From contig SCTY01000010.1 in the NCBI GenBank assembly GCA_004297625.1, positions 74,324-138,323 on the forward strand: DNA of 64,000 bases. Direction: 5' to 3'. Shown here piece after piece: positions 1 through 64,000 of the stretch. The position numbers and the translations under genes were made by a program. Within the stretch, counting starts at the first letter, position 1. Each line of letters starts with the position of its first letter. The notes beneath the pieces are model-generated. The model had not been told where the DNA came from. It was given only the letters and a program-made list of their open reading frames with translations, and did not search any database. Source of the DNA: Betaproteobacteria bacterium (GTDB lineage: Bacteria; Pseudomonadota; Gammaproteobacteria; Burkholderiales; SG8-39).

Positions 1-686
1 CTGAAGCCGAGCTCGGCGAGGCGCAGCGCGATGAGCCTGGAGTCTTCGACGGTGTAGCCGTTCTTGATGAACTCCTCGCCGTTGAAGCGCACGCCGACGG
101 TGAAGTCGGCGCCGGCCTTGCGCCGCACGTTCTGCATCACGCGTCCGATCAGGCGCAGCCGCCCCTCGAGCGTCTGGCCGCCGTACTCGTCGGTGCGGGG
201 ATTGGTGCGCGAAAGAAACGACGAGAGCGTGTACGCGTGCGCCGAGTGCAGCTCCGCGCCGTCGAATCCCGCTTCGCGCGCGCGCGCCACCGCGTCGCCG
301 AACTGCTCGACGATCTGGTCGATCTCCGCGGCGGACAGCATGTCCACCGTCTGGCGCCAGCCGGTGCGCGCGACCTTGAGGAAGTGGATGATCTGCGGAA
401 CGATCTTCGCGTCCGAGCTCTGGTGCACGCGCCGCGCGAGCTCGCGCAGGCCCGGCAGGTAGCCGTCCTCGCTGATTCGCAGCAGCGGCCCCGATTTCAC
501 TTGGTGGATCGCCATCGCTTCGACGACGATCAGGCCCGCGCCGCCCTCGGCGTAGCGCGTGTAGCGCGCAATGACTTCATCGTTGACCAGGCCGTCTTCG
601 CGGCAAAGATGGGTCACCATGGCCGGCACCATGACGCGATTGGGCATCGTCATTGCGCCGACGGTGAGCGGCTCGAACAGCTTCAT
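1..686 (-). CDS. NADH:flavin oxidoreductase, Old Yellow Enzyme family (3' end outside window)
   Basis: Manual translation from ATG at 686: MKLFEPLTVGAMTMPNRVMVPAMVT...EAGFDGAELHSAHAYTLSSFLS...NPRTDEYGG, which are OYE TIM-barrel motifs. Not in the ORF track because it runs off the edge. Confidence 0.88.
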   Translation of the reverse strand, partial: MKLFEPLTVGAMTMPNRVMVPAMVTHLCREDGLVNDEVIARYTRYAEGGAGLIVVEAMAIHQVKSGPLLRISEDGYLPGLRELARRVHQSSDAKIVPQIIHFLKVARTGWRQTVDMLSAAEIDQIVEQFGDAVARAREAGFDGAELHSAHAYTLSSFLSRTNPRTDEYGGQTLEGRLRLIGRVMQNVRRKAGADFTVGVRFNGEEFIKNGYTVEDSRLIALRLAELGF

Positions 687-777
687 GGGGAAACGGACCC
701 TCCTGGTGGCGATTGGAGGCCAAGTCCGCGGGGGAGGGGTTAATCCAGATCAAGAAACTGGTAGCCTCGGTGCTGGG

Positions 778-3700
778 ATGCTTCGCAACGCGACTCTCGA
801 CGACAAGTACGCGCTCGAGCGCGGCGTCGCCTATATGAGCGCGCCGCAGGCGCTGGTGCGGCTGATGATGCTGCAACGCGAGCGCGACCGCGCCGCGGGG
901 CTCAACACCGCGGGATTCGTCTCCGGATATCGAGGCTCGCCGCTCGGCGGCGTCGATCTCGCCTTTACGCGGGCGGCGAAGCACCTCGAGCGCCACGACA
1001 TCCGCTTTCAGCCGGGGATCAACGAAGACCTCGCGGCCACGGCGGTGTGGGGCACGCAGCAGCTCGGCCTCTTTCCCGGCGCCAGGCGCGACGGCGTTTT
1101 CGCCCTGTGGTACGGCAAGGCCCCGGGCGTCGATCGCTCCGGCGATGTGCTGCGCCATGGCAATTCCGCGGGCAGCGCGCGCCATGGCGGCGTGCTGCTC
1201 GCCACCGGCGACGACCCGGCGGCGCGCTCGACCACTGTCGCGGATCAGACCGACCACTTCTACAAGGCGCTGATGATCCCGATCCTCGCGCCCGCGTCGG
1301 TGCAGGAAATTCTCGACCTTGGCCTGCACGGTTATGCAATGTCGCGCTTTTCGGGCTGCTGGATCGCGCTGAAGCTGGTGGCCGACGTGGCCGAAGGATC
1401 GGCCACGGTGGAAGTCGATCCGAGCCGCATTGCGCCCGTTTTCCCGTACGAGACGCGCCTCAACATCCGCTACCCCGACTGGATGCTCGAGGCCGAAGCG
1501 CGCTTGAAGAACGAGAAGCTCTATGCGGCGCTCGCCTACGCGCGCGCGAACAGCCTGAACCGCATCGTGCTCGACTCGGCGCGCGCGCGTATCGGGCTCG
1601 CCGCGGTGGGCAAGGCCTATGGCGATCTGCGCAGCGCGCTCACGGCGTTAGGGCTGGACGAGGCGCGGCTCGACGCGCTGGGCGTGCGCATCTTCAAGAT
1701 TTCCATGCCCTGGCCGCTCGAGCCGGAAAGCGTGCGGCGCTTTGCTCAAGGGTTGGAGGAGATCATTGTCATCGAGGAAAAGCGCGCGCTGGTCGAGGAG
1801 CAGCTGAAGGATCAGCTCTATCACCTGCCCGACGCCGAGCGCCCGCGCATCTTCGGCAAGCTGGAGGCGATCGGCCAGTGGGAGCCGCAAGCGCCGCAGA
1901 GCTGGCTCGTGCCGCCCACCGGCGAATTGACGCCGGGCCTCGTCGCTCGGGCGCTCGCCCGCCGCCTCGCCTCGTTGTTACCAAACGTAGATCTTTCCTT
2001 GAAGGGCCTGGAACCGCTCAATATCACCGGTATTCCGGTCGTCGCGCGCCAGCCGTGGTTCTGCTCCGGGTGCCCGCACAACACCTCCACGCGCGTCCCC
2101 GAGGGAAGCCGCGCGACCGCGGGAATCGGCTGCCATTCGATGGCGGTATGGATGGGACGCAACACTTCTACGTGGACCCATATGGGCGGGGAGGGGGTGC
2201 CGTGGATCGGGCAGGCGCCCTTCAGCGAGACGCGGCACATCTTCGCGAATTTGGGCGACGGCACTTACTACCACTCGGGGCTGCTTGCGATTCGCGCGGC
2301 GCTCGCGTCCGGGGTGTCGCTCACCTACAAGATCCTTTACAACGATGCGGTGGCGATGACCGGCGGGCAGCCGGTCGACGGCCCGATCTCGGCGCAGAGC
2401 GTCACGCGGCAGGTCGCCGCCGAAGGCGTCAAGCGCATTGCCGTAGTGAGCGACGAACCGGAGAAGTACGCTTCACAGGCCGAGTTCGCCGCCGGCGTCA
2501 CGCTTCACCCTCGCGGCGAGCTCGACGCGGTGCAGCGCGAGCTGCGCCAGGTTCCGGGAGTCTCGGTGCTGCTTTACGACCAGACTTGCGCGGCCGAAAA
2601 GCGCCGGCGCAGGAAGCGCGGCGCCTATCCGGACCCGGCCAAGCGGGTGTTCATCAACGAGGAGGTGTGCGAAGGGTGCGGCGACTGCTTCAGCGCCTCC
2701 AATTGCCTGTCGATCGAGCCGATCGCGACGGAATTCGGCGAGAAGCGCCGCATCAACCAGTCCTCGTGCAACAAGGATTTCTCCTGCGTGAACGGCTTCT
2801 GCCCGTCCTTTGTCACCGTTCACGGGGGTTCTCTCAAAAGAAGAAATCCCAAGGTGAGCGATTTGCCGGCAATCCCTGGCCCGGTCGTACCGCAAATCGA
2901 AAAAAGCTATTCGATCCTCGTCGCCGGCATCGGAGGCACCGGCGTGGTGACCGTCGGCGCGCTGCTCGGCATGGCGGCGCATCTGGAAGGGAAGAGCGCT
3001 TCGGTGCTCGACGTGACCGGCCTCGCGCAGAAGGGCGGCGCCGTGCTTTCCCACGTCCGCCTGGCCGCACGCGCCGGCGAAATCGACGGCGCTCGCATCG
3101 GCGAAGCGCGCGCCGATGCGGTCATTGCCTGCGATCTCGGCGTCGCGCTGTCCTCGGAAGCGCGCTCGAAGCTGAACGCTCGCACCCGCGTCGCCGCGAA
3201 CACGGCCGGCGCGCCTTCGTTCGAAGCGATGCTGACGATCGATGCGACCGCGCTCGCCGGTGACGCCGTCGCAGTCAATGTCTTCATGCTGGGATTCGCG
3301 CTGCAGAAGGGACTCGTGCCGCTGAGCGTCCAGGCCGTCGAGCGGGCGATCGAGCTGAACGATACGGCCGTGGAGCTGAACAAGCGCGCCTTCGCGCTCG
3401 GGCGGGCGGCAGCCCACGACCCGGAACGTTCATCCGCATTGGCCGGGAAGGGCAAAGCTGCGCTTGCGAAAACCCTGGACGAGATCATCACGGCCCGGGT
3501 CGCCCTGCTGACCGCGTATCAGGACGGCGCGTATGCAGACAAGTACAAGAAACTGGTTGAACGCGTGAGAAAAATCGAGCGGGAAAAGACCGGCTCGTCG
3601 AAACTTGCGGAGGCGGTGGCGCGCCAGTACGCGAAGCTCCTCGCCTACAAGGACGAGTACGAGGTGGCGCGGCTCTACGCCGCTCCCGGATTCACGGCGC

Positions 3701-4104
3701 GCGTCGCAGGCATGTTCGAAGGGGACTACCGCCTGAAGTTTCATCTCGCGCCGCCGGCGCTCGGCAAGCGCAAGCGCCAATTTGGCGCGTGGATGCTCGC
3801 TGTATTCCAAATCCTAGTAAAACTGAGAAAACTGAGAGGCAGCGTTTTTGACCCCTTCGGTTACAGCGAGGAGCGCCGTACGGAGAGGCGGCTGATCGCC
3901 GAGTACGAGGCGCTCGTGGAAGAGCTGCTGAGCTCGCTCGACGCCGAGCGGCACGCGCTTGCCGTGGAGCTCGCGTCGCTGCCGGACGCGATCCGCGGCT
4001 TCGGCCACGTCAAGGCGAAAAGCATCCTGGAAGCGAAGAACAAGGAAGCAGAGCTGCTCGCGCAATTGCGCGCACCGGAGCCGGAGGAGCGGATCGCCGC
4101 ATGA
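778..4104 (+). CDS. Indolepyruvate:ferredoxin oxidoreductase family, fused alpha/beta
   Basis: GFVSGYRGSPLGG, FCSGCPHN, GDGTYYHSG (TPP), CEGCGDC ferredoxin and GIGGTGVVT motifs. Start taken at ATG 778 (MLRNATLDDKY). Confidence 0.92.
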   Translation: MLRNATLDDKYALERGVAYMSAPQALVRLMMLQRERDRAAGLNTAGFVSGYRGSPLGGVDLAFTRAAKHLERHDIRFQPGINEDLAATAVWGTQQLGLFPGARRDGVFALWYGKAPGVDRSGDVLRHGNSAGSARHGGVLLATGDDPAARSTTVADQTDHFYKALMIPILAPASVQEILDLGLHGYAMSRFSGCWIALKLVADVAEGSATVEVDPSRIAPVFPYETRLNIRYPDWMLEAEARLKNEKLYAALAYARANSLNRIVLDSARARIGLAAVGKAYGDLRSALTALGLDEARLDALGVRIFKISMPWPLEPESVRRFAQGLEEIIVIEEKRALVEEQLKDQLYHLPDAERPRIFGKLEAIGQWEPQAPQSWLVPPTGELTPGLVARALARRLASLLPNVDLSLKGLEPLNITGIPVVARQPWFCSGCPHNTSTRVPEGSRATAGIGCHSMAVWMGRNTSTWTHMGGEGVPWIGQAPFSETRHIFANLGDGTYYHSGLLAIRAALASGVSLTYKILYNDAVAMTGGQPVDGPISAQSVTRQVAAEGVKRIAVVSDEPEKYASQAEFAAGVTLHPRGELDAVQRELRQVPGVSVLLYDQTCAAEKRRRRKRGAYPDPAKRVFINEEVCEGCGDCFSASNCLSIEPIATEFGEKRRINQSSCNKDFSCVNGFCPSFVTVHGGSLKRRNPKVSDLPAIPGPVVPQIEKSYSILVAGIGGTGVVTVGALLGMAAHLEGKSASVLDVTGLAQKGGAVLSHVRLAARAGEIDGARIGEARADAVIACDLGVALSSEARSKLNARTRVAANTAGAPSFEAMLTIDATALAGDAVAVNVFMLGFALQKGLVPLSVQAVERAIELNDTAVELNKRAFALGRAAAHDPERSSALAGKGKAALAKTLDEIITARVALLTAYQDGAYADKYKKLVERVRKIEREKTGSSKLAEAVARQYAKLLAYKDEYEVARLYAAPGFTARVAGMFEGDYRLKFHLAPPALGKRKRQFGAWMLAVFQILVKLRKLRGSVFDPFGYSEERRTERRLIAEYEALVEELLSSLDAERHALAVELASLPDAIRGFGHVKAKSILEAKNKEAELLAQLRAPEPEERIAA

Positions 4105-4784
4105 AGATCGCCTACTTTCTCACCTATCACGACGAAGCGAATCCGGCCCGCCGCGCCAGCGACGCAGATGTCAAGCAGTTCACTGAAGTGCTGACGAGCC
4201 TTGCCGGGGTTAACAGAGCCCTCGTCTTCACGCCCGAGAAGGCGAACGATCCGTACCTGAAGGACGAGCCGCCGCAGCTCGCCGCCGAGCTTTACTTCGA
4301 CGACATCGCGCCGCTCGAGCGCGCGGCAGCCCGTAACGGCGCGCTGCAGGCACTCGGCGATCTCTTCCCAAGCGAACATGTCACGCAGCAGGCCATGCTC
4401 GTGCGCAGCTTCGGCGTTCCCGAGCCGCTTGTCCTGAGCAATGACCTGCCGTGCACCTATCTCGTCGGCTACGAAGGCCCGGCCGAGGACCTGAACGCCT
4501 GGCTCGCGTATTACATCGAAAACCACCCGCCGCTCATGGCACGCATGCCCGGCATCCGCGAATTCGAGATCTGCACGCGCATCGACTGGTGCACTTTCCT
4601 GCCGTGGCGGCGCGATCCGTGCATGCAGAGGAACAAAGTGGTGTTCGACAGCGTGCAGGCGCTCACCGATGCGCTGCGCTCGCCGATCCGCCACGAGATG
4701 CGCGAGGACTACAAGCGCTTCCCGCCGTTCAGCGGGAAGGTGTTCCACTATCCGATGGCGACCCGCGAGCTTCTGGCGCGGTAG
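4101..4784 (+). CDS. EthD-like dimeric alpha-beta barrel protein
   Basis: ATGA overlap with the upstream gene. YYIENHPPLMARMPGIR and FDSVQALTDALRSP resemble EthD-type motifs. Confidence 0.6.
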   Translation: MKIAYFLTYHDEANPARRASDADVKQFTEVLTSLAGVNRALVFTPEKANDPYLKDEPPQLAAELYFDDIAPLERAAARNGALQALGDLFPSEHVTQQAMLVRSFGVPEPLVLSNDLPCTYLVGYEGPAEDLNAWLAYYIENHPPLMARMPGIREFEICTRIDWCTFLPWRRDPCMQRNKVVFDSVQALTDALRSPIRHEMREDYKRFPPFSGKVFHYPMATRELLAR

Positions 4785-6052
4785 TGACGACGGCCTTGCT
4801 GCAACGCTTTGCCAACATCCGGCGCGACGAACTCGCGCCGGCGCTGGTGGCCGGGCTGTTCTTTTTTTGCGTGCTCACGGCGCTGATGGTCGTGCGGCCG
4901 GCGCGCGAGGCGCTGGGCATGCAACGCGGCATCGAATCGATCCGCTGGCTTTTCATCGGCACCGTGGTCGTGACCCTCCTGGTGAACCCGCTCTTCGGCC
5001 TGCTCGTGAGCCGGTTCCGCCGCCGGGTCTTCGTCAACGCAACCTACCTGTTCTTCGCCTTCGGCCTGCTGGCGTTCCATGCATTGCTCGCGCTCGCGCC
5101 GGCCAGCATCGGCGAGCGGACCGGCCAGGTGTTCTACGTCTGGTTCAGCGTTTTCAACTTGTTCGCCACGATGCTGTTCTGGGCCATGATGGCGGACCGT
5201 TTCTCTCTCGAGCAAAGCAAGCGCCTCTTCGGGGTCATCGCAGTAGGCGGAACGCTGGGGGCGATCTTCGGCCCGTGGCTCGCAGCCGTGCTCGCGAAGC
5301 CGCTCGGGACAGCCGCGCTGCTGTCGGTCGCCGCCGGGTTCCTGTTGCTGGCGTTAGGGGCGGCGTGGTGGCTGACCGGCATTTATCCGGAAAAGAATCA
5401 CCCGCCGGCATCGAGTGCGCACGCAGTGATCGGCGGCAGCGCCTGGGAAGGATTCCATGCGGTTTTCCGCTCGCCTTATCTTCTCGCCATCTGCGCGTAC
5501 GTGCTGATCGTCGCCGTGATGGCCACCTTCATCTACTTCACGCGCCTGCAGATGGTGGCTGCGCTGGGCGCCAACCTCGACATGCGCACCGCGATGTTCG
5601 CGCGCATCGATCTGATCGCGCAGGCGGCAACGCTGGTCCTGCAGGCGATCGTCACCGGACATCTCATGAGGCGGCTCGGCGTGTCCGTGACCCTGGCGCT
5701 GCTGCCGCTCACCGCCGCCCTCGGCTTCCTCGGGCTCGCGCTCCTCGGCTCGCTGGCGGCGCTCATTGCATTCGAGGCGACCTTCCGCGCCGTGCAGCGA
5801 GGCATCATGCGGCCCGCGCGCGAGACGCTGTTCACCGTCGTCGCGCGCGCCGACCGCTACAAGTCCAAGGCGTTCATCGACACGTTCGTCTACCGCGCTG
5901 GAGATGTCATCGGCGCGCAGACCGAAGGCCTGCTCGGGCGGCTTGGCATGGGATTGGCTGCGCTCGCCTCCTTTGCGCTACCGCTCGCGATGATTTGGAT
6001 GGCGCTCGGCGTGTGGCTCGGCTACGCGCAGCGCAAGCGGGCCGCCGGATGA
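4784..6052 (+). CDS. MFS transporter, NTT/TLC (ATP/ADP translocase-like) family
   Basis: GTG start overlaps the upstream TAG. About 12 hydrophobic segments; FYVWFSVFNLF...FW...D...KRLFG and RPARETLFTVV...YKSKAFIDTFVYRAGD. Confidence 0.8.
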   Translation: MTTALLQRFANIRRDELAPALVAGLFFFCVLTALMVVRPAREALGMQRGIESIRWLFIGTVVVTLLVNPLFGLLVSRFRRRVFVNATYLFFAFGLLAFHALLALAPASIGERTGQVFYVWFSVFNLFATMLFWAMMADRFSLEQSKRLFGVIAVGGTLGAIFGPWLAAVLAKPLGTAALLSVAAGFLLLALGAAWWLTGIYPEKNHPPASSAHAVIGGSAWEGFHAVFRSPYLLAICAYVLIVAVMATFIYFTRLQMVAALGANLDMRTAMFARIDLIAQAATLVLQAIVTGHLMRRLGVSVTLALLPLTAALGFLGLALLGSLAALIAFEATFRAVQRGIMRPARETLFTVVARADRYKSKAFIDTFVYRAGDVIGAQTEGLLGRLGMGLAALASFALPLAMIWMALGVWLGYAQRKRAAG

Positions 6053-6963
6053 TTACGCGCCGATCATGGCTGCAGCGCATGGCGGCCGCGGCCGGCGCGT
6101 TGGCCCTCGATCCGCCGGCGCTTCTCGCACAAGCCGGGAAAGCGGACCTCATCACCCGCGCCATCCCCTCCACGGGCGAGCGGCTGCCGATCGTCGGCCT
6201 GGGCAGCTCGGCCACGTTCGCGCAGGCCGCGGGCAGCGAGGACGTAGCGGCGCTGCGCGCGGTGCTCGAGCGCATGACGGCGCTCGGCGGCCGGGTGTTC
6301 GATACGGCGCCGGCCTACGGCGCTGCGGAAGAAGTGGCGGGCCGCATCGCCCAGGAGCTCGGCATCGCGCAGCGGCTTTTCTGGGCCACCAAAGTGAACG
6401 CGGCCGCGCGCCGGCAGCTCGAAACGTCGTTCCGCAGGATCGGCAAGCCTGTCATAGACTTGGTGCAGATCCATAACATGGCCGACGTGCGCGGGCAGTT
6501 GCCCATCCTGCGGGAATACAAGCAGCAGGGCCGCGTTCGCTACATCGGCGTGACGACGACTTTCGAGGGCCAGTACGCGGAGCTCGAGCAGACCATGCGC
6601 AACGAGCCGATCGACTTCATCGGCACGGATTACGCGATCGACAACCGCCACGCCGAGGAGACGATATTGCCGCTCGCGCGGGACAAAGGGATCGCGGTGC
6701 TGGTCTACGCGCCTTTCGGCCGCAGGCGGCTTTTCAGACGCGTGGCCGGACGCAGCCTCCCGGAATGGGCCGCGGAGTTCGACGCTGCCTCGTGGGCGCA
6801 GTTCTTCCTCAAGTACGTGGCGAGCCATCCGGCGGTCACGGCCATCACGCCGGCCACCAGCCGGCCGGAGAACATGGCCGACAACATGGGCGGCGCGCGC
6901 GGCCGGCTTCCGGACGAAGCGACGAGGAAGCGAATGATCGAACTGGTGGAGGCACTGCCATGA
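6049..6963 (+). CDS. Aldo/keto reductase with twin-arginine signal peptide
   Basis: N-terminus MITRRSWLQRMAAAAGALAL. DTAPAYG, ATK and QIHN supply the catalytic tetrad. ATGA overlap with the transporter. Confidence 0.88.
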   Translation: MITRRSWLQRMAAAAGALALDPPALLAQAGKADLITRAIPSTGERLPIVGLGSSATFAQAAGSEDVAALRAVLERMTALGGRVFDTAPAYGAAEEVAGRIAQELGIAQRLFWATKVNAAARRQLETSFRRIGKPVIDLVQIHNMADVRGQLPILREYKQQGRVRYIGVTTTFEGQYAELEQTMRNEPIDFIGTDYAIDNRHAEETILPLARDKGIAVLVYAPFGRRRLFRRVAGRSLPEWAAEFDAASWAQFFLKYVASHPAVTAITPATSRPENMADNMGGARGRLPDEATRKRMIELVEALP

Positions 6964-7668
6964 AACAGGATCGTCGTGGATTCATGAAGATCGCGGGCGC
7001 TGTGATGGCGCTGCCGCTTGCCGCGCGGGCGGCAAACGGGGGGAAGATGAAGATCGGCATCGTCGGCTCGGGCAGGGTCGGCGGCACGCTCGGCGGCGTG
7101 TGGGTGAAAGCGGGGCACCAAGTCATGTATTTCATCCCGAGATCTCGAACACGACAAGGCGCTCGCCGCGAAGCTCGGACCCAACGCGCGTGCCGGAACG
7201 CCGCGCGACGCCGCCGCCTTCGGCGAGGCGCTGATGATCTCGGTTCCCTACAGCGCGCTGCCGGAGGTCGGCAAGGAGCTGGCGGGGCTCATCAAGGGGA
7301 AGGTGGTGATCGATACCTGCAACCCGTCACCTTCGCGCGACGGCGGAATCGCCACCTGGGCCCGGCAGAAAGGCGCCGGCCTGGCGTCGGCGGAGTTGCT
7401 GCCTGGCGCGCGCCTGGTCCGCGCCTTCAATGCCATCGGCTATACGCGCATGGGGCAGGCGCACGAGCAGCCCGGACGCATCGCGATGCCGATCGCCGGC
7501 GATGACGCCGAGGCCATCGCGCTCGCTTCGCGCCTGATACGCGACATCGGCTACGAGCCTGTCCTCATCGGCGGGCTCGCCATGGGCAAGCACCTGATGC
7601 CGGGAACCCCGCTCGCGGGCGAGCATTCGGCCGAAGAAGTGCGGAAAATCGCGGCGGCGCTCCGCTAG
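6960..7668 (+). pseudogene. NADPH-dependent F420 reductase-like (Rossmann) oxidoreductase with Tat signal, frameshifted near 7130
   Basis: MKQDRRGFMKIAGAVMALPLAARA...KIGIVGSGRVG continues in another frame as SSRDLEHDKALA...ISVPY...IDTCNP...VRAFN. Removing one T from TATTTCATCC restores one ORF, so this may be a sequencing error. Confidence 0.75.
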
Positions 7669-7678
7669 CGCTGCAAGG

Positions 7679-7939
7679 CTATTTCGGTTTCGCTGCGTAG
7701 GCGACGCACCAGCCGTTCGGGCTGATGTCGCCTTCGACCACCTTGCACTGGTTCGGCGCGACGAACTGCATGCACCCGCTGCAACGCTGATCGCCCTTCG
7801 GCTGGTCCTGATACTTCATCGCCGCCTTGCTCGCCTTGGCTTGCGCCCGGGCGTCGCGCGCGATGCCCGGCAGCACGGCGGTTCCGCCGGCAAGGGCAAA
7901 AATCCTAAGCACGCGCCGGCGCGCTGATCTTTCATCCAT
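7679..7939 (-). CDS. High-potential iron-sulfur protein (HiPIP) with Tat signal
   Basis: ARRRVLR signal; YQDQPKGDQRCSGCMQF...CKVVEGDISPNGWC gives four Cys. GGAGG RBS upstream of ATG 7939. Confidence 0.9.
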   Translation of the reverse strand: MDERSARRRVLRIFALAGGTAVLPGIARDARAQAKASKAAMKYQDQPKGDQRCSGCMQFVAPNQCKVVEGDISPNGWCVAYAAKPK

Positions 7940-7973
7940 GGCTCTGCCTCCTGCCATTGAAGACGAACTACCG

Positions 7974-8728
7974 TTATGCAAGAACCTTGCCCATTTTCCC
8001 GTAATGGAAGTCGACGAAGGCCTGCCGGATCTCCTGGCTCGTATTCATGACAAACGGCCCATGGCCGACCACCGGCTCCTCGAGCGGCTGCCCGTTCATC
8101 ACGAAGAGCGTCGCGTCGGTCAGCGCCTCAATCTGCACTTCGGCGCCTTTGCGATCGAAGATCACGAGCTCGGTCTCGCTAGCGTTCTCGTTGCCGTTCA
8201 AGAGCACCTTGCCTTTGAGCACGTAGATGGATGCAGTGTAGCCGTCGCGCAGGTCGAGCTTCGTCTTTCCGCCGGCGCGAGATCACGCGCACCGATCCCG
8301 CGTCGTTCGCTAGCGCGACGACCGGGATGTCGTTTACTTGCAGCGTCTGGTAACGCGGCGCCGTCATCTTCGACCTCGCCGGGAGGTTCACCCACAACTG
8401 CAGCACCTCGAAGCGCCCGCCCTTGCGCGAGAAATTCGCGCTGTGCATCTCCTTGTGCAGCAGGCCCGCGCCCGCCGTTCCCGGCGGTGTCCTCGTGGTC
8501 GACCTCGCCGTCAAAGACGACCGTGACCGTCTCGAAGCCGCGATGCGGATGCCAGCCTACGCCGCGCGGCTTTCTGGCCGGCGCGAATTCGGCCGGCCCG
8601 GCGTGGTCGAGCAGGATGAAAGGCGTCAGCTCCGGGCGCTCTTCATAGTGGAACACGGTGTGCACGGGAAAGCCGTCGCCGACCCAATGGCCTTCGCCCT
8701 GGCGGTGGATGCTAAAAACCTTTTTCAT
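7974..8728 (-). pseudogene. Pirin family gene disrupted by internal deletions and frameshifts
   Basis: HWVGDGF, PFILLD and HPHRGFETVT lie in one frame, AGAGLLHKEMH...QLWVNLP in a second, and EPVVGHGPFVMNT in a third. The GDVQWMT segment is missing. Confidence 0.88.
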
Positions 8729-8764
8729 CTGCGTTAGATGGAGGCTGAGCCGCCCAAAGCAAGC

Positions 8765-9322
8765 TCAGCGCCGCGAGCCAACGTACGCCACGAACCCCGC
8801 GAGGAATTTGCCCAGGCTGTCGCGCACCGCGGCATCCGTGATCTCGCCTTGCGCATCGAACACGCCGCCGGCGCGCGAGACGAGCAGCCGGCCGCCGGAC
8901 CACACGTTTGCGCCCAGCGTCTTGAACACCGGCAGCCACGCGTTTTGCGAGAGCACCGTGCCGAAGCCGCCCGGCGAAGCGCCTGCGATCGCCACCGGCT
9001 TGCCGCCGAACACCCGGCCGATATCGGCCGGCGGCCGCGACAGCCAGTCGATGGCGTTCTTTGCGACGCCCGGCACGCTGTTGTTGTACTCGGGAGTGAC
9101 GAGGAGCAGGCCGTCGGCGGCCGCGATCGCGTCTTTCAGGTGAGCCACCGCCTGCGGTATGCCGTGCGCCGCCTCCTCGTCGCCGTTGTAGAGCGGAATC
9201 GCGGCGATCGACTCGATGCGCAGCTCGGCGCCGGCCGGCATCGCGGCGGCCGCGGCGCGCAGCAGCGCCGAGTTGAACGACGCTCGCCTAGTGCTGCCTG
9301 AGATTCCTACGATGGTGACCAT
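8765..9322 (-). CDS. NADPH-dependent FMN reductase (flavodoxin-like)
   Basis: GISGSTRRASFN, TPEYNNSVPGVAKNAIDWLSR and ASPGGFG motifs. Start at ATG 9322. Confidence 0.9.
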   Translation of the reverse strand: MVTIVGISGSTRRASFNSALLRAAAAAMPAGAELRIESIAAIPLYNGDEEAAHGIPQAVAHLKDAIAAADGLLLVTPEYNNSVPGVAKNAIDWLSRPPADIGRVFGGKPVAIAGASPGGFGTVLSQNAWLPVFKTLGANVWSGGRLLVSRAGGVFDAQGEITDAAVRDSLGKFLAGFVAYVGSRR

Positions 9323-9364
9323 GCCCGGTTCCGTAGCATAAGTCACATTCACTCGACCGAGCTC

Positions 9365-9378
9365 ACCCAATATTGGGT
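9365..9378. promoter_or_regulatory. Perfect 14-bp palindrome ACCCAATATTGGGT upstream of the FMN reductase-pirin unit
   Basis: The palindrome is read directly from the sequence; an operator role is inference. Confidence 0.35.
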
Positions 9379-9610
9379 TCACAATCGCCGTAGTGCCGCG
9401 CTTGAGTGAACGTACGCACGTCGTCCAGTTCTCGCGCGCCGCCTGGCAGCTTGCTGCTCGAGACCAGGGCGCGAGGTTAGGGCGTCCAGGACAGGCAATT
9501 CGTCGGGCCGTGAAAGAAGGCACAGGCGGCCGCGCAATGGTTGGGTAGACTTCCTCACGCGTTGTACCGCCCGAGCCGCTTTCCGCCCGACGCCACTTGG
9601 GATTAGGCAG

Positions 9611-9745
9611 ATGGAAGAACGAAAAAGCTTCACCGCGAAGGATATCGGTCGCCATACGGCGCAGCGCCGGCGAGTCGGTTACCTCCTGGAAATTGCCGCC
9701 GCCTCGCTGCTCGCTTTTTTGACCATCTACTTTGTCTCGTGGTGA
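9611..9745 (+). CDS. Putative 44-aa small membrane protein
   Basis: MEERKSFTAKDIGRHTAQRRRVGYLLEIAAASLLAFLTIYFVSW: a basic patch followed by one C-terminal hydrophobic helix. Below the ORF-track cutoff. Confidence 0.45.
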   Translation: MEERKSFTAKDIGRHTAQRRRVGYLLEIAAASLLAFLTIYFVSW

Positions 9746-9756
9746 GGGCTTGACTG

Positions 9757-9899
9757 ATGCGTGATCCGCCGGACCTTATCGTCCCCGGTGATCTTCCTCA
9801 CCTCCAAAGAGGAACTGGACTATCGGGGGAAGGTGCTTGGTGCGTCTGCTACGGCTGCTCGCCGAGCATGTGCCGGGCGGGACAGTGCCCATCGGGTAG
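9757..9899 (+). pseudogene. Remnant of a single-domain response regulator (receiver)
   Basis: Three frames give RDPPDLIV, PVIFLTSKEELDYRGKVLGA and RLLAEHVPGGTVPIG*, in the order expected for a receiver domain. Confidence 0.5.
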
Positions 9900-10055
9900 T
9901 GCATGTAGCTGCTAGGGGCGGCATGGAGAGCCTCCTCTCCGGCAGTAGGTGACGGACGCCAAGAAATAGCCTCGCGGCTCTTTTGGGTGCCTGAGCAATC
10001 CGTCACATTTTTGAGTCGGCGTTCGGGCAGGGCACGCGATAAAGGTAAAAGCTTT

Positions 10056-10077
10056 TCAGGCGCTGACAGCACCTGAC
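10056..10077. promoter_or_regulatory. Candidate transcription-factor site: CTGACA-N4-CTGACA direct repeat within an imperfect inverted repeat
   Basis: TCAGGCGCTGACAGCACCTGAC(A). The 10-bp periodic direct repeat is of the kind bound by OmpR/PhoB-family regulators (inference). Confidence 0.3.
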
Positions 10078-10140
10078 AACGGCGCGCGGCCGTCCGGTTA
10101 GCTTGATCGCTTACGCGGTCGATCGAGTCGGAGGCCCTCG

Positions 10141-10341
10141 ATGACGCTTCACAGCATCTCCTCGGCAGTATTGCTGACAGCGGCAATCGTTTTTGCCGGT
10201 CAGGACGGCACGGACGTTTCCGACGCCCAGACCGCGAGCCGGTTGCTCGTCTCTTCCTTGCGCCACTTGAGCGATCTGTTTCCGTGCCCGATCCACCCGA
10301 TCGAGTCGACGCTGATGGTTACGGCCGGCTTTCGCGGCTGA
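10141..10341 (+). CDS. Hypothetical small protein with signal-peptide-like N-terminus, possibly a remnant
   Basis: GGAGG RBS upstream; MTLHSISSAVLLTAAIVFAG hydrophobic start; no recognised family. Confidence 0.3.
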   Translation: MTLHSISSAVLLTAAIVFAGQDGTDVSDAQTASRLLVSSLRHLSDLFPCPIHPIESTLMVTAGFRG

Positions 10342-10377
10342 CGCAACACCGCAATCCAAGCGCGAAATAATCTCTTG

Positions 10378-11112
10378 CTATGCGGCAGAGCGTTGACGCG
10401 CCAGCTGGCGGAAGAACGCGCGGATGCGCCGCGCATTGGCGCCGAGGTCGCTGCGGCCCACGCGCGATGCCGAGCGCACGTCCACGCGGCTCGCCGCATC
10501 GAGCGGCGTGATGCGGATGACGATATCGTCCCTGAAGCCGAAGAACAGCGTTCGGTCGGTGGCCTCGATGCGCAGTGTCTTCGGGTCCGCAGCGGCGATT
10601 TCCCAGCCGAGAGCGCGCGCCGCATCGAGGCAGCGCTCGAACGCAACGGCGGGAGGCGCCGCGTAAGTGAGCGGGACGATGTCCGGGTAGCCGCGGTGCT
10701 GGGCCTCCGCAACCTGGGCGCCTCCGTACTTCGCGCCGTTCGGCGCCGCGCGTCGCGTCTGAAGCAGCGCCACAAATTCAGGCGGCTGGCGCGTGTCGGT
10801 GGTGATGTCGTGGATCGGCGGCACGTTGCGCGCATGCCGCAACTGCATCCACGGCACGCCAAAGGTCAGCGCGCCGGCCGCGATCCCGGCAATGGAGAGA
10901 GCCAGCGCGCCGCGTGCAGCGGCACGCAAGGCCCATGCTCCGGCGGCGAGCGACAGCAGCGCGCCTGCAACACCCGCCCAGGCTGCTATTCCCAGGAGCG
11001 TGAACCCGAAGTCGTAATCCCAGAGGCCGAAGCGGTGGCCAGGTCCGGAGACGAGCGCCGTCAGTGCGGCGAGCGCCGCGATGGCGAATGCGGCGTACGC
11101 GAATGTCCGCAT
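10378..11112 (-). CDS. DUF1499 domain membrane protein
   Basis: Three N-terminal TM segments; PPIHDITTD and FFGFRDDIVIRI...VDVRSASRVGRSDLGANARRI. Confidence 0.88.
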   Translation of the reverse strand: MRTFAYAAFAIAALAALTALVSGPGHRFGLWDYDFGFTLLGIAAWAGVAGALLSLAAGAWALRAAARGALALSIAGIAAGALTFGVPWMQLRHARNVPPIHDITTDTRQPPEFVALLQTRRAAPNGAKYGGAQVAEAQHRGYPDIVPLTYAAPPAVAFERCLDAARALGWEIAAADPKTLRIEATDRTLFFGFRDDIVIRITPLDAASRVDVRSASRVGRSDLGANARRIRAFFRQLARQRSAA

Positions 11113-11115
11113 CCT

Positions 11116-12489
11116 TTAGATGCGCAGCACCTTGCCCGGATTCATCAAATTCTCCGGGTCGAGCGCGCGCTTGATATCGCGCATCACCGACACGGTGTCC
11201 TCGCCGTGCTCGGCGACGAGGTGCTTCACCTTGCCCAGGCCGACGCCGTGCTCGCCGGTGCAGGTGCCGTCCATCGCGAGCGCGCGGGCGACGAGGCGCT
11301 CGTAGATCGCCTTCGCTTCATCGAGCTCGCCGGGCTTCTGGGGGTCGAAGAGGATGCCGAGGTGGAAGTTGCCGTCGCCGACATGGCCGGCCACCACGAT
11401 CGGCAGGGCGGAGCGGTCGAGATCCTTCTGCGTCTCGACCAGGCACTCGGAGAGGCGGGAGATCGGCACGCAGACGTCGGTGGACACGTAGCGCGCGCCG
11501 GGCTTGAGCTGCAGGCCGGCGAAATACAGGTTGTGGCGCGCATGCCAGAGGCGCGAGCGCTCCTCGGGCTTCGTCGCCCAGGCAAAATCGCTGCCGCCGT
11601 GCTCGCGCGCGATCGCCTGCACGGCGGCTGCCTGCTCGGCGACGCCGGCTTTGCTGCCGTGGAACTCGAGGAACAGCGTCATACGCTCGGGGTAGGCCGT
11701 CTTGAAGTGCCGGTTGATCGCACGCATCGACAGCGCGTCGAGGAATTCGCAGCGCGCCACCGGCACGCCCGACTGGATCGTTTCGATCACCGCATCGACC
11801 GCCTCCTTGACGCTGGGGAACGAGCACACCGCGGCGGACAGCGCCTCCTGCACCGCGTGCAGCCGGACGGTCACTTCGGTGATGACGCCGAGCGTGCCCT
11901 CCGAGCCGACGAAGAGGCGCGTGAGGTCGTAGCCCGCCGCCGACTTGCGGGCGCGCCGGGCGGTGTGGACGATGCGCCCGTCGGCAAGCACCGCAGTAAG
12001 CGCGATGACGTTCTCGCGCATAGTGCCGTAGCGCACGGCGTTCGTGCCCGAGGCGCGCGTCGCCGCCATGCCGCCGATCGTCGCTTCGGCGCCCGGGTCG
12101 ACGGCGAAGAAAAGCCCGGTGTCGCGCAGATGGTCGTTCAGCTGCTTGCGCGTGACGCCGGCCTCGACCGTGGCGTCCATGTCGGCGGCGTGCACGGCGA
12201 CGATGCGATTCATCTGCGAAACATCGAGCGCGAGGCCGCCGTGCACCGCGAGGATGTGGCCCTCGACCGACGTTCCCGCGCCGAACGGAATGATCGGCAC
12301 GCGATGCGCGCGGCATACCGCGACGATGCACGCCACCTCGTCGGTCGAGCGCGCGAAGGCGACCGCCTCCGGCGGCACGGGGGCAAAGTACGACTCGTCC
12401 CTGCCGTGGTGCGCGCGCACCGCCTGCGAGACGCTGAAGCGCTCGCCGAGCAGCGCGCGCAGTTCTTCGATGGCCGGTCCCGGAATCAT
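11116..12489 (-). CDS. FAD-linked oxidase, D-lactate dehydrogenase (cytochrome)/GlcD family
   Basis: FGAGTSVEGH, GSEGTLG, GHVGDGNFH, GEHGVGLGK and NPGK motifs. Start at ATG 12489. Confidence 0.9.
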   Translation of the reverse strand: MIPGPAIEELRALLGERFSVSQAVRAHHGRDESYFAPVPPEAVAFARSTDEVACIVAVCRAHRVPIIPFGAGTSVEGHILAVHGGLALDVSQMNRIVAVHAADMDATVEAGVTRKQLNDHLRDTGLFFAVDPGAEATIGGMAATRASGTNAVRYGTMRENVIALTAVLADGRIVHTARRARKSAAGYDLTRLFVGSEGTLGVITEVTVRLHAVQEALSAAVCSFPSVKEAVDAVIETIQSGVPVARCEFLDALSMRAINRHFKTAYPERMTLFLEFHGSKAGVAEQAAAVQAIAREHGGSDFAWATKPEERSRLWHARHNLYFAGLQLKPGARYVSTDVCVPISRLSECLVETQKDLDRSALPIVVAGHVGDGNFHLGILFDPQKPGELDEAKAIYERLVARALAMDGTCTGEHGVGLGKVKHLVAEHGEDTVSVMRDIKRALDPENLMNPGKVLRI

Positions 12490-12490
12490 C

Positions 12491-12520
12491 TTGACAGCGA
12501 AAAACCACATCGTATACGGT
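12491..12520 (+). promoter_or_regulatory. Putative sigma70 promoter for the TRAP operon
   Basis: TTGACA at 12491-12496, a TATACG/TACGGT-like -10 element 16-18 nt downstream, then a GGAGG RBS. Confidence 0.45.
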
Positions 12521-12542
12521 GCCTCAAAGGGAGGAAATCGAA

Positions 12543-13541
12543 ATGAAGCGCCTGCTTGCATCCGTCGCCGTCGCTGTCGTGTTCGCCCAGCCGGCCGCAG
12601 CCCTGGACCGGATCACCGCCACCCACGCTTTCCCGAAGAACTTCGTCTATTCGCAGAGCTTCCTGGAATTCGTGCGCAAGGCGAACGCCGCGGGCAAGGG
12701 CGTGTTCGAGATCTCGGTGCGCGGCGGCCCCGAGGCGATCCCGATGATGGAGCAGGCGAACGCCGCGCGTAACGGCGTCGTCGACATGGTCTACTCGGCG
12801 TGCTCCTTCTACGCGGCGACGGTGCCCGAGTGCGACGCGATCGTCGCCTCGACCATCGACGGTCCGAAAGCGCGCAAAAGCGGCGCTTACGACGCCTTCA
12901 ACCAGGCCCATCAAAAGCGCATGGGCGTCCAATACCTTGGCTGGTTCGACAGCGGCATCCAGTTCCATCTCTGGTCGACGAAGGAGTTCAAGTTCGACTC
13001 GAAGGGCGACCTCGACATCCGCGGCTTCAAGGTGCGCGGCAACCCGATCTACAACGCCTTCCTCACGAACTACCTCGGCGCGCAGGTGATCACCCTCAAC
13101 TCGCCCGAGATGTACACGGCGCTCGAGCGCGGCACGGTCGAAATCTCGCCGTGGACCTCGATCGGGCTGATGGACGCGCAGTGGGACAAGTACCTCAAGT
13201 ACCGCCTGGATCCGGGGTTCTTCTCGACCGACCTCGGCGTGATCGTCAACCAGCAGAAGTGGAACGCGCTCAGCCCGAAGACGCGCGAGATCCTGCAGCG
13301 CGTGTCGATCGAGCATGAGCGCTCGAGCCTGAAGGCGCTCGGCGAGCTGAAGGAGAAGGAGTTTGCCGAGCTCGCGCGCCGCGGCGTCAAGGCCCAGGCC
13401 ATGGCGCCGGAGGCCGGGCAGCGCTTCGTCGACGCGGCGCGCAAGTACACCTACCAGCGCATGAAAGAGCGGCTGGACAAGCTGCCGGATGGCCCGGCGT
13501 CCTACGAGCGCTTCGTGAAGCTCTTCGGGCCGGGCGCCTGA
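12543..13541 (+). CDS. dctP: TRAP transporter substrate-binding protein (DctP family)
   Basis: Signal peptide; GGPEAIP, GFKVRG and EMYTALERGTVE motifs; followed by small and large permeases. Confidence 0.88.
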   Translation: MKRLLASVAVAVVFAQPAAALDRITATHAFPKNFVYSQSFLEFVRKANAAGKGVFEISVRGGPEAIPMMEQANAARNGVVDMVYSACSFYAATVPECDAIVASTIDGPKARKSGAYDAFNQAHQKRMGVQYLGWFDSGIQFHLWSTKEFKFDSKGDLDIRGFKVRGNPIYNAFLTNYLGAQVITLNSPEMYTALERGTVEISPWTSIGLMDAQWDKYLKYRLDPGFFSTDLGVIVNQQKWNALSPKTREILQRVSIEHERSSLKALGELKEKEFAELARRGVKAQAMAPEAGQRFVDAARKYTYQRMKERLDKLPDGPASYERFVKLFGPGA

Positions 13542-13564
13542 TCGCGCGGGCTTTCGACCGGCTG

Positions 13565-14050
13565 GTGACCGCGATGGCGGTCGCCGCCGGGGCGCTCATG
13601 GTGGCGATGTTCGCGGCCACCCTGATCGACGTGATCCTGCGCAACCTGGGCTTCCAGAGCTCGGCGCACTTCTTCACCTTCACCGAGTACGCGCTGCTTT
13701 TCGTGCCGATGCTCGGCTCGCCCTGGCTGGTGCGCGAGAAAGGGCACGTCTACGTGGAGATCCTCATCAGCACGCTGAGGGGGCCCGCGCGCCGGCGCGC
13801 GCTCCAGGCAATCGCCGTCGTTTCCATCGCGGTGTGCCTGGTGCTCGCGTGGTACGGCTTCGATGTCGCGTGGCACAACTACTGGGCGGGCGACAAGGAT
13901 GTGCGCACGCTCGACCTGCCGCGCTGGGCGCTGGTTGTCTGCATCCCGCTCGGGTTCCTGATCATGGCGATCGAGTTCGCGCGTCTTTTGCGCCGCGGCG
14001 AGTCGATCTATCCGGAGTCGGCGTTCGAGCGCACGAAGAGCGAGATGTAG
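13565..14050 (+). CDS. dctQ: TRAP transporter small permease (DctQ)
   Basis: Four TM segments; DVILRN and GHVYVE. Start uncertain: an in-frame CTG at 13538 overlaps the dctP stop. Confidence 0.85.
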   Translation: MTAMAVAAGALMVAMFAATLIDVILRNLGFQSSAHFFTFTEYALLFVPMLGSPWLVREKGHVYVEILISTLRGPARRRALQAIAVVSIAVCLVLAWYGFDVAWHNYWAGDKDVRTLDLPRWALVVCIPLGFLIMAIEFARLLRRGESIYPESAFERTKSEM

Positions 14051-14053
14051 GCG

Positions 14054-15364
14054 ATGGAGTGGTACTACGCGGCCGCCTTGCTGCTCGGTCTTGCGCTCGG
14101 ACTCATGCTGCTCGGCCTGCCGGTCGCGATCGCGTTTCTCGCGGCGAACATCGTGTCGGCTTATGTGTTCATGGGCGGCGAACGGGGCATCGCGCAGCTC
14201 ATCAACAGCGGCTTCGGCAGCCTCACCAATTTCGCGCTGGTGCCGATTCCGATGTTTCTTCTCATGGGGGACCTGCTTTTCCACACCGGCCTGGCGACGC
14301 GCTTCTTCAACGCCACCGACCGCCTGCTCGGCAACGTTCCGGCGCGGCTCTCTTTCGTGACGCTCGCCGGCGGCACGGCGATCGCCGGGGCAACGGGCTC
14401 GAGCATGGGCTCGTGCGCGCTGCTCGGGTCGCTGATGGTGCCCGACATGATGCGCCGCGGCTACAGCAAGTACCTCTCGATCGGGCCGATCATGGGCGTA
14501 GGCGGCCTCGCGGTGATCATCCCGCCTTCGGTGCTCTCGGTCCTGCTCGCCACGCTGGCGCGCAGCGACGTCGGCGATCTGCTCATCGCCGGCGTGATCC
14601 CGGGGCTGGTGCTCGCGGCGATGTACGGGTTGCTGATCTACGGCTGGACGCTTCTCGACCCGAAGGCCGCGCCGCGCTACGAGGAGGACCGCGCCCCGGC
14701 GCGCAGGCTGTGGCGCATCGTGGTTCTCGACGTGGCTCCGATGATCGCGGTCATCGTGTTCACGGTGCTCATCATGATCGCCGGCTGGGCGACGCCCACC
14801 GAAGCCGCGGCGGTGGGCGTGTTCGCAGTGGGCGCGCTCGCCGCAGCGTACCGCTGCCTCACGTGGCGGGCGGTGCTCAAGTCCGTGGAATCGGCGCTGC
14901 GCGTCACCGTCATGGCCTTCCTCGTGATTTTCGGCTCGTCGACTTTCGCGCAGGTGCTCGCCTTCTCGGGCGCGGGCAGCGGGTTGATCGACTACGCGCT
15001 TTCGTTGCACGCTTCGCCGCTGGCGATGCTCGGCATCATGATCGGCATCATCCTTTTCCTCGGCTGCTTCATGGACCAGCTCTCGATGATGCTGCTCACC
15101 GCGCCCATCTTCTTCCCGCTCGCCAAGACCATGGGATTCGACCTCACCTGGTTCGGCATCATCATGCTGCTCGCGCTGGAAGTCGGGTACACCACGCCGC
15201 CGTTCGGCCTGCTGCTGTTCGTGATGAAGGGCGTGGCGCCGCCGCAGATCACCCTGCGCGACATCTATCTTTCCGCGTTGCCGTTCATCGGCTGCGTGCT
15301 GCTGCTCATCGTCCTGATCATCGCCTTTCCGCCGCTGGCCATGTGGCTGCCGGGGCTGCATTGA
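14054..15364 (+). CDS. dctM: TRAP transporter large permease (DctM)
   Basis: PIPMFLLMG, IIPPS, ATPTEAAA and TPPFG motifs. Confidence 0.93.
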   Translation: MEWYYAAALLLGLALGLMLLGLPVAIAFLAANIVSAYVFMGGERGIAQLINSGFGSLTNFALVPIPMFLLMGDLLFHTGLATRFFNATDRLLGNVPARLSFVTLAGGTAIAGATGSSMGSCALLGSLMVPDMMRRGYSKYLSIGPIMGVGGLAVIIPPSVLSVLLATLARSDVGDLLIAGVIPGLVLAAMYGLLIYGWTLLDPKAAPRYEEDRAPARRLWRIVVLDVAPMIAVIVFTVLIMIAGWATPTEAAAVGVFAVGALAAAYRCLTWRAVLKSVESALRVTVMAFLVIFGSSTFAQVLAFSGAGSGLIDYALSLHASPLAMLGIMIGIILFLGCFMDQLSMMLLTAPIFFPLAKTMGFDLTWFGIIMLLALEVGYTTPPFGLLLFVMKGVAPPQITLRDIYLSALPFIGCVLLLIVLIIAFPPLAMWLPGLH

Positions 15365-16281
15365 TGCGCGCCTGGCGGCTTCACGATTACGGCCAGCCGC
15401 TGCGGCTCGAAGAGTGCGCGCTTGCGCAGCCCGGGCCCGGCGAGGCGCGCGTGCGCGTCGCCGCGGCGAGCGTCAATCCGATCGACTGGAAGCTCTCGGC
15501 CGGCCTGCTGCGCGGCGTGTTCGAGCCGCAGCTACCGCGGGTGCTCGGACGCGACTGCGCGGGCACGGTGGACGCCGTCGGACCGGGCGTCACCGAATTC
15601 GCGCCCGGCGACGAGATCGCGGGGGTGGCCGACATGGCGCGCGACGGCACGCACGCCGAATGCTGCGTGCTTCCGGCGGCGCAGGCGGCCCGCCGGCCGG
15701 CGAACGTGCCGCCCGATGCCGCGGCCGCGCTCGGCGTGGCCGGCGTCTCGGCCTACATCGCGCTCGTCGAGGTGGCAAAGATCACGAGCGGCGTGCACCT
15801 GCTCGTGCATGCCGGCGCCGGCGGCGTCGGCAGCCTCGCGCTCCAGATCGGCCGGCAGCTCGGCGCCGAGGTCAGCACGACGTGCAGCGCTGCGAACGCG
15901 GACTACTGCCGATCGCTCGGTGCGCACCATGTGATCGACTACACGGCCGAGGATTTCGCGACACTGCGCGGCTTCGACGCGGTGCTCGACACGGTGGGCG
16001 GCGCGGTGCACGAGCGTTCGGCTGCGGTGCTCAAGCCGGGCGGCACGCTCGTGTGGCTCGCCGCCGCGCCGTTCGACGCAATGCCCGGCCGCAACGATGT
16101 GCGGGTGGTTCGCGCCGACGTGCGCTGCACCGCGGACCGGCTGGCGACCCTGCTCGAGTGGGCGGCGCGCGGCACCCTCCGCGTGCCGGTCGAGACCAGG
16201 ATCCCTTTCGCCGACGCGCCGCGCGGCTATGCGCTCAGCCGCACCGGACACGCGCGCGGCAAGATCGTGATCCTGACCTGA
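15364..16281 (+). CDS. NADP-dependent oxidoreductase, MDR/quinone oxidoreductase family
   Basis: SVNPIDWK, LGRDCAG, HAGAGGVG and GHARGKIV motifs. Confidence 0.9.
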   Translation: MRAWRLHDYGQPLRLEECALAQPGPGEARVRVAAASVNPIDWKLSAGLLRGVFEPQLPRVLGRDCAGTVDAVGPGVTEFAPGDEIAGVADMARDGTHAECCVLPAAQAARRPANVPPDAAAALGVAGVSAYIALVEVAKITSGVHLLVHAGAGGVGSLALQIGRQLGAEVSTTCSAANADYCRSLGAHHVIDYTAEDFATLRGFDAVLDTVGGAVHERSAAVLKPGGTLVWLAAAPFDAMPGRNDVRVVRADVRCTADRLATLLEWAARGTLRVPVETRIPFADAPRGYALSRTGHARGKIVILT

Positions 16282-17140
16282 GACTCGAAAGGCCGACGCC
16301 GGCGAAGATGAGCCCGATCCCGGCGAAGTGGTACCAGTGCGGATATTCGTGCAGGAAGATCGCCGACAGCCCGACGCCGAACGCCGGCATGAGGGGCATC
16401 GTGACGCCCGCACCGGCGGCGCCGAGGCGCCTGACGACATAGCTCCAGCCCACATATGCGAGCAGCATCGAGCCAATGGCCGAGTAGACGACAGCGAGCA
16501 CGCCATCGGCGGTGAGCGTCAATCCGGGCTCCTGGTGCACCTCCACTGCGAGCCAGGGCAGCATGAACACCAGCCCGAAAGCGCACACCATGACTAGCAG
16601 TTCGATGGTGCTCAGCGGATCGCGCCGCATGCGCAGCAGCACCGTGTAGCACGCCCAGACGATCGTCGAGCTAAGGGCAAGCAGGTCGCCCATGTTGAAG
16701 GACACCAGACTCGGGTCGCCCTGCGTCGCAATGAGGACCACGCCGCAGAGGGAGACCGCGACGCCGATCCACTGCAGCGCGCCGACGCGCTCGCCGAGCG
16801 GAATCGCCATCAGCATGACGAAGATCGGCGTGGTGGACATGTAGAGGACGCCGCTCGTCGCGGTAGTGAAGTGAAGCCCGAGCCACTGCAAGCCGAGATG
16901 CGGGCCGCCTCCGGCGAGGCCGAGCGCCGCAAGCACCAGCCACTCTCCGCGCGTCAATGAAGGAAGTTTTTCACGCAACCCCGCAAGCGCGAAAGGCAGA
17001 AGGATCGCGAGCACGATGAGCAGGCGGCCGATCGTGGCGACGGCGGGCGAGACTCCCTCGCGCACTGCGCGTGCGACGACCCAGTTGCCCGACCACAGAA
17101 GCAGCGTGGCGACGAGAACGATCCAGGCGGTGAAACGCAT
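16235..17140 (-). CDS. DMT/EamA family transporter
   Basis: LWSGNWVVAR start, about 10 TM segments, two EamA-like halves. Confidence 0.88.
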   Translation of the reverse strand: MRFTAWIVLVATLLLWSGNWVVARAVREGVSPAVATIGRLLIVLAILLPFALAGLREKLPSLTRGEWLVLAALGLAGGGPHLGLQWLGLHFTTATSGVLYMSTTPIFVMLMAIPLGERVGALQWIGVAVSLCGVVLIATQGDPSLVSFNMGDLLALSSTIVWACYTVLLRMRRDPLSTIELLVMVCAFGLVFMLPWLAVEVHQEPGLTLTADGVLAVVYSAIGSMLLAYVGWSYVVRRLGAAGAGVTMPLMPAFGVGLSAIFLHEYPHWYHFAGIGLIFAGVGLSSLRSGSRSCRARVRCG

Positions 17141-17177
17141 GCCGGGAGGGATTATGCCCGCGTGCTAACCTCGACCG

Positions 17178-17936
17178 ATGCCGTTGGTGAACGCCGCGGG
17201 ACATTCGTTGTATTACGAGTCGATCGAAGGCCGCGGCCCGACCCTCGTTTTCCTGCACGAGGGTCTCGGATCGATCCGCCAGTGGCGCGACTTTCCCGCG
17301 AAAATCGCCGAGGCCACGGGCTGCCGCGCCATCATTTACGACCGCTACGGCTACGGCCAGTCCGACATCCTGCAGGAAGCGCGGCGCACGGTGCGCTTCA
17401 TGCACGACGATGCCCTCGTTTTTCTTCCCGACATCCGAAACAACCTCGGCCTGGACGACGTAATCCTGATCGGGCATTCGGATGGCGCGTCGATCGCGCT
17501 GATCCATGCCGGCGCGGGCTACCAGACGCGCGGCGTGGCGGTCATGGCTCCGCACGTGTTCATCGAGGAGATCTGCCTCACCTCCATCGCCGCCGCCACA
17601 CGGGCGTTCGAGACCACGGACCTGCCGGCGCGCCTGGGGCGCTATCACCGCGACGCGCGCAAGACCTTCTACGGCTGGGCGGATGTCTGGACCGAAGACA
17701 ACTTCAAGAGCTGGGACATCCGCGGCGATTATCTGCCGGACATCCGCTGCCCCGTGCTCGCGATCCAGGGCGAGCAGGACGAATACGGCACGATGCAGCA
17801 GCTCGACGAGATCGCGCGCAATGTCGCCGGGCCTTGCGAGCTTCTCAAGCTCGCGAACTGCGGCCACACGCCGTTCCGCGACCAGCCCGACGCCACGTTT
17901 GGCGCGGTGACGCGTTTCGTCGAGGCGCTTAAATGA
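17178..17936 (+). CDS. Alpha/beta hydrolase
   Basis: FLHEGLGS, GHSDG nucleophile elbow, DEYG and CGHTP. Confidence 0.9.
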   Translation: MPLVNAAGHSLYYESIEGRGPTLVFLHEGLGSIRQWRDFPAKIAEATGCRAIIYDRYGYGQSDILQEARRTVRFMHDDALVFLPDIRNNLGLDDVILIGHSDGASIALIHAGAGYQTRGVAVMAPHVFIEEICLTSIAAATRAFETTDLPARLGRYHRDARKTFYGWADVWTEDNFKSWDIRGDYLPDIRCPVLAIQGEQDEYGTMQQLDEIARNVAGPCELLKLANCGHTPFRDQPDATFGAVTRFVEALK

Positions 17937-19114
17937 AAGACGAGGCCTCGGTCATCGCGATCGTCGGCACGGCGCATGCGCTGAGCCATTTCTGCCAGCT
18001 CGCGCTGGCGCCGCTTTTTCCGCTGATCCGCGAGGAGTTCGGCGTTTCGTACGCGGCCCTCGGCTTCGTCGTGATGCTGTTCTACACCGGCTCGGCGCTG
18101 CTCCAGCCGGTCGCCGGTTTCCTCGTCGATCGCATCGGCGGCCGGGGCATGCTGCTCGGCGGAGTAGGGCTGCTCACGGTCGGGCTGCTCGTGATGAGCG
18201 CGGCGGACGGCATCGCCGTGCTCGGGCTTGGCGCGATGCTGATGGGCCTCGGCAACAGCGTGTTCCACCCCGCCGACATGTCGATCCTCAACGGCCGGGT
18301 CTCGACGCCGCGCCTCGGGTATGCCTTCAGCGCGCACGGCATGGCGGGATTTCTCGGCTTCGCCGCATCCCCGGTATTCAGCGCGAGCATCGCAGCGGCG
18401 TATGGTTGGCGCGCCGCGTTGCTCGGCACGGCCGCGATCGGTCTTGCGGCGCTCGTGATGCTGCTCGCCAATTCCCATCAGCTTCATGTGACGCATGCCA
18501 TGGCGAAGAAGCCTGCAGCGGCCTGGGATGCACGCGTGCTTCTTTCGCGGCCGGTGCTGCTGTGCTTCGCTTTCTTCACGATCTGGGGCGGCGCCTATGC
18601 CGGCCTCGCGAATTTCTCGATTACGGCAATGCAGCTGCAATTCGGGATCGGCCCCGCGCTCGCGTCCTCGGCGCTTACGACTTACATGCTCGCCAATGCA
18701 GTGGGCCTGGTGGCGGGGGGCGTCTTTGCCGCGCGCGTGGGAAGGCACGAGCTCGTAGCCGGCGCTGGACTTTCCTGCGCGGCGCTCGTGGTTCTCTCCA
18801 TTGCAGCCGGGGCGGTCAGCGCTCCGGCACTGCCCGTCGCTCTCGGCGCTGCGGGCCTCGCCGCGGGATTCACGTACCCGTCGCGCGATCTCATCGTGCG
18901 GGCATCGACGCCGCCCGGCGCCGCGGGACGGGTCTACGGCTTCGTGTACTCGGGGCTCGATATCGGCGTTCTCGCGACGCCGATGCTTTACGGCATGCTC
19001 ATCGACAGCGGCGCGCCGCAGGCCGTGTTCTACGTGATCTTCGGCTTCGCGCTCGCTGCGATCCTGACGGTGCTCCAGGTGTCCGGCCGCGGCCGGCTTA
19101 TTCCGCGTACCTGA
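17933..19114 (+). CDS. MFS transporter (Fsr-like)
   Basis: AHALSH, GFLVDRIGGR MFS motif A, GNSVFHP and GRVYGFVYSG. Confidence 0.88.
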   Translation: MKDEASVIAIVGTAHALSHFCQLALAPLFPLIREEFGVSYAALGFVVMLFYTGSALLQPVAGFLVDRIGGRGMLLGGVGLLTVGLLVMSAADGIAVLGLGAMLMGLGNSVFHPADMSILNGRVSTPRLGYAFSAHGMAGFLGFAASPVFSASIAAAYGWRAALLGTAAIGLAALVMLLANSHQLHVTHAMAKKPAAAWDARVLLSRPVLLCFAFFTIWGGAYAGLANFSITAMQLQFGIGPALASSALTTYMLANAVGLVAGGVFAARVGRHELVAGAGLSCAALVVLSIAAGAVSAPALPVALGAAGLAAGFTYPSRDLIVRASTPPGAAGRVYGFVYSGLDIGVLATPMLYGMLIDSGAPQAVFYVIFGFALAAILTVLQVSGRGRLIPRT

Positions 19115-19171
19115 CGCCGCGGCGCTCGAGCATGCGCAAGAGCGAGGGCTTGATCGTTCTCGGGTTTGCGC

Positions 19172-20122
19172 TCATGAGACGATCATACTGGCCTCTTCCA
19201 CGGCGGCAAGCGCCTCGAGGAGGAGCTCCGGGCGGTTTTGCCTGAGAAGCTCCGAGTCCGAAAGCATGCGTCGCCACAGCCGCGCCTTGCGATGGCCGTG
19301 GTACAGGCCGAGCATGTGGCGGGTGACGTGGCGCAGGGATGGCACCCCTTTTGCGTACTCGTACATCGCTTGCACGACCTGGGCGCGTGTCGTCTCCGCG
19401 TCGGCGAGCATCCAGGGATTGTGATACGCAGCGCGGCCGAGCATCACGCCGTCCACGTAAGCGAGATGGTTCGTGATCTCCGCCCAGCTTGCGATTCCTC
19501 CGTTGAGGACGATCTCGATCTGCGGAAAGTCCTGCTTCAGGCGGTACACGTAGTCGTACTTGAGCGGAGGAACCTCGCGATTTTCCTTGGGGGAGAGACC
19601 CTTGAGGATCGCGTTGCGGGCATGCACGATGAACGTGCGGCAGCCTGCGCGCGAGACAACGGCGACGAAGTCGCGCACGAAATCGTAGGCCTCGATGCTG
19701 TCGATGCCGATGCGGTGCTTGACCGTGACTTCCAGGCCGCTCGCCTCGCGCATTGCCCGCACGCATTCGGCGACGAGCGACGGCTCGGCCATGAGGCAGG
19801 CGCCGAAGGCGCCTTTCTGCACCCGCTCGCTCGGGCAGCCCACATTGAGGTTGATCTCGTCGTAGCCGTAGCTCTCGACGAGGCGCGCGCACATCGCGAG
19901 CTCCTGCGGATCGCTGCCGCCGAGCTGAGCGGCGAGCGGATGCTCTTCCTGGCTGAAGGCGAGGTGATGGTCCACGTCGCCGTGGACCAGCGCCGCCGTG
20001 GTGATCATCTCGGTATAGAGGCGCACGCGCGAGGACACCTGGCGCAGGAAGTACCGGCAATGCCGGTCGGTCCAGTCCATCATGGGGGCAACGCAGAGCC
20101 GCCAATTTGCGGGCTTTTCCAC
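19172..20122 (-). CDS. dusA: tRNA-dihydrouridine(20/20a) synthase DusA
   Basis: VAPMMDWTDRHCRYF, INLNVGCPSERVQ, VHARNAILKGLSPKENR and GVMLGRAAY. Confidence 0.95.
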   Translation of the reverse strand: MEKPANWRLCVAPMMDWTDRHCRYFLRQVSSRVRLYTEMITTAALVHGDVDHHLAFSQEEHPLAAQLGGSDPQELAMCARLVESYGYDEINLNVGCPSERVQKGAFGACLMAEPSLVAECVRAMREASGLEVTVKHRIGIDSIEAYDFVRDFVAVVSRAGCRTFIVHARNAILKGLSPKENREVPPLKYDYVYRLKQDFPQIEIVLNGGIASWAEITNHLAYVDGVMLGRAAYHNPWMLADAETTRAQVVQAMYEYAKGVPSLRHVTRHMLGLYHGHRKARLWRRMLSDSELLRQNRPELLLEALAAVEEASMIVS

Positions 20123-20188
20123 GGTCCTCTCTATTACAGCCCGGCGGAGAAAGCGGCAAGCGTGCCGCGCGCCGCGGTCGAGAAATGG

Positions 20189-21577
20189 CTACAAAAGGCG
20201 CACGCGGGGTACGGGAAAGGCATCGACCAGCGCGCGCGCTGCATCAGGGACCGCGTCGAGGCCGCGAACTGCCGCGATAAGGCGATCGGCCTGATCGCTC
20301 GAGCTGCCGAGCCCGAAGGCGAGGCAACCTCGAAGCTTTTCGTCGAGCTCGGCATCGCCCATTGGATCTGCGGGGCTGCCCTTCATGGTGAAGCTTGATA
20401 GGTTGAGCGTTTTCCCATTGCGCAGCGTTACCGTCGCGCGGGCCGGTTCTATTGCGCGCGCCTCGATCGACGGATCGTCCACCACGCGAATGATTGTTGT
20501 CAGCGCCACAACTGCCTCGTCGGCGATGGCGTCCTGTTGGAAGGCAGAGAGGCCCACTTTACCGTCGATCAGCGCGCGCGCGAAGCTGTAGGCTGCGTTG
20601 AACTGCGCGTGTACGACCGATTTCTCGGCCGGGTCGTAGGTTTGCCCGACTGTGCGCCAATTTAGGTTTCCAAGGCCGATCTCGATGCTCGCGACGTCCT
20701 TCGCCCGCACGCCATCCCGATGCAAGCGCAAACCAAGGCCGATAACGGTATGGTTGCAACGGCAGCCCGGGTAGGGCTTGAAGCTGTATTCCGGAACCCG
20801 CCAGCTTTCGCCCCAGCCGGCCATGAGCGCCTCGGGTTTCACCTCGCCGCGCTCATAGAGCGCGAACAGTCCGGCCTCGCCTTCGAGCGTCCGGCGTGGT
20901 CCCGTGACGCCGTCCTTTGCCAGAAAAGCGGCGAGCACGGCCGCCCGAGCCGCGAAGCCGGCCCCTAGGCGCTTGGAAAGCGCGCCGTCGTGCATGCTTT
21001 GCGCGGAGCCGCTCGCCTGGTGGAAGGCGAGACCAAGCGCGTCGCCCAGCGCTTTCGAGCTCAATCCGAGCAGCTTGCCCACCGCGAGGCCGCTGGCGAG
21101 CGCGCCGAACACCGTGGTTGGATGCCAGCCATGACCGAGGCTGCCGTAGCAGGCGAGACCAAGGCGGGCATGCACTTCGGCCCCGACCGCCATGGCCAGG
21201 ATGAAGCGCTTGCCCTCGACGCGGCCTACATCTTCCGCGGCCGCGAGTACCGAAGGAAGCACGATGCAGCCCGTGTGGACGCGAGCGGCGTCGTGCAGGT
21301 CGTCGAAATCGAGCGCATGTGCCGCCGCACCGTTGGCGAGTGCCGCGGTGGGCGGCGAATGGCGCCGTTTGCCAAGGAGGCCTGTGGACGAGCCTTCTGA
21401 TTCCCAGCGCGAGAGGCGCGCGTTCAACTCAGGGATCCCTGGGGCGCCGGCCGCACCGGCGACCAGGCCGAGTGCGTCGAGGCTCAGGCGCCTGACCCCC
21501 GCCACGACGGCCGGCGGCAGGTCCTCGTAGCGAAGCGCGTGAACCGCTTCGCAGAGTTGCCGGCTAAGCCCTTCCAC
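20189..21577 (-). CDS. MmgE/PrpD family protein (not canonical PrpD)
   Basis: NGAAAHALDFDDLH, GWHPT, KPYPGCRCNH and KGSPADPM motifs. Confidence 0.9.
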   Translation of the reverse strand: MEGLSRQLCEAVHALRYEDLPPAVVAGVRRLSLDALGLVAGAAGAPGIPELNARLSRWESEGSSTGLLGKRRHSPPTAALANGAAAHALDFDDLHDAARVHTGCIVLPSVLAAAEDVGRVEGKRFILAMAVGAEVHARLGLACYGSLGHGWHPTTVFGALASGLAVGKLLGLSSKALGDALGLAFHQASGSAQSMHDGALSKRLGAGFAARAAVLAAFLAKDGVTGPRRTLEGEAGLFALYERGEVKPEALMAGWGESWRVPEYSFKPYPGCRCNHTVIGLGLRLHRDGVRAKDVASIEIGLGNLNWRTVGQTYDPAEKSVVHAQFNAAYSFARALIDGKVGLSAFQQDAIADEAVVALTTIIRVVDDPSIEARAIEPARATVTLRNGKTLNLSSFTMKGSPADPMGDAELDEKLRGCLAFGLGSSSDQADRLIAAVRGLDAVPDAARALVDAFPVPRVRLL

Positions 21578-22745
21578 GCGCGATGCCGAGCTCCGCGAGG
21601 ATTTCCTCGGTGTGCTGGCCGAGATCCGGCGTGTGGAGCGTCTGCTCCTTGCGGTCGGCGAAGCGCACGGGGTTCGATGGAATACGCGCGGCCTTGCCGT
21701 GGACGTCGACCTCGCGTAGCGCTCCGATGGCTCTTACCTGCTCGCTTTGCAGGGTCTCCTCGAGCGTGAGCACACAGGCGAACGGAATCTTCATGCGCAC
21801 GAATTCCTGCTCCCAGTAGGCGCGAGGCTGCTCGCGGATCTTCTTCGCGATCTCGGCTCGCTCCCACGGATAATCCATGCCGTGGTCCATCTCGCTGCGG
21901 CCCCATTTGCCGCATGACTTCCAATCCTCCGGCAGCCCGAGCAGCGCACAGAACGCTTCCCAGAACACTTTCTCGATCGGGCACACGAGGACGATTTTCC
22001 TGTCGCTCGTCTCGTACGTGGCGTAGCGGCCACCGAAGTCCGCGTAGCTGAACCAGCGTTCGCCGAGATTGGCGAACGTTCCGACGTGGCGCCAGTTCCA
22101 CCAGATCGCGGCGCCGAAAAGCGAGACGCTCAGCCGCTGCGGCTCCCCGGTGGCGTCGCGGCGGCGGAGCGCCGCCAGGATGCCGAGCGCGCCAAATATG
22201 CCGGCAAGCGGCGCGCCGGCGGATTGGTACATGGCTTGCGGGTAGGGAAGGCCGTCTCGCCACTCGATAGGCACGATTCCGGCGTACGCGTCCGGGTTGA
22301 GGCCGTGCGCGGGCAGCGCGCGCAGAGGCCCCTCTTCGCCGTAGCCGGTGACGTTGCACTGGACGATTCGCGGATTCGCCGCCGCGAGGCTGTCGAAATC
22401 GAGTCCCAGCTTCTTCAGCCCCTCCGGAAGCCCGCCGACAAGCATCACGTCCGCCCAGCGCGCGAGCGCCTTTATCACCTGCGGCCATTCGGGCGCGCGG
22501 CTGGACAGCGCGAGGCTGCGTATCCCCGCGTTCAGGCTGACATGGAAGAGACCTTCGCCGTGGATGTAGGGGGCGAAGCCGCGCGTCGCATCGCCGGTTT
22601 TCGGGTTCTCGACCTTGATGACCTCCGCGCCGAGGTCCCGCAACAAGCGCGCCGCCACCGGGCCAGGCATGTAACGGGTGAAATCGACGACCCGGAAACT
22701 CCCGGGCTCCCACAGTGGATATTCAGTATTCTGAATCGATGTCAT
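21564..22745 (-). CDS. CaiB/BaiF class III CoA-transferase family protein, catalytic Asp apparently absent
   Basis: RVVDFTRYMPGP...LGAEVIKVE, LAAANPRIV and TGYGEEGP. The catalytic segment reads AGAPLAGIFGALGILAAL. Confidence 0.85.
   Translation of the reverse strand: MTSIQNTEYPLWEPGSFRVVDFTRYMPGPVAARLLRDLGAEVIKVENPKTGDATRGFAPYIHGEGLFHVSLNAGIRSLALSSRAPEWPQVIKALARWADVMLVGGLPEGLKKLGLDFDSLAAANPRIVQCNVTGYGEEGPLRALPAHGLNPDAYAGIVPIEWRDGLPYPQAMYQSAGAPLAGIFGALGILAALRRRDATGEPQRLSVSLFGAAIWWNWRHVGTFANLGERWFSYADFGGRYATYETSDRKIVLVCPIEKVFWEAFCALLGLPEDWKSCGKWGRSEMDHGMDYPWERAEIAKKIREQPRAYWEQEFVRMKIPFACVLTLEETLQSEQVRAIGALREVDVHGKAARIPSNPVRFADRKEQTLHTPDLGQHTEEILAELGIARGRA
22719..22736. promoter_or_regulatory. 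Palindromic operator candidate ATATTCAGTATTCTGAAT (copy 1)
   Basis: ATTCAG-N4-CTGAAT inverted repeat, 16/17 identical to 28392-28408, at the divergent caiB/leuC-like junction. Confidence 0.7.
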
Positions 22746-22753
22746 AATGAGGA

Positions 22754-24151
22754 ATGTTAGCGCGCACTACGCTCTACGACAAGCTGTGGGAAGCGCATTG
22801 CGTCTCGCACAGGCCGGACCATCCGGCCGTCATGTACGTGGACCTTCACCTCGTACACGATGGGACTTACCGGCGCGCGTTCGAAATGCTCGAACAAGGC
22901 AAGCTCGCGGTGCGTCGCCCGGACCTTACCTTCGCAACCACGGATCACTGTCTGCCAATCTCCGATCCCTCGCGGCCGATGCCGCCGGTGGTCACCGGTC
23001 TTTCGGCCGCGTGCGCGCGCCACGGCATATCCATCTACGGGCCCGAGCACGAGCGCCAAGGCATCGTTCATGTCATCGGGCCTGAGCTTGGGCTAACCCA
23101 GCCCGGCAAGTCAGTTGCCTGCGCGGATAGCCATACCACGACGCACGGCGCCTTCGGCGCGCTCGCGTTTGTCATCGGTACCACGCAGGTGCTGCATGCA
23201 CTCGCCACACAGTGCATTCTCCAGCGCCGCGCGCGCACGATGAGCATCGTGATCGACGGTGCGCTTCAGCGCGGCGTCACGGCGAAGGACTTGATCCTCG
23301 CAATCATCACGCGCTACGGGATTGCAGCGGCGAGCGGTCACGCGGTCGAGTTCTCCGGCAGCGCGATACGCGCCATGGGAATGGAGGAGCGCATGACATT
23401 GTGCAACATGGCGGCGGAGCTCGGCGCTCGCACGGCCCTCATAGCGCCCGATGACAGGACCCTCGACTACCTGCACGGCCGCCCCTTCGCGCCGAAGGGT
23501 ACCGACTGGGAGCGCGCGCTCGCCCGCTGGCGCCTGCTCGTGTCCGGGGAAGATGGCCGTTTCGATTCCCGATTACGCTTTGACGCGTGTGAGGTGCACC
23601 CGATGGTGACGTGGGGGACCACGCCTGCCATGGGGATGGCCGTCAACGCCGCTATCCCAGCGCCGGAGAGCGTCGGCGCGCCGGAGGAGCGTGAAGCGGC
23701 GGAGCAAGCATTGCGCTATATGGGACTCGCGCCGGGAACCACTGCGCAGGAAATGCCGGTCGACGTGGTGTTCATCGGTTCGTGCACCAACTCCAGGATC
23801 GAAGACCTGCGGGCCGCGGCTGGAGTCCTGCGCGGCCGGAAGGTCGCGCCGGGCGTGCGGCTGCTCGTTGTGCCCGGTTCTCAGGCGGTGCGCCGGCAGG
23901 CTGAAGCCGAGGGGCTGCGTGAGGTGTTCACTGCGGCGGGGGGCGAATGGGGTCGGCCGGGCTGCAGTTTGTGTGTTGCCATGAACGGCGAGTTCGCCGG
24001 CGCGCGCAAATACGTTGCGAGCACCAGCAACCGTAATTTCCAGGACCGTCAAGGGCCGGGCGCGCGCACGCTGCTCGTAAGTCCGCTCACCGCCGCGGCG
24101 AGCGCAGTCGACGGCAGGATTGCCGACCCGCGCCGCTATCTCGCCGACTGA
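22754..24151 (+). CDS. 3-isopropylmalate dehydratase-like large subunit (LeuC/DmdA family, divergent)
   Basis: TLYDKLW, DSHTTTHGAFG, IGSCTNSRIEDLR, GCSLCVAMN and STSNRNF. Three Fe-S cysteines are present. Confidence 0.9.
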   Translation: MLARTTLYDKLWEAHCVSHRPDHPAVMYVDLHLVHDGTYRRAFEMLEQGKLAVRRPDLTFATTDHCLPISDPSRPMPPVVTGLSAACARHGISIYGPEHERQGIVHVIGPELGLTQPGKSVACADSHTTTHGAFGALAFVIGTTQVLHALATQCILQRRARTMSIVIDGALQRGVTAKDLILAIITRYGIAAASGHAVEFSGSAIRAMGMEERMTLCNMAAELGARTALIAPDDRTLDYLHGRPFAPKGTDWERALARWRLLVSGEDGRFDSRLRFDACEVHPMVTWGTTPAMGMAVNAAIPAPESVGAPEEREAAEQALRYMGLAPGTTAQEMPVDVVFIGSCTNSRIEDLRAAAGVLRGRKVAPGVRLLVVPGSQAVRRQAEAEGLREVFTAAGGEWGRPGCSLCVAMNGEFAGARKYVASTSNRNFQDRQGPGARTLLVSPLTAAASAVDGRIADPRRYLAD

Positions 24152-24156
24152 AGCCC

Positions 24157-24741
24157 ATGGCGTCCTTCCGTCATCTTCGCTCGCGCCTGGTGCCGCTGCT
24201 CGGACCCGACATCGATACCGACCAGATCATTCCAGCGCAGTACGTGAACGCCGCCGGAACCGAGGCACTCGCGCGCGCGCTCTTCCGGCGCCTGCGTGAC
24301 CAAAATGCCCGATTTGTGCTCGATCGTCCGGAAATGGCGGGCCGTACGGTGATGTTGGTGGGAAGCAATTTCGGTTGCGGCAGCTCGCGGGAAGCGGCTG
24401 CGTGGGCGCTGTCGGCCTGGGGCATCCGGGCGCTCATCGGACGTTCCTTCAATGCCACGTTCTCTGGCAATTGCCTGCAGAACGGCCTGCTGCCGATCGC
24501 CGCGCCGCTCGAAGCGCACGGCGCGCTTTGCGAAGCGATCGGCGCGGGTGCCGACCCGGAGATCGCAATTGATCTCGAGCGCGACCGAGTCGAGTTCACC
24601 GAGCTGGGGATCGCGTTTTCTGTCGGCCTCGAGCCATTCGCCCGCGAGCTGCTGTTACGCGGCATGGACGAGTTGCATTACCTGCTGGATCGCCGCGCGG
24701 AGATCGAGGCGTACGAAACACGTGGAGGACCTTTGCAATGA
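24157..24741 (+). CDS. 3-isopropylmalate dehydratase-like small subunit (LeuD/DmdB family, divergent)
   Basis: DIDTDQIIP, NFGCGSSREAA and NCLQNGLLP. Confidence 0.9.
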   Translation: MASFRHLRSRLVPLLGPDIDTDQIIPAQYVNAAGTEALARALFRRLRDQNARFVLDRPEMAGRTVMLVGSNFGCGSSREAAAWALSAWGIRALIGRSFNATFSGNCLQNGLLPIAAPLEAHGALCEAIGAGADPEIAIDLERDRVEFTELGIAFSVGLEPFARELLLRGMDELHYLLDRRAEIEAYETRGGPLQ

Positions 24742-25865
24742 ACCCGAAGGCCAAGATAACCCGAGTGGAGACGATCCCCGTCGCGGTACCGTTCCGCGTG
24801 CCGTTCAAGATTGCCAGCGGCGGCGCGCGGCCAGTCGGTGAAAACCTGTTGGTGCGGCTTCATACTGACCAGGGACTGGCCGGAATCGGAGAGACGCAAG
24901 CGTGGCGCCGGCAGGGGAGCACGGAGACATTCGCGAGCCTGAAATGCGCCATAGAAGAGCACCTCGCTCCGCGCCTCATAGGGCGCTCGCCTTTCGAGCT
25001 GCCGGCGCTCGTGCGGGCCATGGACGAGGCGCTTTATCCGGCGCTCTACGCCAAGGCCGGCATCATCGACGGCCTCTACGACCTTCAGGGCAAGCTCCTC
25101 GGCGTGCCCGTGTGGCAGCTCCTCGGCGGCAAATGCCGCGACGCGGTCGGAGCTTGCGCGGTCCTGCCTATCAAAGACTCGCTCGAAGAGACGCTCGCCG
25201 GCGCGGACGACTTCCACCGCCGCGGTTTTCGCAGCTTCACAGTCAAGGTGGGCGTGAACGCCGAGGCCGAGGTAAAGCTGGTCGCCGCGGTTCGAGAACG
25301 CTTTCCCTCGGCAATCATCCGCGTCGACGCAAATGCGAGCATGAGGTTCGACGCGGCCCTGGCATTGCTTGAGAAGCTCGCGCCTTACGGGCTGGATGCA
25401 GCGGAACAGATGGTGCCGATGTGGGACCTCGAGGGCATGGCGGAGCTCGCGCGCCGCGTTCCGGTTGCGATCATGGCGGATGAGTGCGTCGGCACCGTTC
25501 ATGACTTGCTCGAAGTGATCAAGCGCCGCGCTGCAACCGTCATGCAAACGAAAGTGGCGAAAAACGGCGGCATCTGGCACATGCGCATGCTGTGGACACT
25601 CGCGCATGCCGCGGATATGCGCATCTACCCGGGCAACCATCCGAGCACGAGCGTCGCGACGGCCGCCGTCGTACATCTGGCCGCCGCGTGGCCGGGTCCG
25701 TTGCTTGACGGACCGTTCGCGGTCGGTATCAGCGGTGCGTTCGCTCGCGACGTCGTGCTCGAGCCGCTGAGCGTAGAGAATGGAGCGGTCCGAGTGCCCG
25801 ATGGCCCGGGCCTCGGCGTGGCTCTCGATGAAAAGGCGATCGCCGCCATGCGGGTCGACAAATGA
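24738..25865 (+). CDS. Enolase superfamily, muconate cycloisomerase-like
   Basis: RVDANA, AEQ and MADE metal ligands; KVAKNGG; PDGPGLGV. The KxK motif appears as TVK. Confidence 0.88.
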   Translation: MNPKAKITRVETIPVAVPFRVPFKIASGGARPVGENLLVRLHTDQGLAGIGETQAWRRQGSTETFASLKCAIEEHLAPRLIGRSPFELPALVRAMDEALYPALYAKAGIIDGLYDLQGKLLGVPVWQLLGGKCRDAVGACAVLPIKDSLEETLAGADDFHRRGFRSFTVKVGVNAEAEVKLVAAVRERFPSAIIRVDANASMRFDAALALLEKLAPYGLDAAEQMVPMWDLEGMAELARRVPVAIMADECVGTVHDLLEVIKRRAATVMQTKVAKNGGIWHMRMLWTLAHAADMRIYPGNHPSTSVATAAVVHLAAAWPGPLLDGPFAVGISGAFARDVVLEPLSVENGAVRVPDGPGLGVALDEKAIAAMRVDK

Positions 25866-26719
25866 GGACAGGAAAGCGGCTGGCAGTCGCGCGAAAGGCG
25901 GCGAAGCCTGAGGGCGCGCGCACCGTCGGCCGCGTGCTGCGCGCTCTCGAGCTGCTGGCCGGACAGGGCGGCCCGCTGCGGCTCATGGAGATCGCGCGCG
26001 AGCTCGGCATCCCCACCAGCTCCGCGCATGCCCTCGTGCAGCAGCTCATCCGCTTCGACTACGTCAAGACCGTCGGCGAGGAACGGCGCTATGTCGCCGG
26101 GCCGGCGCTGGTGCTGCTCGGCACGCGGGTTCGGGCCGGTTTGCAGATCGTCAAGGTGGCGCGCTCGGTGCTCGAGGAACTCGCCGCGGCGACGGGGGAG
26201 AACGTTTACCTCGGCATCCGTCAGGCGCACGGCATCGTCTACGCCGACTCCATCGAAGCCGAGTCCGGGGTGATGGCACGCTTTCCGATCGGCTCCATGC
26301 GACCGCTGCACGCATCCAGCCCCGGCAAGGTCTTTCTCGCGTTCCAGGTACCCCCGGTTCAGCTCGATGCTTTCCTCGGCCCGGGTCCGCTGCAAGCGTT
26401 CACCCGGCACACGATCACCGACCGCGTCAGGCTACGGCAGCAGCTGGACCAGGTCCGTGCGCGAGGGTACGCGGTAAACGAACAGGAAGCGGTGGAGGGA
26501 GCGTTCGGCGTTTCGGCACCTATCTTCGGGGCCGACGGGGCGCTTGCCGGGTCGATCACTCTGGGGCTTCCGGTAGTGCGCTACAAGAGCGGGCGCGACA
26601 TGGCGATCCGGAAGGTCACTGCGGCCGCCACGGAAATCTCCCGCAGGCTCGGGGTCGAGAGCTGGAGCGAGACCCTCAGGTCGTTTTCGCGCCCTTTGGC
26701 CGCAGCTGATCTGCGCTGA
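25862..26719 (+). CDS. IclR family transcriptional regulator
   Basis: N-terminal HTH; TGENVYL, PLHASSPGKVFLA, TRHTITD and RGYAVNEQE. Confidence 0.93.
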   Translation: MRTGKRLAVARKAAKPEGARTVGRVLRALELLAGQGGPLRLMEIARELGIPTSSAHALVQQLIRFDYVKTVGEERRYVAGPALVLLGTRVRAGLQIVKVARSVLEELAAATGENVYLGIRQAHGIVYADSIEAESGVMARFPIGSMRPLHASSPGKVFLAFQVPPVQLDAFLGPGPLQAFTRHTITDRVRLRQQLDQVRARGYAVNEQEAVEGAFGVSAPIFGADGALAGSITLGLPVVRYKSGRDMAIRKVTAAATEISRRLGVESWSETLRSFSRPLAAADLR

Positions 26720-28313
26720 AACGGTTCACCTGAATGCCGCTCGCTTCGCGGTCCCACATCTCGCGATAGCCGGCCTTCGCGATCTCGCGCAGAGCCGGCT
26801 TGGAGATCTTCTGCGAGGGCGTCTTGGGCAACTCGTCGACGAAGCGGACATAGCGCGGCACCATGAAGTAAGCCATCTTGCGCACGGCATACTCGATCAC
26901 GGCGCGCTCGGTGAGCTCGGGCGTCGCCTTCACGATGAACACCGCGACTTCGTCCTCGCCGAGTTCGGACGGCACCGGCACCGCGGCCGCCTCCAGGATG
27001 GCCTCATGGCCCTTGAGGATGGTCTCGATCTCGAACGCTGAGATATTTTCGCCGCGGCGCCGAATCGCATCCTTCACCCGGTCGACGAAGAAGAGATAGC
27101 CGTCCGCGTCGAGGTAGGCACGGTCGCCGGTATGGAACCAGAGATTGCGGAAGGCCGCGAGCGTCGCCTCGGTCTTGCCGCAGTAGCCGGAAAACATCGT
27201 CCACGGCTGGCGCGTGCGGAGCACGATCTCGCCGGGTGTCCCGCGCGGCACCTCGACATCATTCTCGTCGACAATGCGCAGCTCCACGTTGTCGGACACG
27301 CGCCCGGAAGTGCGCGGCTTGTCGTAGGCCTCGCCGGCCGCCAGCACCGCGACCGGGCAGGCTTCGGAGAGGGCATACTGCGAGATGATCTGCAGACCCC
27401 AGCGCTCCTCGAGTTGCCGCCGGTTCGCCGGCGGCGGCACGAGCGCGGCGATACGCACTGGATTGTCCTGCTCCTCGGGCGTCACCGGCAGCTTCTCCAG
27501 GATCGACGCGACCACCATCATCGCGTTGAATTGCGTCGCCCGGTATCGATGAATGTCGGACCAGAAGCGGCGCGCGGAGAAGCGCGCCTCTAGCGCCACC
27601 GTCGCCCGAGCCCAAAGCGCCGTCAGCGTCGAGTAGTTAAGCGCATTGCCGTGGAACAGCGGCAAGCACGTGTAGAGCCGATCGGAACGCTCGAGCGCCA
27701 TGCGCATCGCCTGCGTGCGCCCGATGCTGAGCGAGTGCGCGTTCGGGCAGATGCTGCCTTTGGAGGGCCCGGTAGTCCCGGACGTATAGAGGATGAGCCA
27801 CGGATCCCAGGCGTTGAGGGCGACGTCGAGCGAACTTCCGCGCAGCGCCTCGCCGTCGGCGAGCACATCGTCCCACGTCGGAAGGTTGTGATCCGATGCC
27901 TGCTCCAGGGAAACAAGGACCATCGGGAGCGCAATGCCCGGCCATGCCTCGCGCAGCACCGGCAGGTAGCTGTCCTGGACGACGACATGCGTGCAGTCGG
28001 CGTCCTGCAGGTAGTAGCGCAGAAGCTCCGCGCGCGCGGCCGTGTTGATCGGCACGTTGAGGGCACCGAGCTTTGCCACCGCGAATAGCGTCAGGATGTA
28101 GCGCGGGCTGTTGTCGAGAATGGTCGCGACCCGGGCGCCCCTTGAAACTCCCCGCTTGCGCAAGCCGTGCGCAAGCTGCGTCGACAGCCGGTCTACGTCA
28201 GCGTAGGAGAACACCTCGTCGCCGTGCAGGATGAACGGCCAATCGGGCTGCGCTTCCGCGGCGCGCCGCAACACTGTCGGCAGCACTCGCTCTTGCAGAG
28301 GAAAGTCGATCAT
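26676..28313 (-). CDS. AMP-dependent acyl-CoA ligase (CaiC-like)
   Basis: YTSGTTGPSKG, LPLFHGNA, WFHTGD, DRVKDAIRRRGENIS and PKTPSQKI. Confidence 0.92.
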   Translation of the reverse strand: MIDFPLQERVLPTVLRRAAEAQPDWPFILHGDEVFSYADVDRLSTQLAHGLRKRGVSRGARVATILDNSPRYILTLFAVAKLGALNVPINTAARAELLRYYLQDADCTHVVVQDSYLPVLREAWPGIALPMVLVSLEQASDHNLPTWDDVLADGEALRGSSLDVALNAWDPWLILYTSGTTGPSKGSICPNAHSLSIGRTQAMRMALERSDRLYTCLPLFHGNALNYSTLTALWARATVALEARFSARRFWSDIHRYRATQFNAMMVVASILEKLPVTPEEQDNPVRIAALVPPPANRRQLEERWGLQIISQYALSEACPVAVLAAGEAYDKPRTSGRVSDNVELRIVDENDVEVPRGTPGEIVLRTRQPWTMFSGYCGKTEATLAAFRNLWFHTGDRAYLDADGYLFFVDRVKDAIRRRGENISAFEIETILKGHEAILEAAAVPVPSELGEDEVAVFIVKATPELTERAVIEYAVRKMAYFMVPRYVRFVDELPKTPSQKISKPALREIAKAGYREMWDREASGIQVNRFSADQLRPKGAKTT

Positions 28314-28353
28314 CGGCGGTTCGGTGTCGGCATTGAACGAGCGTGCGCGGCGC

Positions 28354-28383
28354 TTGACGCCCGGGCGGGTGGCGGATCAGAAT
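28354..28383 (+). promoter_or_regulatory. Putative sigma70 promoter for the tcuA-like operon
   Basis: TTGACG (28354-28359)-N18-CAGAAT (28378-28383), immediately followed by the palindromic box. Confidence 0.5.
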
Positions 28384-28391
28384 AATGTATC

Positions 28392-28408
28392 ATATTCAGC
28401 ATTCTGAA
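28392..28408. promoter_or_regulatory. Palindromic operator candidate ATATTCAGCATTCTGAA (copy 2)
   Basis: TTCAG-N4-CTGAA; 16/17 match to 22719-22735; at the divergent ligase/tcuA-like junction. Confidence 0.7.
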
Positions 28409-28417
28409 ATACCGGTG

Positions 28418-29914
28418 ATGCAGGCACTTCCCGAATACAGCGACGTGGTGGTGGTGGGAGCCGGAAACGCGGCGCTCTGCGCCGCGCTTGCTGCAGCCGA
28501 GCAGGGCGCGTCCGTCCTGGTCCTCGAGCGCGCCCCGGAGACGGAATCCGGCGGCAATACGCGCTTTACCGCCGGAGCGATCAAGTGCGTCTACGACGGG
28601 GTCGAGGACCTCAGAGCCTTGATGCCGCACCTCACGGAGGACGAGATCCGCGTCACCGATTTCGGCCAGCACCCCGAGAGCAAGTACTACGACGACATGG
28701 GTCGCGAGACACAGTACCGGTCCGATCCCGATCTGACCGAAGCGCTCGTCGCGCGCAGCCGCGACACGATTCGGTGGATGAGCAGCAAGGGTGTGCGCTT
28801 TCTTCCGATGTACGGGCGCCAGGCGTTCAGGGTCGACGGAAAATTCAAGTTCTGGGGCGGCTTGACGGTCGAGGCAACCGGTGGGGGGCCAGGCCTCGTC
28901 GAGGCGCTTACAAAGGCGGTGCTGAAGGCGGGCATCCCGATCGCGTACGAGGCACGCGCCATGGCGCTGGTTGCGGACGACGACGGCGTAAAGGGGCTGC
29001 GCGTGAAGCATCGCGGCAGGACCGTCCATGTCCGCGCGAAATCCATCGTGCTGGCCGCGGGCGGGTTCGAGGCGAACGCGGAATGGCGCACGCGCTATCT
29101 CGGCCCGGGTTGGGAGCTTGCGAAGGTGCGCGGCACCCGATTCAATACCGGCGACGGCATCCGCATGGCGCTGGATGTTGGTGCCATGCCGACGGGCAAC
29201 TGGTCCGGCTGCCACTCCGTAGGGTGGGACCGCAACGCGACGGAATTCGGCAACCTCCAGGTGGGCGACAACTACCAGAAGCATTCGTATCCCTTCGGCA
29301 TCATGCTGAATGCGAACGGCGAGCGCTTCGTCGATGAGGGCGCCGACGTCTTCAGCTACACGTACGCCAAATATGGCCGCGTGGTGCTTGCCCAGCCGGG
29401 GCAGTTCGCGTGGCAGGTGTTCGACCGCAAGGCGCAGCCGTACCTGCGCGACGAGTACCGCTTCAAGGGCATGACGAAGGTACGCGCCGACACGCTCGAA
29501 GAGCTCGTCCGCAAGCTGGACGACGTCGATCCGGCGCGCGCGCTGGACACGATCAAGGCGTTCAACGCCGCGACGCCGGGGCCGGAGATCCGCTTCGATC
29601 CCAATGTAAAGGACGGCCGCAGGACGCGCGGCCTCGCGATTCCGAAGTCGAACTGGGCGAACGCAATCGACGAGCCGCCATTCGAGGCGTACGGTGTGAC
29701 TTGCGGCATCACGTTCACCTTCGGCGGCGTGAAGATCGATACGCGGACGCAAGTCCACGACACGGACGGCCGCGTGATAGCGGGTCTTTACGCCGCTGGC
29801 GAAATGGTCGGCGGTCTGTATTTCTTCGGCTATCCGAGCGGCAGCGGCCTGATGTCGGGCGCCGTGTTCGGCAGGATCGCAGGACGGGAGGCGGCGCTCC
29901 GTGCGCGCGGCTGA
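28418..29914 (+). CDS. FAD-dependent tricarballylate dehydrogenase TcuA-like flavoprotein
   Basis: VVGAGNAALCAA, GGNTRFTAG, VRGTRFNTGDG, GERFVDEG, GITFTFGG and GLMSGAVFG. An alternative start exists at 28385. Confidence 0.85.
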   Translation: MQALPEYSDVVVVGAGNAALCAALAAAEQGASVLVLERAPETESGGNTRFTAGAIKCVYDGVEDLRALMPHLTEDEIRVTDFGQHPESKYYDDMGRETQYRSDPDLTEALVARSRDTIRWMSSKGVRFLPMYGRQAFRVDGKFKFWGGLTVEATGGGPGLVEALTKAVLKAGIPIAYEARAMALVADDDGVKGLRVKHRGRTVHVRAKSIVLAAGGFEANAEWRTRYLGPGWELAKVRGTRFNTGDGIRMALDVGAMPTGNWSGCHSVGWDRNATEFGNLQVGDNYQKHSYPFGIMLNANGERFVDEGADVFSYTYAKYGRVVLAQPGQFAWQVFDRKAQPYLRDEYRFKGMTKVRADTLEELVRKLDDVDPARALDTIKAFNAATPGPEIRFDPNVKDGRRTRGLAIPKSNWANAIDEPPFEAYGVTCGITFTFGGVKIDTRTQVHDTDGRVIAGLYAAGEMVGGLYFFGYPSGSGLMSGAVFGRIAGREAALRARG

Positions 29915-29956
29915 CCGCCGCGTCGGACAAGCAATTTGAGAAGGAGGGGTAGCGAT

Positions 29957-30922
29957 ATGAGTCTGCGTCGTGTGTTTGCCTTGCTCTGTGTGTTCTTTTC
30001 CGTGGCCGCAATGGGCCAGGAATATCCGACCAAGCCGATTCGCCTCGTCACGCCGTGGCCCCCGGGCGGCGGAACCGACATCGTGGCGCGGATGATCGCT
30101 GCAAAGCTCACCGATGCCTGGGGACAGCAGGTGGTGGTGGAGAATAAGAGCGGTGCGACCGGCACCATCGGCACTGATATGGTGGCGAAGTCGGCGCCGG
30201 ACGGCTACACACTGATCATCGGGACAAATGCGACGCACGTGATCGCAGTCAGCCTGTACGCGAAGTTGCCCTACGATCAGGAGAAGGACCTTACGCCGAT
30301 CACCCGCGTGTCGGCCGTGCCGCATGTCATAGCGGTCGTGCCTTCGCTCGAAGCGCGGAACGTGCAAGAGCTCATCGCGCTGGCGAAGGCGCATCCGGGA
30401 AAGATCTCTTTCGGCTCAGCGGGCAATGGAAGCACCCCACACCTCGCGGGTGAGTTGTTCAAGACCCTCACCGGGGTCAATTTGCTGCACGTTCCCTACA
30501 AGGGGACGGGGCAGTCGTTGCAGGACACGATCGGCGGCGTAGTGCAAGTGTCGTTCGATACCATGCCGTCGGTGCTTCCGCATATCAAGAGCGGGCGGCT
30601 GCGTGCCCTTGCGATTGCAGGGCCGAAGCGCGTCAGCGCCCTGCCCGATGTCCCGGCCGTCGCCGAAGCCGGGGTACCGGGCGCCGAAGGCATGACCTGG
30701 TACGGGCTTTTCGGTCCCGCCGGACTGCCCAAGCCGATCGTGCAAAAGATATTTGCCGAGGTCGTCAGGATCGTAAAGTTGCCCGACGTGAAGAGCCGGC
30801 TCGATTCGCTCGGCACCGAGGAGACGACGAGCGCCTCGCCGCAGGAATTCGCCGCCATGGTGCACTCCGATATCGCGAAATATGCAAAGGTCATAAAGTC
30901 GGCCGGTCTCAGGATGGATTGA
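29957..30922 (+). CDS. Bug/TctC tripartite tricarboxylate transporter substrate-binding protein
   Basis: [36 protein letters not shown] and HVPYKG. Confidence 0.93.
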
Positions 30923-30930
30923 CGCCCTCG

Positions 30931-31911
30931 ATGCGGGCGATCCTGATCGAGAAGGCTGAAAGCGGGCAGCGGGTCGCCCTGGGCGAAGTGGACGAGGATC
31001 GACTTCCCCAGGGCGACGTAACCGTCCGAGTCGACTATTCGACCGTCAATTACAAGGACGCCCTCGCCATAACAGGCAAGGCGCCGGTGGTGCGCAAGTA
31101 CCCGATGGTGCCGGGCATCGACTTCAGCGGCGCGGTGGAAGCGAGCAGTGATCCACAGTGGAAGGTCGGTGATCGCGTTGTCCTGAACGGCTGGGGTGTC
31201 GGCGAAACTCATTGGGGCGGGCTCGCGCAGCGCGCGCGTGTCAAGGGGCAGTGGCTGGTGCGCCTGCCCGAAGGCCTCACGTCCTACCAGGCGATGGCAA
31301 TCGGCACGGCCGGTTATACCGCCATGCTTTGCGTGATGGCGCTCGTGAAGCACGGCTTGAAGCCAGGCGATGGCGAAGTGCTTGTCACCGGAGCGGCAGG
31401 CGGTGTGGGCAGCACAGCGATCGCATTGCTTACTGGTCTTGGTTACAACGTAGTCGCTTCAACTGGCCGACCGGCGGAAACCGAGTACCTCAGGGTGCTG
31501 GGAGCGAGCGAAGTGGTCGACCGCGCCCAATTCTCGTCTCCGGGCAAACCTCTCGTGAAGGAGCGCTGGGCGGGCGCAGTCGATGCCGTTGGTAGTCACA
31601 CACTGGCGAACGTGTGCGCGGCGATGCGCTACGGTGGCGCGGTGGCTGCGTGCGGACTCGCTGGCGGCATGGATTTCCCTGCCACAGTCGCACCGTTCAT
31701 CTTGCGCGGCGTGACGCTGTACGGTATCGACAGCGTCATGGCGCCGGCGAATTTGCGGCAGGAGGCGTGGCGCCGCCTTGCTGCAAACCTCGACCGCGCC
31801 AAGCTTGACGCTATGGCAGGCGAGATCTCGCTGGGAGAAGCGATTGCGGCGGGCGCACGCGTGATAGCTGGTCAAGTGCGCGGGCGGCTCGTCGTCAATG
31901 TGAACCGCTGA
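30931..31911 (+). CDS. acuI: Acryloyl-CoA reductase AcuI/YhdH family (MDR)
   Basis: [38 protein letters not shown] and PFILRGV. Confidence 0.88.
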
Positions 31912-31923
31912 AAAGGAGGCGCG

Positions 31924-33123
31924 ATGGGCGAGCCGCCGCTCGGCGCTCTGGCGGGAATCCGGGTCCTGGATCTCGGGAATTTCATGGCCGGGCCGATGGC
32001 GGCGACCTGGCTCGGCGACTTCGGCGCCGAGGTGATAAAGGTTGAGCACCCACGCGGCGACGGGGTGCGGCACTGGGGCCAGACCAAGAACGGCGATCCG
32101 CTTTACTGGAAAATGCTGTCGCGGAACAAGCGCTGCATCACGCTGAACCTCAGCAAGCCCGAGGGACAGAAGCTGCTCCGTGACTTGGCCGCCAAGAGCG
32201 ACGTACTTGTCGAGAATTTCACGCCCGGCACGATGAGCCGGTGGAACGTCGGCTACGAGCAGCTGAGCAAAGTGAACCCGCGGCTCGTCATGCTCAGCAT
32301 CTCGGCCTACGGGCAGTCGGGACCGTATTCGCTGCGCCCGGGCTTCGGCACGCTCGCCGAAGCGATGAGCGGCTTCGCCTATATCAACGGCCAGGCCGAC
32401 GGGCCGCCGACGCTGCCGTCGTTCGGGCTCGCCGACGGAATCGCGGGCCTGAACGGCGCGTTCGGAGTGCTCGTCGCCTTGCGCCACCGGGATGCGCACG
32501 GCGTCGGCCAGCATATCGATGCCGCGCTCTACGAGCCGCTGCTCACGGTTCTCGGCCCCCAGGTAATCGAATACGACCAGCTCGGAATCGTGCAGGACAG
32601 ACTGGGGAGCCGGCTGCCATTCTCCGCGCCGCGCAACGTCTACAAGACGAAGGACGGCCAGTGGCTGTCGATGTCGTCGAGCGCGCAGAGCGTGTTCGAG
32701 CGCACCATGCACGCCATCGGCAAGCCGCACCTGATCCAAGACGAGCGTTTCCTGGACAACCGCAAGCGCGGCGCGAACGTCGAGGCGCTCGACAAGGAGA
32801 TCGCCGCATGGTGCTCGCAGCATACGATGGAGCAGGCGATGCAGATCCTGGTGAAGCACGAGGCGGCCGCGGCGCCGGTCTACAGCGTGGCAGACGTCGT
32901 CTCAGATGCCCACTTCACGATGCGCGGCAGTGTGGTTGCCGTCAACGATGCGAACCTCGGTCCGGTGAAAATGCAGGCGCCTTTCCCGCGGCTGTCGAAA
33001 ACTCCGGGGAAGATCCGATCGACCGGGCCGAAACTCGGCGAGCACAATCGCGAAGTTTACGGGGCGCTGCTCGAGCTCGGCGAGACGGAGCTCGAGCGCC
33101 TTGCGAGCCAAGGCATCATCTGA
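31924..33123 (+). CDS. CaiB/BaiF class III CoA-transferase
   Basis: LAGIRVLDL, RNKRCITLNL, DVLVENF and LADGIAG with the catalytic Asp retained. Confidence 0.93.
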   Translation: MGEPPLGALAGIRVLDLGNFMAGPMAATWLGDFGAEVIKVEHPRGDGVRHWGQTKNGDPLYWKMLSRNKRCITLNLSKPEGQKLLRDLAAKSDVLVENFTPGTMSRWNVGYEQLSKVNPRLVMLSISAYGQSGPYSLRPGFGTLAEAMSGFAYINGQADGPPTLPSFGLADGIAGLNGAFGVLVALRHRDAHGVGQHIDAALYEPLLTVLGPQVIEYDQLGIVQDRLGSRLPFSAPRNVYKTKDGQWLSMSSSAQSVFERTMHAIGKPHLIQDERFLDNRKRGANVEALDKEIAAWCSQHTMEQAMQILVKHEAAAAPVYSVADVVSDAHFTMRGSVVAVNDANLGPVKMQAPFPRLSKTPGKIRSTGPKLGEHNREVYGALLELGETELERLASQGII

Positions 33124-33134
33124 GGAGCGCGAGC

Positions 33135-33983
33135 ATGAAGAAGAAGCTGCGCAGGTCCTGGCTGCTTACTCTGACGACCGACGATCGCAAGGTGCAGAAA
33201 GCGGCCGAGTCGAGCGCCGATGTCCTGATCCTCGACCTGACCGACTCGGTGACGCCTGAGCTCAAGCACGAGGCGCGCCGCCGGGTCGTCGACTGGCTGA
33301 AAGGAAGCCATCCATTCGGCGACAAGCAGGTTGCAGTCAAGCCGAACAACCTTTGGAGCGAATGGGGCCGCGACGATCTGGAAGCGATATCGTCTCTTCG
33401 GATGGACGTGCTCTATTATCCGGAGGCACGCAGCGCGGACGAAGTGCGGATGGTGCAGCGCGCGCTCGACGAGGCGGGATCACAGGCCGAGATCGCCGTG
33501 CTTCTGGAGACGCCGCAATCTTTCCTCGAGATTCGCGAGCTCGCCGCGGTGCCGCGCGTCACCGCTTTCAACCATGCCCAAGGCGACCTGTCCGTGAACC
33601 TTGGCGTGGCCCTTACCGATAGCCGCGAGACGCTGCTCTACACTGCCTCGCAACTCGTGCTCGTTGCCCGGGCTTACGGCCTGCTCGCCATCGATACCGC
33701 TCTGCCGTCCGATTTGCGCGATGCGGCGTTAAGCCGCCGCTATATCGAAAGCTCTCGCCGTATGGGCTTTCAGGCGAGCTCGACCTTCTACGCGCCGCAT
33801 GTCGATGCAATCAATGCGGTCTTCTCGCCAGGGGAAAAGCAGCTCGCGGAGGCCCGCGAAATCATCGCCGAGTACGAGAAAGTGAAGAAGACGGGGCGAG
33901 CCGCTTACGTACGGCCGGATGGCAGGTGGGTCACCGTTCACCAGTTCAGGCAGGCGCTGGAGATGCTCGAGCAGTTCGGATAA
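33135..33983 (+). CDS. HpcH/CitE-like CoA-ester lyase family (divergent)
   Basis: RRSWL, ADVLILDLTDSV, LLETP, GDLS and HVDAINAVFSP. GGAG RBS before ATG 33135. Confidence 0.82.
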   Translation: MKKKLRRSWLLTLTTDDRKVQKAAESSADVLILDLTDSVTPELKHEARRRVVDWLKGSHPFGDKQVAVKPNNLWSEWGRDDLEAISSLRMDVLYYPEARSADEVRMVQRALDEAGSQAEIAVLLETPQSFLEIRELAAVPRVTAFNHAQGDLSVNLGVALTDSRETLLYTASQLVLVARAYGLLAIDTALPSDLRDAALSRRYIESSRRMGFQASSTFYAPHVDAINAVFSPGEKQLAEAREIIAEYEKVKKTGRAAYVRPDGRWVTVHQFRQALEMLEQFG

Positions 33984-33989
33984 CTGCAA

Positions 33990-35186
33990 TCAGGCGCGCT
34001 CGAAAATGGCGGCCATGCCCTGGCCGCCGCCGCAGCACATGGTCTCGAGGCCGTAGCGCCCTTTACGCCGCTTGAGCTCGTACAGCAGGCTCGCGAGGAT
34101 GCGCACCCCGGTCGCGCCGATCGGGTGGCCGAGCGAGATTCCCGAGCCGTTCACGTTGAGGCGCTCGGGGTCGTTCCAGCCCCAGCCCTTGAGCACCGCC
34201 AGTACCTGGCAGGCGAAGGCCTCGTTCAGCTCTACGAGATCCAGCTTGTCCCAGGTAAATCGCGTCTTGGCAAACAGCTTGGCCACGGCGGGTACGGGTC
34301 CGATTCCCATGATGCCGGGCTCGCACCCGGCTGCGGCCCAGCCGGTAAGGAAGCCGGCGGGCGTGAGCTCCAGCGAAGCGAGCTTGTCCTCGGCGACCAC
34401 AAGGCAGGCGGCCGCCGCATCGTTCTGCTGGCTCGCATTGCCGGCCGTCACGATACCGTCCTTCACGAGCGGCTTGAGTTTGGCGAGGGTTTCCATGCTG
34501 GCGTCGGCGCGAAATCCTTCGTCCTTGGCGAAGACGACCGGGTCGCCCTTTCTCTGCGGCACGCTCACCGGGACGAGCTCCTCGTTGAAGCGGCCTTCCT
34601 TCCACGCGGCCGTGGCGCGCTGGTGGCTGCGTACCGCGTACGCATCGGCTTCCTCGCGCGTAATCTTGTACTGCTTGGCCAGGTTCTCCGCCGTTTCGAT
34701 CATCCCGGAAATGCGGCCGAAACGCTCCACCGGCTGCGAGCGTTCGCGGCCGCGCGCCAGGCGATCGTGCAGCGTGACCGAGCCCATTCGCGCGCCCCAG
34801 CGCATGTCTAGGGTGTAGTACTCCACGTTGCTCATGCTCTCGGCGCCGCCGGCGAGCACGACATCGGCGGCGCCGGTCTGGATCATCATCGCGGCGGTCA
34901 CGACGGCCTGCAGCCCGCTGCCGCAGCGCCGGTCCGTCTGGATTCCAGGCACCTCGATCGGTAATCCCGCTTCGAGCGCGGCGTAGCGGCCGAGGCACGG
35001 CGTTTCGCCGTTCGGATAGCCGTGCGCGAAAACCACGTCCTCGATGCGCGCCGGATCGATGCGCGAGCGCTCGACCACCGCCTTGATGGCGGTGGCGGCG
35101 AGTTTTTCCACGGGTACGGTGCGCAAAGCGCCGCCATAGCCGCCTACTGCGGTACGGACCGGCGTCACGATAGCTGCGCGTCTCAT
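33990..35186 (-). CDS. Acetyl-CoA C-acyltransferase (thiolase)
   Basis: RRCGSGLQA, TAGNASQQND, LNEAFA, GHPIGATG and CCGGGQG. Confidence 0.95.
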   Translation of the reverse strand: MRRAAIVTPVRTAVGGYGGALRTVPVEKLAATAIKAVVERSRIDPARIEDVVFAHGYPNGETPCLGRYAALEAGLPIEVPGIQTDRRCGSGLQAVVTAAMMIQTGAADVVLAGGAESMSNVEYYTLDMRWGARMGSVTLHDRLARGRERSQPVERFGRISGMIETAENLAKQYKITREEADAYAVRSHQRATAAWKEGRFNEELVPVSVPQRKGDPVVFAKDEGFRADASMETLAKLKPLVKDGIVTAGNASQQNDAAAACLVVAEDKLASLELTPAGFLTGWAAAGCEPGIMGIGPVPAVAKLFAKTRFTWDKLDLVELNEAFACQVLAVLKGWGWNDPERLNVNGSGISLGHPIGATGVRILASLLYELKRRKGRYGLETMCCGGGQGMAAIFERA

Positions 35187-35232
35187 GGGCGAATCTCCTG
35201 CGATTAGACGAATGTGCTGCGATGGTACCGCG

Positions 35233-35616
35233 CTAGGCGCGGCACGCTAGACCGGCGAGGTAGTCCACGATGGCGTTCCCCGAGCTTCCCGGAGGAAAGA
35301 CCTTGGCCACGCCTCTCGCCAGCAGCCTCTCGATCTGCTGCGGAGGGACGTGGCCGCCGCAAACCACCGGCACGTCGGTGAGTTGGTGCTTCTCGATAAG
35401 GTCCATGAGGTCGTCGACGAGCGCGAAGTTCGAGGCGTGCAGGCTGATGCCGATCACATCCGCGTCTTCCTCGATGGCCGCGTCGACGATCATGGCCGGC
35501 GTCTGGTTGGTGCCGAGGTAGACCACCTCGAATCCCGCGTCGCGCAAGAGCGTTGCCACGACCTCGGCGCCGGTGGTGTGGCTGTCCAGCCCGATCATGG
35601 AGAGGATGACTTTCAA
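35233..35616 (-). CDS. Cobalamin-binding small subunit of an acyl-CoA mutase
   Basis: GLDSHTTG (DxHxxG), LRDAGFEVVYLG, EEDADVIGIS and VCGG. TTG start overlaps the mutase stop. Confidence 0.93.
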   Translation of the reverse strand: MKVILSMIGLDSHTTGAEVVATLLRDAGFEVVYLGTNQTPAMIVDAAIEEDADVIGISLHASNFALVDDLMDLIEKHQLTDVPVVCGGHVPPQQIERLLARGVAKVFPPGSSGNAIVDYLAGLACRA

Positions 35617-37232
35617 AGCTCGTACGGGCAGCGGATCAGCTTGAAGGGATCGTAGCTCAGGCCGCGGGCGAGGCGGATCGCGCCCATGATCTCGCCGGCC
35701 GTGGCGTAAGCCTTCACCGCGTCGATGATGGCGGGCATCAGATTGAATCGGTCACCCTTCTCAGCGTCCGCATGAAGCCGCCGCACGCTCGCCTCGATTG
35801 GCGCCATGTCGCGCGTCTTCTTCCAGTCCGCCATGCGCTTGGCGATGGCCTCGGCATCGCTCACCTCGATCGCTTGAACAGGAACCTGGAACATTTCTTC
35901 TTCCGGGGGGATGACGAGGTGGTTGACGCCGACGACCAGCCGTTCCTTGCTGTTCAGCTCCTGGAACTTGAGGTTCGCCTCTCTCTTCAGCATGGTCTCG
36001 ATGTATCCCTTCTCGATCGCGGCGACGAGCCCGCCCAGCGCGTCGATCTCCTCCAGGACGCGATAGGCCGCGGTCTCCACCTCGTGGGTGAGCCTCTCGA
36101 CGAAATAGGAGCCGGCGAGCGGATCGACCACGTCGGCGACCCCGGTCTCGACGGCGACGATGTGCTGCGTATTCAGCGACATCCGCGCCGCGAGGGCGGA
36201 GGGCTCAGCATAGGCATTGTCCAGCGTGGCGTTGTCGAGCGCCGTGCAACCGACCATGGCGCCGGCCAACGTCTCGATGGCGCAACGCGCAATGTTGTTC
36301 AGCGGCTGCTGGTACGTCATGGTCCGGCCCGAGGTATGGACCGCAATAAGCAGCTGGCAAGACTTCTCGTTCTTCGCTCCGAAGTGCTCTTTGGCCATCT
36401 TCGCCCACATGCGGCGCAGCGCGCGCACCTTGGCGATCTCTTCGAAGAAACGGGTCCCGATGCTCACGAGCTGGTAAGGCACCCGCATCGCGTCGTCGAA
36501 CTCGAGCCCGCGCTCGGCGACCAGGCGGCCGCAGATTTCCTTCAGCATGGAAAGCTCGATGGCGAGTGCCTGCGCGTTGTTGCCGCCGGATTCCTGGAAG
36601 TGCTGGCCGACCAGGCCGGCGCGCATGCGAATGCCGTTGCGCACGATGTACTCGGAAGCGTCGAGGAACAGCTTCATGTCGAGGTCGAAGGGCTGCACGT
36701 CGGTCTGCCCGAAGACATTTCCGAACGGCGACTCGGTGACGCTGCCGTGGATCTCGGCGAGGTCGACGCCCCGCGCTTCGGCGAGCGCCACCACGTAGGC
36801 GAGGCGCAGCGTCGAGGGCGCGCAGCAGCCAAGCACGGTAATCGATTGGCCGGTGAGCGGAATGTCGTCCATCAGCTCTTCGAACTCGGCGAGCGAGCTG
36901 CCGGGCCAGCCGAGGACGCCGTTCTCGCGCCGCGCGAGCGGATGGTCGGCGTCGATGCACGAGGAGGAAACGCGGTCGTGAATGACGCAGATGCCGCCGT
37001 GCTGGCCCATCTCGCGATACTTCTTCAGGACCGCGTTGGTGTCGCGCGAGGAGCCAAGGCCCGCGGTCATCCGCCGGGTCCACATGCGGCTGCGGTAGCC
37101 CTGCGCGTGGTAGCCGCGCGTATAGGGGAAGCGCCCGGGATCGCCGAGGTCGCGCTCGTACTCCAACCCCTCGACATCGCGCGGCCCGTAGACCGGCTTG
37201 ATTTCGTAGCCGTAGTCGGTGGCGTATTTCAT
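35613..37232 (-). CDS. Methylmalonyl-CoA mutase-family large (substrate-binding) subunit, atypical
   Basis: LGDPGRFPYTRG, FFEEIAKVRALRRMWA, QQPLNNIAR, DPLAGSYFVERLT and NLMPAIIDAVKAYATAGEI. Start at ATG 37232. Confidence 0.93.
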   Translation of the reverse strand: MKYATDYGYEIKPVYGPRDVEGLEYERDLGDPGRFPYTRGYHAQGYRSRMWTRRMTAGLGSSRDTNAVLKKYREMGQHGGICVIHDRVSSSCIDADHPLARRENGVLGWPGSSLAEFEELMDDIPLTGQSITVLGCCAPSTLRLAYVVALAEARGVDLAEIHGSVTESPFGNVFGQTDVQPFDLDMKLFLDASEYIVRNGIRMRAGLVGQHFQESGGNNAQALAIELSMLKEICGRLVAERGLEFDDAMRVPYQLVSIGTRFFEEIAKVRALRRMWAKMAKEHFGAKNEKSCQLLIAVHTSGRTMTYQQPLNNIARCAIETLAGAMVGCTALDNATLDNAYAEPSALAARMSLNTQHIVAVETGVADVVDPLAGSYFVERLTHEVETAAYRVLEEIDALGGLVAAIEKGYIETMLKREANLKFQELNSKERLVVGVNHLVIPPEEEMFQVPVQAIEVSDAEAIAKRMADWKKTRDMAPIEASVRRLHADAEKGDRFNLMPAIIDAVKAYATAGEIMGAIRLARGLSYDPFKLIRCPYEL

Positions 37233-38548
37233 GACTGCTCCTTCGGAAGAACGCGCCGCGCCTTCGCTTCGTAGCGCGGCAGGGTGCCGTACGGATGGCA
37301 CTCGACCGGCACCTTCAGGCCGAGGCGGCTCGACAGGCTGCGCGCCACGATCCCGGCGAGATCGGAGCTTCGAGCGGCGTGGCCCGCATCGCATTCGATC
37401 GCGACCGTCATCGACTTGGGCGAGCCGTCGACCGTATCGACGTAGATTTGCCAGGCGTCCTTGACGGTCCCGGGCGTGCCGGCGACGACGTCTTCGATCT
37501 GGGAAGGGAACACCAGGACGCCCCTCACCTTGAGCACGTCGTCCGACCTTCCGATGATGCGGCCTATGGTCGGCATGCCGCGGCGACCGCATTCGCAGTC
37601 GTAGGGCTTCTCGGCCATGCGTACCAGATCGTGCGTGCGCCAGCGCACCACCGGCGAGGCCTCCTTGTCCAGGGTAGTCACCACCACTTCGCCGACTTCG
37701 CCGGGTCCTGCGGGCTTCAAGCTCTGGGGATCGAGAAGCTCGGTGATCACGGCATCCTCGTTGATGAGGTGCATTTCGTCGCGCCGGTGAGCATACGGGC
37801 ACGCGGCGCCGAGATTCGGGCCGCCGGACTCGGTGGTGCCGTAGCTGTTGCGGGCGGTAAAGCCCGCCGGCATTCCGGCCTCCAGCTCATCGCGGAAGGC
37901 GCGCGACACGGCCTGGCCGCCGATGATCGCCATGCGCACCTTCCAGTCCTTGCGCGGATCGATGCCGTGCTCTCGCGCCACGCGCAGCAGGTTTGCGAGG
38001 AAAAGCGGCGACACTGCGGCCACATCCCAGGCAAGCTCGCGCACCCATTGCACCACGAGCTCGCTGCGACCCGGACCGACCGGAAAGCAGGTCGTGCCGA
38101 GCTCTTGCAGCGCCAGCTCGTGCGCGGGACCCCCGATCCACAGACCATAGCCGAAACCTTGGTAGACCCGATCGCCGGGGCGCACGCCGCTGCAATAGAG
38201 CTGCCGCGCCACCTGGATGGAGAGCTGCCGCAGATCATTGCGAGTAAACCCGAAAAGCACCGGCAGGCCGGTGGTGCCCGAGGTGGCGAAGAAGCGGACC
38301 ACCTTGGAGGCCTCTACCGTCAGCATGGGGAACGGATAACGCGCGCGCAGGTCCGCTTTTTCCATCGTCGGCGCGTGGGCCAGCCCGTCCGCGGCTGCCA
38401 GGTCGCGCGGATGCATGCCTGCCTTGGCGAAGTGCTCGCACCAGTCGGGCGAAGCGGCCAGCCGCTCGCCGAGCGCGGCCAGCTTGCGCGCCTGTAGAGC
38501 CCGCATGCCGTCCCGGTCGAGCGACTCGATTTCCGGATGCAGCATCAT
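37229..38548 (-). CDS. Phenylacetate-CoA ligase (PaaK)-family CoA ligase
   Basis: MEKADLRARYPF, ATSGTTG, GYGLWIGG, YGTTE, VRWRTHDL and GRSDDVLKVRGVLVFPSQIE. Confidence 0.92.
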   Translation of the reverse strand: MMLHPEIESLDRDGMRALQARKLAALGERLAASPDWCEHFAKAGMHPRDLAAADGLAHAPTMEKADLRARYPFPMLTVEASKVVRFFATSGTTGLPVLFGFTRNDLRQLSIQVARQLYCSGVRPGDRVYQGFGYGLWIGGPAHELALQELGTTCFPVGPGRSELVVQWVRELAWDVAAVSPLFLANLLRVAREHGIDPRKDWKVRMAIIGGQAVSRAFRDELEAGMPAGFTARNSYGTTESGGPNLGAACPYAHRRDEMHLINEDAVITELLDPQSLKPAGPGEVGEVVVTTLDKEASPVVRWRTHDLVRMAEKPYDCECGRRGMPTIGRIIGRSDDVLKVRGVLVFPSQIEDVVAGTPGTVKDAWQIYVDTVDGSPKSMTVAIECDAGHAARSSDLAGIVARSLSSRLGLKVPVECHPYGTLPRYEAKARRVLPKEQS

Positions 38549-38630
38549 GGTGTCCCCCTCGTGTGCCGGTCAGCACAAGCCAATCACATCGCTGGAGGAC
38601 TGTCTACTACTTCGACCAACCTTCTTGACG

Positions 38631-39257
38631 CTACCGCGCCCGCACGAGCGCGAGCCAGATGCCGCCCGCGATGAGGAACGATCCGCTGACGCGCGACACG
38701 ACGCGAGCCTTGCTCTTCGACAGCAGCGCGCCGGCGCGTCCGGTGATCACTGCATAGGCGCCGTCGGAAACCACCGCGACCGCCATCGCGGTGAGGCCGA
38801 GCAGCACGATCTGGGCGACGTAATTGCCGCGCGGATCGACGAACTGCGGAATGAACGCGCCGAAGAAAAGCAGCGCCTTCGGGTTCGACATCATGACGAG
38901 AAATCCCTGCAGGAAGAAACCGCCCTTGGGCGCGGGCGCGCTACCGGGCTCCGCGAGCGCCGCCGGCGAGCGCAGCAGCTTCCAGCCCAGCCAGATCAGG
39001 TAAGCCGCGCCCGCGTAGCGCAGCCAATCGAAGATCCCGCCCATCGCTGCGATCACCGACGTGAGCCCGACGACGAGGATCGCCATCAGCATCGCGAGCG
39101 CGAGCTGCGTGCCGGCGACATTGAGCAGTCCCGCGCGCGTGCCGTGGCGCAAGCTGTTGGCGACGATCACCGTGACCGTCGGCCCGGGAACGATGGCGAT
39201 CAGCACGCAGGCGAGGAGGTAGGCGAGATAGAGATCGAGCGGCATGGCCCAGCTCAT
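38631..39257 (-). CDS. LysE/RhtB family translocator
   Basis: IVPGPTV, GAAYLIWLG and NPKALLFF. ATGA overlap with the upstream gene. Confidence 0.92.
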   Translation of the reverse strand: MSWAMPLDLYLAYLLACVLIAIVPGPTVTVIVANSLRHGTRAGLLNVAGTQLALAMLMAILVVGLTSVIAAMGGIFDWLRYAGAAYLIWLGWKLLRSPAALAEPGSAPAPKGGFFLQGFLVMMSNPKALLFFGAFIPQFVDPRGNYVAQIVLLGLTAMAVAVVSDGAYAVITGRAGALLSKSKARVVSRVSGSFLIAGGIWLALVRAR

Positions 39258-40234
39258 CGATACTGGCCGGTGGCGATGGCCCGCGCACGGATGAGGCCAT
39301 AGAGGCTTTCGGTGTACGGCGCGCGCACGCCGGCCTTTGCCGCGATCTCCAGCGGGCCGGCAAGCAATCCGTCGATCTCGAGCGGCTTGCCGGCCTCGAG
39401 ATCCTGCAGCATGGAGGTCTTGAACTTGCCGAGCGCGCGCGCCATGTCGATGCGGGCCTCCGGATCGATGTCCGCGTCCACACCCACCGCGCGGCCGACG
39501 GCGAGCAGCTCGTTGATGATGTGAACCATATAGACCTTGACCTCGCGGTCCTCGATGAGGCGATCCGACGTGCTCATCGTGAGCGCGGAGACCGGGTTGA
39601 AGCTCACGTTGCCGAGCAGCTTCACCCAGAAATCCTTTTCGATCGATTCGCTCACCACGATGTCGAACCCGGCGCTCGCGAGCGCGTCGGCGATGCCGCG
39701 GGTTCGCTGCGTGTTCTTGCCGCCCGGCTCGCCGAGGATCAATTTCTTGCCCATGTTGTGGCTCACGACGCCGGGCTCGGGCGTCGAAGCCGAGAGGTGG
39801 ACGACGCAGCCGACGATGCGCTCCGTCGGCATGGCACGAGCAAGCAGGCCATGCGGGTCGAGCGATTCGAGGCGCTGCCTGCCATCGCCGAACCCCAGGC
39901 GGTCGAAGAACCACCACGGCACGCCGTTCATCGCGGTAAGGATCGAGGTATTCGCGCCGACCAACGGCCCGATGCCCTGCGCCACCTCGGGAAGGCTATG
40001 TCCCTTGACCGCGACCACGACGTAATCCTGCGGCCCGAGCGTCGATGCGTCGCTTTCGGCCTTGACCGAGGCGGACAGTTGCTCGCCGCTGCGTTCCCGG
40101 ACCCGCAATCCGGCGCGGCGGATCGCTTCGAGGTGCCTGCCGCGCGCGATGACCGACACCTCGCGGCCGGAACGCGCGAGCCAGGCGGCGATCAAACCCC
40201 CGACCGCCCCCGCGCCATAGACGCAGATTTTCAT
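39254..40234 (-). CDS. 2-dehydropantoate 2-reductase (ApbA/PanE) family
   Basis: GAGAVGG, AMNGVPWWFF, WVKLLGN and KTSMLQDLEAGKPLE. Confidence 0.9.
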   Translation of the reverse strand: MKICVYGAGAVGGLIAAWLARSGREVSVIARGRHLEAIRRAGLRVRERSGEQLSASVKAESDASTLGPQDYVVVAVKGHSLPEVAQGIGPLVGANTSILTAMNGVPWWFFDRLGFGDGRQRLESLDPHGLLARAMPTERIVGCVVHLSASTPEPGVVSHNMGKKLILGEPGGKNTQRTRGIADALASAGFDIVVSESIEKDFWVKLLGNVSFNPVSALTMSTSDRLIEDREVKVYMVHIINELLAVGRAVGVDADIDPEARIDMARALGKFKTSMLQDLEAGKPLEIDGLLAGPLEIAAKAGVRAPYTESLYGLIRARAIATGQYR

Positions 40235-40256
40235 GGTGTTATTCTAAGGAAAGCCC

Positions 40257-40912
40257 ATGTTCTCTTTCATGAAGAAGATGACCAAGCTGCTGCCGGCCGA
40301 GCACGCTTTGCCGGGACGCACGGCGAAAATGCCGGTGCCGGAAGCGCACTTCATCAACGGCCGCCGGATGGTGGCGCCATTTCCCGACGGAATGCAGCTC
40401 GCGCAGTTCGGCATGGGCTGCTTCTGGGGTGCCGAGCGTGTTTTTTGGCAGATGCCGGGCGTGTACTCCACGGCGGTCGGCTATGCCGGCGGCGAGACGA
40501 AGAATCCGACTTACGAGGAAGTCTGCACCGGGCTCACCAATCACGCCGAGATGGTGCTGGTGGTGTTCGACCCGAGGGGGGTGAGCTACGAGGAGCTGCT
40601 CAGGCGGTTCTGGGAAAGCCACGACCCGACGCAAGGCATGCGGCAGGGCAACGATGCCGGCACGCAATACCGCTCGGCGATTTACGCCTACGGCGACGAG
40701 CAGTTGCGCCTCGCCAGGGCTTCCAAGGAGATGTTCGAGAAAGCGCTGAAGGCAAAAGGCTTCGGCCCGGTCACCACGGAAATCCGTCCGGCGCCGGAGT
40801 TCTATTACGCCGAGGATTACCACCAGCAGTATCTCGGCAAGAACCCGGCCGGGTACTGCGGCCTGGGCGGCACCGGCGTGAGTTGCCCGGTCGGGGTGCT
40901 CGCGAAAGCGTG

Positions 40913-40913
<1 letters not shown>
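40257..40913 (+). CDS. msrA: Peptide-methionine (S)-S-oxide reductase
   Basis: [19 protein letters not shown] and [10 protein letters not shown]. Confidence 0.97.
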
Positions 40914-41277
<364 letters not shown>

Positions 41278-41281
<4 letters not shown>

Positions 41282-41721
41282 CGACCGCCGTTGTCCTTGA
41301 AGTAGCGCTCGAGATCGCGCGCATTGACCCACGAGAGGTCCTTCGGGATCTCTTCGGCGACGAGCTTCTGCACTTCCTTGCCAAGCTCCCGGCGCAGGGC
41401 GCCGAGGAATTTCGGCGGGGCCACCAGGTGCAGGCGGTCGAAGCGATGCTGGTTGCGCGCCTTCTCCAGGTAGTCGCCGACACGCTTGGCGAAAAGCTCG
41501 TCGTAGTGATCTCCCGTGCGCTGCTCGTCGTCGCTCGAGTGACCGCCGGGGCGGTCCTGGCCGCGGAAGCGGCCTGACGCGTCGGTGTTGATCTCGCGGT
41601 TGTGTAGCCGCCCTTGCGGATTGAGCAGGTCTTCGATTTCGAGCAGCTGCTGATCGCGGTCCGCAACTTGCAGGACTCTCGCGCGGCTCGCATCGGCCGC
41701 GATGATCCAGGTGGTCGCCAT
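41278..41721 (-). CDS. Host attachment protein family (AtsE-like / bacterial aeRF1-like)
   Basis: TWIIAADASRAR, LHLVAPPKFLGALR and EIPKDL. Confidence 0.85.
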
Positions 41722-41777
41722 GAAGGTTCGACTTGCCGCCAGTGAACGAGGTTCTTGAAAACGGGATCTAACTGCGC

Positions 41778-42917
41778 ATGAACCGCATTTTCGTCGGCGG
41801 GACCCTCGGGGCGCTCGCCATGTACTTTCTGGATCCGCGCGACGGCCGCCGTCGCCGGGCGCGGACGCGAGACAAGATGGTGCATGCCGCCCGGGTGCTG
41901 AACGACGCCGGCAAAGTGACTGCGCGGGACACCGCGCACCGCGCGAGAGGCATGTGGGCGACGACCCGCAAGCTCTTCAAGCATGAGGGCGTGCCCGACG
42001 AAGTGCTGGTCGGAAGAGTGCGCGCCGAGCTCGGGCGCGTGGTGTCGCACCCGCATTCGGTGGAGGTCACCGCTGCGGGCGGCCATGTGACCCTGTCCGG
42101 GCCGATCCTCGCCGAGGAGGTGCGCCCGTTGCTGCGCTGCGTGCGCCGCGTCGACGGCGTGCGCGCGGTCAGCGACCGGCTCGCCGTCTACGAAGACAGC
42201 GCGCACGTCTCGGGCCTGCAGGGCGGGCATCCGCGTCCCGGCAGCCGCTTCGAGCTCATGCAGGACAACTGGTCGCCCGCCGCACGATTGGCTACCGCCA
42301 GCGCCGGCGCCGCCATGCTGCTCGCTTCGACACGCGCGCGCGGCGGCATGTGCGCGCTCCTCGGGCTGTCGGGCGGCGCGCTGCTCGCGCGCGCGGCCAC
42401 GAACAGGAACCTCATGGCGCTTCTCGGGCTCGCGCGCGCGAGCCAGGGCATCGTGGTCCAGAAGACGATCGACGTCGACGCGCCGGTCGAGCAGGTGTTC
42501 GCGTTCTGGACCGACTACCAGAATTTCCCGCGCTTCATGCACAACGTGCGCGAGGTGCAGGTCCAGGAGGACCGCTCGACCTGGCTGGTGACCGGGCCGG
42601 CCGGCGTGCCGGTGCAGTGGACTTCCAAAGTGGTGCGGCTCGAGCCGAACTCGTTCATCGAGTGGCGCTCCCTCTACGACTCGACGGTGAAGCACGAGGG
42701 CAGCGTGCGCTTCCAGCCGAACGGCAGCGGCGGCACGCGGGTCACGGTGCGGCTGTGCTACCTGCCGCCCGCCGGCGCTTTCGGGCACGCCGTCGCTTCG
42801 ATGTTCGGCGCGGATCCGAAGGCCGAGATGGACGCCGACCTGCTGCGCATGAAGACCATGATCGAGACCGGCCGCGCGCCGCACGACGCGGCGCGTCCCG
42901 CGCCCAGAGAAAGCTAA
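41778..42917 (+). CDS. BON domain + SRPBCC (cyclase/dehydrase) fusion protein
   Basis: MYFLDPRDGRRRR, RVRAELGR...VTLSG (BON) and FWTDYQNFPRFM...DLLRMKTMIETG (SRPBCC). Confidence 0.82.
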   Translation: MNRIFVGGTLGALAMYFLDPRDGRRRRARTRDKMVHAARVLNDAGKVTARDTAHRARGMWATTRKLFKHEGVPDEVLVGRVRAELGRVVSHPHSVEVTAAGGHVTLSGPILAEEVRPLLRCVRRVDGVRAVSDRLAVYEDSAHVSGLQGGHPRPGSRFELMQDNWSPAARLATASAGAAMLLASTRARGGMCALLGLSGGALLARAATNRNLMALLGLARASQGIVVQKTIDVDAPVEQVFAFWTDYQNFPRFMHNVREVQVQEDRSTWLVTGPAGVPVQWTSKVVRLEPNSFIEWRSLYDSTVKHEGSVRFQPNGSGGTRVTVRLCYLPPAGAFGHAVASMFGADPKAEMDADLLRMKTMIETGRAPHDAARPAPRES

Positions 42918-42926
42918 AACAAAGAA

Positions 42927-42975
42927 CAGGGACAGACCACGATTTCCAGACTTCGGAAATCGTGGTCTGTCCCTG
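42927..42975. repeat. REP-like palindrome (21-bp perfect stem), possible bidirectional terminator
   Basis: CAGGGACAGACCACGATTTCC-N7-GGAAATCGTGGTCTGTCCCTG between convergent genes; same core as 58332-58397. Confidence 0.85.
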
Positions 42976-42992
42976 ATTTGCTGTTGATCTTT

Positions 42993-45684
<2,692 letters not shown>

Positions 45685-45695
<11 letters not shown>

Positions 45696-45879
45696 CGAAG
45701 CCTCCATCGTTGATCCACAGCGCTTCGGCGCTGCAGCTTTGTTTTTCAAGTTGGGACATGAGTCGCGAGCGTTCTTCCAGCAATGCGGGCAGATGCTGGT
45801 CACAACGGGCGATCGGGGTTGGGTAGCGCCGGATCTCCTCCGAGATCTCGGCGATTCTTCGTTCCAGCCAGGCGCTCAT
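45685..45879 (-). CDS. Small hypothetical protein (64 aa) with a YPTPIARCD motif
   Basis: [40 protein letters not shown]...WINDGG. AGGAG RBS; overlaps the acnA start by 11 nt. Confidence 0.7.
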
Positions 45880-45890
45880 TTGGTCTCCTG

Positions 45891-45975
45891 CCCCCCTGTG
45901 AAGGGGGGAGCGAGCGAAGCGAGCGGGGGGTTCTGCTTTTCGGGAATTAGGGCTCTGACCCCGAATTTCGGGTCC
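45891..45975. repeat. Intergenic REP-like composite: C6/G6 hairpin, GCGAGCGAAGCGAGC, and a degenerate half-copy of the GGGACAGACC family
   Basis: CCCCCC-TGTGAA-GGGGGG. The minus strand reads GACCCGAAATTCGGGGTCAGAGCCC, versus GACCCGAAATCAGGGACAGACCAC at 58326. Confidence 0.55.
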
Positions 45976-45977
45976 GC

Positions 45978-47405
45978 TCATATGACGAAGAGATCGACGA
46001 ACTCGTCGACCGGCGTGGCGGCGAGCTTCTCGGCGTTCAGGCAAAGCTCGAGTATCGCCTTCTGCTGCTTGGCCGGGAAGCGGCGCGCGAGGTTGCGCTC
46101 GAACTTCTCGACCAGGATCGGCATGCCCTCCTTGCGGCGGCGCTTGTGGCCGATCGGGTACTCGACCGCGACCTCGGCGAGCTTCTTTCCGTCCTTGAAC
46201 TCGACGGTGAGCGCGTTGGCGATGGAGCGCTTCTCGGGATCGTGATAGTCGCGCGTGAACTGCGGATCCTCGACGCACACGATCTTTTCGCGCAGCAGGT
46301 CGATGCGCGGGTCGCGCGCCACTTCGTCCTCGTAATCCGCGGCCGTCAGGCGGCCGAAGAGCAGGGGGACGGCGACCATGTACTGGATGCAATGGTCGCG
46401 ATCGGCCGGATTGTCGAGCGGGCCCTTCTTGTCGATGATGCGCACCGCCGCCTCGTGGGTTCTTATTCTGATGCTTTGTATGTCCTCGATCCGGTTTTTC
46501 ACCACCGGATGCAGCTGCATGGCGGCTTCCACCGCGGTCTGCGCGTGGAACTCGGCCGGGAAGGAGATCTTGAAAAGCACGTTCTCCATCACGTAGCTGC
46601 CGAAGGGCCGCTGGAACTTGAAGTCGTTGCCCTTGAAGAGCACGTCGAAGAAGCCCCAGGTCTTCGCGCTGAGCACCGACGGATAGCCCATTTCTCCGGT
46701 CTTGGAGATGAGCGCCAGGCGCACCGCGCGCGCGGTGGCGTCGCCCGCCGCCCAGCTCTTGCGCGAGCCGGTGTTCGGCGCATGGCGGTACGTGCGCAGG
46801 CTCTGGCCGTCCACCCAGGCCTGGGAGACCGCGTTGACGATTTCCTCATAGGTCAAACCCAACAACTGGGAAACCACTGCGGTCGAGGCGACCTTGACCA
46901 GCACCACGTGATCGAGCCCCACGCGGTTGAAGCTGTTCTCGAGCGCGAGCACGCCCTGGATCTCGTGCGCCTTGATCATCGCCGTGAGAACGTCTTTAAC
47001 AACCAAACGGGTTTTGTTTCTACTTAAGAAGTCTGCTGTGGCGAGGATGCCGCCGAGGTTGTCGGACGGATGGCCCCATTCGGCGGCGAGCCAGGTGTCG
47101 TTGAAGTCGAGCCAGCGGATCATCGCGCCGATGTTGAACGCCGCCTGCACCGGGTCGAGCTGGAACTGCGTGCCGGGAACTTTCGCTCCGTTCGGCACGA
47201 CGGTGCCGCGCACGATCGGGCCGAGGAGCTTGGTGCAAGCCGGGTATTCGAGCGCTTCGAAACCGCAGCCCAGCGTGTCCATCAGGCAGTAGCGCGCGGT
47301 CTTGTACGCTTCCTTGCTCGTCACCTCGTGCTTGGTGACGTAATCGGCGATGTCGGTGAGGACCTTGTCGGGCTTCGGGCGGACGTTGGAGATGGGCGCA
47401 GACAT
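45978..47405 (-). CDS. prpD: 2-methylcitrate dehydratase
   Basis: [34 protein letters not shown] and [13 protein letters not shown]. Confidence 0.96.
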
Positions 47406-47642
47406 TTAATTATTGGTGTCGGCGTTGTCGTCGACATCGAAGCTCCACTCGAAGCCGCCGCTCGGCTTGAACGTATGCTCGGCGCCTCCCGAGCGCGGGG
47501 CGTGACGCATCGACGGGCTCGGCGAGCGCTCGGCGGGATTCTTGTCCCACCAGACGGCGCGGCCCTCGCGCTGCGACTCGATCTCTTCCGGATGCTCGGC
47601 GAGGTACTGCCTCATGAATTTCGTCAGATCGGACTCGTACAT
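47406..47642 (-). CDS. DUF3460 family small protein
   Basis: MYESDLTKFMRQYLAEHPE...QREGRAVWWDK. Confidence 0.75.
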   Translation of the reverse strand: MYESDLTKFMRQYLAEHPEEIESQREGRAVWWDKNPAERSPSPSMRHAPRSGGAEHTFKPSGGFEWSFDVDDNADTNN

Positions 47643-47650
47643 GAACTTCC

Positions 47651-48802
47651 TTACCGTTGATTCAACGGCACCCACTTGCGGTTCTCGGGGCCGGTGTAGT
47701 TCGCGCTCGGGCGGATGATCTTGCCGTCGGCACGCTGCTCGATGACGTGCGCCGACCAGCCGCTGGTGCGCGAGATGACGAAAAGCGGCGTGAACATCGC
47801 GGTCGGCACGCCCATGCGGTGATACGACACGGCGCTGTACCAGTCCAGGTTGGCGAACATCTTCTTCTCGCGCCACATCACCTCCTCGAGGCGCTCGGCG
47901 ATGCTGAAGAGCTTCATTTCGCCCGCGGACTTCGAAAGCCGCCGTGCCACTTCCTTGATGACCTGGTTGCGCGGGTCGCCGGTCGTGTAGACCGGGTGGC
48001 CGAAGCCGATGACGATCTCCTTCGCCTGGATGCGGCGCACGATGTCCGCTTCTGCCTCATCCGGATTTTGATATCTGGATTGAACTTCAAAAGCCACCTC
48101 GTTGGCGCCGCCGTGCTTCGGACCTTTTAGCGCGGCGATGCCGGCGGTAATCGCGCTGTACATGTCCGATCCGGTTCCCGCCACCACGCGGCAGGCGAAG
48201 GTGCTGGCGTTGAACTCGTGCTCGGCGTACAGGATGAGCGAGGTGTGCATCGCCCGCACCCACTCGGGCGAGGGCTTCATGCCGTGCAACATGCGCAGGA
48301 AGTGGCCGCCGATCGAATCGTCGTCGGTCTCGGTCTCGACGCGCTTGCCGTGACGGCTGTAGTGATGCCAGTAGACCAGCATCGAGCCGAGCGAGGCCAT
48401 CAGCCGGTCGGAGATGTCGCGCGCGCCGTACGGGTTGTGATCGTCCTTCTCCGGGAACAGCGTCCCGAGCATCGACACGCCGGTGCGCATCACGTCCATC
48501 GGGTGCGCCGTCTTGGGAATGCACTCGAGGACGGTCCTGAGCTCCTTCGGCAGGCCGCGCAGGCCTTTGAGCTTCGCCTTGTACTTCGCGAGCTCCGCCT
48601 GCGTGGGCAGCTTCTCGTGCACCAGGAGATAAGCCACGTCCTCGAATTCCGCCGCGTCGGCGAAATCGAGAATATCGTATCCCCGGTAGTGCAGATCGTT
48701 GCCCGAGCGCCCGACGGTGCAGAGCGCCGTGTTGCCCGCCGCCACGCCGGAGAGCGCGACGGATTTCTTCGGCTTAGGAACGTTTTCGGCTGAAGAGCTC
48801 AT
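47651..48802 (-). CDS. prpC: 2-methylcitrate synthase
   Basis: [36 protein letters not shown] and NLDWYSA. Confidence 0.96.
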
Positions 48803-49652
48803 CGAGTTTTTGTTCGTAAGAGTGGTAGTCGAGGAACTCGTAGAGCTCCTCCCGGGTCTGCATCTCAGGAATCATGGAGCGCTGCGTGCCGTCCTTGCGC
48901 AGCGCGTCGTACACCTTGAGCGCGGCCTTGTTCATCGCGCGGAACGCCGTGAGCGGGTAAAGCGCGATGGCGACGCCCGCGGAGCGCAGCTCCTCGAGCG
49001 TGAAGAGCGGCGTGCTTCCGAACTCGGTGATGTTGGCGAGCACGGGCACCTTCGCCGCTGCCGCGAAGCGGCCATACATTTCTATTGAGGGGACCGCTTC
49101 GGGGAAGACCATGTCCGCTCCCGCATCGACATATTTTCTTATTCTTTGAAGAGCAGAATCGAACCCCTCGCTGGCGAGAGCGTCGGTGCGCGCCATGATG
49201 ACGAACTGCGCGTCGCTGCGCGCGTCCACCGCCGCCTTGATGCGGTCGCACATCTCTTCGGCCGGCACGATTTCCTTGCCCGGGCGGTGACCGCAGCGCT
49301 TCGCGCCGACCTGGTCCTCGAGGTGCATCGCGGCCGCGCCCGCCTTGATGAGCGAGCGCGTGGTGCGCGCGACGTTGAACGCGCTGGCGCCGAAGCCGGT
49401 ATCCACGTCGACGAGCAGCGGCAGGTCGCACACGTCCGTGATCCGGCGGATGTCGATCAGCACGTCGTCCAGGTTGGAGATGCCGAGGTCCGGCATGCCG
49501 AGCGATCCGGCGGCGACGCCGCCGCCGGAGAGGTAGATCGCGCGGTACCCCGTGCGCTTCGCGAGCAACGCGTGATAGGCGCAGATGGTCCCGACGACCT
49601 GAAGCGGCTTTTCGCGCTCGAGCGCTTCCCTGAACTTTTGACCGGCGCTCAT
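48774..49652 (-). CDS. prpB: 2-methylisocitrate lyase
   Basis: [24 protein letters not shown] and MQTREELY. Start at ATG 49652. Confidence 0.96.
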
Positions 49653-50653
49653 CCGAGCAGATGCTTGATGCCCTCGCGCTCCTCGTGCAGCTCCTTCAGC
49701 GTGGCATCCATGCGCTTGCGGCCGAACTCGCTGATCTCGATGCCCTTCACGCCTTCGTAGCTGCCGCCTTTGCAGGTCACCGGGTAGCCGTAGATCACGC
49801 CTTCGGGGATCCCATAGCTGCCATCGGAGGGCACGCCCATCGTCACCCAGTCGCCGGCGCGCGTTCCGTGCACCCAGTCGCGGATATGGTCGATGGCGGC
49901 GTTGGCCGCGCTCGCCGCGGAGGACAGGCCGCGGGCATCGATGATCGCGGCGCCGCGCTTCTGCACCGTGGGAATGAACGTCGATTCGAGCCACGCCTGA
50001 TCGTTGATCATGGGCCAGACTTTCTTGCCCGCATTTCCCTCGACCACCTCGGCCTGGAACACGTCCGGGTACTGGGTCGCCGAATGGTTGCCCCACACGA
50101 TCATCTTGCGGATCGAAGACACCGGCTTTGCAATTTTTTGCGAAACCTGGCTGCTCGCGCGGTTATGGTCCAGACGCATCATGCCGGTGAACTGCTGCGG
50201 CTTGAGGCTCGGCGCGTTCTTCATCGCGATGAGGCAATTGGTGTTCGCGGGGTTGCCGACCACCAGCACCTTGACGTTGCGCTTCGCCACCCGGTCGAGC
50301 GCCTTGCCCTGCGGTGCAAAAATCTTGCCGTTCGCCTCGAGCAGATCCTTGCGCTCCATTCCCGGGCCGCGCGGCCGCGCGCCGACGAGCAAAGCGACGT
50401 CCGCGTCCTTGAACGCGACCATCGGGTCGGACGCGGCGGCCATGCCGTGGAGCAGGGGAAAGGCGCAGTCGTCGAGCTCCATCATCACGCCCTTGAGCGC
50501 TTTCTGGGCTTTCTCGTCGGGAATCTCGAGCAGCTGCAGGATCACGGGCTGATCGGCGCCGAGCATGTCGCCGGCGGCGATCCGGAAAAGAATCGAGTAA
50601 CCGATCTGGCCGGCGGCGCCGGTTACCGCTACACGAATAGGGGTCTTGGACAT
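49649..50653 (-). CDS. mdh: Malate dehydrogenase
   Basis: [27 protein letters not shown] and WGNHS. Confidence 0.97.
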
Positions 50654-50685
50654 CGAAGAGCCTCGGCGGGGACAGTGTGTTTTCG

Positions 50686-50723
50686 ATTTTACCGCGCGGA
50701 TTGCTGCGCCGCGAAGCTATAAT
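50686..50723. promoter_or_regulatory. Divergent mdh/sdhC promoter region
   Basis: TATAAT on the + strand at 50718-50723 and TAAAAT on the - strand at 50686-50691. Confidence 0.5.
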
Positions 50724-50754
50724 CGATTTGCCCGACGCTAGCGCCGGGCGATCA

Positions 50755-51159
50755 ATGTCCAGCGCAGCCGCGAAAAAGAAGCGTCCAAAGTACCTCAGCC
50801 TGCCGGCCATCCTTTATCAGATCCGGCTGCCGCTGCCGGGTCGCGTATCGATCCTGCACCGCATCTCCGGCGCGCTGCTGGTAATGCCGTTCGCCGCCTG
50901 GCTGCTCTACATGCTCGACGCGAGCCTCGCCTCCGAGGCGGGTTTCGAGTCGATCAAGGGCTACCTGGATTTGCCTTTGGTCAAATTGGGCCTGCTGGCT
51001 TTCATCTGGGCGTATTGCCATCATCTTTGCGCCGGTATCCGTTACCTCACGCTTGATCTCAACCGCGGCATCGAGCTGAGACCCGCACGCGCATCGGCCG
51101 CGGCGGTGCTCGTCGTGAGCCTCGCGCTCACCGCGTACTTCGGGTGGAAACTATGGTGA
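50755..51159 (+). CDS. sdhC: Succinate dehydrogenase cytochrome b556 subunit
   Basis: [15 protein letters not shown] and [10 protein letters not shown]. Confidence 0.94.
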
Positions 51160-51497
51160 AGCGCCTGGTCGTCGGCGCGCATTACGGGCTGCGCGACTGG
51201 CTAGCGCAGCGCATCACCGCGCTCATCATGGCGCTCTACAGCATCGTCATCGGCGTGGTGCTGATCACCGGCGTGCCGGTGAGCTACGCGGTGTGGAAGG
51301 ATTTCTTCGCGCAGGGCTGGGTGCGCATCGCGACGCTCATCTTCGCCGCGAGCCTCGCCTGGCACGCGTGGGTGGGGGCGCGCGACATCCTCATGGACTA
51401 CATCAAGCACGACGGCCTGCGGCTTGCGCTCGAGGTGGTCACGGTGCTGCTGCTCGCTACCTACCTCGGCTGGGCGATCGAGATCCTTTGGCGATGA
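51153..51497 (+). CDS. sdhD: Succinate dehydrogenase hydrophobic anchor subunit
   Basis: [16 protein letters not shown] and [13 protein letters not shown]. Confidence 0.94.
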
Positions 51498-53263
51498 TTC
51501 CCGTACGCAGATTCGACGCGATCGTAGTGGGCGCCGGCGGGGCCGGCATGCGCGCCGCGCTGGAGCTCGCGCGCGCCAACCTGCGCGTGGCGGTGCTCTC
51601 CAAGGTTTTTCCGACGCGCTCGCACACCGTGGCCGCGCAGGGCGGCATCGCCGCGCCGCTCGCCAACTCCACCGAGGACAACTGGCACTGGCACATGTAC
51701 GACACGGTCAAGGGGTCCGATTACCTCGGCGACCAGGACGCGATCGAATACATGTGCCGGCGCGCGGTCGAAGTGGTGGTCGAGCTCGAGCACATGGGCA
51801 TGCCGTTCGACCGGCTGGAGAACGGCAAGATTTACCAGCGGCCCTTCGGCGGCCACACGCAGTCCTACGGCAGCGCGAAGATGGCGATGCGCGCGTGCGC
51901 GGCGGCCGACCGCACCGGCCATGCGATGCTGCACACGCTCTACCAGCAGAACGTGCGCGCGAACACCCAGTTCTTCGTCGAGTGGATGGCGCTCGACCTG
52001 ATCCGCGACCCGCAGGACGGCGCCGTGGTCGGCGTCACCGCGCTCGAGATGGAAACCGGCGAATTGCACGTGCTGCAGGGCAAGGCGGTGCTGCTCGCCA
52101 CCGGCGGCTCCGGGCGCATGTTCTTCAGCTCCACCAATGCCTTCATCAACACCGGCGACGGGCTGGGCATGGCGGCGCGCGCCGGACTGCCGCTCGAGGA
52201 CATGGAGTTCTACCAGTTCCACCCGACCGGGGTTTACGGCGCGGGCGTGCTCATCACCGAGGGCGTGCGCGGCGAGGGCGGCTATCTCCTCAACAAGGAC
52301 GGCGAGCGCTTCATGGAGCGCTACGCGCCCAACGCGAAGGATCTCGCCAGCCGCGACGTGGTGTCGCGCGCCATGACCACCGAGATCAAGGAAGGCCGCG
52401 GCGCCGGCCCCCACGCCGACCACGTGCTGCTCAAGCTCGACCACCTCGGACCCGAGATCATCAACCAGCGCCTGCCGGGGATCCGCGAGATTTCGATCAA
52501 GTTCGCGAACGTGGATCCGGTCCGCGAGCCGATCCCCGTGGTCCCTACCGCGCACTACCAGATGGGCGGCATCCCGGCCAACTACCTGGGACAGGTGGTC
52601 GCCCCCGAGGGCGCGAGCAAGGAGGCGATCGTGCCCGGCCTCTACGCGGCCGGCGAATGCTCCTGCGTCTCGGTACACGGCGGCAACCGCCTCGGCTGCA
52701 ACTCGCTGCTCGATCTCGTGGTGTTCGGACGCTCCTCCGGGGAGCAGATGGCGAAGGACATCCGCGCGCTGCCGCGGCCGCAGCGCAACCTGCCGAAGGA
52801 TGCCGGCGAGCAGACGCGTGCGCGCCTTGCGCGCCTCGACGGCGCGACTTCGGGCGAGCGCGTGGCGGAGGTGCTGAACGACCTGCGCCGCACGATGCAG
52901 GCGCATTGCGGCGTATTCCGTTTCCCCGACGATCTCGCCGAAGGCGTGAGAAAGATGAAAGCCATCGCCGAAAGGGCGGGGCGCACCTTCATCGCCGACA
53001 AGTCCAAGGTGTTCAACACGGCGCGGATCGAGGCGCTCGAGCTCGACAACCTGGTCGAGGCGGCGACGGCTGTCGTCGTGTCGGCCGAGGCGAGAAAGGA
53101 AAGCCGCGGCGCGCAGGCGCGCAGCGATTTCCCGGAACGCGACGACCAGAGCTGGATGAAGCACACGCTCTGGTTCAAGGAAGGCAACCGCCTGGACTAC
53201 AAGCCGGTGCACTTGAAGCCCCTGTCGGTGGACACGATCGAGCCCAAGGCGAGGACCTACTAG
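51494..53263 (+). CDS. sdhA: Succinate dehydrogenase flavoprotein subunit
   Basis: [16 protein letters not shown] (FAD His), QFHPTG and HGGNRLG. Confidence 0.97.
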
Positions 53264-53265
53264 AG

Positions 53266-53961
53266 ATGAAGCTGAGCATCTACCGCTACGACCCGGACAA
53301 GGACGCAAGACCGTACATGCAGGACTACGAGGTGAAGCTCGAGCCGAGCGACCGGATGCTGCTCGACGCGCTGGTGAAGGCGAAAGCGCAGGACGACACG
53401 CTCGCCTTCCGCCGCTCCTGCCGCGAGGGCGTGTGCGGCTCGGATGCCTTCAACATCAACGGCAAGAACCAGCTCGCGTGCATCACCAAGCTCGCCGATC
53501 TGCCCGAGCACGTGAGCGTGCGCCCGCTGCCCGGCCTGCCGGTGATCCGCGACCTCATAGTCGACATGACGCAGTTTTTCAAGCAATACCACTCGATCAA
53601 GCCGTACGTGATCAACAACGATCCGCCGCCCGAGCGCGAGCGGCTGCAGTCGCCGGAGGAGCGCGAGGAGCTGAACGGCCTCTATGAGTGCATTCTTTGC
53701 GCTTGCTGCTCGACTGCCTGCCCGTCCTTCTGGTGGAATCCGGATAAGTTCGTCGGGCCGGCGGGGCTGCTGCAGGCGTACCGTTTCCTCGCCGACTCGC
53801 GCGACCAGGCGGCGAGCGAGCGCCTGGACAATCTCGAGGATCCGTACCGCTTGTTCCGCTGCCACACCATCATGAACTGCGTGGACGTCTGTCCCAAGGG
53901 CCTCAATCCCACCAAGGCCATCAACAACATCAAGGAAATGCTGGTCAAGCGCGCGGTTTGA
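53266..53961 (+). CDS. sdhB: Succinate dehydrogenase iron-sulfur subunit
   Basis: SCREGVCGSD, CILCACCSTACP and CHTIMNCVDVCP. Confidence 0.97.
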   Translation: MKLSIYRYDPDKDARPYMQDYEVKLEPSDRMLLDALVKAKAQDDTLAFRRSCREGVCGSDAFNINGKNQLACITKLADLPEHVSVRPLPGLPVIRDLIVDMTQFFKQYHSIKPYVINNDPPPERERLQSPEEREELNGLYECILCACCSTACPSFWWNPDKFVGPAGLLQAYRFLADSRDQAASERLDNLEDPYRLFRCHTIMNCVDVCPKGLNPTKAINNIKEMLVKRAV

Positions 53962-54182
53962 TGAACCGGGTCGAGAAACAGAAGCTGAAGTGGAAATGCC
54001 GCCGGGGCCTGCTCGAGCTCGACCTGGTGCTGGAAAAATATCTCGACAAATACCCGGAAGACGCGGAGCTGCTGCCGCTGCTCGAGCTTCCCGACAACGA
54101 GCTGTGGGACATCGTGGCCGGGCGCACCGATGATTACGATCCCCGCTTGAGTGCTATCGTGGCGCGACTACGCGCCATTTAG
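53961..54182 (+). CDS. sdhE: Succinate dehydrogenase assembly factor
   Basis: [14 protein letters not shown] and [10 protein letters not shown]. Confidence 0.9.
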
Positions 54183-54196
54183 GAAGGAATCCTGCC

Positions 54197-55489
54197 ATGG
54201 CTGAAAAAACCGCGACCCTCAAGCTCCCCGACGGGAAGACCATCGACTTCCCGGTGCACGCCGGCAGCACCGGGCCCGATGTGGTCGACATCCGTGCGCT
54301 GTACGGAAAGACCGGGCTGTTCACCTACGATCCGGGCTTCCTGTCGACCGCGAGCTGCAGCTCGTCGATCACCTACATCGACGGCGACGCGGGCGTGCTG
54401 CTCTACCGCGGCTATCCGATCGAGCAGCTCGCGCAGCACTGCGACTTCCTGGAGGTGTGCTACCTGCTGCTGCACGGCGAGCTGCCGAACCGCAAGCAGA
54501 AGGAAGAGTTCGACGGCATCGTCACGCACCACACGATGGTGCACGAGCAGCTTGCGCGCCTGTACCAGGGGTTCCGGCGCGACGCGCATCCGATGGCGGT
54601 GATGGTCGGCGTGGTCGGCGCGCTCTCGGCCTTCTACCACGACGCGCTCGACATCAACGACCCGGCGCACCGCACCATCTCGGCGTTCCGCCTCATCGCG
54701 AAGATGCCGACCATCGTATCCATGTCGTACAAGTACTCCATCGGCCAGCCGTTCATGTATCCGCGCAACGACCTCTCGTACACCGCGAACTTCATGCGCA
54801 TGATGTTCGGCGTGCCGACCGAGGAGTACAAGGTGAACAAGGTGCTGGTGCGCGCGCTCGACCGCATCTTCATCCTGCACGCCGACCACGAGCAGAACGC
54901 GTCCACCTCCACGGTGCGGCTGGCGGGCTCCTCCGGCGCCAACCCCTACGCCTGCATCGCCGCGGGCATCGCCTGCCTGTGGGGACCCGCGCACGGCGGC
55001 GCCAACGAAGCCTGCCTCGAGATGCTCGAGGAGATCGGCGACGTTTCCAAGGTGGGAGAGTTCATCGGCAAGGTGAAGGACAAGAATTCGGGCGTGCGCC
55101 TGATGGGCTTCGGCCACCGCGTCTACAAGAATTACGACCCGCGCGCGAAGCTCATGCGCGAGACCTGCCACGAGGTGCTGAACGAGCTCGGCCTGCACAA
55201 CGACCGGCTCTTCAAGCTGGCGCTGGCCCTGGAGAAGATCGCGCTGGAAGATGATTATTTTGTAAGTAGAAAATTGTATCCAAACGTCGACTTCTATTCC
55301 GGCATCGTGCAGCGCGCGCTCGGCATCCCGGTCGCCATGTTCACGTGCATCTTCTCGCTCGCGCGCACCGCCGGCTGGATCGCGCAGTGGCAGGAAATGA
55401 TCACCGATCCGGAGTACAAGATCGGCCGCCCGCGCCAGCTTTACAAGGGCGCGACCGAGCGCGACGTGAAGCCTATCGACAAGAGGTAA
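54197..55489 (+). CDS. gltA: Citrate synthase (type II)
   Basis: [27 protein letters not shown] and YPNVDFYSG. Confidence 0.97.
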
Positions 55490-55496
55490 CGCGCGC

Positions 55497-58325
55497 ATGA
55501 TGAAGGACTTCCAGGTCAGCTCGTACTTGTTCGGCGGCAATGCGCCGTTCATCGAGGATCTGTACGAGCGCTACCTCGTCAATCCGACGGCCGTGCCGGA
55601 GGAATGGCGCGAGTACTTCGACCGCATGCAAGTCATGCCCGGCGCCGCCGTGAAGGACGTGGCGCACGCGCCGGTGGTGCAGGCCTTCGTCGAGCGCGCG
55701 AAAGCGGGTCGCTTCACCAGTGAAAGAACCTTCCCCGTTGAGCCGGTCGCGCCCGAGCGGCTGCAGGTCGCGGCGCTGCTCTTGGTGACTTCCTACAGGA
55801 TCGCCGGGTCGCGCTGGGCGACGCTCGACCCGCTGAAGCGCATGCCGCGCCCGCACGTCCCCGAGCTCGAGCCCGCGTACTACGACCTCTCGGAAGCCGA
55901 CCTCGAGCACGTCGTGAACGCGGGCTCCTTCGTGGGGCTGGACAGGTGTTCCCTGCGAACGCTTCTTCAGGCGCTGCGCGACACGTACTGCCGCAACATC
56001 GGCTTCGAGTACATGTTCATCTCGGACCGGGCACAGCGCCTGTGGATCCAGGAGCGCGTCGAGCCGGTGCGCGGCCTGCTGCAGCTCGGCGCGGATCAGC
56101 AGCAGCGCCTGCTCGAGAAATTGACCGAGGCCGAGCACCTCGAGCGCTACCTGCACACCAAGTACGTGGGCCAGAAGCGCTTCTCGCTCGAAGGCGGCGA
56201 GAGCCTGATTCCGTGCATCGATGACCTCATCCAGCGCGCCGCAGCCAAGGGCGTGCAGGAGATCGTGATCGGCATGGCGCACCGCGGGCGCCTCAACGTG
56301 CTCGTCAACGTGCTCGGCAAGATGCCGGCGGATCTGTTCCTCGAGTTCGAGGGCAAGCACGGCCACGAGCTGCCCTCGGGCGACGTCAAGTACCACAACG
56401 GCTTTTCTTCGGATATTTCGACACCGGGCGGCCCGGTGCACCTGTCGCTCGCCTTCAATCCCTCGCATCTCGAGATCGTCAATCCGGTGGTCGAGGGCTC
56501 GGTGCGCGCGCGCCAGCGCCGCCGGGACGATAAAACGGGCGACCAGGTGCTGCCGATCCTCGTGCACGGCGACGCGGCGTTCTCGGGGCAGGGCGTGGTC
56601 ATGGAGACGCTCAACCTTTCCGGCACGCGCGGCTACGGCACCGGCGGCACGGTGCACATCATCGTCAACAACCAGATCGGCTTCACCACCTCGGATCCGC
56701 GCGACGCGCGCTCCACGATCTACTGCACCGACGTGGCGAAGATGGTCGAGGCGCCGATCTTCCACGTGAACGGCGACGACCCGGAGGCGGTGCTGTTCGT
56801 CACGCAGCTCGCGCTCGACTTCCGCCAGAGGTTCCACAAGGACGTGGTGATCGACATCGTCTGCTTCCGCAAGCTCGGCCACAACGAGCAGGACGAGCCG
56901 CTCGTCACGCAGCCGCTGATGTACAAGAAGATCGCGCAGCACCCGGGCGCGCGCAGCGTGTACGCCGAGCGGCTCGTGACCCAGGGCGTCATCGCGCCGC
57001 AGGAGCCGGAGCAGATGATCCGGCAATACCGCGCGACGCTCGACGCCGGCAAGCAGACGGTGAGCCCGGTGCTGTCGAGCTTCAAGAGCAAGTTCGCGGT
57101 GGACTGGGCGCCGTTCCTGAATTCGAAGTGGACCGACGCCGCCGACACGCAAGTGCCGCTCGCCGAATTGCAAAGGCTCGCCGAGCGCGTGACCACGGTC
57201 CCCGAGGGCTTCAAGCTGCATCCCACGGTGGCGCGCGTCATGGAAGCGCGCAGGCAGATGGCCGCCGGCAACGTGCTGGTCGACTGGGGAATGGCGGAGA
57301 CGCTCGCCTACGCGTCTCTGCTCGCCAACGGCTACGACGTGCGCATGTCCGGCCAGGACTCGGGCCGCGGAACCTTCGCGCACCGCCACTCCGTGCTGCA
57401 CGACCAGGAGCGCGAGCGCTGGGACGAAGGCACTTACGTGCCCCTGCAGAACGTCTCCAAGGACCAGGGCGACTTCGTCGTCATCGACTCGGTGCTCTCG
57501 GAGGAGGCGGTGCTCGGCTTCGAGTACGGCTTTTCGACCGCCGAACCGAATGCGCTCGTCATCTGGGAAGCGCAATTCGGCGACTTCGCCAACGGCGCGC
57601 AGGTGGTGATGGACCAGTTCATCAGCTCGGGCGAGAGCAAATGGGGCCGGGTATGCGGGCTGGTCCAGTTCCTGCCGCACGGCTACGAAGGGCAGGGCCC
57701 CGAGCACTCCTCGGCGCGCCTGGAGCGCTACCTGCAGCTCTGCGCCGAGCACAACATCCAGGTCTGCGTGCCGAGCACCGCGGCGCAGGTCTTCCACCTG
57801 CTGCGCCGGCAGATGCTGCGCCCGTTCCGCAAGCCGCTTGTGGTTATGACTCCAAAGTCGCTCTTGAGAAAAAAAGAAGCCTCGTCGCCCATTCACGATC
57901 TCGCGAACGGCTCGTTCCAGACGGTGATCCCCGAGGTGCAAGAGCTCGAGCCCAAGGACGTAAAGCGCGTCATCATGTGCTGCGGCAAGGTCTATTACGA
58001 CCTGCTCGCGAAACGAACCGAGCTGAAGAGGGCCGACGTGGCGATCATCCGCGTCGAGCAGCTCTATCCGTTCCCGCACAAGCAGTTCGAGGCGCAGATG
58101 AAGCGCTACCCGAACGCCCACGAGGCGCTCTGGTGCCAGGAGGAGCCGCAGAACCAGGGCGCGTGGTACCAGACGGCGCATTACTTCCGCGAGAACATGC
58201 GCGAGGACCAGAAACTGCATTACGCCGGCCGCGCCGCCTCGGCCGCGCCGGCCAGCGGCTACGCCGCCCGGCATACCGAGACCCAGAGGGCGCTCCTCGA
58301 GCAGGCTTTCGGCAAGTACCGCTAA
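55497..58325 (+). CDS. sucA: 2-oxoglutarate dehydrogenase E1
   Basis: GMAHRGRLN, HGDAAFSGQG, WEAQFGDF and PHGYEGQGPEHSS. Confidence 0.97.
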   Translation: MMKDFQVSSYLFGGNAPFIEDLYERYLVNPTAVPEEWREYFDRMQVMPGAAVKDVAHAPVVQAFVERAKAGRFTSERTFPVEPVAPERLQVAALLLVTSYRIAGSRWATLDPLKRMPRPHVPELEPAYYDLSEADLEHVVNAGSFVGLDRCSLRTLLQALRDTYCRNIGFEYMFISDRAQRLWIQERVEPVRGLLQLGADQQQRLLEKLTEAEHLERYLHTKYVGQKRFSLEGGESLIPCIDDLIQRAAAKGVQEIVIGMAHRGRLNVLVNVLGKMPADLFLEFEGKHGHELPSGDVKYHNGFSSDISTPGGPVHLSLAFNPSHLEIVNPVVEGSVRARQRRRDDKTGDQVLPILVHGDAAFSGQGVVMETLNLSGTRGYGTGGTVHIIVNNQIGFTTSDPRDARSTIYCTDVAKMVEAPIFHVNGDDPEAVLFVTQLALDFRQRFHKDVVIDIVCFRKLGHNEQDEPLVTQPLMYKKIAQHPGARSVYAERLVTQGVIAPQEPEQMIRQYRATLDAGKQTVSPVLSSFKSKFAVDWAPFLNSKWTDAADTQVPLAELQRLAERVTTVPEGFKLHPTVARVMEARRQMAAGNVLVDWGMAETLAYASLLANGYDVRMSGQDSGRGTFAHRHSVLHDQERERWDEGTYVPLQNVSKDQGDFVVIDSVLSEEAVLGFEYGFSTAEPNALVIWEAQFGDFANGAQVVMDQFISSGESKWGRVCGLVQFLPHGYEGQGPEHSSARLERYLQLCAEHNIQVCVPSTAAQVFHLLRRQMLRPFRKPLVVMTPKSLLRKKEASSPIHDLANGSFQTVIPEVQELEPKDVKRVIMCCGKVYYDLLAKRTELKRADVAIIRVEQLYPFPHKQFEAQMKRYPNAHEALWCQEEPQNQGAWYQTAHYFRENMREDQKLHYAGRAASAAPASGYAARHTETQRALLEQAFGKYR

Positions 58326-58331
58326 GACCCG

Positions 58332-58397
58332 AAATCAGGGACAGACCACGTTTTTCTTGGCTGCGCGCTGAAAAAAAACGTGGTCTGTCCCTGATTT
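58332..58397. repeat. REP-like palindrome (24-bp perfect stem) between sucA and sucB
   Basis: AAATCAGGGACAGACCACGTTTTT-N18-AAAAACGTGGTCTGTCCCTGATTT; shares its core with 42927-42975. Confidence 0.85.
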
Positions 58398-58501
58398 TCT
58401 TGATTTCTAGTAACCTTCGCTCCCCGGCGAGATACTCGCTGGTTTTTCGCAACCCGGGAAAGGTCGAGCCCGAACCGGGGAAAAACTGAACGGGATCAAA
58501 G

Positions 58502-59697
58502 ATGATCATCGAAGTGAAAGTACCGCAGCTTTCGGAGTCGGTCTCGGAGGCGACGCTTCTCGACTGGCACAAGGGGGAAGGGGAAGCCGTCAAGCGCGAC
58601 GAGAACCTGATCGATATCGAGACCGACAAGGTGGTGCTCGAGCTGCCCGCGCCGGCCGACGGCGTCCTCGTCAAGATCATGAAGCAGAGCAAGGACTCGG
58701 TCGGCTCGGGCGACGTCATCGCGCAGATCGACACCGAAGCGCAGGCCGCGGCGCCGGTGAAGAAGGAAGAGAAGCCGCAAGAAAAGCCCAGGGCCGCGCC
58801 CCCGGTGATGCCGGCGGCGCAGAAGCTCGCGGCCGAGAAGGGCATCGACACCGCGAAGACTCTCGGCACCGGGCGCGACGGCCGGGTGACCAAGGGCGAT
58901 GTCCTGGAAGCCGCCGCCAGGACGCCAGCCGCGCAGCCTGCAGCGCCGAGGCCGACGCCGCAGCCAGCCCCCTCGGTGAACCTCGAACCGCTCTTTTCGG
59001 GCCGCCCGGAGCAGCGGGTGCCGATGTCGCGGTTGCGCCAGCGCGTCGCCGAGCGCCTGGTCCAGGCCCAGTCGACCGCCGCCATCCTCACCACGTTCAA
59101 CGAGGTGAACATGGCGCCGGTGATCGAGCTGCGCAAGAAGTACCAGGAGCGCTTCGAGAAGGAGCACGGCGTGCGCCTGGGGTTCATGTCGTTCTTCGTC
59201 AAGGCGTCGGTGCACGCGCTCAAGCGCTACCCGGTGGTGAACGCCTCGATCGACGGCACCGACATCGTCTACCACGGCTACTTCGACATCGGCATCGCGG
59301 TCGCCAGCCCGCGCGGGCTGGTGGTGCCGATCCTGCGCGACGCCGACCGCATGAGCTTCGCCGAGATCGAGAAGAAGATCGGCGATTTCGGCAAGCGCGC
59401 GCAGGACGGCAGGCTCGGCATCGAGGAGCTTACCGGCGGCACGTTCTCCATTTCCAACGGCGGCGTATTCGGCTCGATGCTCTCGACGCCCATCATCAAT
59501 CCGCCACAATCGGCGATCCTCGGCGTGCACCTCACCAAGGACCGGCCGGTGGTCGAAAACGGCCAGATCGTGATCCGGCCGATGAATTACCTGGCGCTCT
59601 CCTACGATCACCGCATCGTCGACGGCCGCGAAGCCGTGCTTTCCCTGGTGGCGATCAAGGAAGCGCTGGAAGATCCGGCACGCCTCATCCTCGAGAT

Positions 59698-59701
<4 letters not shown>
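58502..59701 (+). CDS. sucB: Dihydrolipoamide succinyltransferase E2
   Basis: IETDKV lipoyl motif, [12 protein letters not shown] and SYDHRIVDG. Confidence 0.97.
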
Positions 59702-61113
<1,412 letters not shown>

Positions 61114-61118
61114 ATCGC

Positions 61119-61430
61119 TTGGCGCGCGCGATCGCGGCCGCAGCGCTGCTGCGCGCGGACCCGGAGAAGGAGGTGTTTCTCGGGCTCGAAGCCAACGAGC
61201 AGCGCGTGAAGACGCTCGATCTGAGCCACCACCGCGTCGTGGCCTTCGCCACGCACGGGCTCGTGCCCGGCGACCTGGAGGGGCTCGGCGAGCCGGGGCT
61301 CGCATTGTCCAATCCCGAGCTCGCCGGCGCGCGCGCGCTTCTCGTGTCCAACCGGCCGGTCGAGACCGTGTCGGCGCGGCTTCTCCCGCTCTTCTGGGCG
61401 CCGTTCTCGCTGGTGGGAGACGGCAACTGA
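61119..61430 (+). pseudogene. Internally deleted CHAT (caspase-like) domain remnant
   Basis: FLGLEANEQRVK, FATHGLVPGDL, AGARALLVSN, VETVSA and PLFWAPFSLVGDG are present in frame. The LSAC catalytic-Cys block is absent. Confidence 0.75.
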
Positions 61431-62521
61431 CCGAGCTGAGCGCCCCGGACGTCGTTTCGCTTTACGAGCAGCACCTCGAGAAGCGCGGCTTCGTCGCCGA
61501 CGCGTCGCAATGGCGGGCGGTGGAACGGCTGCAGCGGCTTTACGAGGAGTGGACCGCGTACAAGGCGCGGCGCAACAACGCGCTGAAGCGCCTGGTAGTG
61601 AAGCCGCCTTTGCCCAAGGGCGTGTATCTCTGGGGCGCCGTCGGGCGCGGCAAGAGCTTCCTCATGGACAGCTTCTATCTTTGCCTGCCGCTCGTGCGCA
61701 AGCGCCGCGTTCACTTCCATCATTTCATGCGCGAGATCCACCGCGAGCTCGACGAGCTGAAGGGCACCGAGGACCCGATCGCGGCAGCGGCCGCGCGCAC
61801 CGCGAGGCGCTACCGGCTCATCTGCTTCGACGAGTTCCACGTCTCCGACATCGCCGACGCCATGATCCTCGGCCGCTTCCTCGAGCAGGTGATGGAGCGC
61901 GGCGTCGTGTTCTGCATGACGAGCAACTACGCGCCCGACGAGCTCTATCCCAACGGGCTGCAGCGCGCGCGGTTCGCGCCGGCGATCGAGCTGCTGAAGC
62001 GCCGGCTGGACGTGATCCAGGTGGACAACGGCACGGATTACCGGCGGCTCAAGATGGAGCGCCTCAGGGTCTACCACACCGAGCCGGACCGCGAAGCGCG
62101 GCTCGAGACCATCTTCGAGGAGCTGCGCGACGTGGAGCCCGAGCGCCAGGCGCTCGACGTCGAGGGTCGCACCATCCCTTACCGCAAGCGCGCGGGCGGG
62201 CTGGTGTGGTTCGATTTCCAGGCGCTGTGCGGCAGCGCGCGCTCGTACACCGATTACGTGGACCTCGCGCAACGCTTCCACACGGTGATGCTCTCCGGCG
62301 TGCCGCGCATGTCGCCGAAGAACGCGGACGCCGCGCGCCGCTTCACCTGGCTCGTGGACGTCTTCTACGACGACAAGGTGAACCTCGTCGTCGCGGCCGA
62401 GGACGAGCCCGAGCGCCTGTTCACCGAGGGCGAGCACAGCGCCGAGTTCCAGCGCACGGTGAGCCGGCTGCACGAGATGCAATCGGTGCGCTACCTGCAG
62501 ACCGAGCGCGTTCGGATATGA
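61427..62521 (+). CDS. zapE: Cell division ATPase ZapE (AFG1 family)
   Basis: WGAVGRGKS Walker A, HFHHFM, CFDEFHV and RTVSRLHEMQ. The start is uncertain (CTG 61427 or GTG 61520). Confidence 0.92.
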   Translation: MTELSAPDVVSLYEQHLEKRGFVADASQWRAVERLQRLYEEWTAYKARRNNALKRLVVKPPLPKGVYLWGAVGRGKSFLMDSFYLCLPLVRKRRVHFHHFMREIHRELDELKGTEDPIAAAAARTARRYRLICFDEFHVSDIADAMILGRFLEQVMERGVVFCMTSNYAPDELYPNGLQRARFAPAIELLKRRLDVIQVDNGTDYRRLKMERLRVYHTEPDREARLETIFEELRDVEPERQALDVEGRTIPYRKRAGGLVWFDFQALCGSARSYTDYVDLAQRFHTVMLSGVPRMSPKNADAARRFTWLVDVFYDDKVNLVVAAEDEPERLFTEGEHSAEFQRTVSRLHEMQSVRYLQTERVRI

Positions 62522-62556
62522 TGCCGGTGAACGGCGATACGGACGAGGAACGAGAG

Positions 62557-63552
62557 ATGGAGAAGTTCAAGGCTTTCAAGCTCACCGAAGTAGAGAAAAA
62601 GATCCGCGCAGAGTTCGTGGAGGTCACCCTCGACGATCTCGATCCCGGCGACGTGGTCCTGCGCGTCGCCTACTCGAGCGTCAACTACAAGGACGCGCTC
62701 GCCGCCACCGGCAAGGGGAAGATCCTGCGCAGAGCGTCGTGCATAGGCGGTATCGACTTTTCCGGGACCGTGCTTTCGTCGACCGATCCGCGTTTCGCCA
62801 AGGGCGATGCCGTACTTACGGTCGGTGGCGAGTATGTCGGGGTCTCTCACGACGGCGGCTACGCGGCCTACGCGCGGGTGCCGGGCGATTACATCACCAA
62901 GGTGCCGCCGGGCATGTCGCTGTGGGAAGCGATGGCGTTCGGCACCGCCGGCTACACCGCCGGGATCGCCATGGTGCGCATGGAGCACGAAGGCTTGAAG
63001 CCCGCCAATGGCCCGGTGATCGTGAGCGGCGCCACCGGAGGCGTGGGGTCCATCGCGGTATCCATCCTCGCCCGGCTCGGCTACCACGTCGTTGCGCTGA
63101 CCGGGAAGGAGAGCGAGTCGGACTGGCTCAAAAAGCTGGGCGCGAAGGAGATTCTGCTGCGGCAAAGCCTGAACCTCGAGAAGATCAAGCCGCTCGACAA
63201 GGCGATGTGGGCCGGTGCAGTCGACAACCTGGGCGGCCCGGTGCTCGCATGGATGGCGAGCACGATGAAGGAGAACGGCGTCATCGCATCCATCGGGCTT
63301 GCCGCAAGCCCGCAGCTGAACACCTGGGTGATGCCCTTCATCCTGCGGGGCGCGCGGCTGCTCGGCATCAATTCGGGCGACGGCTCCGCCGATGTCCGGG
63401 AGACCGTATGGCGGCGCCTGGCGAGCGACATGAAGCCGCCGCTGCTCAAGGAAATGTGCCGCACGATCCCGCTGCGCGAGCTGCCCGGCGTGTTCGATGA
63501 TTACATCAACGCGAAGGTGACCCGCAGAACCGTCGTGGATCTCAGCGAATGA
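62557..63552 (+). CDS. AcuI/YhdH-family MDR oxidoreductase (acryloyl-CoA reductase-like)
   Basis: [31 protein letters not shown] and MPFILRG. Start taken at ATG 62557. Confidence 0.88.
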   Translation: MEKFKAFKLTEVEKKIRAEFVEVTLDDLDPGDVVLRVAYSSVNYKDALAATGKGKILRRASCIGGIDFSGTVLSSTDPRFAKGDAVLTVGGEYVGVSHDGGYAAYARVPGDYITKVPPGMSLWEAMAFGTAGYTAGIAMVRMEHEGLKPANGPVIVSGATGGVGSIAVSILARLGYHVVALTGKESESDWLKKLGAKEILLRQSLNLEKIKPLDKAMWAGAVDNLGGPVLAWMASTMKENGVIASIGLAASPQLNTWVMPFILRGARLLGINSGDGSADVRETVWRRLASDMKPPLLKEMCRTIPLRELPGVFDDYINAKVTRRTVVDLSE

Positions 63553-64000
63553 CCACCTACCGCGAATTTCACAAGCGCTCGATCGAGGACCGCGAGGGTT
63601 TCTGGGGCGAGGAAGCGAAGCTCGTGCACTGGCACAAGCCTTTCCAGCGCGTGCTCGATTACTCGAGGCCGCCGTTCGCGCGCTGGTTCGTCGGCGGCGA
63701 GACCAACCTCTGCTACAACGCGATCGACCGGCACTTGGCGGCGCGCGGCGACCAGAAGGCGCTGATCTGGATCTCGACCGAGGTCGATCAGAGCAAGAGC
63801 TTCACCTTCAGAGAGCTTTTCTTCGAGGTGAACCGGGTCGCCGCGATGATGGCCTCGCTCGGCGTCAAGCGCGGCGACCGCGTCGTCATCTACATGCCGA
63901 TGATCCCGGAGGCTGCGTTCGCGATCCTCGCCTGCGCGCGCATCGGCGCGATCCACTCGGTGGTGTTCGGCGGCTTTGCCGCCGCGAGCCTCGCTGCGCG
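63549..64000 (+). CDS. prpE: Propionate-CoA ligase (3' end outside window)
   Basis: Manual translation: MTTYREFHKRSIEDREGFW...LDYSRPPFARWFVGGETNLCYNAIDRHL...YMPMIPEA...HSVVFGGFAA. Confidence 0.88.
   Translation, partial: MTTYREFHKRSIEDREGFWGEEAKLVHWHKPFQRVLDYSRPPFARWFVGGETNLCYNAIDRHLAARGDQKALIWISTEVDQSKSFTFRELFFEVNRVAAMMASLGVKRGDRVVIYMPMIPEAAFAILACARIGAIHSVVFGGFAAASLAA

Follow-up and report, generated by a model that had tools for sequence, protein, structure and literature searches.

Two putative acid-degradation modules within an 18.4 kb insertion at the lysE/dusA site

The window, the whole 64,000-nucleotide stretch of DNA that was analysed, carries a block of 16 open reading frames between dusA and lysE-panE, which were assigned to families with Pfam and NCBIfam models (Table 1). 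An earlier sequence-only reading had listed 16 genes of these families at these positions, and both sets of models agree with it. It had also counted four transcription units, where strand and spacing give five: (i) CaiB1-PrpD, (ii) LeuC-LeuD-Enol-IclR, (iii) the AMP-forming ligase alone, (iv) TcuA-Bug-AcuI-CaiB2-CitE, and (v) PaaK-MutL-MutS-thiolase. The first 12 genes (20189-33983) are referred to here as module A and the ligase and mutase genes (35233-38548) as module B; they converge tail to tail, with the junction at 33983/33990.

Table 1. Genes of the block and its flanks, with model matches (score, then cut-off where given) and percent identity to orthologues in syntenic loci
Feature	Coordinates	Strand	Model support	Orthologue identity
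dusA, left flank of the insertion	19172..20122	-	NF008774, 483.6 > 269	
MmgE/PrpD-family protein (PrpD-like)	20189..21577	-	PF03972 + PF19305	L148 62, L152 58, S. alba 44
Family III CoA-transferase CaiB1	21564..22745	-	PF02515; every NCBIfam equivalog under cut-off	L068 83, L148 74, L152 71, S. alba 58
LeuC-like aconitase-family large subunit	22754..24151	+	NF009116, 634.8 > 531	56-75 across syntenic loci; L148 68
LeuD-like small subunit	24157..24741	+	NF002458, 170.6 > 167	L148 54
Enolase-superfamily (MR/MLE) enzyme (Enol)	24738..25865	+	PF13378 + PF02746	L148 76
IclR-type regulator	25862..26719	+	PF09339 + PF01614	L148 67
AMP-forming acyl-CoA ligase	26676..28313	-	PF00501 + PF13193	L068 82, L148 75, L152 72, S. 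alba 61
TcuA-like FAD flavoprotein	28385..29914	+	NF006130, 573.9 > 369; TIGR02485, 265.1 < 372.55	L148 85, L069 81
Bug/TctC periplasmic receptor (TTT family)	29936..30922	+	PF03401	L148 77, L069 59
AcuI/YhdH-type enoyl-CoA (acrylyl-CoA) reductase	30919..31911	+	NF051456, 544 > 440	S. alba 57
Family III CoA-transferase CaiB2	31924..33123	+	PF02515, 417.7 bits	L152 71, S. alba 65-66
CitE/HpcH-type acyl-CoA lyase, right-hand boundary of module A	33120..33983	+	PF03328	L152 64, S. alba 59
Thiolase, same strand as MutS and 46 bp downstream of it	33990..35186	-	NF004853, 676 > 551	
MutS, B12-binding small subunit of mutase	35233..35616	-	PF02310 + TIGR00640	
MutL, acyl-CoA mutase large subunit	35613..37235	-	PF01642	
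PaaK-like acid-CoA ligase	37229..38548	-	PF14535 + PF00501	
lysE-panE, right flank of the insertion	38631..40234	-	PF01810; PanE NF005089, 393.5 > 223	

Comparison with congeners bears out the proposal that the 18.4 kb block was inserted: of the 22 genomes of the genus in which one contig carries both dusA and panE, 20 have the two genes within 3 bp to 4.0 kb of each other (tabulated by hand from coordinates), against 19.1 kb in the window. Gene order in the genus is panE-(lysE)-dusA, with no gene between lysE and dusA in one congener, G011, which reads panE-lysE-dusA; another, G015, carries a different 23.2 kb insert at the same dusA/panE site, without a homologue of the block's genes. GC content is 0.64-0.67 across the block, and a compositional island signal is absent. 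No repeats of at least 8 nt common to both block junctions were found, and there is no mobility gene among the 16.

The gene families of the block are hugely expanded in this genome, so their mere adjacency tells little and the weight of the argument rests on synteny. By tblastn (E<=1e-20, at least 60% coverage), the genome holds 87 Bug, 19 and 23 CaiB-type, 25 AMP-ligase, 9 PrpD-like, 7 TcuA-like, 6 mutase large-subunit, and 9 PaaK-like paralogues.

Several of the encoded enzymes have clade-specific changes at substrate-pocket motifs, which bears out the earlier observation that they depart from family consensus. The PrpD-like protein was rejected as a PrpD orthologue (PrpD equivalog score of 57.9 against a cut-off of 950). 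Its best PDB matches (116-130 bits) are the B. subtilis IRG1-like protein, IDS epimerase, and cis-aconitate decarboxylase, and it keeps equivalents of IDS-epimerase H85, D88, H99, H150, K198, and K266, with Y145 replaced by Leu. The LeuC-like subunit retains the Fe-S cysteines and has clade motifs not shared by the two further LeuC copies of the genome, and its LeuD-like partner carries the clade-specific motif SFNATF in place of the SFGDIF of the other genomic copies. The enolase-family enzyme is the only copy in the genome; alignment A1 shows no variation at its residues K170, D197, E223, D248, and K272, and it scores 194 with the muconate cycloisomerase model (cut-off 335). The AMP-forming ligase likewise stays below the cut-off of PRK06155 (499 against 722), as does the CitE-like lyase with RipC (130.7 against 375), its best PDB match being 3qll (88.9 bits). 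The RipC score and the absence of a MaoC-type hydratase among the 16 genes uphold the earlier statement that the block is not an itaconate pathway. A promoter-like site lies at 28354-28383 and is the sole one in the region; the frequency of such sites is not above chance.

Module A is one conserved 12-gene unit that extends from the PrpD-like to the CitE-like gene. The enolase-family gene served as a synteny anchor. Locus L148 is collinear with the window from PrpD to Bug and L068 from CaiB1 to Bug (67-86% identity). In L152, CitE and CaiB2 adjoin the PrpD-CaiB1, LeuCD-Enol-IclR, and ligase units, and TcuA and Bug are found on a different contig, L069, from that MAG. The alphaproteobacterium Szabonella alba (L071/L157) has 11 module A orthologues at 44-76% identity in a changed order; there, a TAXI-TRAP binding protein and a fused DctM permease replace Bug between TcuA and AcuI, the latter following the TcuA-transporter genes. 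The IclR gene is syntenic in L068, L148, L149, L151, L152, and S. alba, and CaiB2 adjoins the CitE-like gene in every case. The syntenic betaproteobacterial contigs come from related MAGs and are non-independent, S. alba being the one clearly independent case. The 12-gene set varies, since L148 lacks AcuI, CaiB2, and CitE within 5 kb; AcuI accompanies the cluster in the window and S. alba only. At the paralogue level, enolase and LeuCD trios with TcuA, CaiB, or CitE occur in L150, L155, L159, L170, L182, and L192. It may be doubted that the family-level function of the TcuA and enolase homologues is specific to the module A pathway, because most of them occupy unrelated gene contexts (78 of 80 TcuA homologues at 65-76% identity and about 60 enolase homologues at 50-66%).

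Module B is a separate cassette of a ligase and a B12 mutase. MutL recurs at 67-86% identity in 41 loci, whose hosts range from Burkholderiales to Desulfobacterota; MutS follows it in 37 of these, and the PaaK-like ligase (57-80%) lies immediately upstream in 20. TetR, MeaB, and TRAP or ABC uptake genes are recurrent neighbors; the cassette of the window lacks both MeaB and TetR, and the genome carries its MeaB gene at another place. The long MutL reading frame extends to 37274, with the likely start at the Met at residue 14, and homologues are 536-548 aa long. Its best PDB match is HcmA (4r3u, 269 bits), and the ligase matches PaaK (220 bits) and HCL (110 bits) but falls short of the PaaK model TIGR02155 (261 against 646). 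Judged by its sequence, MutL belongs to an uncharacterised mutase clade with a predicted active-site signature of its own, WT[QR]RMT[AV]GLG / VI[HSC]DR / GQTD / QHFQESG, which is kept in 39-41 of the 41 loci. These motifs align at MCM Tyr89, Gln197, Arg207, and Tyr243 and at HCM Ile90 and Asp117. Neither module has the thiolase as a conserved companion, since it is absent from 57 mutase loci, six family-level stretches, and 80 enolase-anchored loci; co-oriented with module B in the window, it probably belongs to that cassette.

With a probability of roughly 60%, the block was inserted at a variable site between lysE and dusA and holds two independent catabolic modules, with module A serving a succinate-backbone di- or tricarboxylic acid and module B being the ligase and B12 mutase cassette. 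In module B, the PaaK-like ligase would activate an acid whose carbon skeleton the mutase would then rearrange, which could open the way to ordinary beta-oxidation or thiolysis; by analogy, we infer a branched acid as the substrate.

It is doubtful that module B is a known system, either the auxin-degrading pair of phenylsuccinyl-/benzylmalonyl-CoA mutase IaaGH and indoleacetate-CoA ligase IaaB (presumably PaaK-like) or pivalyl-CoA mutase together with its ligase. Pivalate degraders are Rhodocyclales, and the MutL clade includes Rhodocyclales, Desulfatiglandales, and Desulfobacteraceae. In Aromatoleum aromaticum, CoA ligase IaaB and B12 mutase IaaGH share the iaa operon with a family III CoA-transferase, and the operon is also reported from Desulfatiglans and other sulfate reducers (PMC8360864). 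However, the annotated mutase contexts do not contain the pair of CaiB-type CoA-transferase and acyl-CoA dehydrogenase that the iaa operon has (IaaL, IaaF); a 635 aa acyl-CoA dehydrogenase lies near the mutase in the L036 group, and a CaiB-like gene in the L026 group. Moreover, the best 120 mutase homologues bear only generic names or none, and all organism labels shown for them are those of MAGs or of unnamed "[genus] sp." records, with no named isolate among these labels.

Module A probably acts on a substituted succinate-type acid, that is, a 2-substituted succinate or a tricarboxylate. This assignment is drawn by analogy from three points. Tricarballylate, the named TcuA substrate, is a 2-substituted succinate. 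The six residues kept by the PrpD-like protein are among those listed as putatively catalytic in IDS epimerase, and docking places their methylsuccinate-isomerase counterparts around the two carboxylates of the substrate (PMC12290011). Finally, a C4 1,4-dicarboxylate core is described as common to all known MmgE/PrpD substrates (PMC12290011).

All reactions proposed for the two modules are assigned by family analogy. In module A, the acid would enter the cell via the Bug/TTT system, and the TcuA-like flavoprotein would oxidise the 2-substituted succinate to a substituted maleate or fumarate, as in the conversion of tricarballylate to cis-aconitate. The LeuCD-like hydro-lyase could then form a substituted malate, which a CaiB-type transferase would load onto CoA for cleavage by the CitE-like lyase to acetyl-CoA and a 2-oxo acid, or to glyoxylate and an acyl-CoA. 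The PrpD-like and enolase-family enzymes may feed stereo- or regio-isomers into the route by acting as epimerases or isomerases, and the ligase, second transferase, and AcuI-type reductase might take an unsaturated (2-methylene or acrylyl-type) CoA ester. Neither a MaoC- or crotonase-type hydratase nor an electron acceptor for TcuA was found in the module A cluster.

A narrower view, in which module A is a tricarballylate/aconitate-type route with TcuA performing its named reaction, LeuCD acting as aconitase, and the remainder being unrelated neighbors, is unlikely. It agrees with the TcuA score above the NF006130 equivalog cut-off, the aconitase family of LeuCD, and the Bug/TctC receptors, of which tricarboxylates are the classic ligands. 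Against it, TcuA misses the TIGR02485 cut-off and the genome has no TcuB (best TIGR02484 match 37.2 bits against a cut-off of 246.6), in keeping with the earlier verdict that the block is not tcuABC. Nor do the neighbors appear to be bystanders, because the CoA enzymes, lyase, PrpD-like protein, and enolase-family enzyme stay with TcuA and LeuCD despite the rearrangements in L152 and S. alba.

For modules A and B, the evidence favours two unlinked routes, because the modules never co-occur at the orthologue level and their distributions across the family differ. Partners from the other module were found in 0 of 80 TcuA-anchored, 0 of 80 enolase-anchored, and 0 of 57 mutase-anchored loci; among 200 other genomes of the family, the enolase-family marker occurs in none and the mutase in six; and S. 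alba, with module A in full, has no module B gene within the 33 kb examined around it. These counts, together with the tail-to-tail convergence of the modules, make it quite unlikely that all 16 genes form one pathway in which the B12 mutase rearranges the module A acid at one of the steps and thiolysis follows. Such a pathway would account for the adjacency of both modules inside a single insertion and for the AcuI-like (45%) and CaiB-like genes near the cassette in L012. It would also fit seven Desulfobacterota loci (L039, L042, L044, L046, L047, L048, and L051) in which the MutL clade adjoins a PrpD-like gene, yet these PrpD-like proteins are only 29-34% identical to that of the window, no nearer than the genome's own paralogues (31-36%). 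Most of the seven loci also have an AMP-ligase (five or six), five a Sdh/fumarate-reductase-type flavoprotein, and six TRAP genes, a family mix shared with module A that hints at a link between the modules.

A chance mosaic of expanded families, devoid of functional meaning, is very improbable in spite of the paralogue numbers, as it is contradicted by the 9 to 12 orthologues that keep their synteny in L148, L068, L152, and S. alba and by the ligase-mutase trio in 20 loci.

The earlier interpretation of the block is thus partly supported. Its left 12 genes do co-occur elsewhere, the whole set of 16 does not, and the PaaK-like ligase, MutL, and MutS are never met together with the rest, which speaks against one island of about 18 kb for a single acid; the more cautious phrase "one or two linked routes" comes nearer, with two unlinked routes being favoured. 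Neither module matches a characterised pathway, as had been stated, and both are uncharacterised, putative acid-degradation modules. Module B was rejected as hcm, in line with the sequence-only reading, because the genome's true hcl-meaB-hcmA set is located on contig C27, where one product resembles HcmA (967 bits to 4r3u_A), a second is an HCL-like ligase (831 bits to 6hdw_A), and MeaB is encoded as well. The substrate of module B is other than 2-hydroxyisobutyrate, but the cassette follows the same logic as hcl-hcmAB, namely an acid-CoA ligase coupled with a B12 mutase.

Sixteen tightly packed genes occupy positions 20189-38548, and their Pfam and NCBIfam assignments agree with those of the earlier sequence-only reading. 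They comprise module A (12 genes, PrpD-like to CitE-like), a thiolase, and module B (a PaaK-like ligase with MutL and MutS, the large and B12-binding small subunits of an acyl-CoA mutase). Both modules are assembled from well-known enzyme families. Strand and spacing give five transcription units, where that reading had counted four. A promoter and terminator scan is of no help on this point, with 1 promoter-like and 13 terminator-like sites, none of which exceeds shuffled expectation. MutL homologues are 536-548 aa in length, which makes a Met that lies 13 codons into the long open reading frame the likely true start of MutL. The start codons of the divergent CaiB1 and LeuC genes lie 8 bp apart (window 22745-22754), a spacing equally tight in the related locus L148, so that either the promoters lie inside coding sequence or one start is miscalled.

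Genes of the block, with module, window coordinates, strand, and source of the family assignment
Gene product	Module	Coordinates	Strand	Source
MmgE/PrpD-like protein	A	20189-21577	-	Pfam/NCBIfam
CaiB-type transferase 1 (CaiB1)	A	21564-22745	-	Pfam/NCBIfam
LeuC-like	A	22754-24151	+	Pfam/NCBIfam
LeuD-like	A	24157-24741	+	Pfam/NCBIfam
Enolase-superfamily MR/MLE protein	A	24738-25865	+	Pfam/NCBIfam
IclR	A	25862-26719	+	Pfam/NCBIfam
AMP-forming ligase	A	26676-28313	-	Pfam/NCBIfam
TcuA-like flavoprotein	A	28385-29914	+	Pfam/NCBIfam
Bug/TctC receptor	A	29936-30922	+	Pfam/NCBIfam
AcuI	A	30919-31911	+	Pfam/NCBIfam
CaiB-type transferase 2 (CaiB2)	A	31924-33123	+	Pfam/NCBIfam
CitE-like lyase	A	33120-33983	+	Pfam/NCBIfam
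Thiolase		33990-35186	-	Pfam/NCBIfam
Acyl-CoA mutase B12-binding small subunit (MutS)	B	35233-35616	-	Pfam/NCBIfam
Acyl-CoA mutase large subunit (MutL)	B	35613-37235	-	Pfam/NCBIfam
PaaK-like ligase	B	37229-38548	-	Pfam/NCBIfam

The block had been read as an insertion between dusA and lysE-panE, and this view stands, as the block is absent at the same site in close relatives and its marker genes are rare in the family. Other members of the genus keep panE, lysE, and dusA together (coordinates tabulated by hand). The dusA-panE gap spans 3 bp to 4.0 kb in 20 of the 22 same-genus genomes with both genes on one contig and 19.1 kb in the window genome (87 contigs, 97% complete). One congener, G011, has the order panE-lysE-dusA with nothing in between, while another, G015, carries 23.2 kb at the same lysE|dusA place (L228/L229, G015:C35:35900-61100), with no homologue of any island gene. 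Given these gap lengths and the different insert in G015, lysE|dusA is a variable spot. The enolase-family marker occurs in 0/200 other genomes of the window's own family, which makes module A a rare acquisition; the mutase occurs in 6/200 (5 genera) and in 0/15 same-genus genomes. No integrase or transposase was found among the block ORFs, no repeat of 8 nt or more is common to both junctions, and neither GC nor GC3 deviates at the block (window GC 0.64-0.69, no compositional break).

Many of the families concerned are expanded in the window genome, with tblastn matches numbering 87 for Bug, 19 and 23 for the CaiB-type transferases, 25 for the AMP-ligase, 9 for the PrpD-like, 7 for the TcuA-like, 6 for the mutase large-subunit, and 9 for the PaaK-like proteins. 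Because members of such families can adjoin by chance, the question of a single pathway was put to synteny, using three anchor genes. Protein anchors were preferred since a DNA-level search with the whole block across 40 relatives, which gave paralogue-level matches only (the TcuA-like gene strongest, ~70% nt), is too insensitive for synteny. For module A, the anchors were TcuA (80 loci) and the single-copy enolase-family gene (4 loci, then 80 with A1, an alignment of its homologues), and all island proteins were scored against the flanks of the anchor loci.

The claim that these genes form one set is borne out for module A, which recurs as a unit in L148, L149, L068, L152, and Szabonella alba. 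L148, a Burkholderiales MAG contig, is collinear with the window through PrpD (62%), CaiB1 (74%), LeuC (68%), LeuD (54%), Enol (76%), IclR (67%), ligase (75%), TcuA (85%), and Bug (77%), with no AcuI, CaiB2, or CitE within 5 kb. L149 has the same arrangement up to its contig end, L068 is collinear from CaiB1 to Bug (67-86%), and L151 holds LeuC-LeuD-Enol-IclR on a 3.6 kb contig. In L152, CitE (64%) and CaiB2 (71%) adjoin PrpD (58%) and CaiB1 (71%), followed by LeuC-LeuD-Enol-IclR and the ligase (72%); TcuA (81%) and Bug (59%) of this MAG lie on a separate contig (L069). L149 (CAZQTL010000069.1) is labelled 'uncultured Thermoanaerobaculia', and since its gene order and identities almost equal those of L148, the bin label is probably wrong.

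The cultured alphaproteobacterium S. alba DMG-N-6 (overlapping loci L071 and L157) possesses 11 module A orthologues in an order that differs from that of the window: CaiB1 (58%), LeuC (56%), LeuD (48%), CaiB2 (66%), CitE (59%), PrpD (44%), Enol (63%), ligase (61%), IclR (49%), TcuA (76%), and AcuI (57%). AcuI accompanies the cluster in this organism and the window only. The position held by Bug in the window, after TcuA and ahead of AcuI, is taken in S. alba by the binding protein of a TAXI-TRAP system together with a fused DctM permease. S. alba is the one clearly independent case of module A, and the retention of the set despite rearrangement and the exchange of its transporter for a non-homologous one has the look of a functional unit. 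With a probability of about 0.8, module A is one functional unit. Its presence in a cultured organism brings the question within reach of standard genetic and growth experiments.

Counting against such a unit are the genes missing from L148, the restriction of AcuI to two cases, and the placement of 78/80 TcuA homologues (65-76%) and most enolase homologues (50-66%) in unrelated contexts. No real neighbour cluster recurs in more than 13/80 TcuA loci, and Bug alone recurs beside the 80 enolase homologues (21/80), neither of which gives a functional hint. In several smaller loci (L150, L155, L159, L170, L182, and L192), LeuCD accompanies the enolase gene, in some cases along with TcuA-, CaiB-, or CitE-like genes, a pattern that would fit a free-acid core with optional CoA steps. 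Two further genes of S. alba (L157 16599-19801, minus strand) are missing from the window: a ferredoxin-reductase-type flavoprotein (Pyr_redox_2 + Reductase_C), located after the LeuCD-like genes on the same strand, and a 477 aa DAO-like FAD oxidoreductase ahead of the ligase. Both are possible electron-transfer partners.

Module B has a different distribution. Relatives of MutL that are 67-86% identical occupy 41 loci, and the next-best matches fall to 34-36%. The labels of these loci include Burkholderiales, Rhodocyclales (Sulfuritalea, Sterolibacterium), Rhodospirillales, Xanthobacteraceae, Desulfobacteraceae, Desulfatiglandales, and Syntrophorhabdus. MutS follows MutL in 37/41 loci and the PaaK-like ligase (57-80%) lies immediately upstream in 20/41; some contexts have other AMP-ligase types in its place, and the surroundings of the cassette repeatedly include TetR regulators, MeaB, and TRAP genes. 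The full ligase-mutase trio is present in 5/6 family-level stretches. No module A orthologue or thiolase was found near the mutase in 57 loci or in the 6 family-level stretches. Judged by these neighbourhoods, module B is a different, widespread cassette, separate from module A. Among the best 120 MutL homologues, protein names are generic or missing, and the organism labels visible are those of MAGs or 'genus sp.' records.

MutL and MutS represent an MM_CoA_mutase barrel (PF01642, 408 bits) and a separate B12-binding subunit (PF02310, 85.9 bits). Active-site residues were read from HMMER alignments of MutL to HcmA and three MCMs, with residue roles and numbering that we take as commonly given, Ile90 and Asp117 being presumably the HCM specificity residues. 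MutL has Thr at the position of MCM Tyr89 and HCM Ile90, as do 39/39 readable clade members. It also has (i) Ile-His-Asp-Arg versus Asp117-Phe-Asp-Met in HCM and Ala-Phe-Asp-Leu in MCM, (ii) SVTESPF...GQTD versus TIQNDILKE...VRNT in MCM (Gln197 to Arg207), and (iii) Gln-His versus MCM Tyr243-His244, 'QH' thereby preserving the His found in 'GYH' of MCM. The motifs WT[QR]RMT[AV]GLG, VI[HSC]DR, GQTD, and QHFQESG are conserved in 39-41 of the 41 mutase loci and are hence clade properties, not peculiarities of the window protein. The lack of an Arg at the position of MCM Arg207 suggests a substrate without a free carboxylate; the new His and Arg near the pocket make a dicarboxylyl-CoA substrate possible.

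A possible connection between the two modules comes from elsewhere in the mutase clade. In seven Desulfobacterota loci, the mutase adjoins a PrpD-like gene 29-34% identical to that of the window, and in five or six of these an AMP-ligase (26-29%), a flavoprotein of the fumarate-reductase type, and TRAP transporter genes are present as well. In L039, L042, L046, L048, and L051 (L040 and L047 in part), the mutase is divergent from a unit of TRAP DctPQM, a 549 aa flavoprotein, an AMP-ligase, and the PrpD-like gene, with the full TRAP-flavoprotein-ligase-PrpD-like set in L039, L042, and L046; TetR is nearby in four of the Desulfobacterota loci. By family assignment, this gene mix is that of module A. 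In-genome paralogues are 31-36% identical, so the PrpD-like identities do not amount to orthology. By analogy to IaaGH, which according to PMC8360864 acts on substituted succinyl-CoA in auxin degradation, these loci may point to a mutase acting on such a substrate. We consider it quite improbable that the clade rearranges 2-substituted succinyl-CoA (alkyl-, aryl-, or carboxyalkyl-succinate), that its place beside module A is no accident, and that an undescribed route is shared from Burkholderiales to Desulfobacterota. Were this so, the route would consist of a flavoprotein resembling succinate dehydrogenase, an epimerase of the MmgE/PrpD family, a CoA ligase, and a novel B12 mutase. It would serve substituted succinates, e.g., those formed by fumarate addition in anaerobic hydrocarbon degraders, or itaconate-type acids in reduced form, and the window would hold its most complete aerobic version.

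The chemistry of module A is approached through its individual enzymes. Several had been described as having rewired active sites; this is fair, and in the mutase, PrpD-like, LeuC/LeuD, and enolase-family alignments each case is the mark of a distinct orthologous group. The PrpD-like protein contains both MmgE/PrpD domains (PF03972, PF19305) and is ruled out as a 2-methylcitrate dehydratase PrpD by a score of 57.9 against the equivalog NF042438 (cut-off 950). It keeps the equivalents of IDS-epimerase H85, D88, H99, H150, K198, and K266, and aligns Leu to the second base, Tyr145. According to PMC12290011, the conserved residues coordinate the substrate carboxylates and include the catalytic His, every known substrate of MmgE/PrpD enzymes is a C4 1,4-dicarboxylate with a substituent at C2 or C3, and a methylsuccinate isomerase is now counted in the family. 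The enolase-family protein falls below the muconate cycloisomerase cut-off (194 < 335); AcuI exceeds that of its equivalog NF051456 (544 > 440). In A1, D197, E223, and D248 (which we take to be the metal ligands) and K170 and K272 (presumably the catalytic lysines, MLE subgroup) are invariant, and the first Lys of KxK is Thr.

The namesake of the TcuA-like flavoprotein oxidises tricarballylate, a 2-substituted succinate, and this together with the substrate range of MmgE/PrpD enzymes points to a succinate backbone. While membership, synteny, and conserved residues are observed, the reactions are inferred, and the most economical scheme, drawn largely by analogy, is tentative and rather doubtful as a whole: (i) the acid would be taken up via a Bug/TTT system, (ii) the substituted succinate would be oxidised by the TcuA-like flavoprotein, with no TcuB in the genome as electron acceptor, (iii) the LeuCD-like enzyme would hydrate the resulting substituted maleate, (iv) CoA would be transferred, and (v) the CitE-like lyase would cleave the product. 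The PrpD-like (Tyr145 to Leu) and enolase-family enzymes are putative epimerases or isomerases, and the ligase, second transferase, and AcuI may serve an unsaturated CoA-ester branch. Module A would provide a delimited set of genes by which a branched or poly-carboxylic acid is oxidised and hydrated in its free form, with a TcuA-like protein lacking TcuB, a third LeuCD, and PrpD-like and enolase-family enzymes. The itaconate/methylsuccinate cluster, by comparison, works through CoA esters.

Among single leads, the mutase clade holds the most promise. To our knowledge, few specificities of AdoCbl acyl-CoA mutases have been established, and a clade conserved at 67-86% across phyla, with pocket motifs peculiar to it, points to a substrate and a specificity that would be new among them. 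No description of either gene set was found in the open literature searched. Judged by gene content and family scores, neither module belongs to tcuABC, the itaconate/methylsuccinate cluster, the methylcitrate cycle, or hcm, since defining features failed each time.

Of the mutase systems, iaa is compared here by gene content. Its IaaB ligase is presumably PaaK-like. As described in PMC8360864, the iaa operon (IaaB ligase, IaaGH mutase, IaaL CoA-transferase) shares with module B a ligase, a B12 mutase, and overlapping taxa; however, no annotated mutase context combines an iaa-type CoA-transferase with an acyl-CoA dehydrogenase. The L036-type mutase context, with an amine-oxidase-like flavoprotein, a Liv-type ABC transporter with a fused AMP-ligase, MeaB, and a 635 aa acyl-CoA dehydrogenase, is rejected as an iaa-type operon of that description.

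Module B shares its organization with hcl-meaH-hcmAB (2-hydroxyisobutyrate, Aquincola tertiaricarbonis; PDB 4R3U, 6HDW), where a PaaK-family ligase also adjoins a split AdoCbl acyl-CoA mutase, and among solved structures HcmA matches MutL best (269 bits to 4r3u_A). By the same logic, the acid would be activated, its carbon moved, and the product passed to general metabolism, in this genome perhaps first to the co-oriented thiolase 46 bp downstream. In contrast to hcm, the window ligase scores 110 bits to HCL (6hdw_A) versus 220 to PaaK, MutL has Thr and Ile at the positions mapped to HCM Ile90 and Asp117, and MeaB is not adjacent. The window genome has, on contig C27 (L250 3631-7876, minus strand), an HcmA-like protein (967 bits to 4r3u_A), a MeaB-type GTPase (5304-6275), and an HCL-like ligase (831 bits to 6hdw_A), by these scores a genuine 2-hydroxyisobutyrate set, to whose mutase MutL is 34% identical. 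With 269 and 110 bits versus 967 and 831 and with different specificity residues, module B is ruled out as hcm. On contig C83 (~133955-134575), a MeaB domain lies in a 1082 aa open frame adjoining a mutase paralogue match; the frame looks like a fused IcmF-type mutase.

Within module A, the LeuC- and LeuD-like proteins resemble LeuCD isopropylmalate isomerase (DmdAB/homoaconitase relatives), passing the NCBIfam subfamily cut-offs (634.8 > 531 and 170.6 > 167) and conserving the Fe-S cysteines of LeuC in 'GSCTNSR' and 'GCSLC'. They differ in being a third genomic copy (identities of 53% and 51% with the remaining copies) that lies within a catabolic cluster, with pocket motifs common to the cluster orthologues only. 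The TcuA-like flavoprotein passes NF006130 (573.9 > 369) and not TIGR02485 (265.1 < 372.55), and as in tcuABC of Salmonella it adjoins a tricarboxylate-type uptake component. Unlike tcuABC, there is no TcuC and no TcuB in the 97% complete genome (best TIGR02484 match 37.2 bits, cut-off 246.6), the transporter is Bug/TTT in the window or TAXI-TRAP in S. alba, and eleven more genes stay linked to the TcuA-like gene.

The itaconate/methylsuccinate cluster of Pseudomonas and Cupriavidus (Ict, Ich, Ccl, Mcd, Msi), as described in PMC12290011, likewise has a CoA-transferase alongside a CitE-type lyase and an isomerase of the MmgE/PrpD family whose substrate is a substituted succinate; there, Msi genes always adjoin Mcd. 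Neither a MaoC nor a crotonase domain was detected among the 16 block proteins with Pfam/NCBIfam, and unlike this cluster the 16 genes include no Ich (MaoC-type hydratase) and no Mcd (acyl-CoA dehydrogenase). The CitE-like lyase is far under the RipC cut-off (130.7 versus 375), and the TcuA-like and LeuCD-like enzymes would oxidise and hydrate the free acid, not a CoA ester. By analogy, this cluster is nonetheless the best precedent for the roles proposed for the PrpD-like protein, CaiB2, and CitE.

Follow-up and report, generated by a model that had tools for sequence, protein, structure and literature searches.

Described acyl-CoA mutases against which the present locus can be set include methylmalonyl-CoA mutase (MCM), isobutyryl-CoA mutase (ICM) with its chaperone-fused form IcmF, and pivalyl-CoA mutase (PCM), for which a Xanthobacter enzyme and a Thauera pivalate cluster have reportedly been described. 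The 2-hydroxyisobutyryl-CoA mutase (HCM) system (hcl-hcmA-hcmB-meaH; 4R3U) combines split mutase subunits with an adjoining PaaK-family ligase, HCL, and a chaperone gene, meaH. In the iaa operon of Aromatoleum (PMC8360864), a two-subunit B12 mutase (IaaGH) is likewise encoded with the CoA ligase IaaB and IaaM, a binding protein for uptake, alongside IaaF, IaaL and hydantoinase-like partners; the operon reportedly occurs in sulfate reducers, Desulfatiglans among them, and in denitrifiers.

The locus analysed here lies in a window of 64,000 nucleotides (the whole stretch of DNA analysed) from a betaproteobacterial metagenome-assembled genome (MAG). Its four genes, all on the minus strand, are ordered ligase, mutase large subunit, B12 subunit and thiolase:

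37229-38548, minus strand: PaaK-like acid-CoA ligase of 439 aa that opens the cassette; Pfam domains AMP-binding and AMP-binding_C_2
35613-37232, minus strand: large, substrate-binding subunit of the acyl-CoA mutase, 539 aa counted from the ATG at 37232, PF01642 E 2.6e-122
35233-35616, minus strand: small, B12-binding subunit of 127 aa with a TTG start and a DSHTTG motif, PF02310 E 2.5e-24
33990-35186, minus strand: thiolase, 398 aa, Thiolase_N/C domains, a local neighbour outside the conserved cassette
38549-38630, no strand: upstream cassette edge, intergenic between the ligase gene and a native LysE-type exporter gene

A preliminary description of this DNA had the ligase and both mutase subunits overlapping by 4 nt each, with a thiolase following, and the junctions bear this out, reading ATGA between ligase and large subunit, with AAGGAG upstream, and TTGA between the two subunits. 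An in-frame GTG at 37235 lies near the large-subunit ATG. The operonic placement of the thiolase stood only in part. Its gene is on the same strand, 46 nt downstream of the small subunit, with AGGAG preceding its ATG and no terminator-like site found between the two; it is nevertheless a local neighbour and no conserved partner of the cassette, since none of the 57 related loci held a relative. The protein itself scores 676 bits on NF004853, above the 551 cut-off.

The ligase reaches 261 bits on the TIGR02155 PaaK model, under the 646 cut-off, and its best PDB matches, PaaK 2y4o (E 4e-64) and HCL 6hdw (E 1.5e-30), place it closer to PaaK than to HCL. It is 73-80% identical to the mutase-adjoining ligases of the 12 closest loci. 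The small subunit scores above the TIGR00640 cut-off (106 bits), with 2yxb (E 3.8e-27) and the HCM small subunit 4r3u_C (E 2.9e-20) as its best PDB matches, and its DSHTTG fits the DxHxxG motif that had been called intact.

The large subunit is a predicted AdoCbl-type acyl-CoA mutase and a real member of that family. Its AlphaFold model (pLDDT 90.8) superposes on HCM and MCM structures with a TM of 0.90-0.91; among solved structures HCM 4r3u_A comes closest (E 8e-79, TM 0.91, rmsd 1.8 A), at only 33% identity. No NCBIfam equivalog cut-off was reached, with 290 bits against 876 for the MCM equivalog NF006944 and 107 against 1500 for that of IcmF.

We number pocket residues by what we take to be the MCM positions and roles, Y89 and H244 being the ones named in PDB titles. 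The HMMER alignment sets the loop WTRRMTAGL against WTMRQIAGF in HCM and WTIRQYAGF in human MCM, so that Thr occupies the Tyr89/Ile90 position, as the preliminary description had read it by hand. Its placement of Gln at Arg207 held against HCM, where GSVTESPFGNVFGQ and GTVQADILKEYMAQ align without gaps and the Gln coincides with the one typical of HCM and ICM; against human MCM a one-residue gap intervenes and Gly, next to the Gln, faces the Arg, and neither alignment recovers the Arg. The change from GYH to GQH, with the His kept, was recovered as well.

Residues T56, M55, I84, G175-Q176, Q210 and H211 are invariant across 122/122 family members, and because of this invariance they are not chance features of one sequence. 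Throughout the family, Thr thus replaces Tyr89, Phe or Ile, Ile replaces HCM Asp117, Gly-Gln replaces Arg207 and Gln replaces Tyr243, while MCM Gln197 gives way to Thr, Met, Ile, Phe or Leu and HCM GTVQADIL reads GSVTESPF in the cassette mutase. The positions aligned to MCM H244 and to R82, T85 and R87, presumably CoA-binding, are retained together with DxHxxG. Together with the missed equivalog cut-offs, these invariant residues support the proposal that the pocket differs from those of MCM, ICM and HCM. The further proposal, that the substrate lacks the methylmalonyl carboxylate, is consistent with the missing Arg207; however, an Arg at the I86 position of the loop (WT-R-RMT), present in 71/122 members and replaced by Gln in 51/122, could bind a carboxylate, so that a carboxylate-free substrate is not proven.

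The mutase belongs to a clade of 67-95% identity, with at least 120 clusters at 73-95%, whose members come solely from MAGs of Beta-, Alpha- and Deltaproteobacteria, among them Desulfatiglandales, Desulfobacteraceae, Syntrophorhabdus and Rhodocyclales. Among representatives at 50% identity, one full-length protein represents the family (834 bits) and a sister lies at 45% (518 bits); beyond these, no full-length protein exceeded 41%. In the tree, family and sister group together with support 1.0, apart from HCM and MCM paralogues and outside every characterised clade among the references. The characterised references for tree and sequence comparisons were MCM, ICM/IcmF and HCM; from PCM and IaaGH the family is set apart on grounds other than their sequences. 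The branch therefore appears conserved yet uncharacterised, its predicted pocket unlike that of any characterised enzyme compared, and a new specificity, neither MCM, ICM nor HCM, is highly probable. A literature search, in which papers were only partly accessible, found none on this clade. The genome encodes six PF01642 paralogues, of which the cassette mutase scores lowest; the others include MCM-type and IcmF paralogues and an orthologue of HcmA, scoring 967 bits against 4r3u, which lies beside a MeaB and is accompanied by its own PaaK-like (HCL-like) ligase. On the PaaK model this HCL-like gene scores much as the cassette ligase does (256 bits), although the two are just 30% identical.

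Across 41 family loci, the conserved unit is the ligase with the two mutase subunits, often joined by a TetR regulator, MeaB and a TRAP transporter. The small subunit follows the large one in 39/41, a CoA ligase of any kind occurs in 33 (PaaK-like in 22), TetR and MeaB in 17 each, and TRAP DctM and DctP in 16 and 14, respectively, within 8 kb. No downstream pathway genes are conserved around the cassette in these loci. In deltaproteobacterial loci the ligase is of a generic fatty-acyl type, and MmgE/PrpD (7/41) and a TfrA-like flavoprotein (3/41) hint at di- or tricarboxylates. One locus (L028) carries a true PaaK about 5 kb from the cassette (712 bits), and in another (L031) a like-placed ORF clusters with the PaaK-like ligases; further neighbours of the cassette are UbiD (L027) and HGD-D pair genes (L032). 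The reported lack of a meaB gene is true within the window, although MeaB adjoins the mutase in the 17 loci above and the genome has one next to its HCM; its four PF03308 matches fall on contigs C27, C83, C10 and C14, the window being on C40.

Taken together, a horizontally transferred and probably working three-gene cassette of ligase and two-subunit AdoCbl mutase from an uncharacterised clade, acting perhaps on an aryl-branched acyl-CoA, is the explanation we favour, tentatively and with a probability of about 0.4. The ligase would convert an acid taken up from outside into its CoA thioester, and the mutase, with a 5'-deoxyadenosyl radical, would shift the thioester carbonyl to the adjoining carbon. 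We infer the direction from alpha-branched to linear acyl-CoA, with beta-oxidation following, in this genome perhaps with the downstream thiolase. The likeliest substrate class would be an arylacetate-like aromatic acid with an alpha branch. For an aromatic substrate we see roughly even odds; the specific sequence from 2-arylpropionyl-CoA through 3-arylpropionyl-CoA to (hydroxy)benzoyl-CoA and acetyl-CoA is an example that is itself rather unlikely.

The aryl-branched substrate put forward in the preliminary description finds indirect support in the TRAP binding proteins beside family members. All four compared, of 15 ORFs, match one PDB group, whose titles name TarP with 4-hydroxyphenylacetate, coumarate, cinnamate, ferulate or caffeate and describe it as 'specific for aromatic acid ligands'; the protein at locus L018 is 53% identical to 7nqg (TarP_Rhp with 4-hydroxyphenylacetate), with a TM of 0.95. 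The window's own locus, however, has no TRAP transporter of the TarP type, the best TarP-like match in the genome being 31% identical, and against the aromatic reading a TRAP system lies within 8 kb in only 14-16 of the 41 loci. Further hints of an aromatic substrate are the closeness of the cassette ligase to PaaK, the PaaK, UbiD and HGD-D pair genes noted above and a BoxB encoded by the genome. Against it stand the non-aromatic HCL, itself a PaaK-like ligase, the di- or tricarboxylate hints of the deltaproteobacterial loci and the I86-position Arg.

A small aliphatic substrate is unlikely, though several traits of the family would suit it. Under this alternative the mutase would interconvert pivalyl-CoA and isovaleryl-CoA, as PCM does, or act on another small branched acyl-CoA; the ligase would activate an acid such as pivalate, and leucine-type catabolism encoded elsewhere would take up the product. 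ICM/IcmF, and presumably PCM, also lack the carboxylate-binding Arg, ICM and HCM share the Gln at that position, the genome's own IcmF has 'RM' ahead of the specificity residue (RMFAGEG), a G-protein chaperone is a common partner, and a cassette of regulator, ligase, mutase and chaperone without conserved pathway genes would suit it. The family is nonetheless far from IcmF (25-26% identity; 97.6 bits to IcmF structures, over residues 164-519 only), is not fused to its chaperone, and has Thr where ICM/IcmF have Phe. All 41 close loci derive from MAGs, none from a Xanthobacter or Thauera isolate, the adjoining TRAP binding proteins are of aromatic-acid type, and the replacements of Tyr89 by Thr, of Tyr243 by Gln and of Phe117 by His/Ser appear larger than a tert-butyl group would require. 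We regard as improbable, too, an aryl- or alkyl-substituted succinyl- or malonyl-CoA substrate, by analogy with IaaGH, the phenylsuccinyl-CoA/benzylmalonyl-CoA mutase that serves the anaerobic degradation of indoleacetate, or with alkylsuccinyl-CoA rearrangement. The gene content of the iaa operon and its occurrence in sulfate reducers and denitrifiers resemble those of the family, whose hosts are listed above; the dicarboxylate hints in deltaproteobacterial loci and the I86-position Arg point the same way, as do hydantoinase A and B genes upstream in L014 and a clustered B-type ORF upstream in L030. Yet Arg207 is missing in every member, a presumed difference from IaaGH, and in the remaining 51 Gln takes the place of the loop Arg. 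The partners named in that source (IaaF, IaaL, hydantoinase-like proteins) are not conserved beside the family: a family-III CoA-transferase relative occurs in 3/41 loci (26-28% identity), hydantoinase genes in two, and acyl-CoA dehydrogenases were seen in L032 and L029, the L029 ORF falling into one cluster with single ORFs of L032 and L036. No Aromatoleum isolate was found among the 57 related loci.

Formation of a 3-hydroxyacyl-CoA from 2-hydroxyisobutyryl-CoA or from a longer 2-hydroxy-2-methylacyl-CoA, finished by oxidation and the downstream thiolase, would match the closest solved structure, the hcl-hcmAB arrangement and the Gln, His244 and DxHxxG shared with HCM. This is very unlikely, given Ile at Asp117 and Thr at Ile90 in all members, the separate HcmA orthologue with its MeaB and ligase, the divergent cassette ligase and the thiolase's absence from related cassettes; the locus also differs from the HCM system in having no chaperone gene. 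The lowest PF01642 score and the strongly remodelled GTIQNDILKE-type motif might point to a paralogue that has degenerated and lost catalysis, as in the MCM beta chain, or else to an artefact of assembly, but this is extremely improbable: the family keeps 67-95% identity and invariant pocket residues across three proteobacterial classes, retains His244, the presumed CoA-binding positions and DxHxxG, has a dedicated MeaB in 17 loci, and shows an arrangement reproduced by contigs from independent studies.

The favoured cassette was acquired by horizontal transfer into this groundwater bacterium. It was absent from all 400 other genomes sampled from the same order, and its DNA ceases to match the closest cassette loci at 35231 on the thiolase side and at 38545-38549 on the ligase side, beyond which LysE, PanE, Hsp15 and aconitase (about 38650-45700) are syntenic in relatives without the cassette. 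Its junctions are real DNA: contigs from independent groundwater runs bridge both edges, one spanning 34810-36959 across the thiolase/small-subunit junction and those of runs X2 and X6 crossing the upstream edge.

Four consecutive minus-strand genes occupy positions 33990-38548 of the window, in which GC content is approximately 66%:

37229-38548, minus strand, PaaK-like ligase
35613-37232, minus strand, acyl-CoA mutase large subunit (PF01642, E 2.6e-122)
35233-35616, minus strand, B12-binding small subunit (PF02310, E 2.5e-24)
33990-35186, minus strand, thiolase (NF004853, 676 bits)

Inspection of the DNA bore out the gene row with 4-nt overlaps and a following thiolase that the preliminary description had reported. 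The ligase and large subunit genes overlap by the sequence ATGA and the large and small subunit genes by TTGA, and the thiolase gene lies 46 nt past the small subunit gene, behind a spacer carrying AGGAG. A promoter and terminator scan detected no terminator-like site between the cassette genes and the thiolase gene, and an Rfam scan of the whole window returned zero matches, indicating that the window lacks a cobalamin riboswitch.

To establish the identity of the encoded mutase, we compared both subunits with solved structures and protein family models. The large subunit contains the PF01642 barrel domain with the mutase fold, and among solved structures it is closest to HCM (4r3u_A, E 8e-79). 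A structure predicted with AlphaFold from a 41-row alignment (pLDDT 90.8) superimposes on HCM 4r3u with a TM score of 0.91 (rmsd 1.8 Å, 33% identity) and on MCM with a TM score of 0.90, the structures 4r3u, 2xiq and 1req spanning 0.90-0.91. The DxHxxG motif of the His-on, base-off B12-binding domain, described earlier as intact, reads DSHTTG in the small subunit and aligns to DGHDRG of 2yxb and 4r3u_C. The large subunit did not reach any NCBIfam equivalog. As had been noted, meaB is absent from the window, and the four PF03308 (MeaB) matches of the genome all lie on other contigs, one of them on contig C27.

HMMER alignment to solved structures paired the loop WTRRMTAGL of the large subunit with HCM WTMRQIAGF and human MCM WTIRQYAGF, and placed GQH where other mutases have GYH. 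The segment GSVTESPFGNVFGQ aligned without gaps to GTVQADILKEYMAQ of HCM; the Arg of MCM is therefore missing, and Gln occupies the position of the ICM/HCM Gln. The substitutions previously claimed were thus reproduced (Thr for Tyr89, Gln for Arg207, and GQH with its His retained), and the HMMER alignment did not bring back Tyr or Arg. Positions and residue roles follow MCM, in which the Arg/Thr/Arg of the loop bind CoA; Tyr89 and His244 are the only positions named in PDB titles (His244 in 1e1c).

Conservation was assessed on the window's protein together with its relatives P0001-P0121 (n = 122). The following are invariant in 122/122 sequences: Thr for Tyr89, Met for Gln88, Ile for MCM Ala116/HCM Asp117, Gly-Gln for Arg207 and Gln for Tyr243, together with His244 and the WTxR loop residues Arg/Thr/Arg. 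The catalytic His and the loop residues correspond to H211, R49, T52 and R54 of the large subunit. Four further positions vary: I86 (Arg 71, Gln 51), F117 (His 78, Ser 42, others 2), Gln197 (Thr 49, Met 27, Ile 22, Phe 16, Leu 8) and Gly242 (Gly 70, Ser 52). Differing pocket residues are smaller or non-aromatic, with Thr for Tyr89, Gln for Tyr243 and His or Ser for Phe117. Together, these results demonstrate that, besides a ligase, the cassette specifies a B12 mutase that is complete and conserved and has no MCM-type carboxylate clamp in its pocket. Even if the substrate were aliphatic, the invariant Thr/Met/Ile/Gln/Gln pocket widens the specificity code of acyl-CoA mutases.

The closest described system, hcl-hcmAB-meaH, likewise combines a ligase of its own with a two-part acyl-CoA mutase, but the cassette mutase departs from HCM, MCM and ICM at the residues that define each of them. 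MCM is characterized by Tyr89, Arg207 and RQYAGF, in place of which the family carries Thr and Gly-Gln (NF006944, 290 bits versus a cut-off of 876). ICM and IcmF combine Phe at the Tyr89 position with Gln at the Arg207 position, of which the Gln is kept and the Phe replaced by Thr (NF045497, 107 bits versus a cut-off of 1500). The Ile90 and Asp117 of HCM, found in its RQIAGF and DFD motifs, are substituted by Thr and Ile (GICVIHD) in 122/122 members. In the iaa operon (PMC8360864), a ligase, a binding protein and the mutase IaaGH are combined following a logic common to the family cassettes, yet the other iaa partners are not conserved at family loci. The cassette contains no IaaF-type acyl-CoA dehydrogenase, IaaL-type CoA-transferase or hydantoinase-like gene, such partners are rare across the 41 family loci, and the family-III CoA-transferase gene of the window sits outside the cassette in an unrelated convergent cluster. 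Identity of the clade with PCM or IaaG appears unlikely, IaaGH having been compared through its gene partners. Two family loci present genes reminiscent of the hydantoinase-like genes in the iaa operon: hydantoinase/oxoprolinase A and B genes lie directly upstream of the cassette in one (L014:302-4355), and an ORF clustering with that B-type gene holds a like position upstream in the other (L030:1213-3330).

The genome harboring the cassette (5.85 Mb, 87 contigs) encodes six mutase paralogues:

MCM type, with RQYAGF and the Arg
HcmA orthologue on contig C27, 967 bits to 4r3u, with RQIAGF and DFD, and MeaB directly adjacent
IcmF, fused
paralogue with an RQYTGF loop
non-canonical paralogue, C36:18611-20257 (L008:1423-3069), with WTQRQLVGLG, GTSNQSDYLSHF and GQH
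cassette mutase of the window, with the lowest Pfam-model score of the six

Since MCM, HcmA and IcmF are encoded separately, the cassette mutase is not the MCM, ICM or HCM of this organism. The non-canonical paralogue on contig C36, with 400 bits against HCM 4r3u and scores below every NCBIfam equivalog cut-off, is a further candidate for an unassigned specificity. On contig C27 (14633-18623; L001/L006), the HcmA orthologue has a MeaB-type GTPase beside it (297 bits), and a PaaK-like ligase is encoded there as well (256 bits, TIGR02155), in what would appear to be a complete set of 2-hydroxyisobutyrate genes.

To place the mutase among its relatives, we searched 5.8 billion proteins, which brought up no fewer than 120 clusters sharing 73-95% identity, each under a generic name. 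Among full-length representatives at 50% identity, a single one from the family stands at 66% (834 bits), a sister at 45% (518 bits) and all others at or below 41% (397 bits or less), the few rows of higher identity being short fragments. Phylogenetic inference with FastTree (n = 149) was performed on the six paralogues, 16 family picks and representatives of 480-800 aa, leaving out shorter and longer ones and trimming IcmF to its last 540 residues. The resulting tree joined family and sister with a support of 1.0. Instead of nesting in one of the characterized clades included, the pair lies apart from both the HCM and the MCM paralogues, as part of a large radiation of mutase-like proteins that are unnamed and highly diverse in their pocket motifs. 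Within the 50%-identity library, P0124-P0179 represent a very large radiation of large subunits of mutase type, mostly without a name or a described context, with specificity loops and GxH motifs unlike those of every characterized enzyme.

Scanning one genome for each species uncovered 57 loci, 41 of which (67-86% identity) belong to the family, the other 16 (34-36%) mapping to other clades. All family loci derive from MAGs, assigned to the Burkholderiales, Rhodocyclales (including Sulfuritalea and Sterolibacterium), Rhodospirillales, Rhodoblastus, Xanthobacteraceae, Desulfobacteraceae, Desulfatiglandales and Syntrophorhabdus. The clade is sharply defined and strongly conserved over three proteobacterial classes. 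No family member was found in 72,556 plasmid records, where the best match is 37% identical. Our literature search on acyl-CoA mutases returned nothing on this clade, which is uncharacterized within the bounds of an incomplete library. The presence of a mutase in the Syntrophorhabdus isophthalate cluster found no backing in that search.

Within 8 kb of the family mutase, the small subunit is encoded at 39 of the 41 loci and a CoA ligase of any kind at 33 (PaaK-like 22, other AMP-ligase 12). TetR regulators and MeaB are each present at 17/41 loci, TRAP components at 16/41 (DctM) and 14/41 (DctP), MmgE/PrpD at 7/41 and a TfrA-like flavoprotein at 3/41. In the 12 closest loci (81-86% identity), a ligase 73-80% identical to that of the window lies immediately upstream, and MeaB is absent; at Rhodocyclales-type loci, MeaB lies between ligase and mutase and is divergently transcribed. 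Other neighbors vary by locus and include UbiD, nitroreductase, 3-hydroxyacyl-CoA dehydrogenase, HGD-D pairs, acyl-CoA dehydrogenase, TPP enzymes and an IlvD-type dehydratase.

Transport provides the best clue to the inferred substrate class. The 15 TRAP binding-protein ORFs form a single BLAST cluster, and the four tested (L018, L019, L025 and L038) match the same PDB group. The model of the L018 protein (pLDDT 86.8) matches 7nqg, TarP_Rhp with 4-hydroxyphenylacetate, at 53% identity and a TM score of 0.95, followed by TarP structures in which the ligand is coumarate, cinnamate, ferulate or caffeate, and by entries titled "specific for aromatic acid ligands". Gene context hence ties the clade to aromatic-acid uptake. 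The cassette ligase is nearer to PaaK (2y4o, E 4e-64) than to HCL (6hdw, E 1.5e-30), and is 32-35% identical to the two PaaK-type genes of its genome and 30% to the HCL-like gene. It scores 261 bits against the TIGR02155 cut-off of 646, which among 16 PaaK-model matches in the genome is exceeded on contig C59 (708 bits, a true PaaK) and approached on C64 (604 bits). Because the HCL-like gene scores much as the cassette ligase does on the PaaK model, this likeness is weak evidence for an aromatic substrate. The genome also encodes BoxB of the aerobic benzoyl-CoA pathway (754 bits) and could therefore use benzoyl-CoA; as judged from its genes, it is rich in putative CoA-dependent aromatic catabolism.

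The boldest reading, to which we assign a probability of roughly 0.2, is that the clade may represent the first B12 mutase for aromatic monocarboxylic acids, converting 2-arylpropionyl-CoA to 3-arylpropionyl-CoA, and that the cassette of aromatic-acid TRAP uptake, arylacetate-type ligase, mutase and chaperone may constitute the missing benzoyl-CoA route for alpha-branched aryl acids in anaerobic and groundwater bacteria. Taken separately, an aromatic substrate for the cassette mutase has about even chances, and the 2-arylpropionyl reaction itself is doubtful. Shifting the thioester would render an alpha-branched aryl acid fit for beta-oxidation, the direct route being blocked before the shift. 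Such an acid would agree with uptake and a ligase of the arylacetate type, with the enlarged, Arg-free pocket and with the local thiolase. Possible substrates include hydratropate, 2-(4-hydroxyphenyl)propionate as a remnant of isoflavone degradation, and perhaps drugs of the profen type. Against an aryl substrate stand the deltaproteobacterial loci, with their generic fatty-acyl ligase, MmgE/PrpD and fumarate-reductase-like flavoprotein, the loop Arg of 71/122 members, and the window's own locus, where no cassette-type transporter or regulator was found. The preliminary interpretation holds for the pocket and the new clade, and its aryl proposal gains indirect support from the TRAP binding proteins, but the thiolase link does not extend beyond this locus, with relatives of the window's thiolase at 0/57 loci. 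Among the literature matches listed, "CoA mutase" and a 2-arylpropionate term never appeared together.

To our knowledge, characterized acyl-CoA mutases span just a handful of substrates, and every newly characterized one has yielded a pathway or a biocatalyst. An alpha-branched aryl substrate would explain oxygenase-free breakdown of such compounds and provide an enzyme for stereospecific aryl-acid rearrangements. The cassette is compact, expressible and testable.

In an even sample of 401 genomes of the order, including two of the same genus, the mutase has a match at E ≤ 1e-120 in the window's own genome only. At the DNA level, the closest cassette loci are homologous over 35231-38549 and not outside. 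In four relatives, the side bearing LysE, PanE, Hsp15 and aconitase (about 38650-45700) is syntenic, and the ligase/mutase/thiolase stretch has weak paralogue matches only. These patterns speak for acquisition of the cassette by horizontal transfer. The window's sequence originates from groundwater, and its arrangement is bridged by contigs from independent sequencing runs. Run X2, from a different study, covers 34810-36959 (thiolase into large subunit, 11 differing letters) and 37018-38909 (large subunit through ligase into LysE, 18 differing letters), and a 2300-nt contig of run X6, from sediment, extends over 37632-39931, which rules out an assembly chimera as the source of the arrangement. 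The listed runs carrying this sequence included no RNA run. The native flank (38631-45803) encodes a LysE-type exporter, a PanE/ApbA-family reductase (NF005089, 393 bits), an Hsp15-like S4 protein and the following:

40257-40913, MsrA
41778-42917, BON and SRPBCC-domain protein
42993-45803, aconitase

On the other side, a gene cluster at 26676-33983 converges on the thiolase gene and lacks synteny in all four relatives compared:

26676-28313, minus strand, AMP-ligase
28385-29914, plus strand, FAD_binding_2 oxidoreductase
29936-30922, plus strand, TctC receptor
30919-31911, plus strand, Zn-alcohol dehydrogenase
31924-33123, plus strand, family-III CoA-transferase
33120-33983, plus strand, HpcH/CitE-like lyase

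This cluster resembles a pathway of its own, one that processes an organic acid in the form of its CoA ester.
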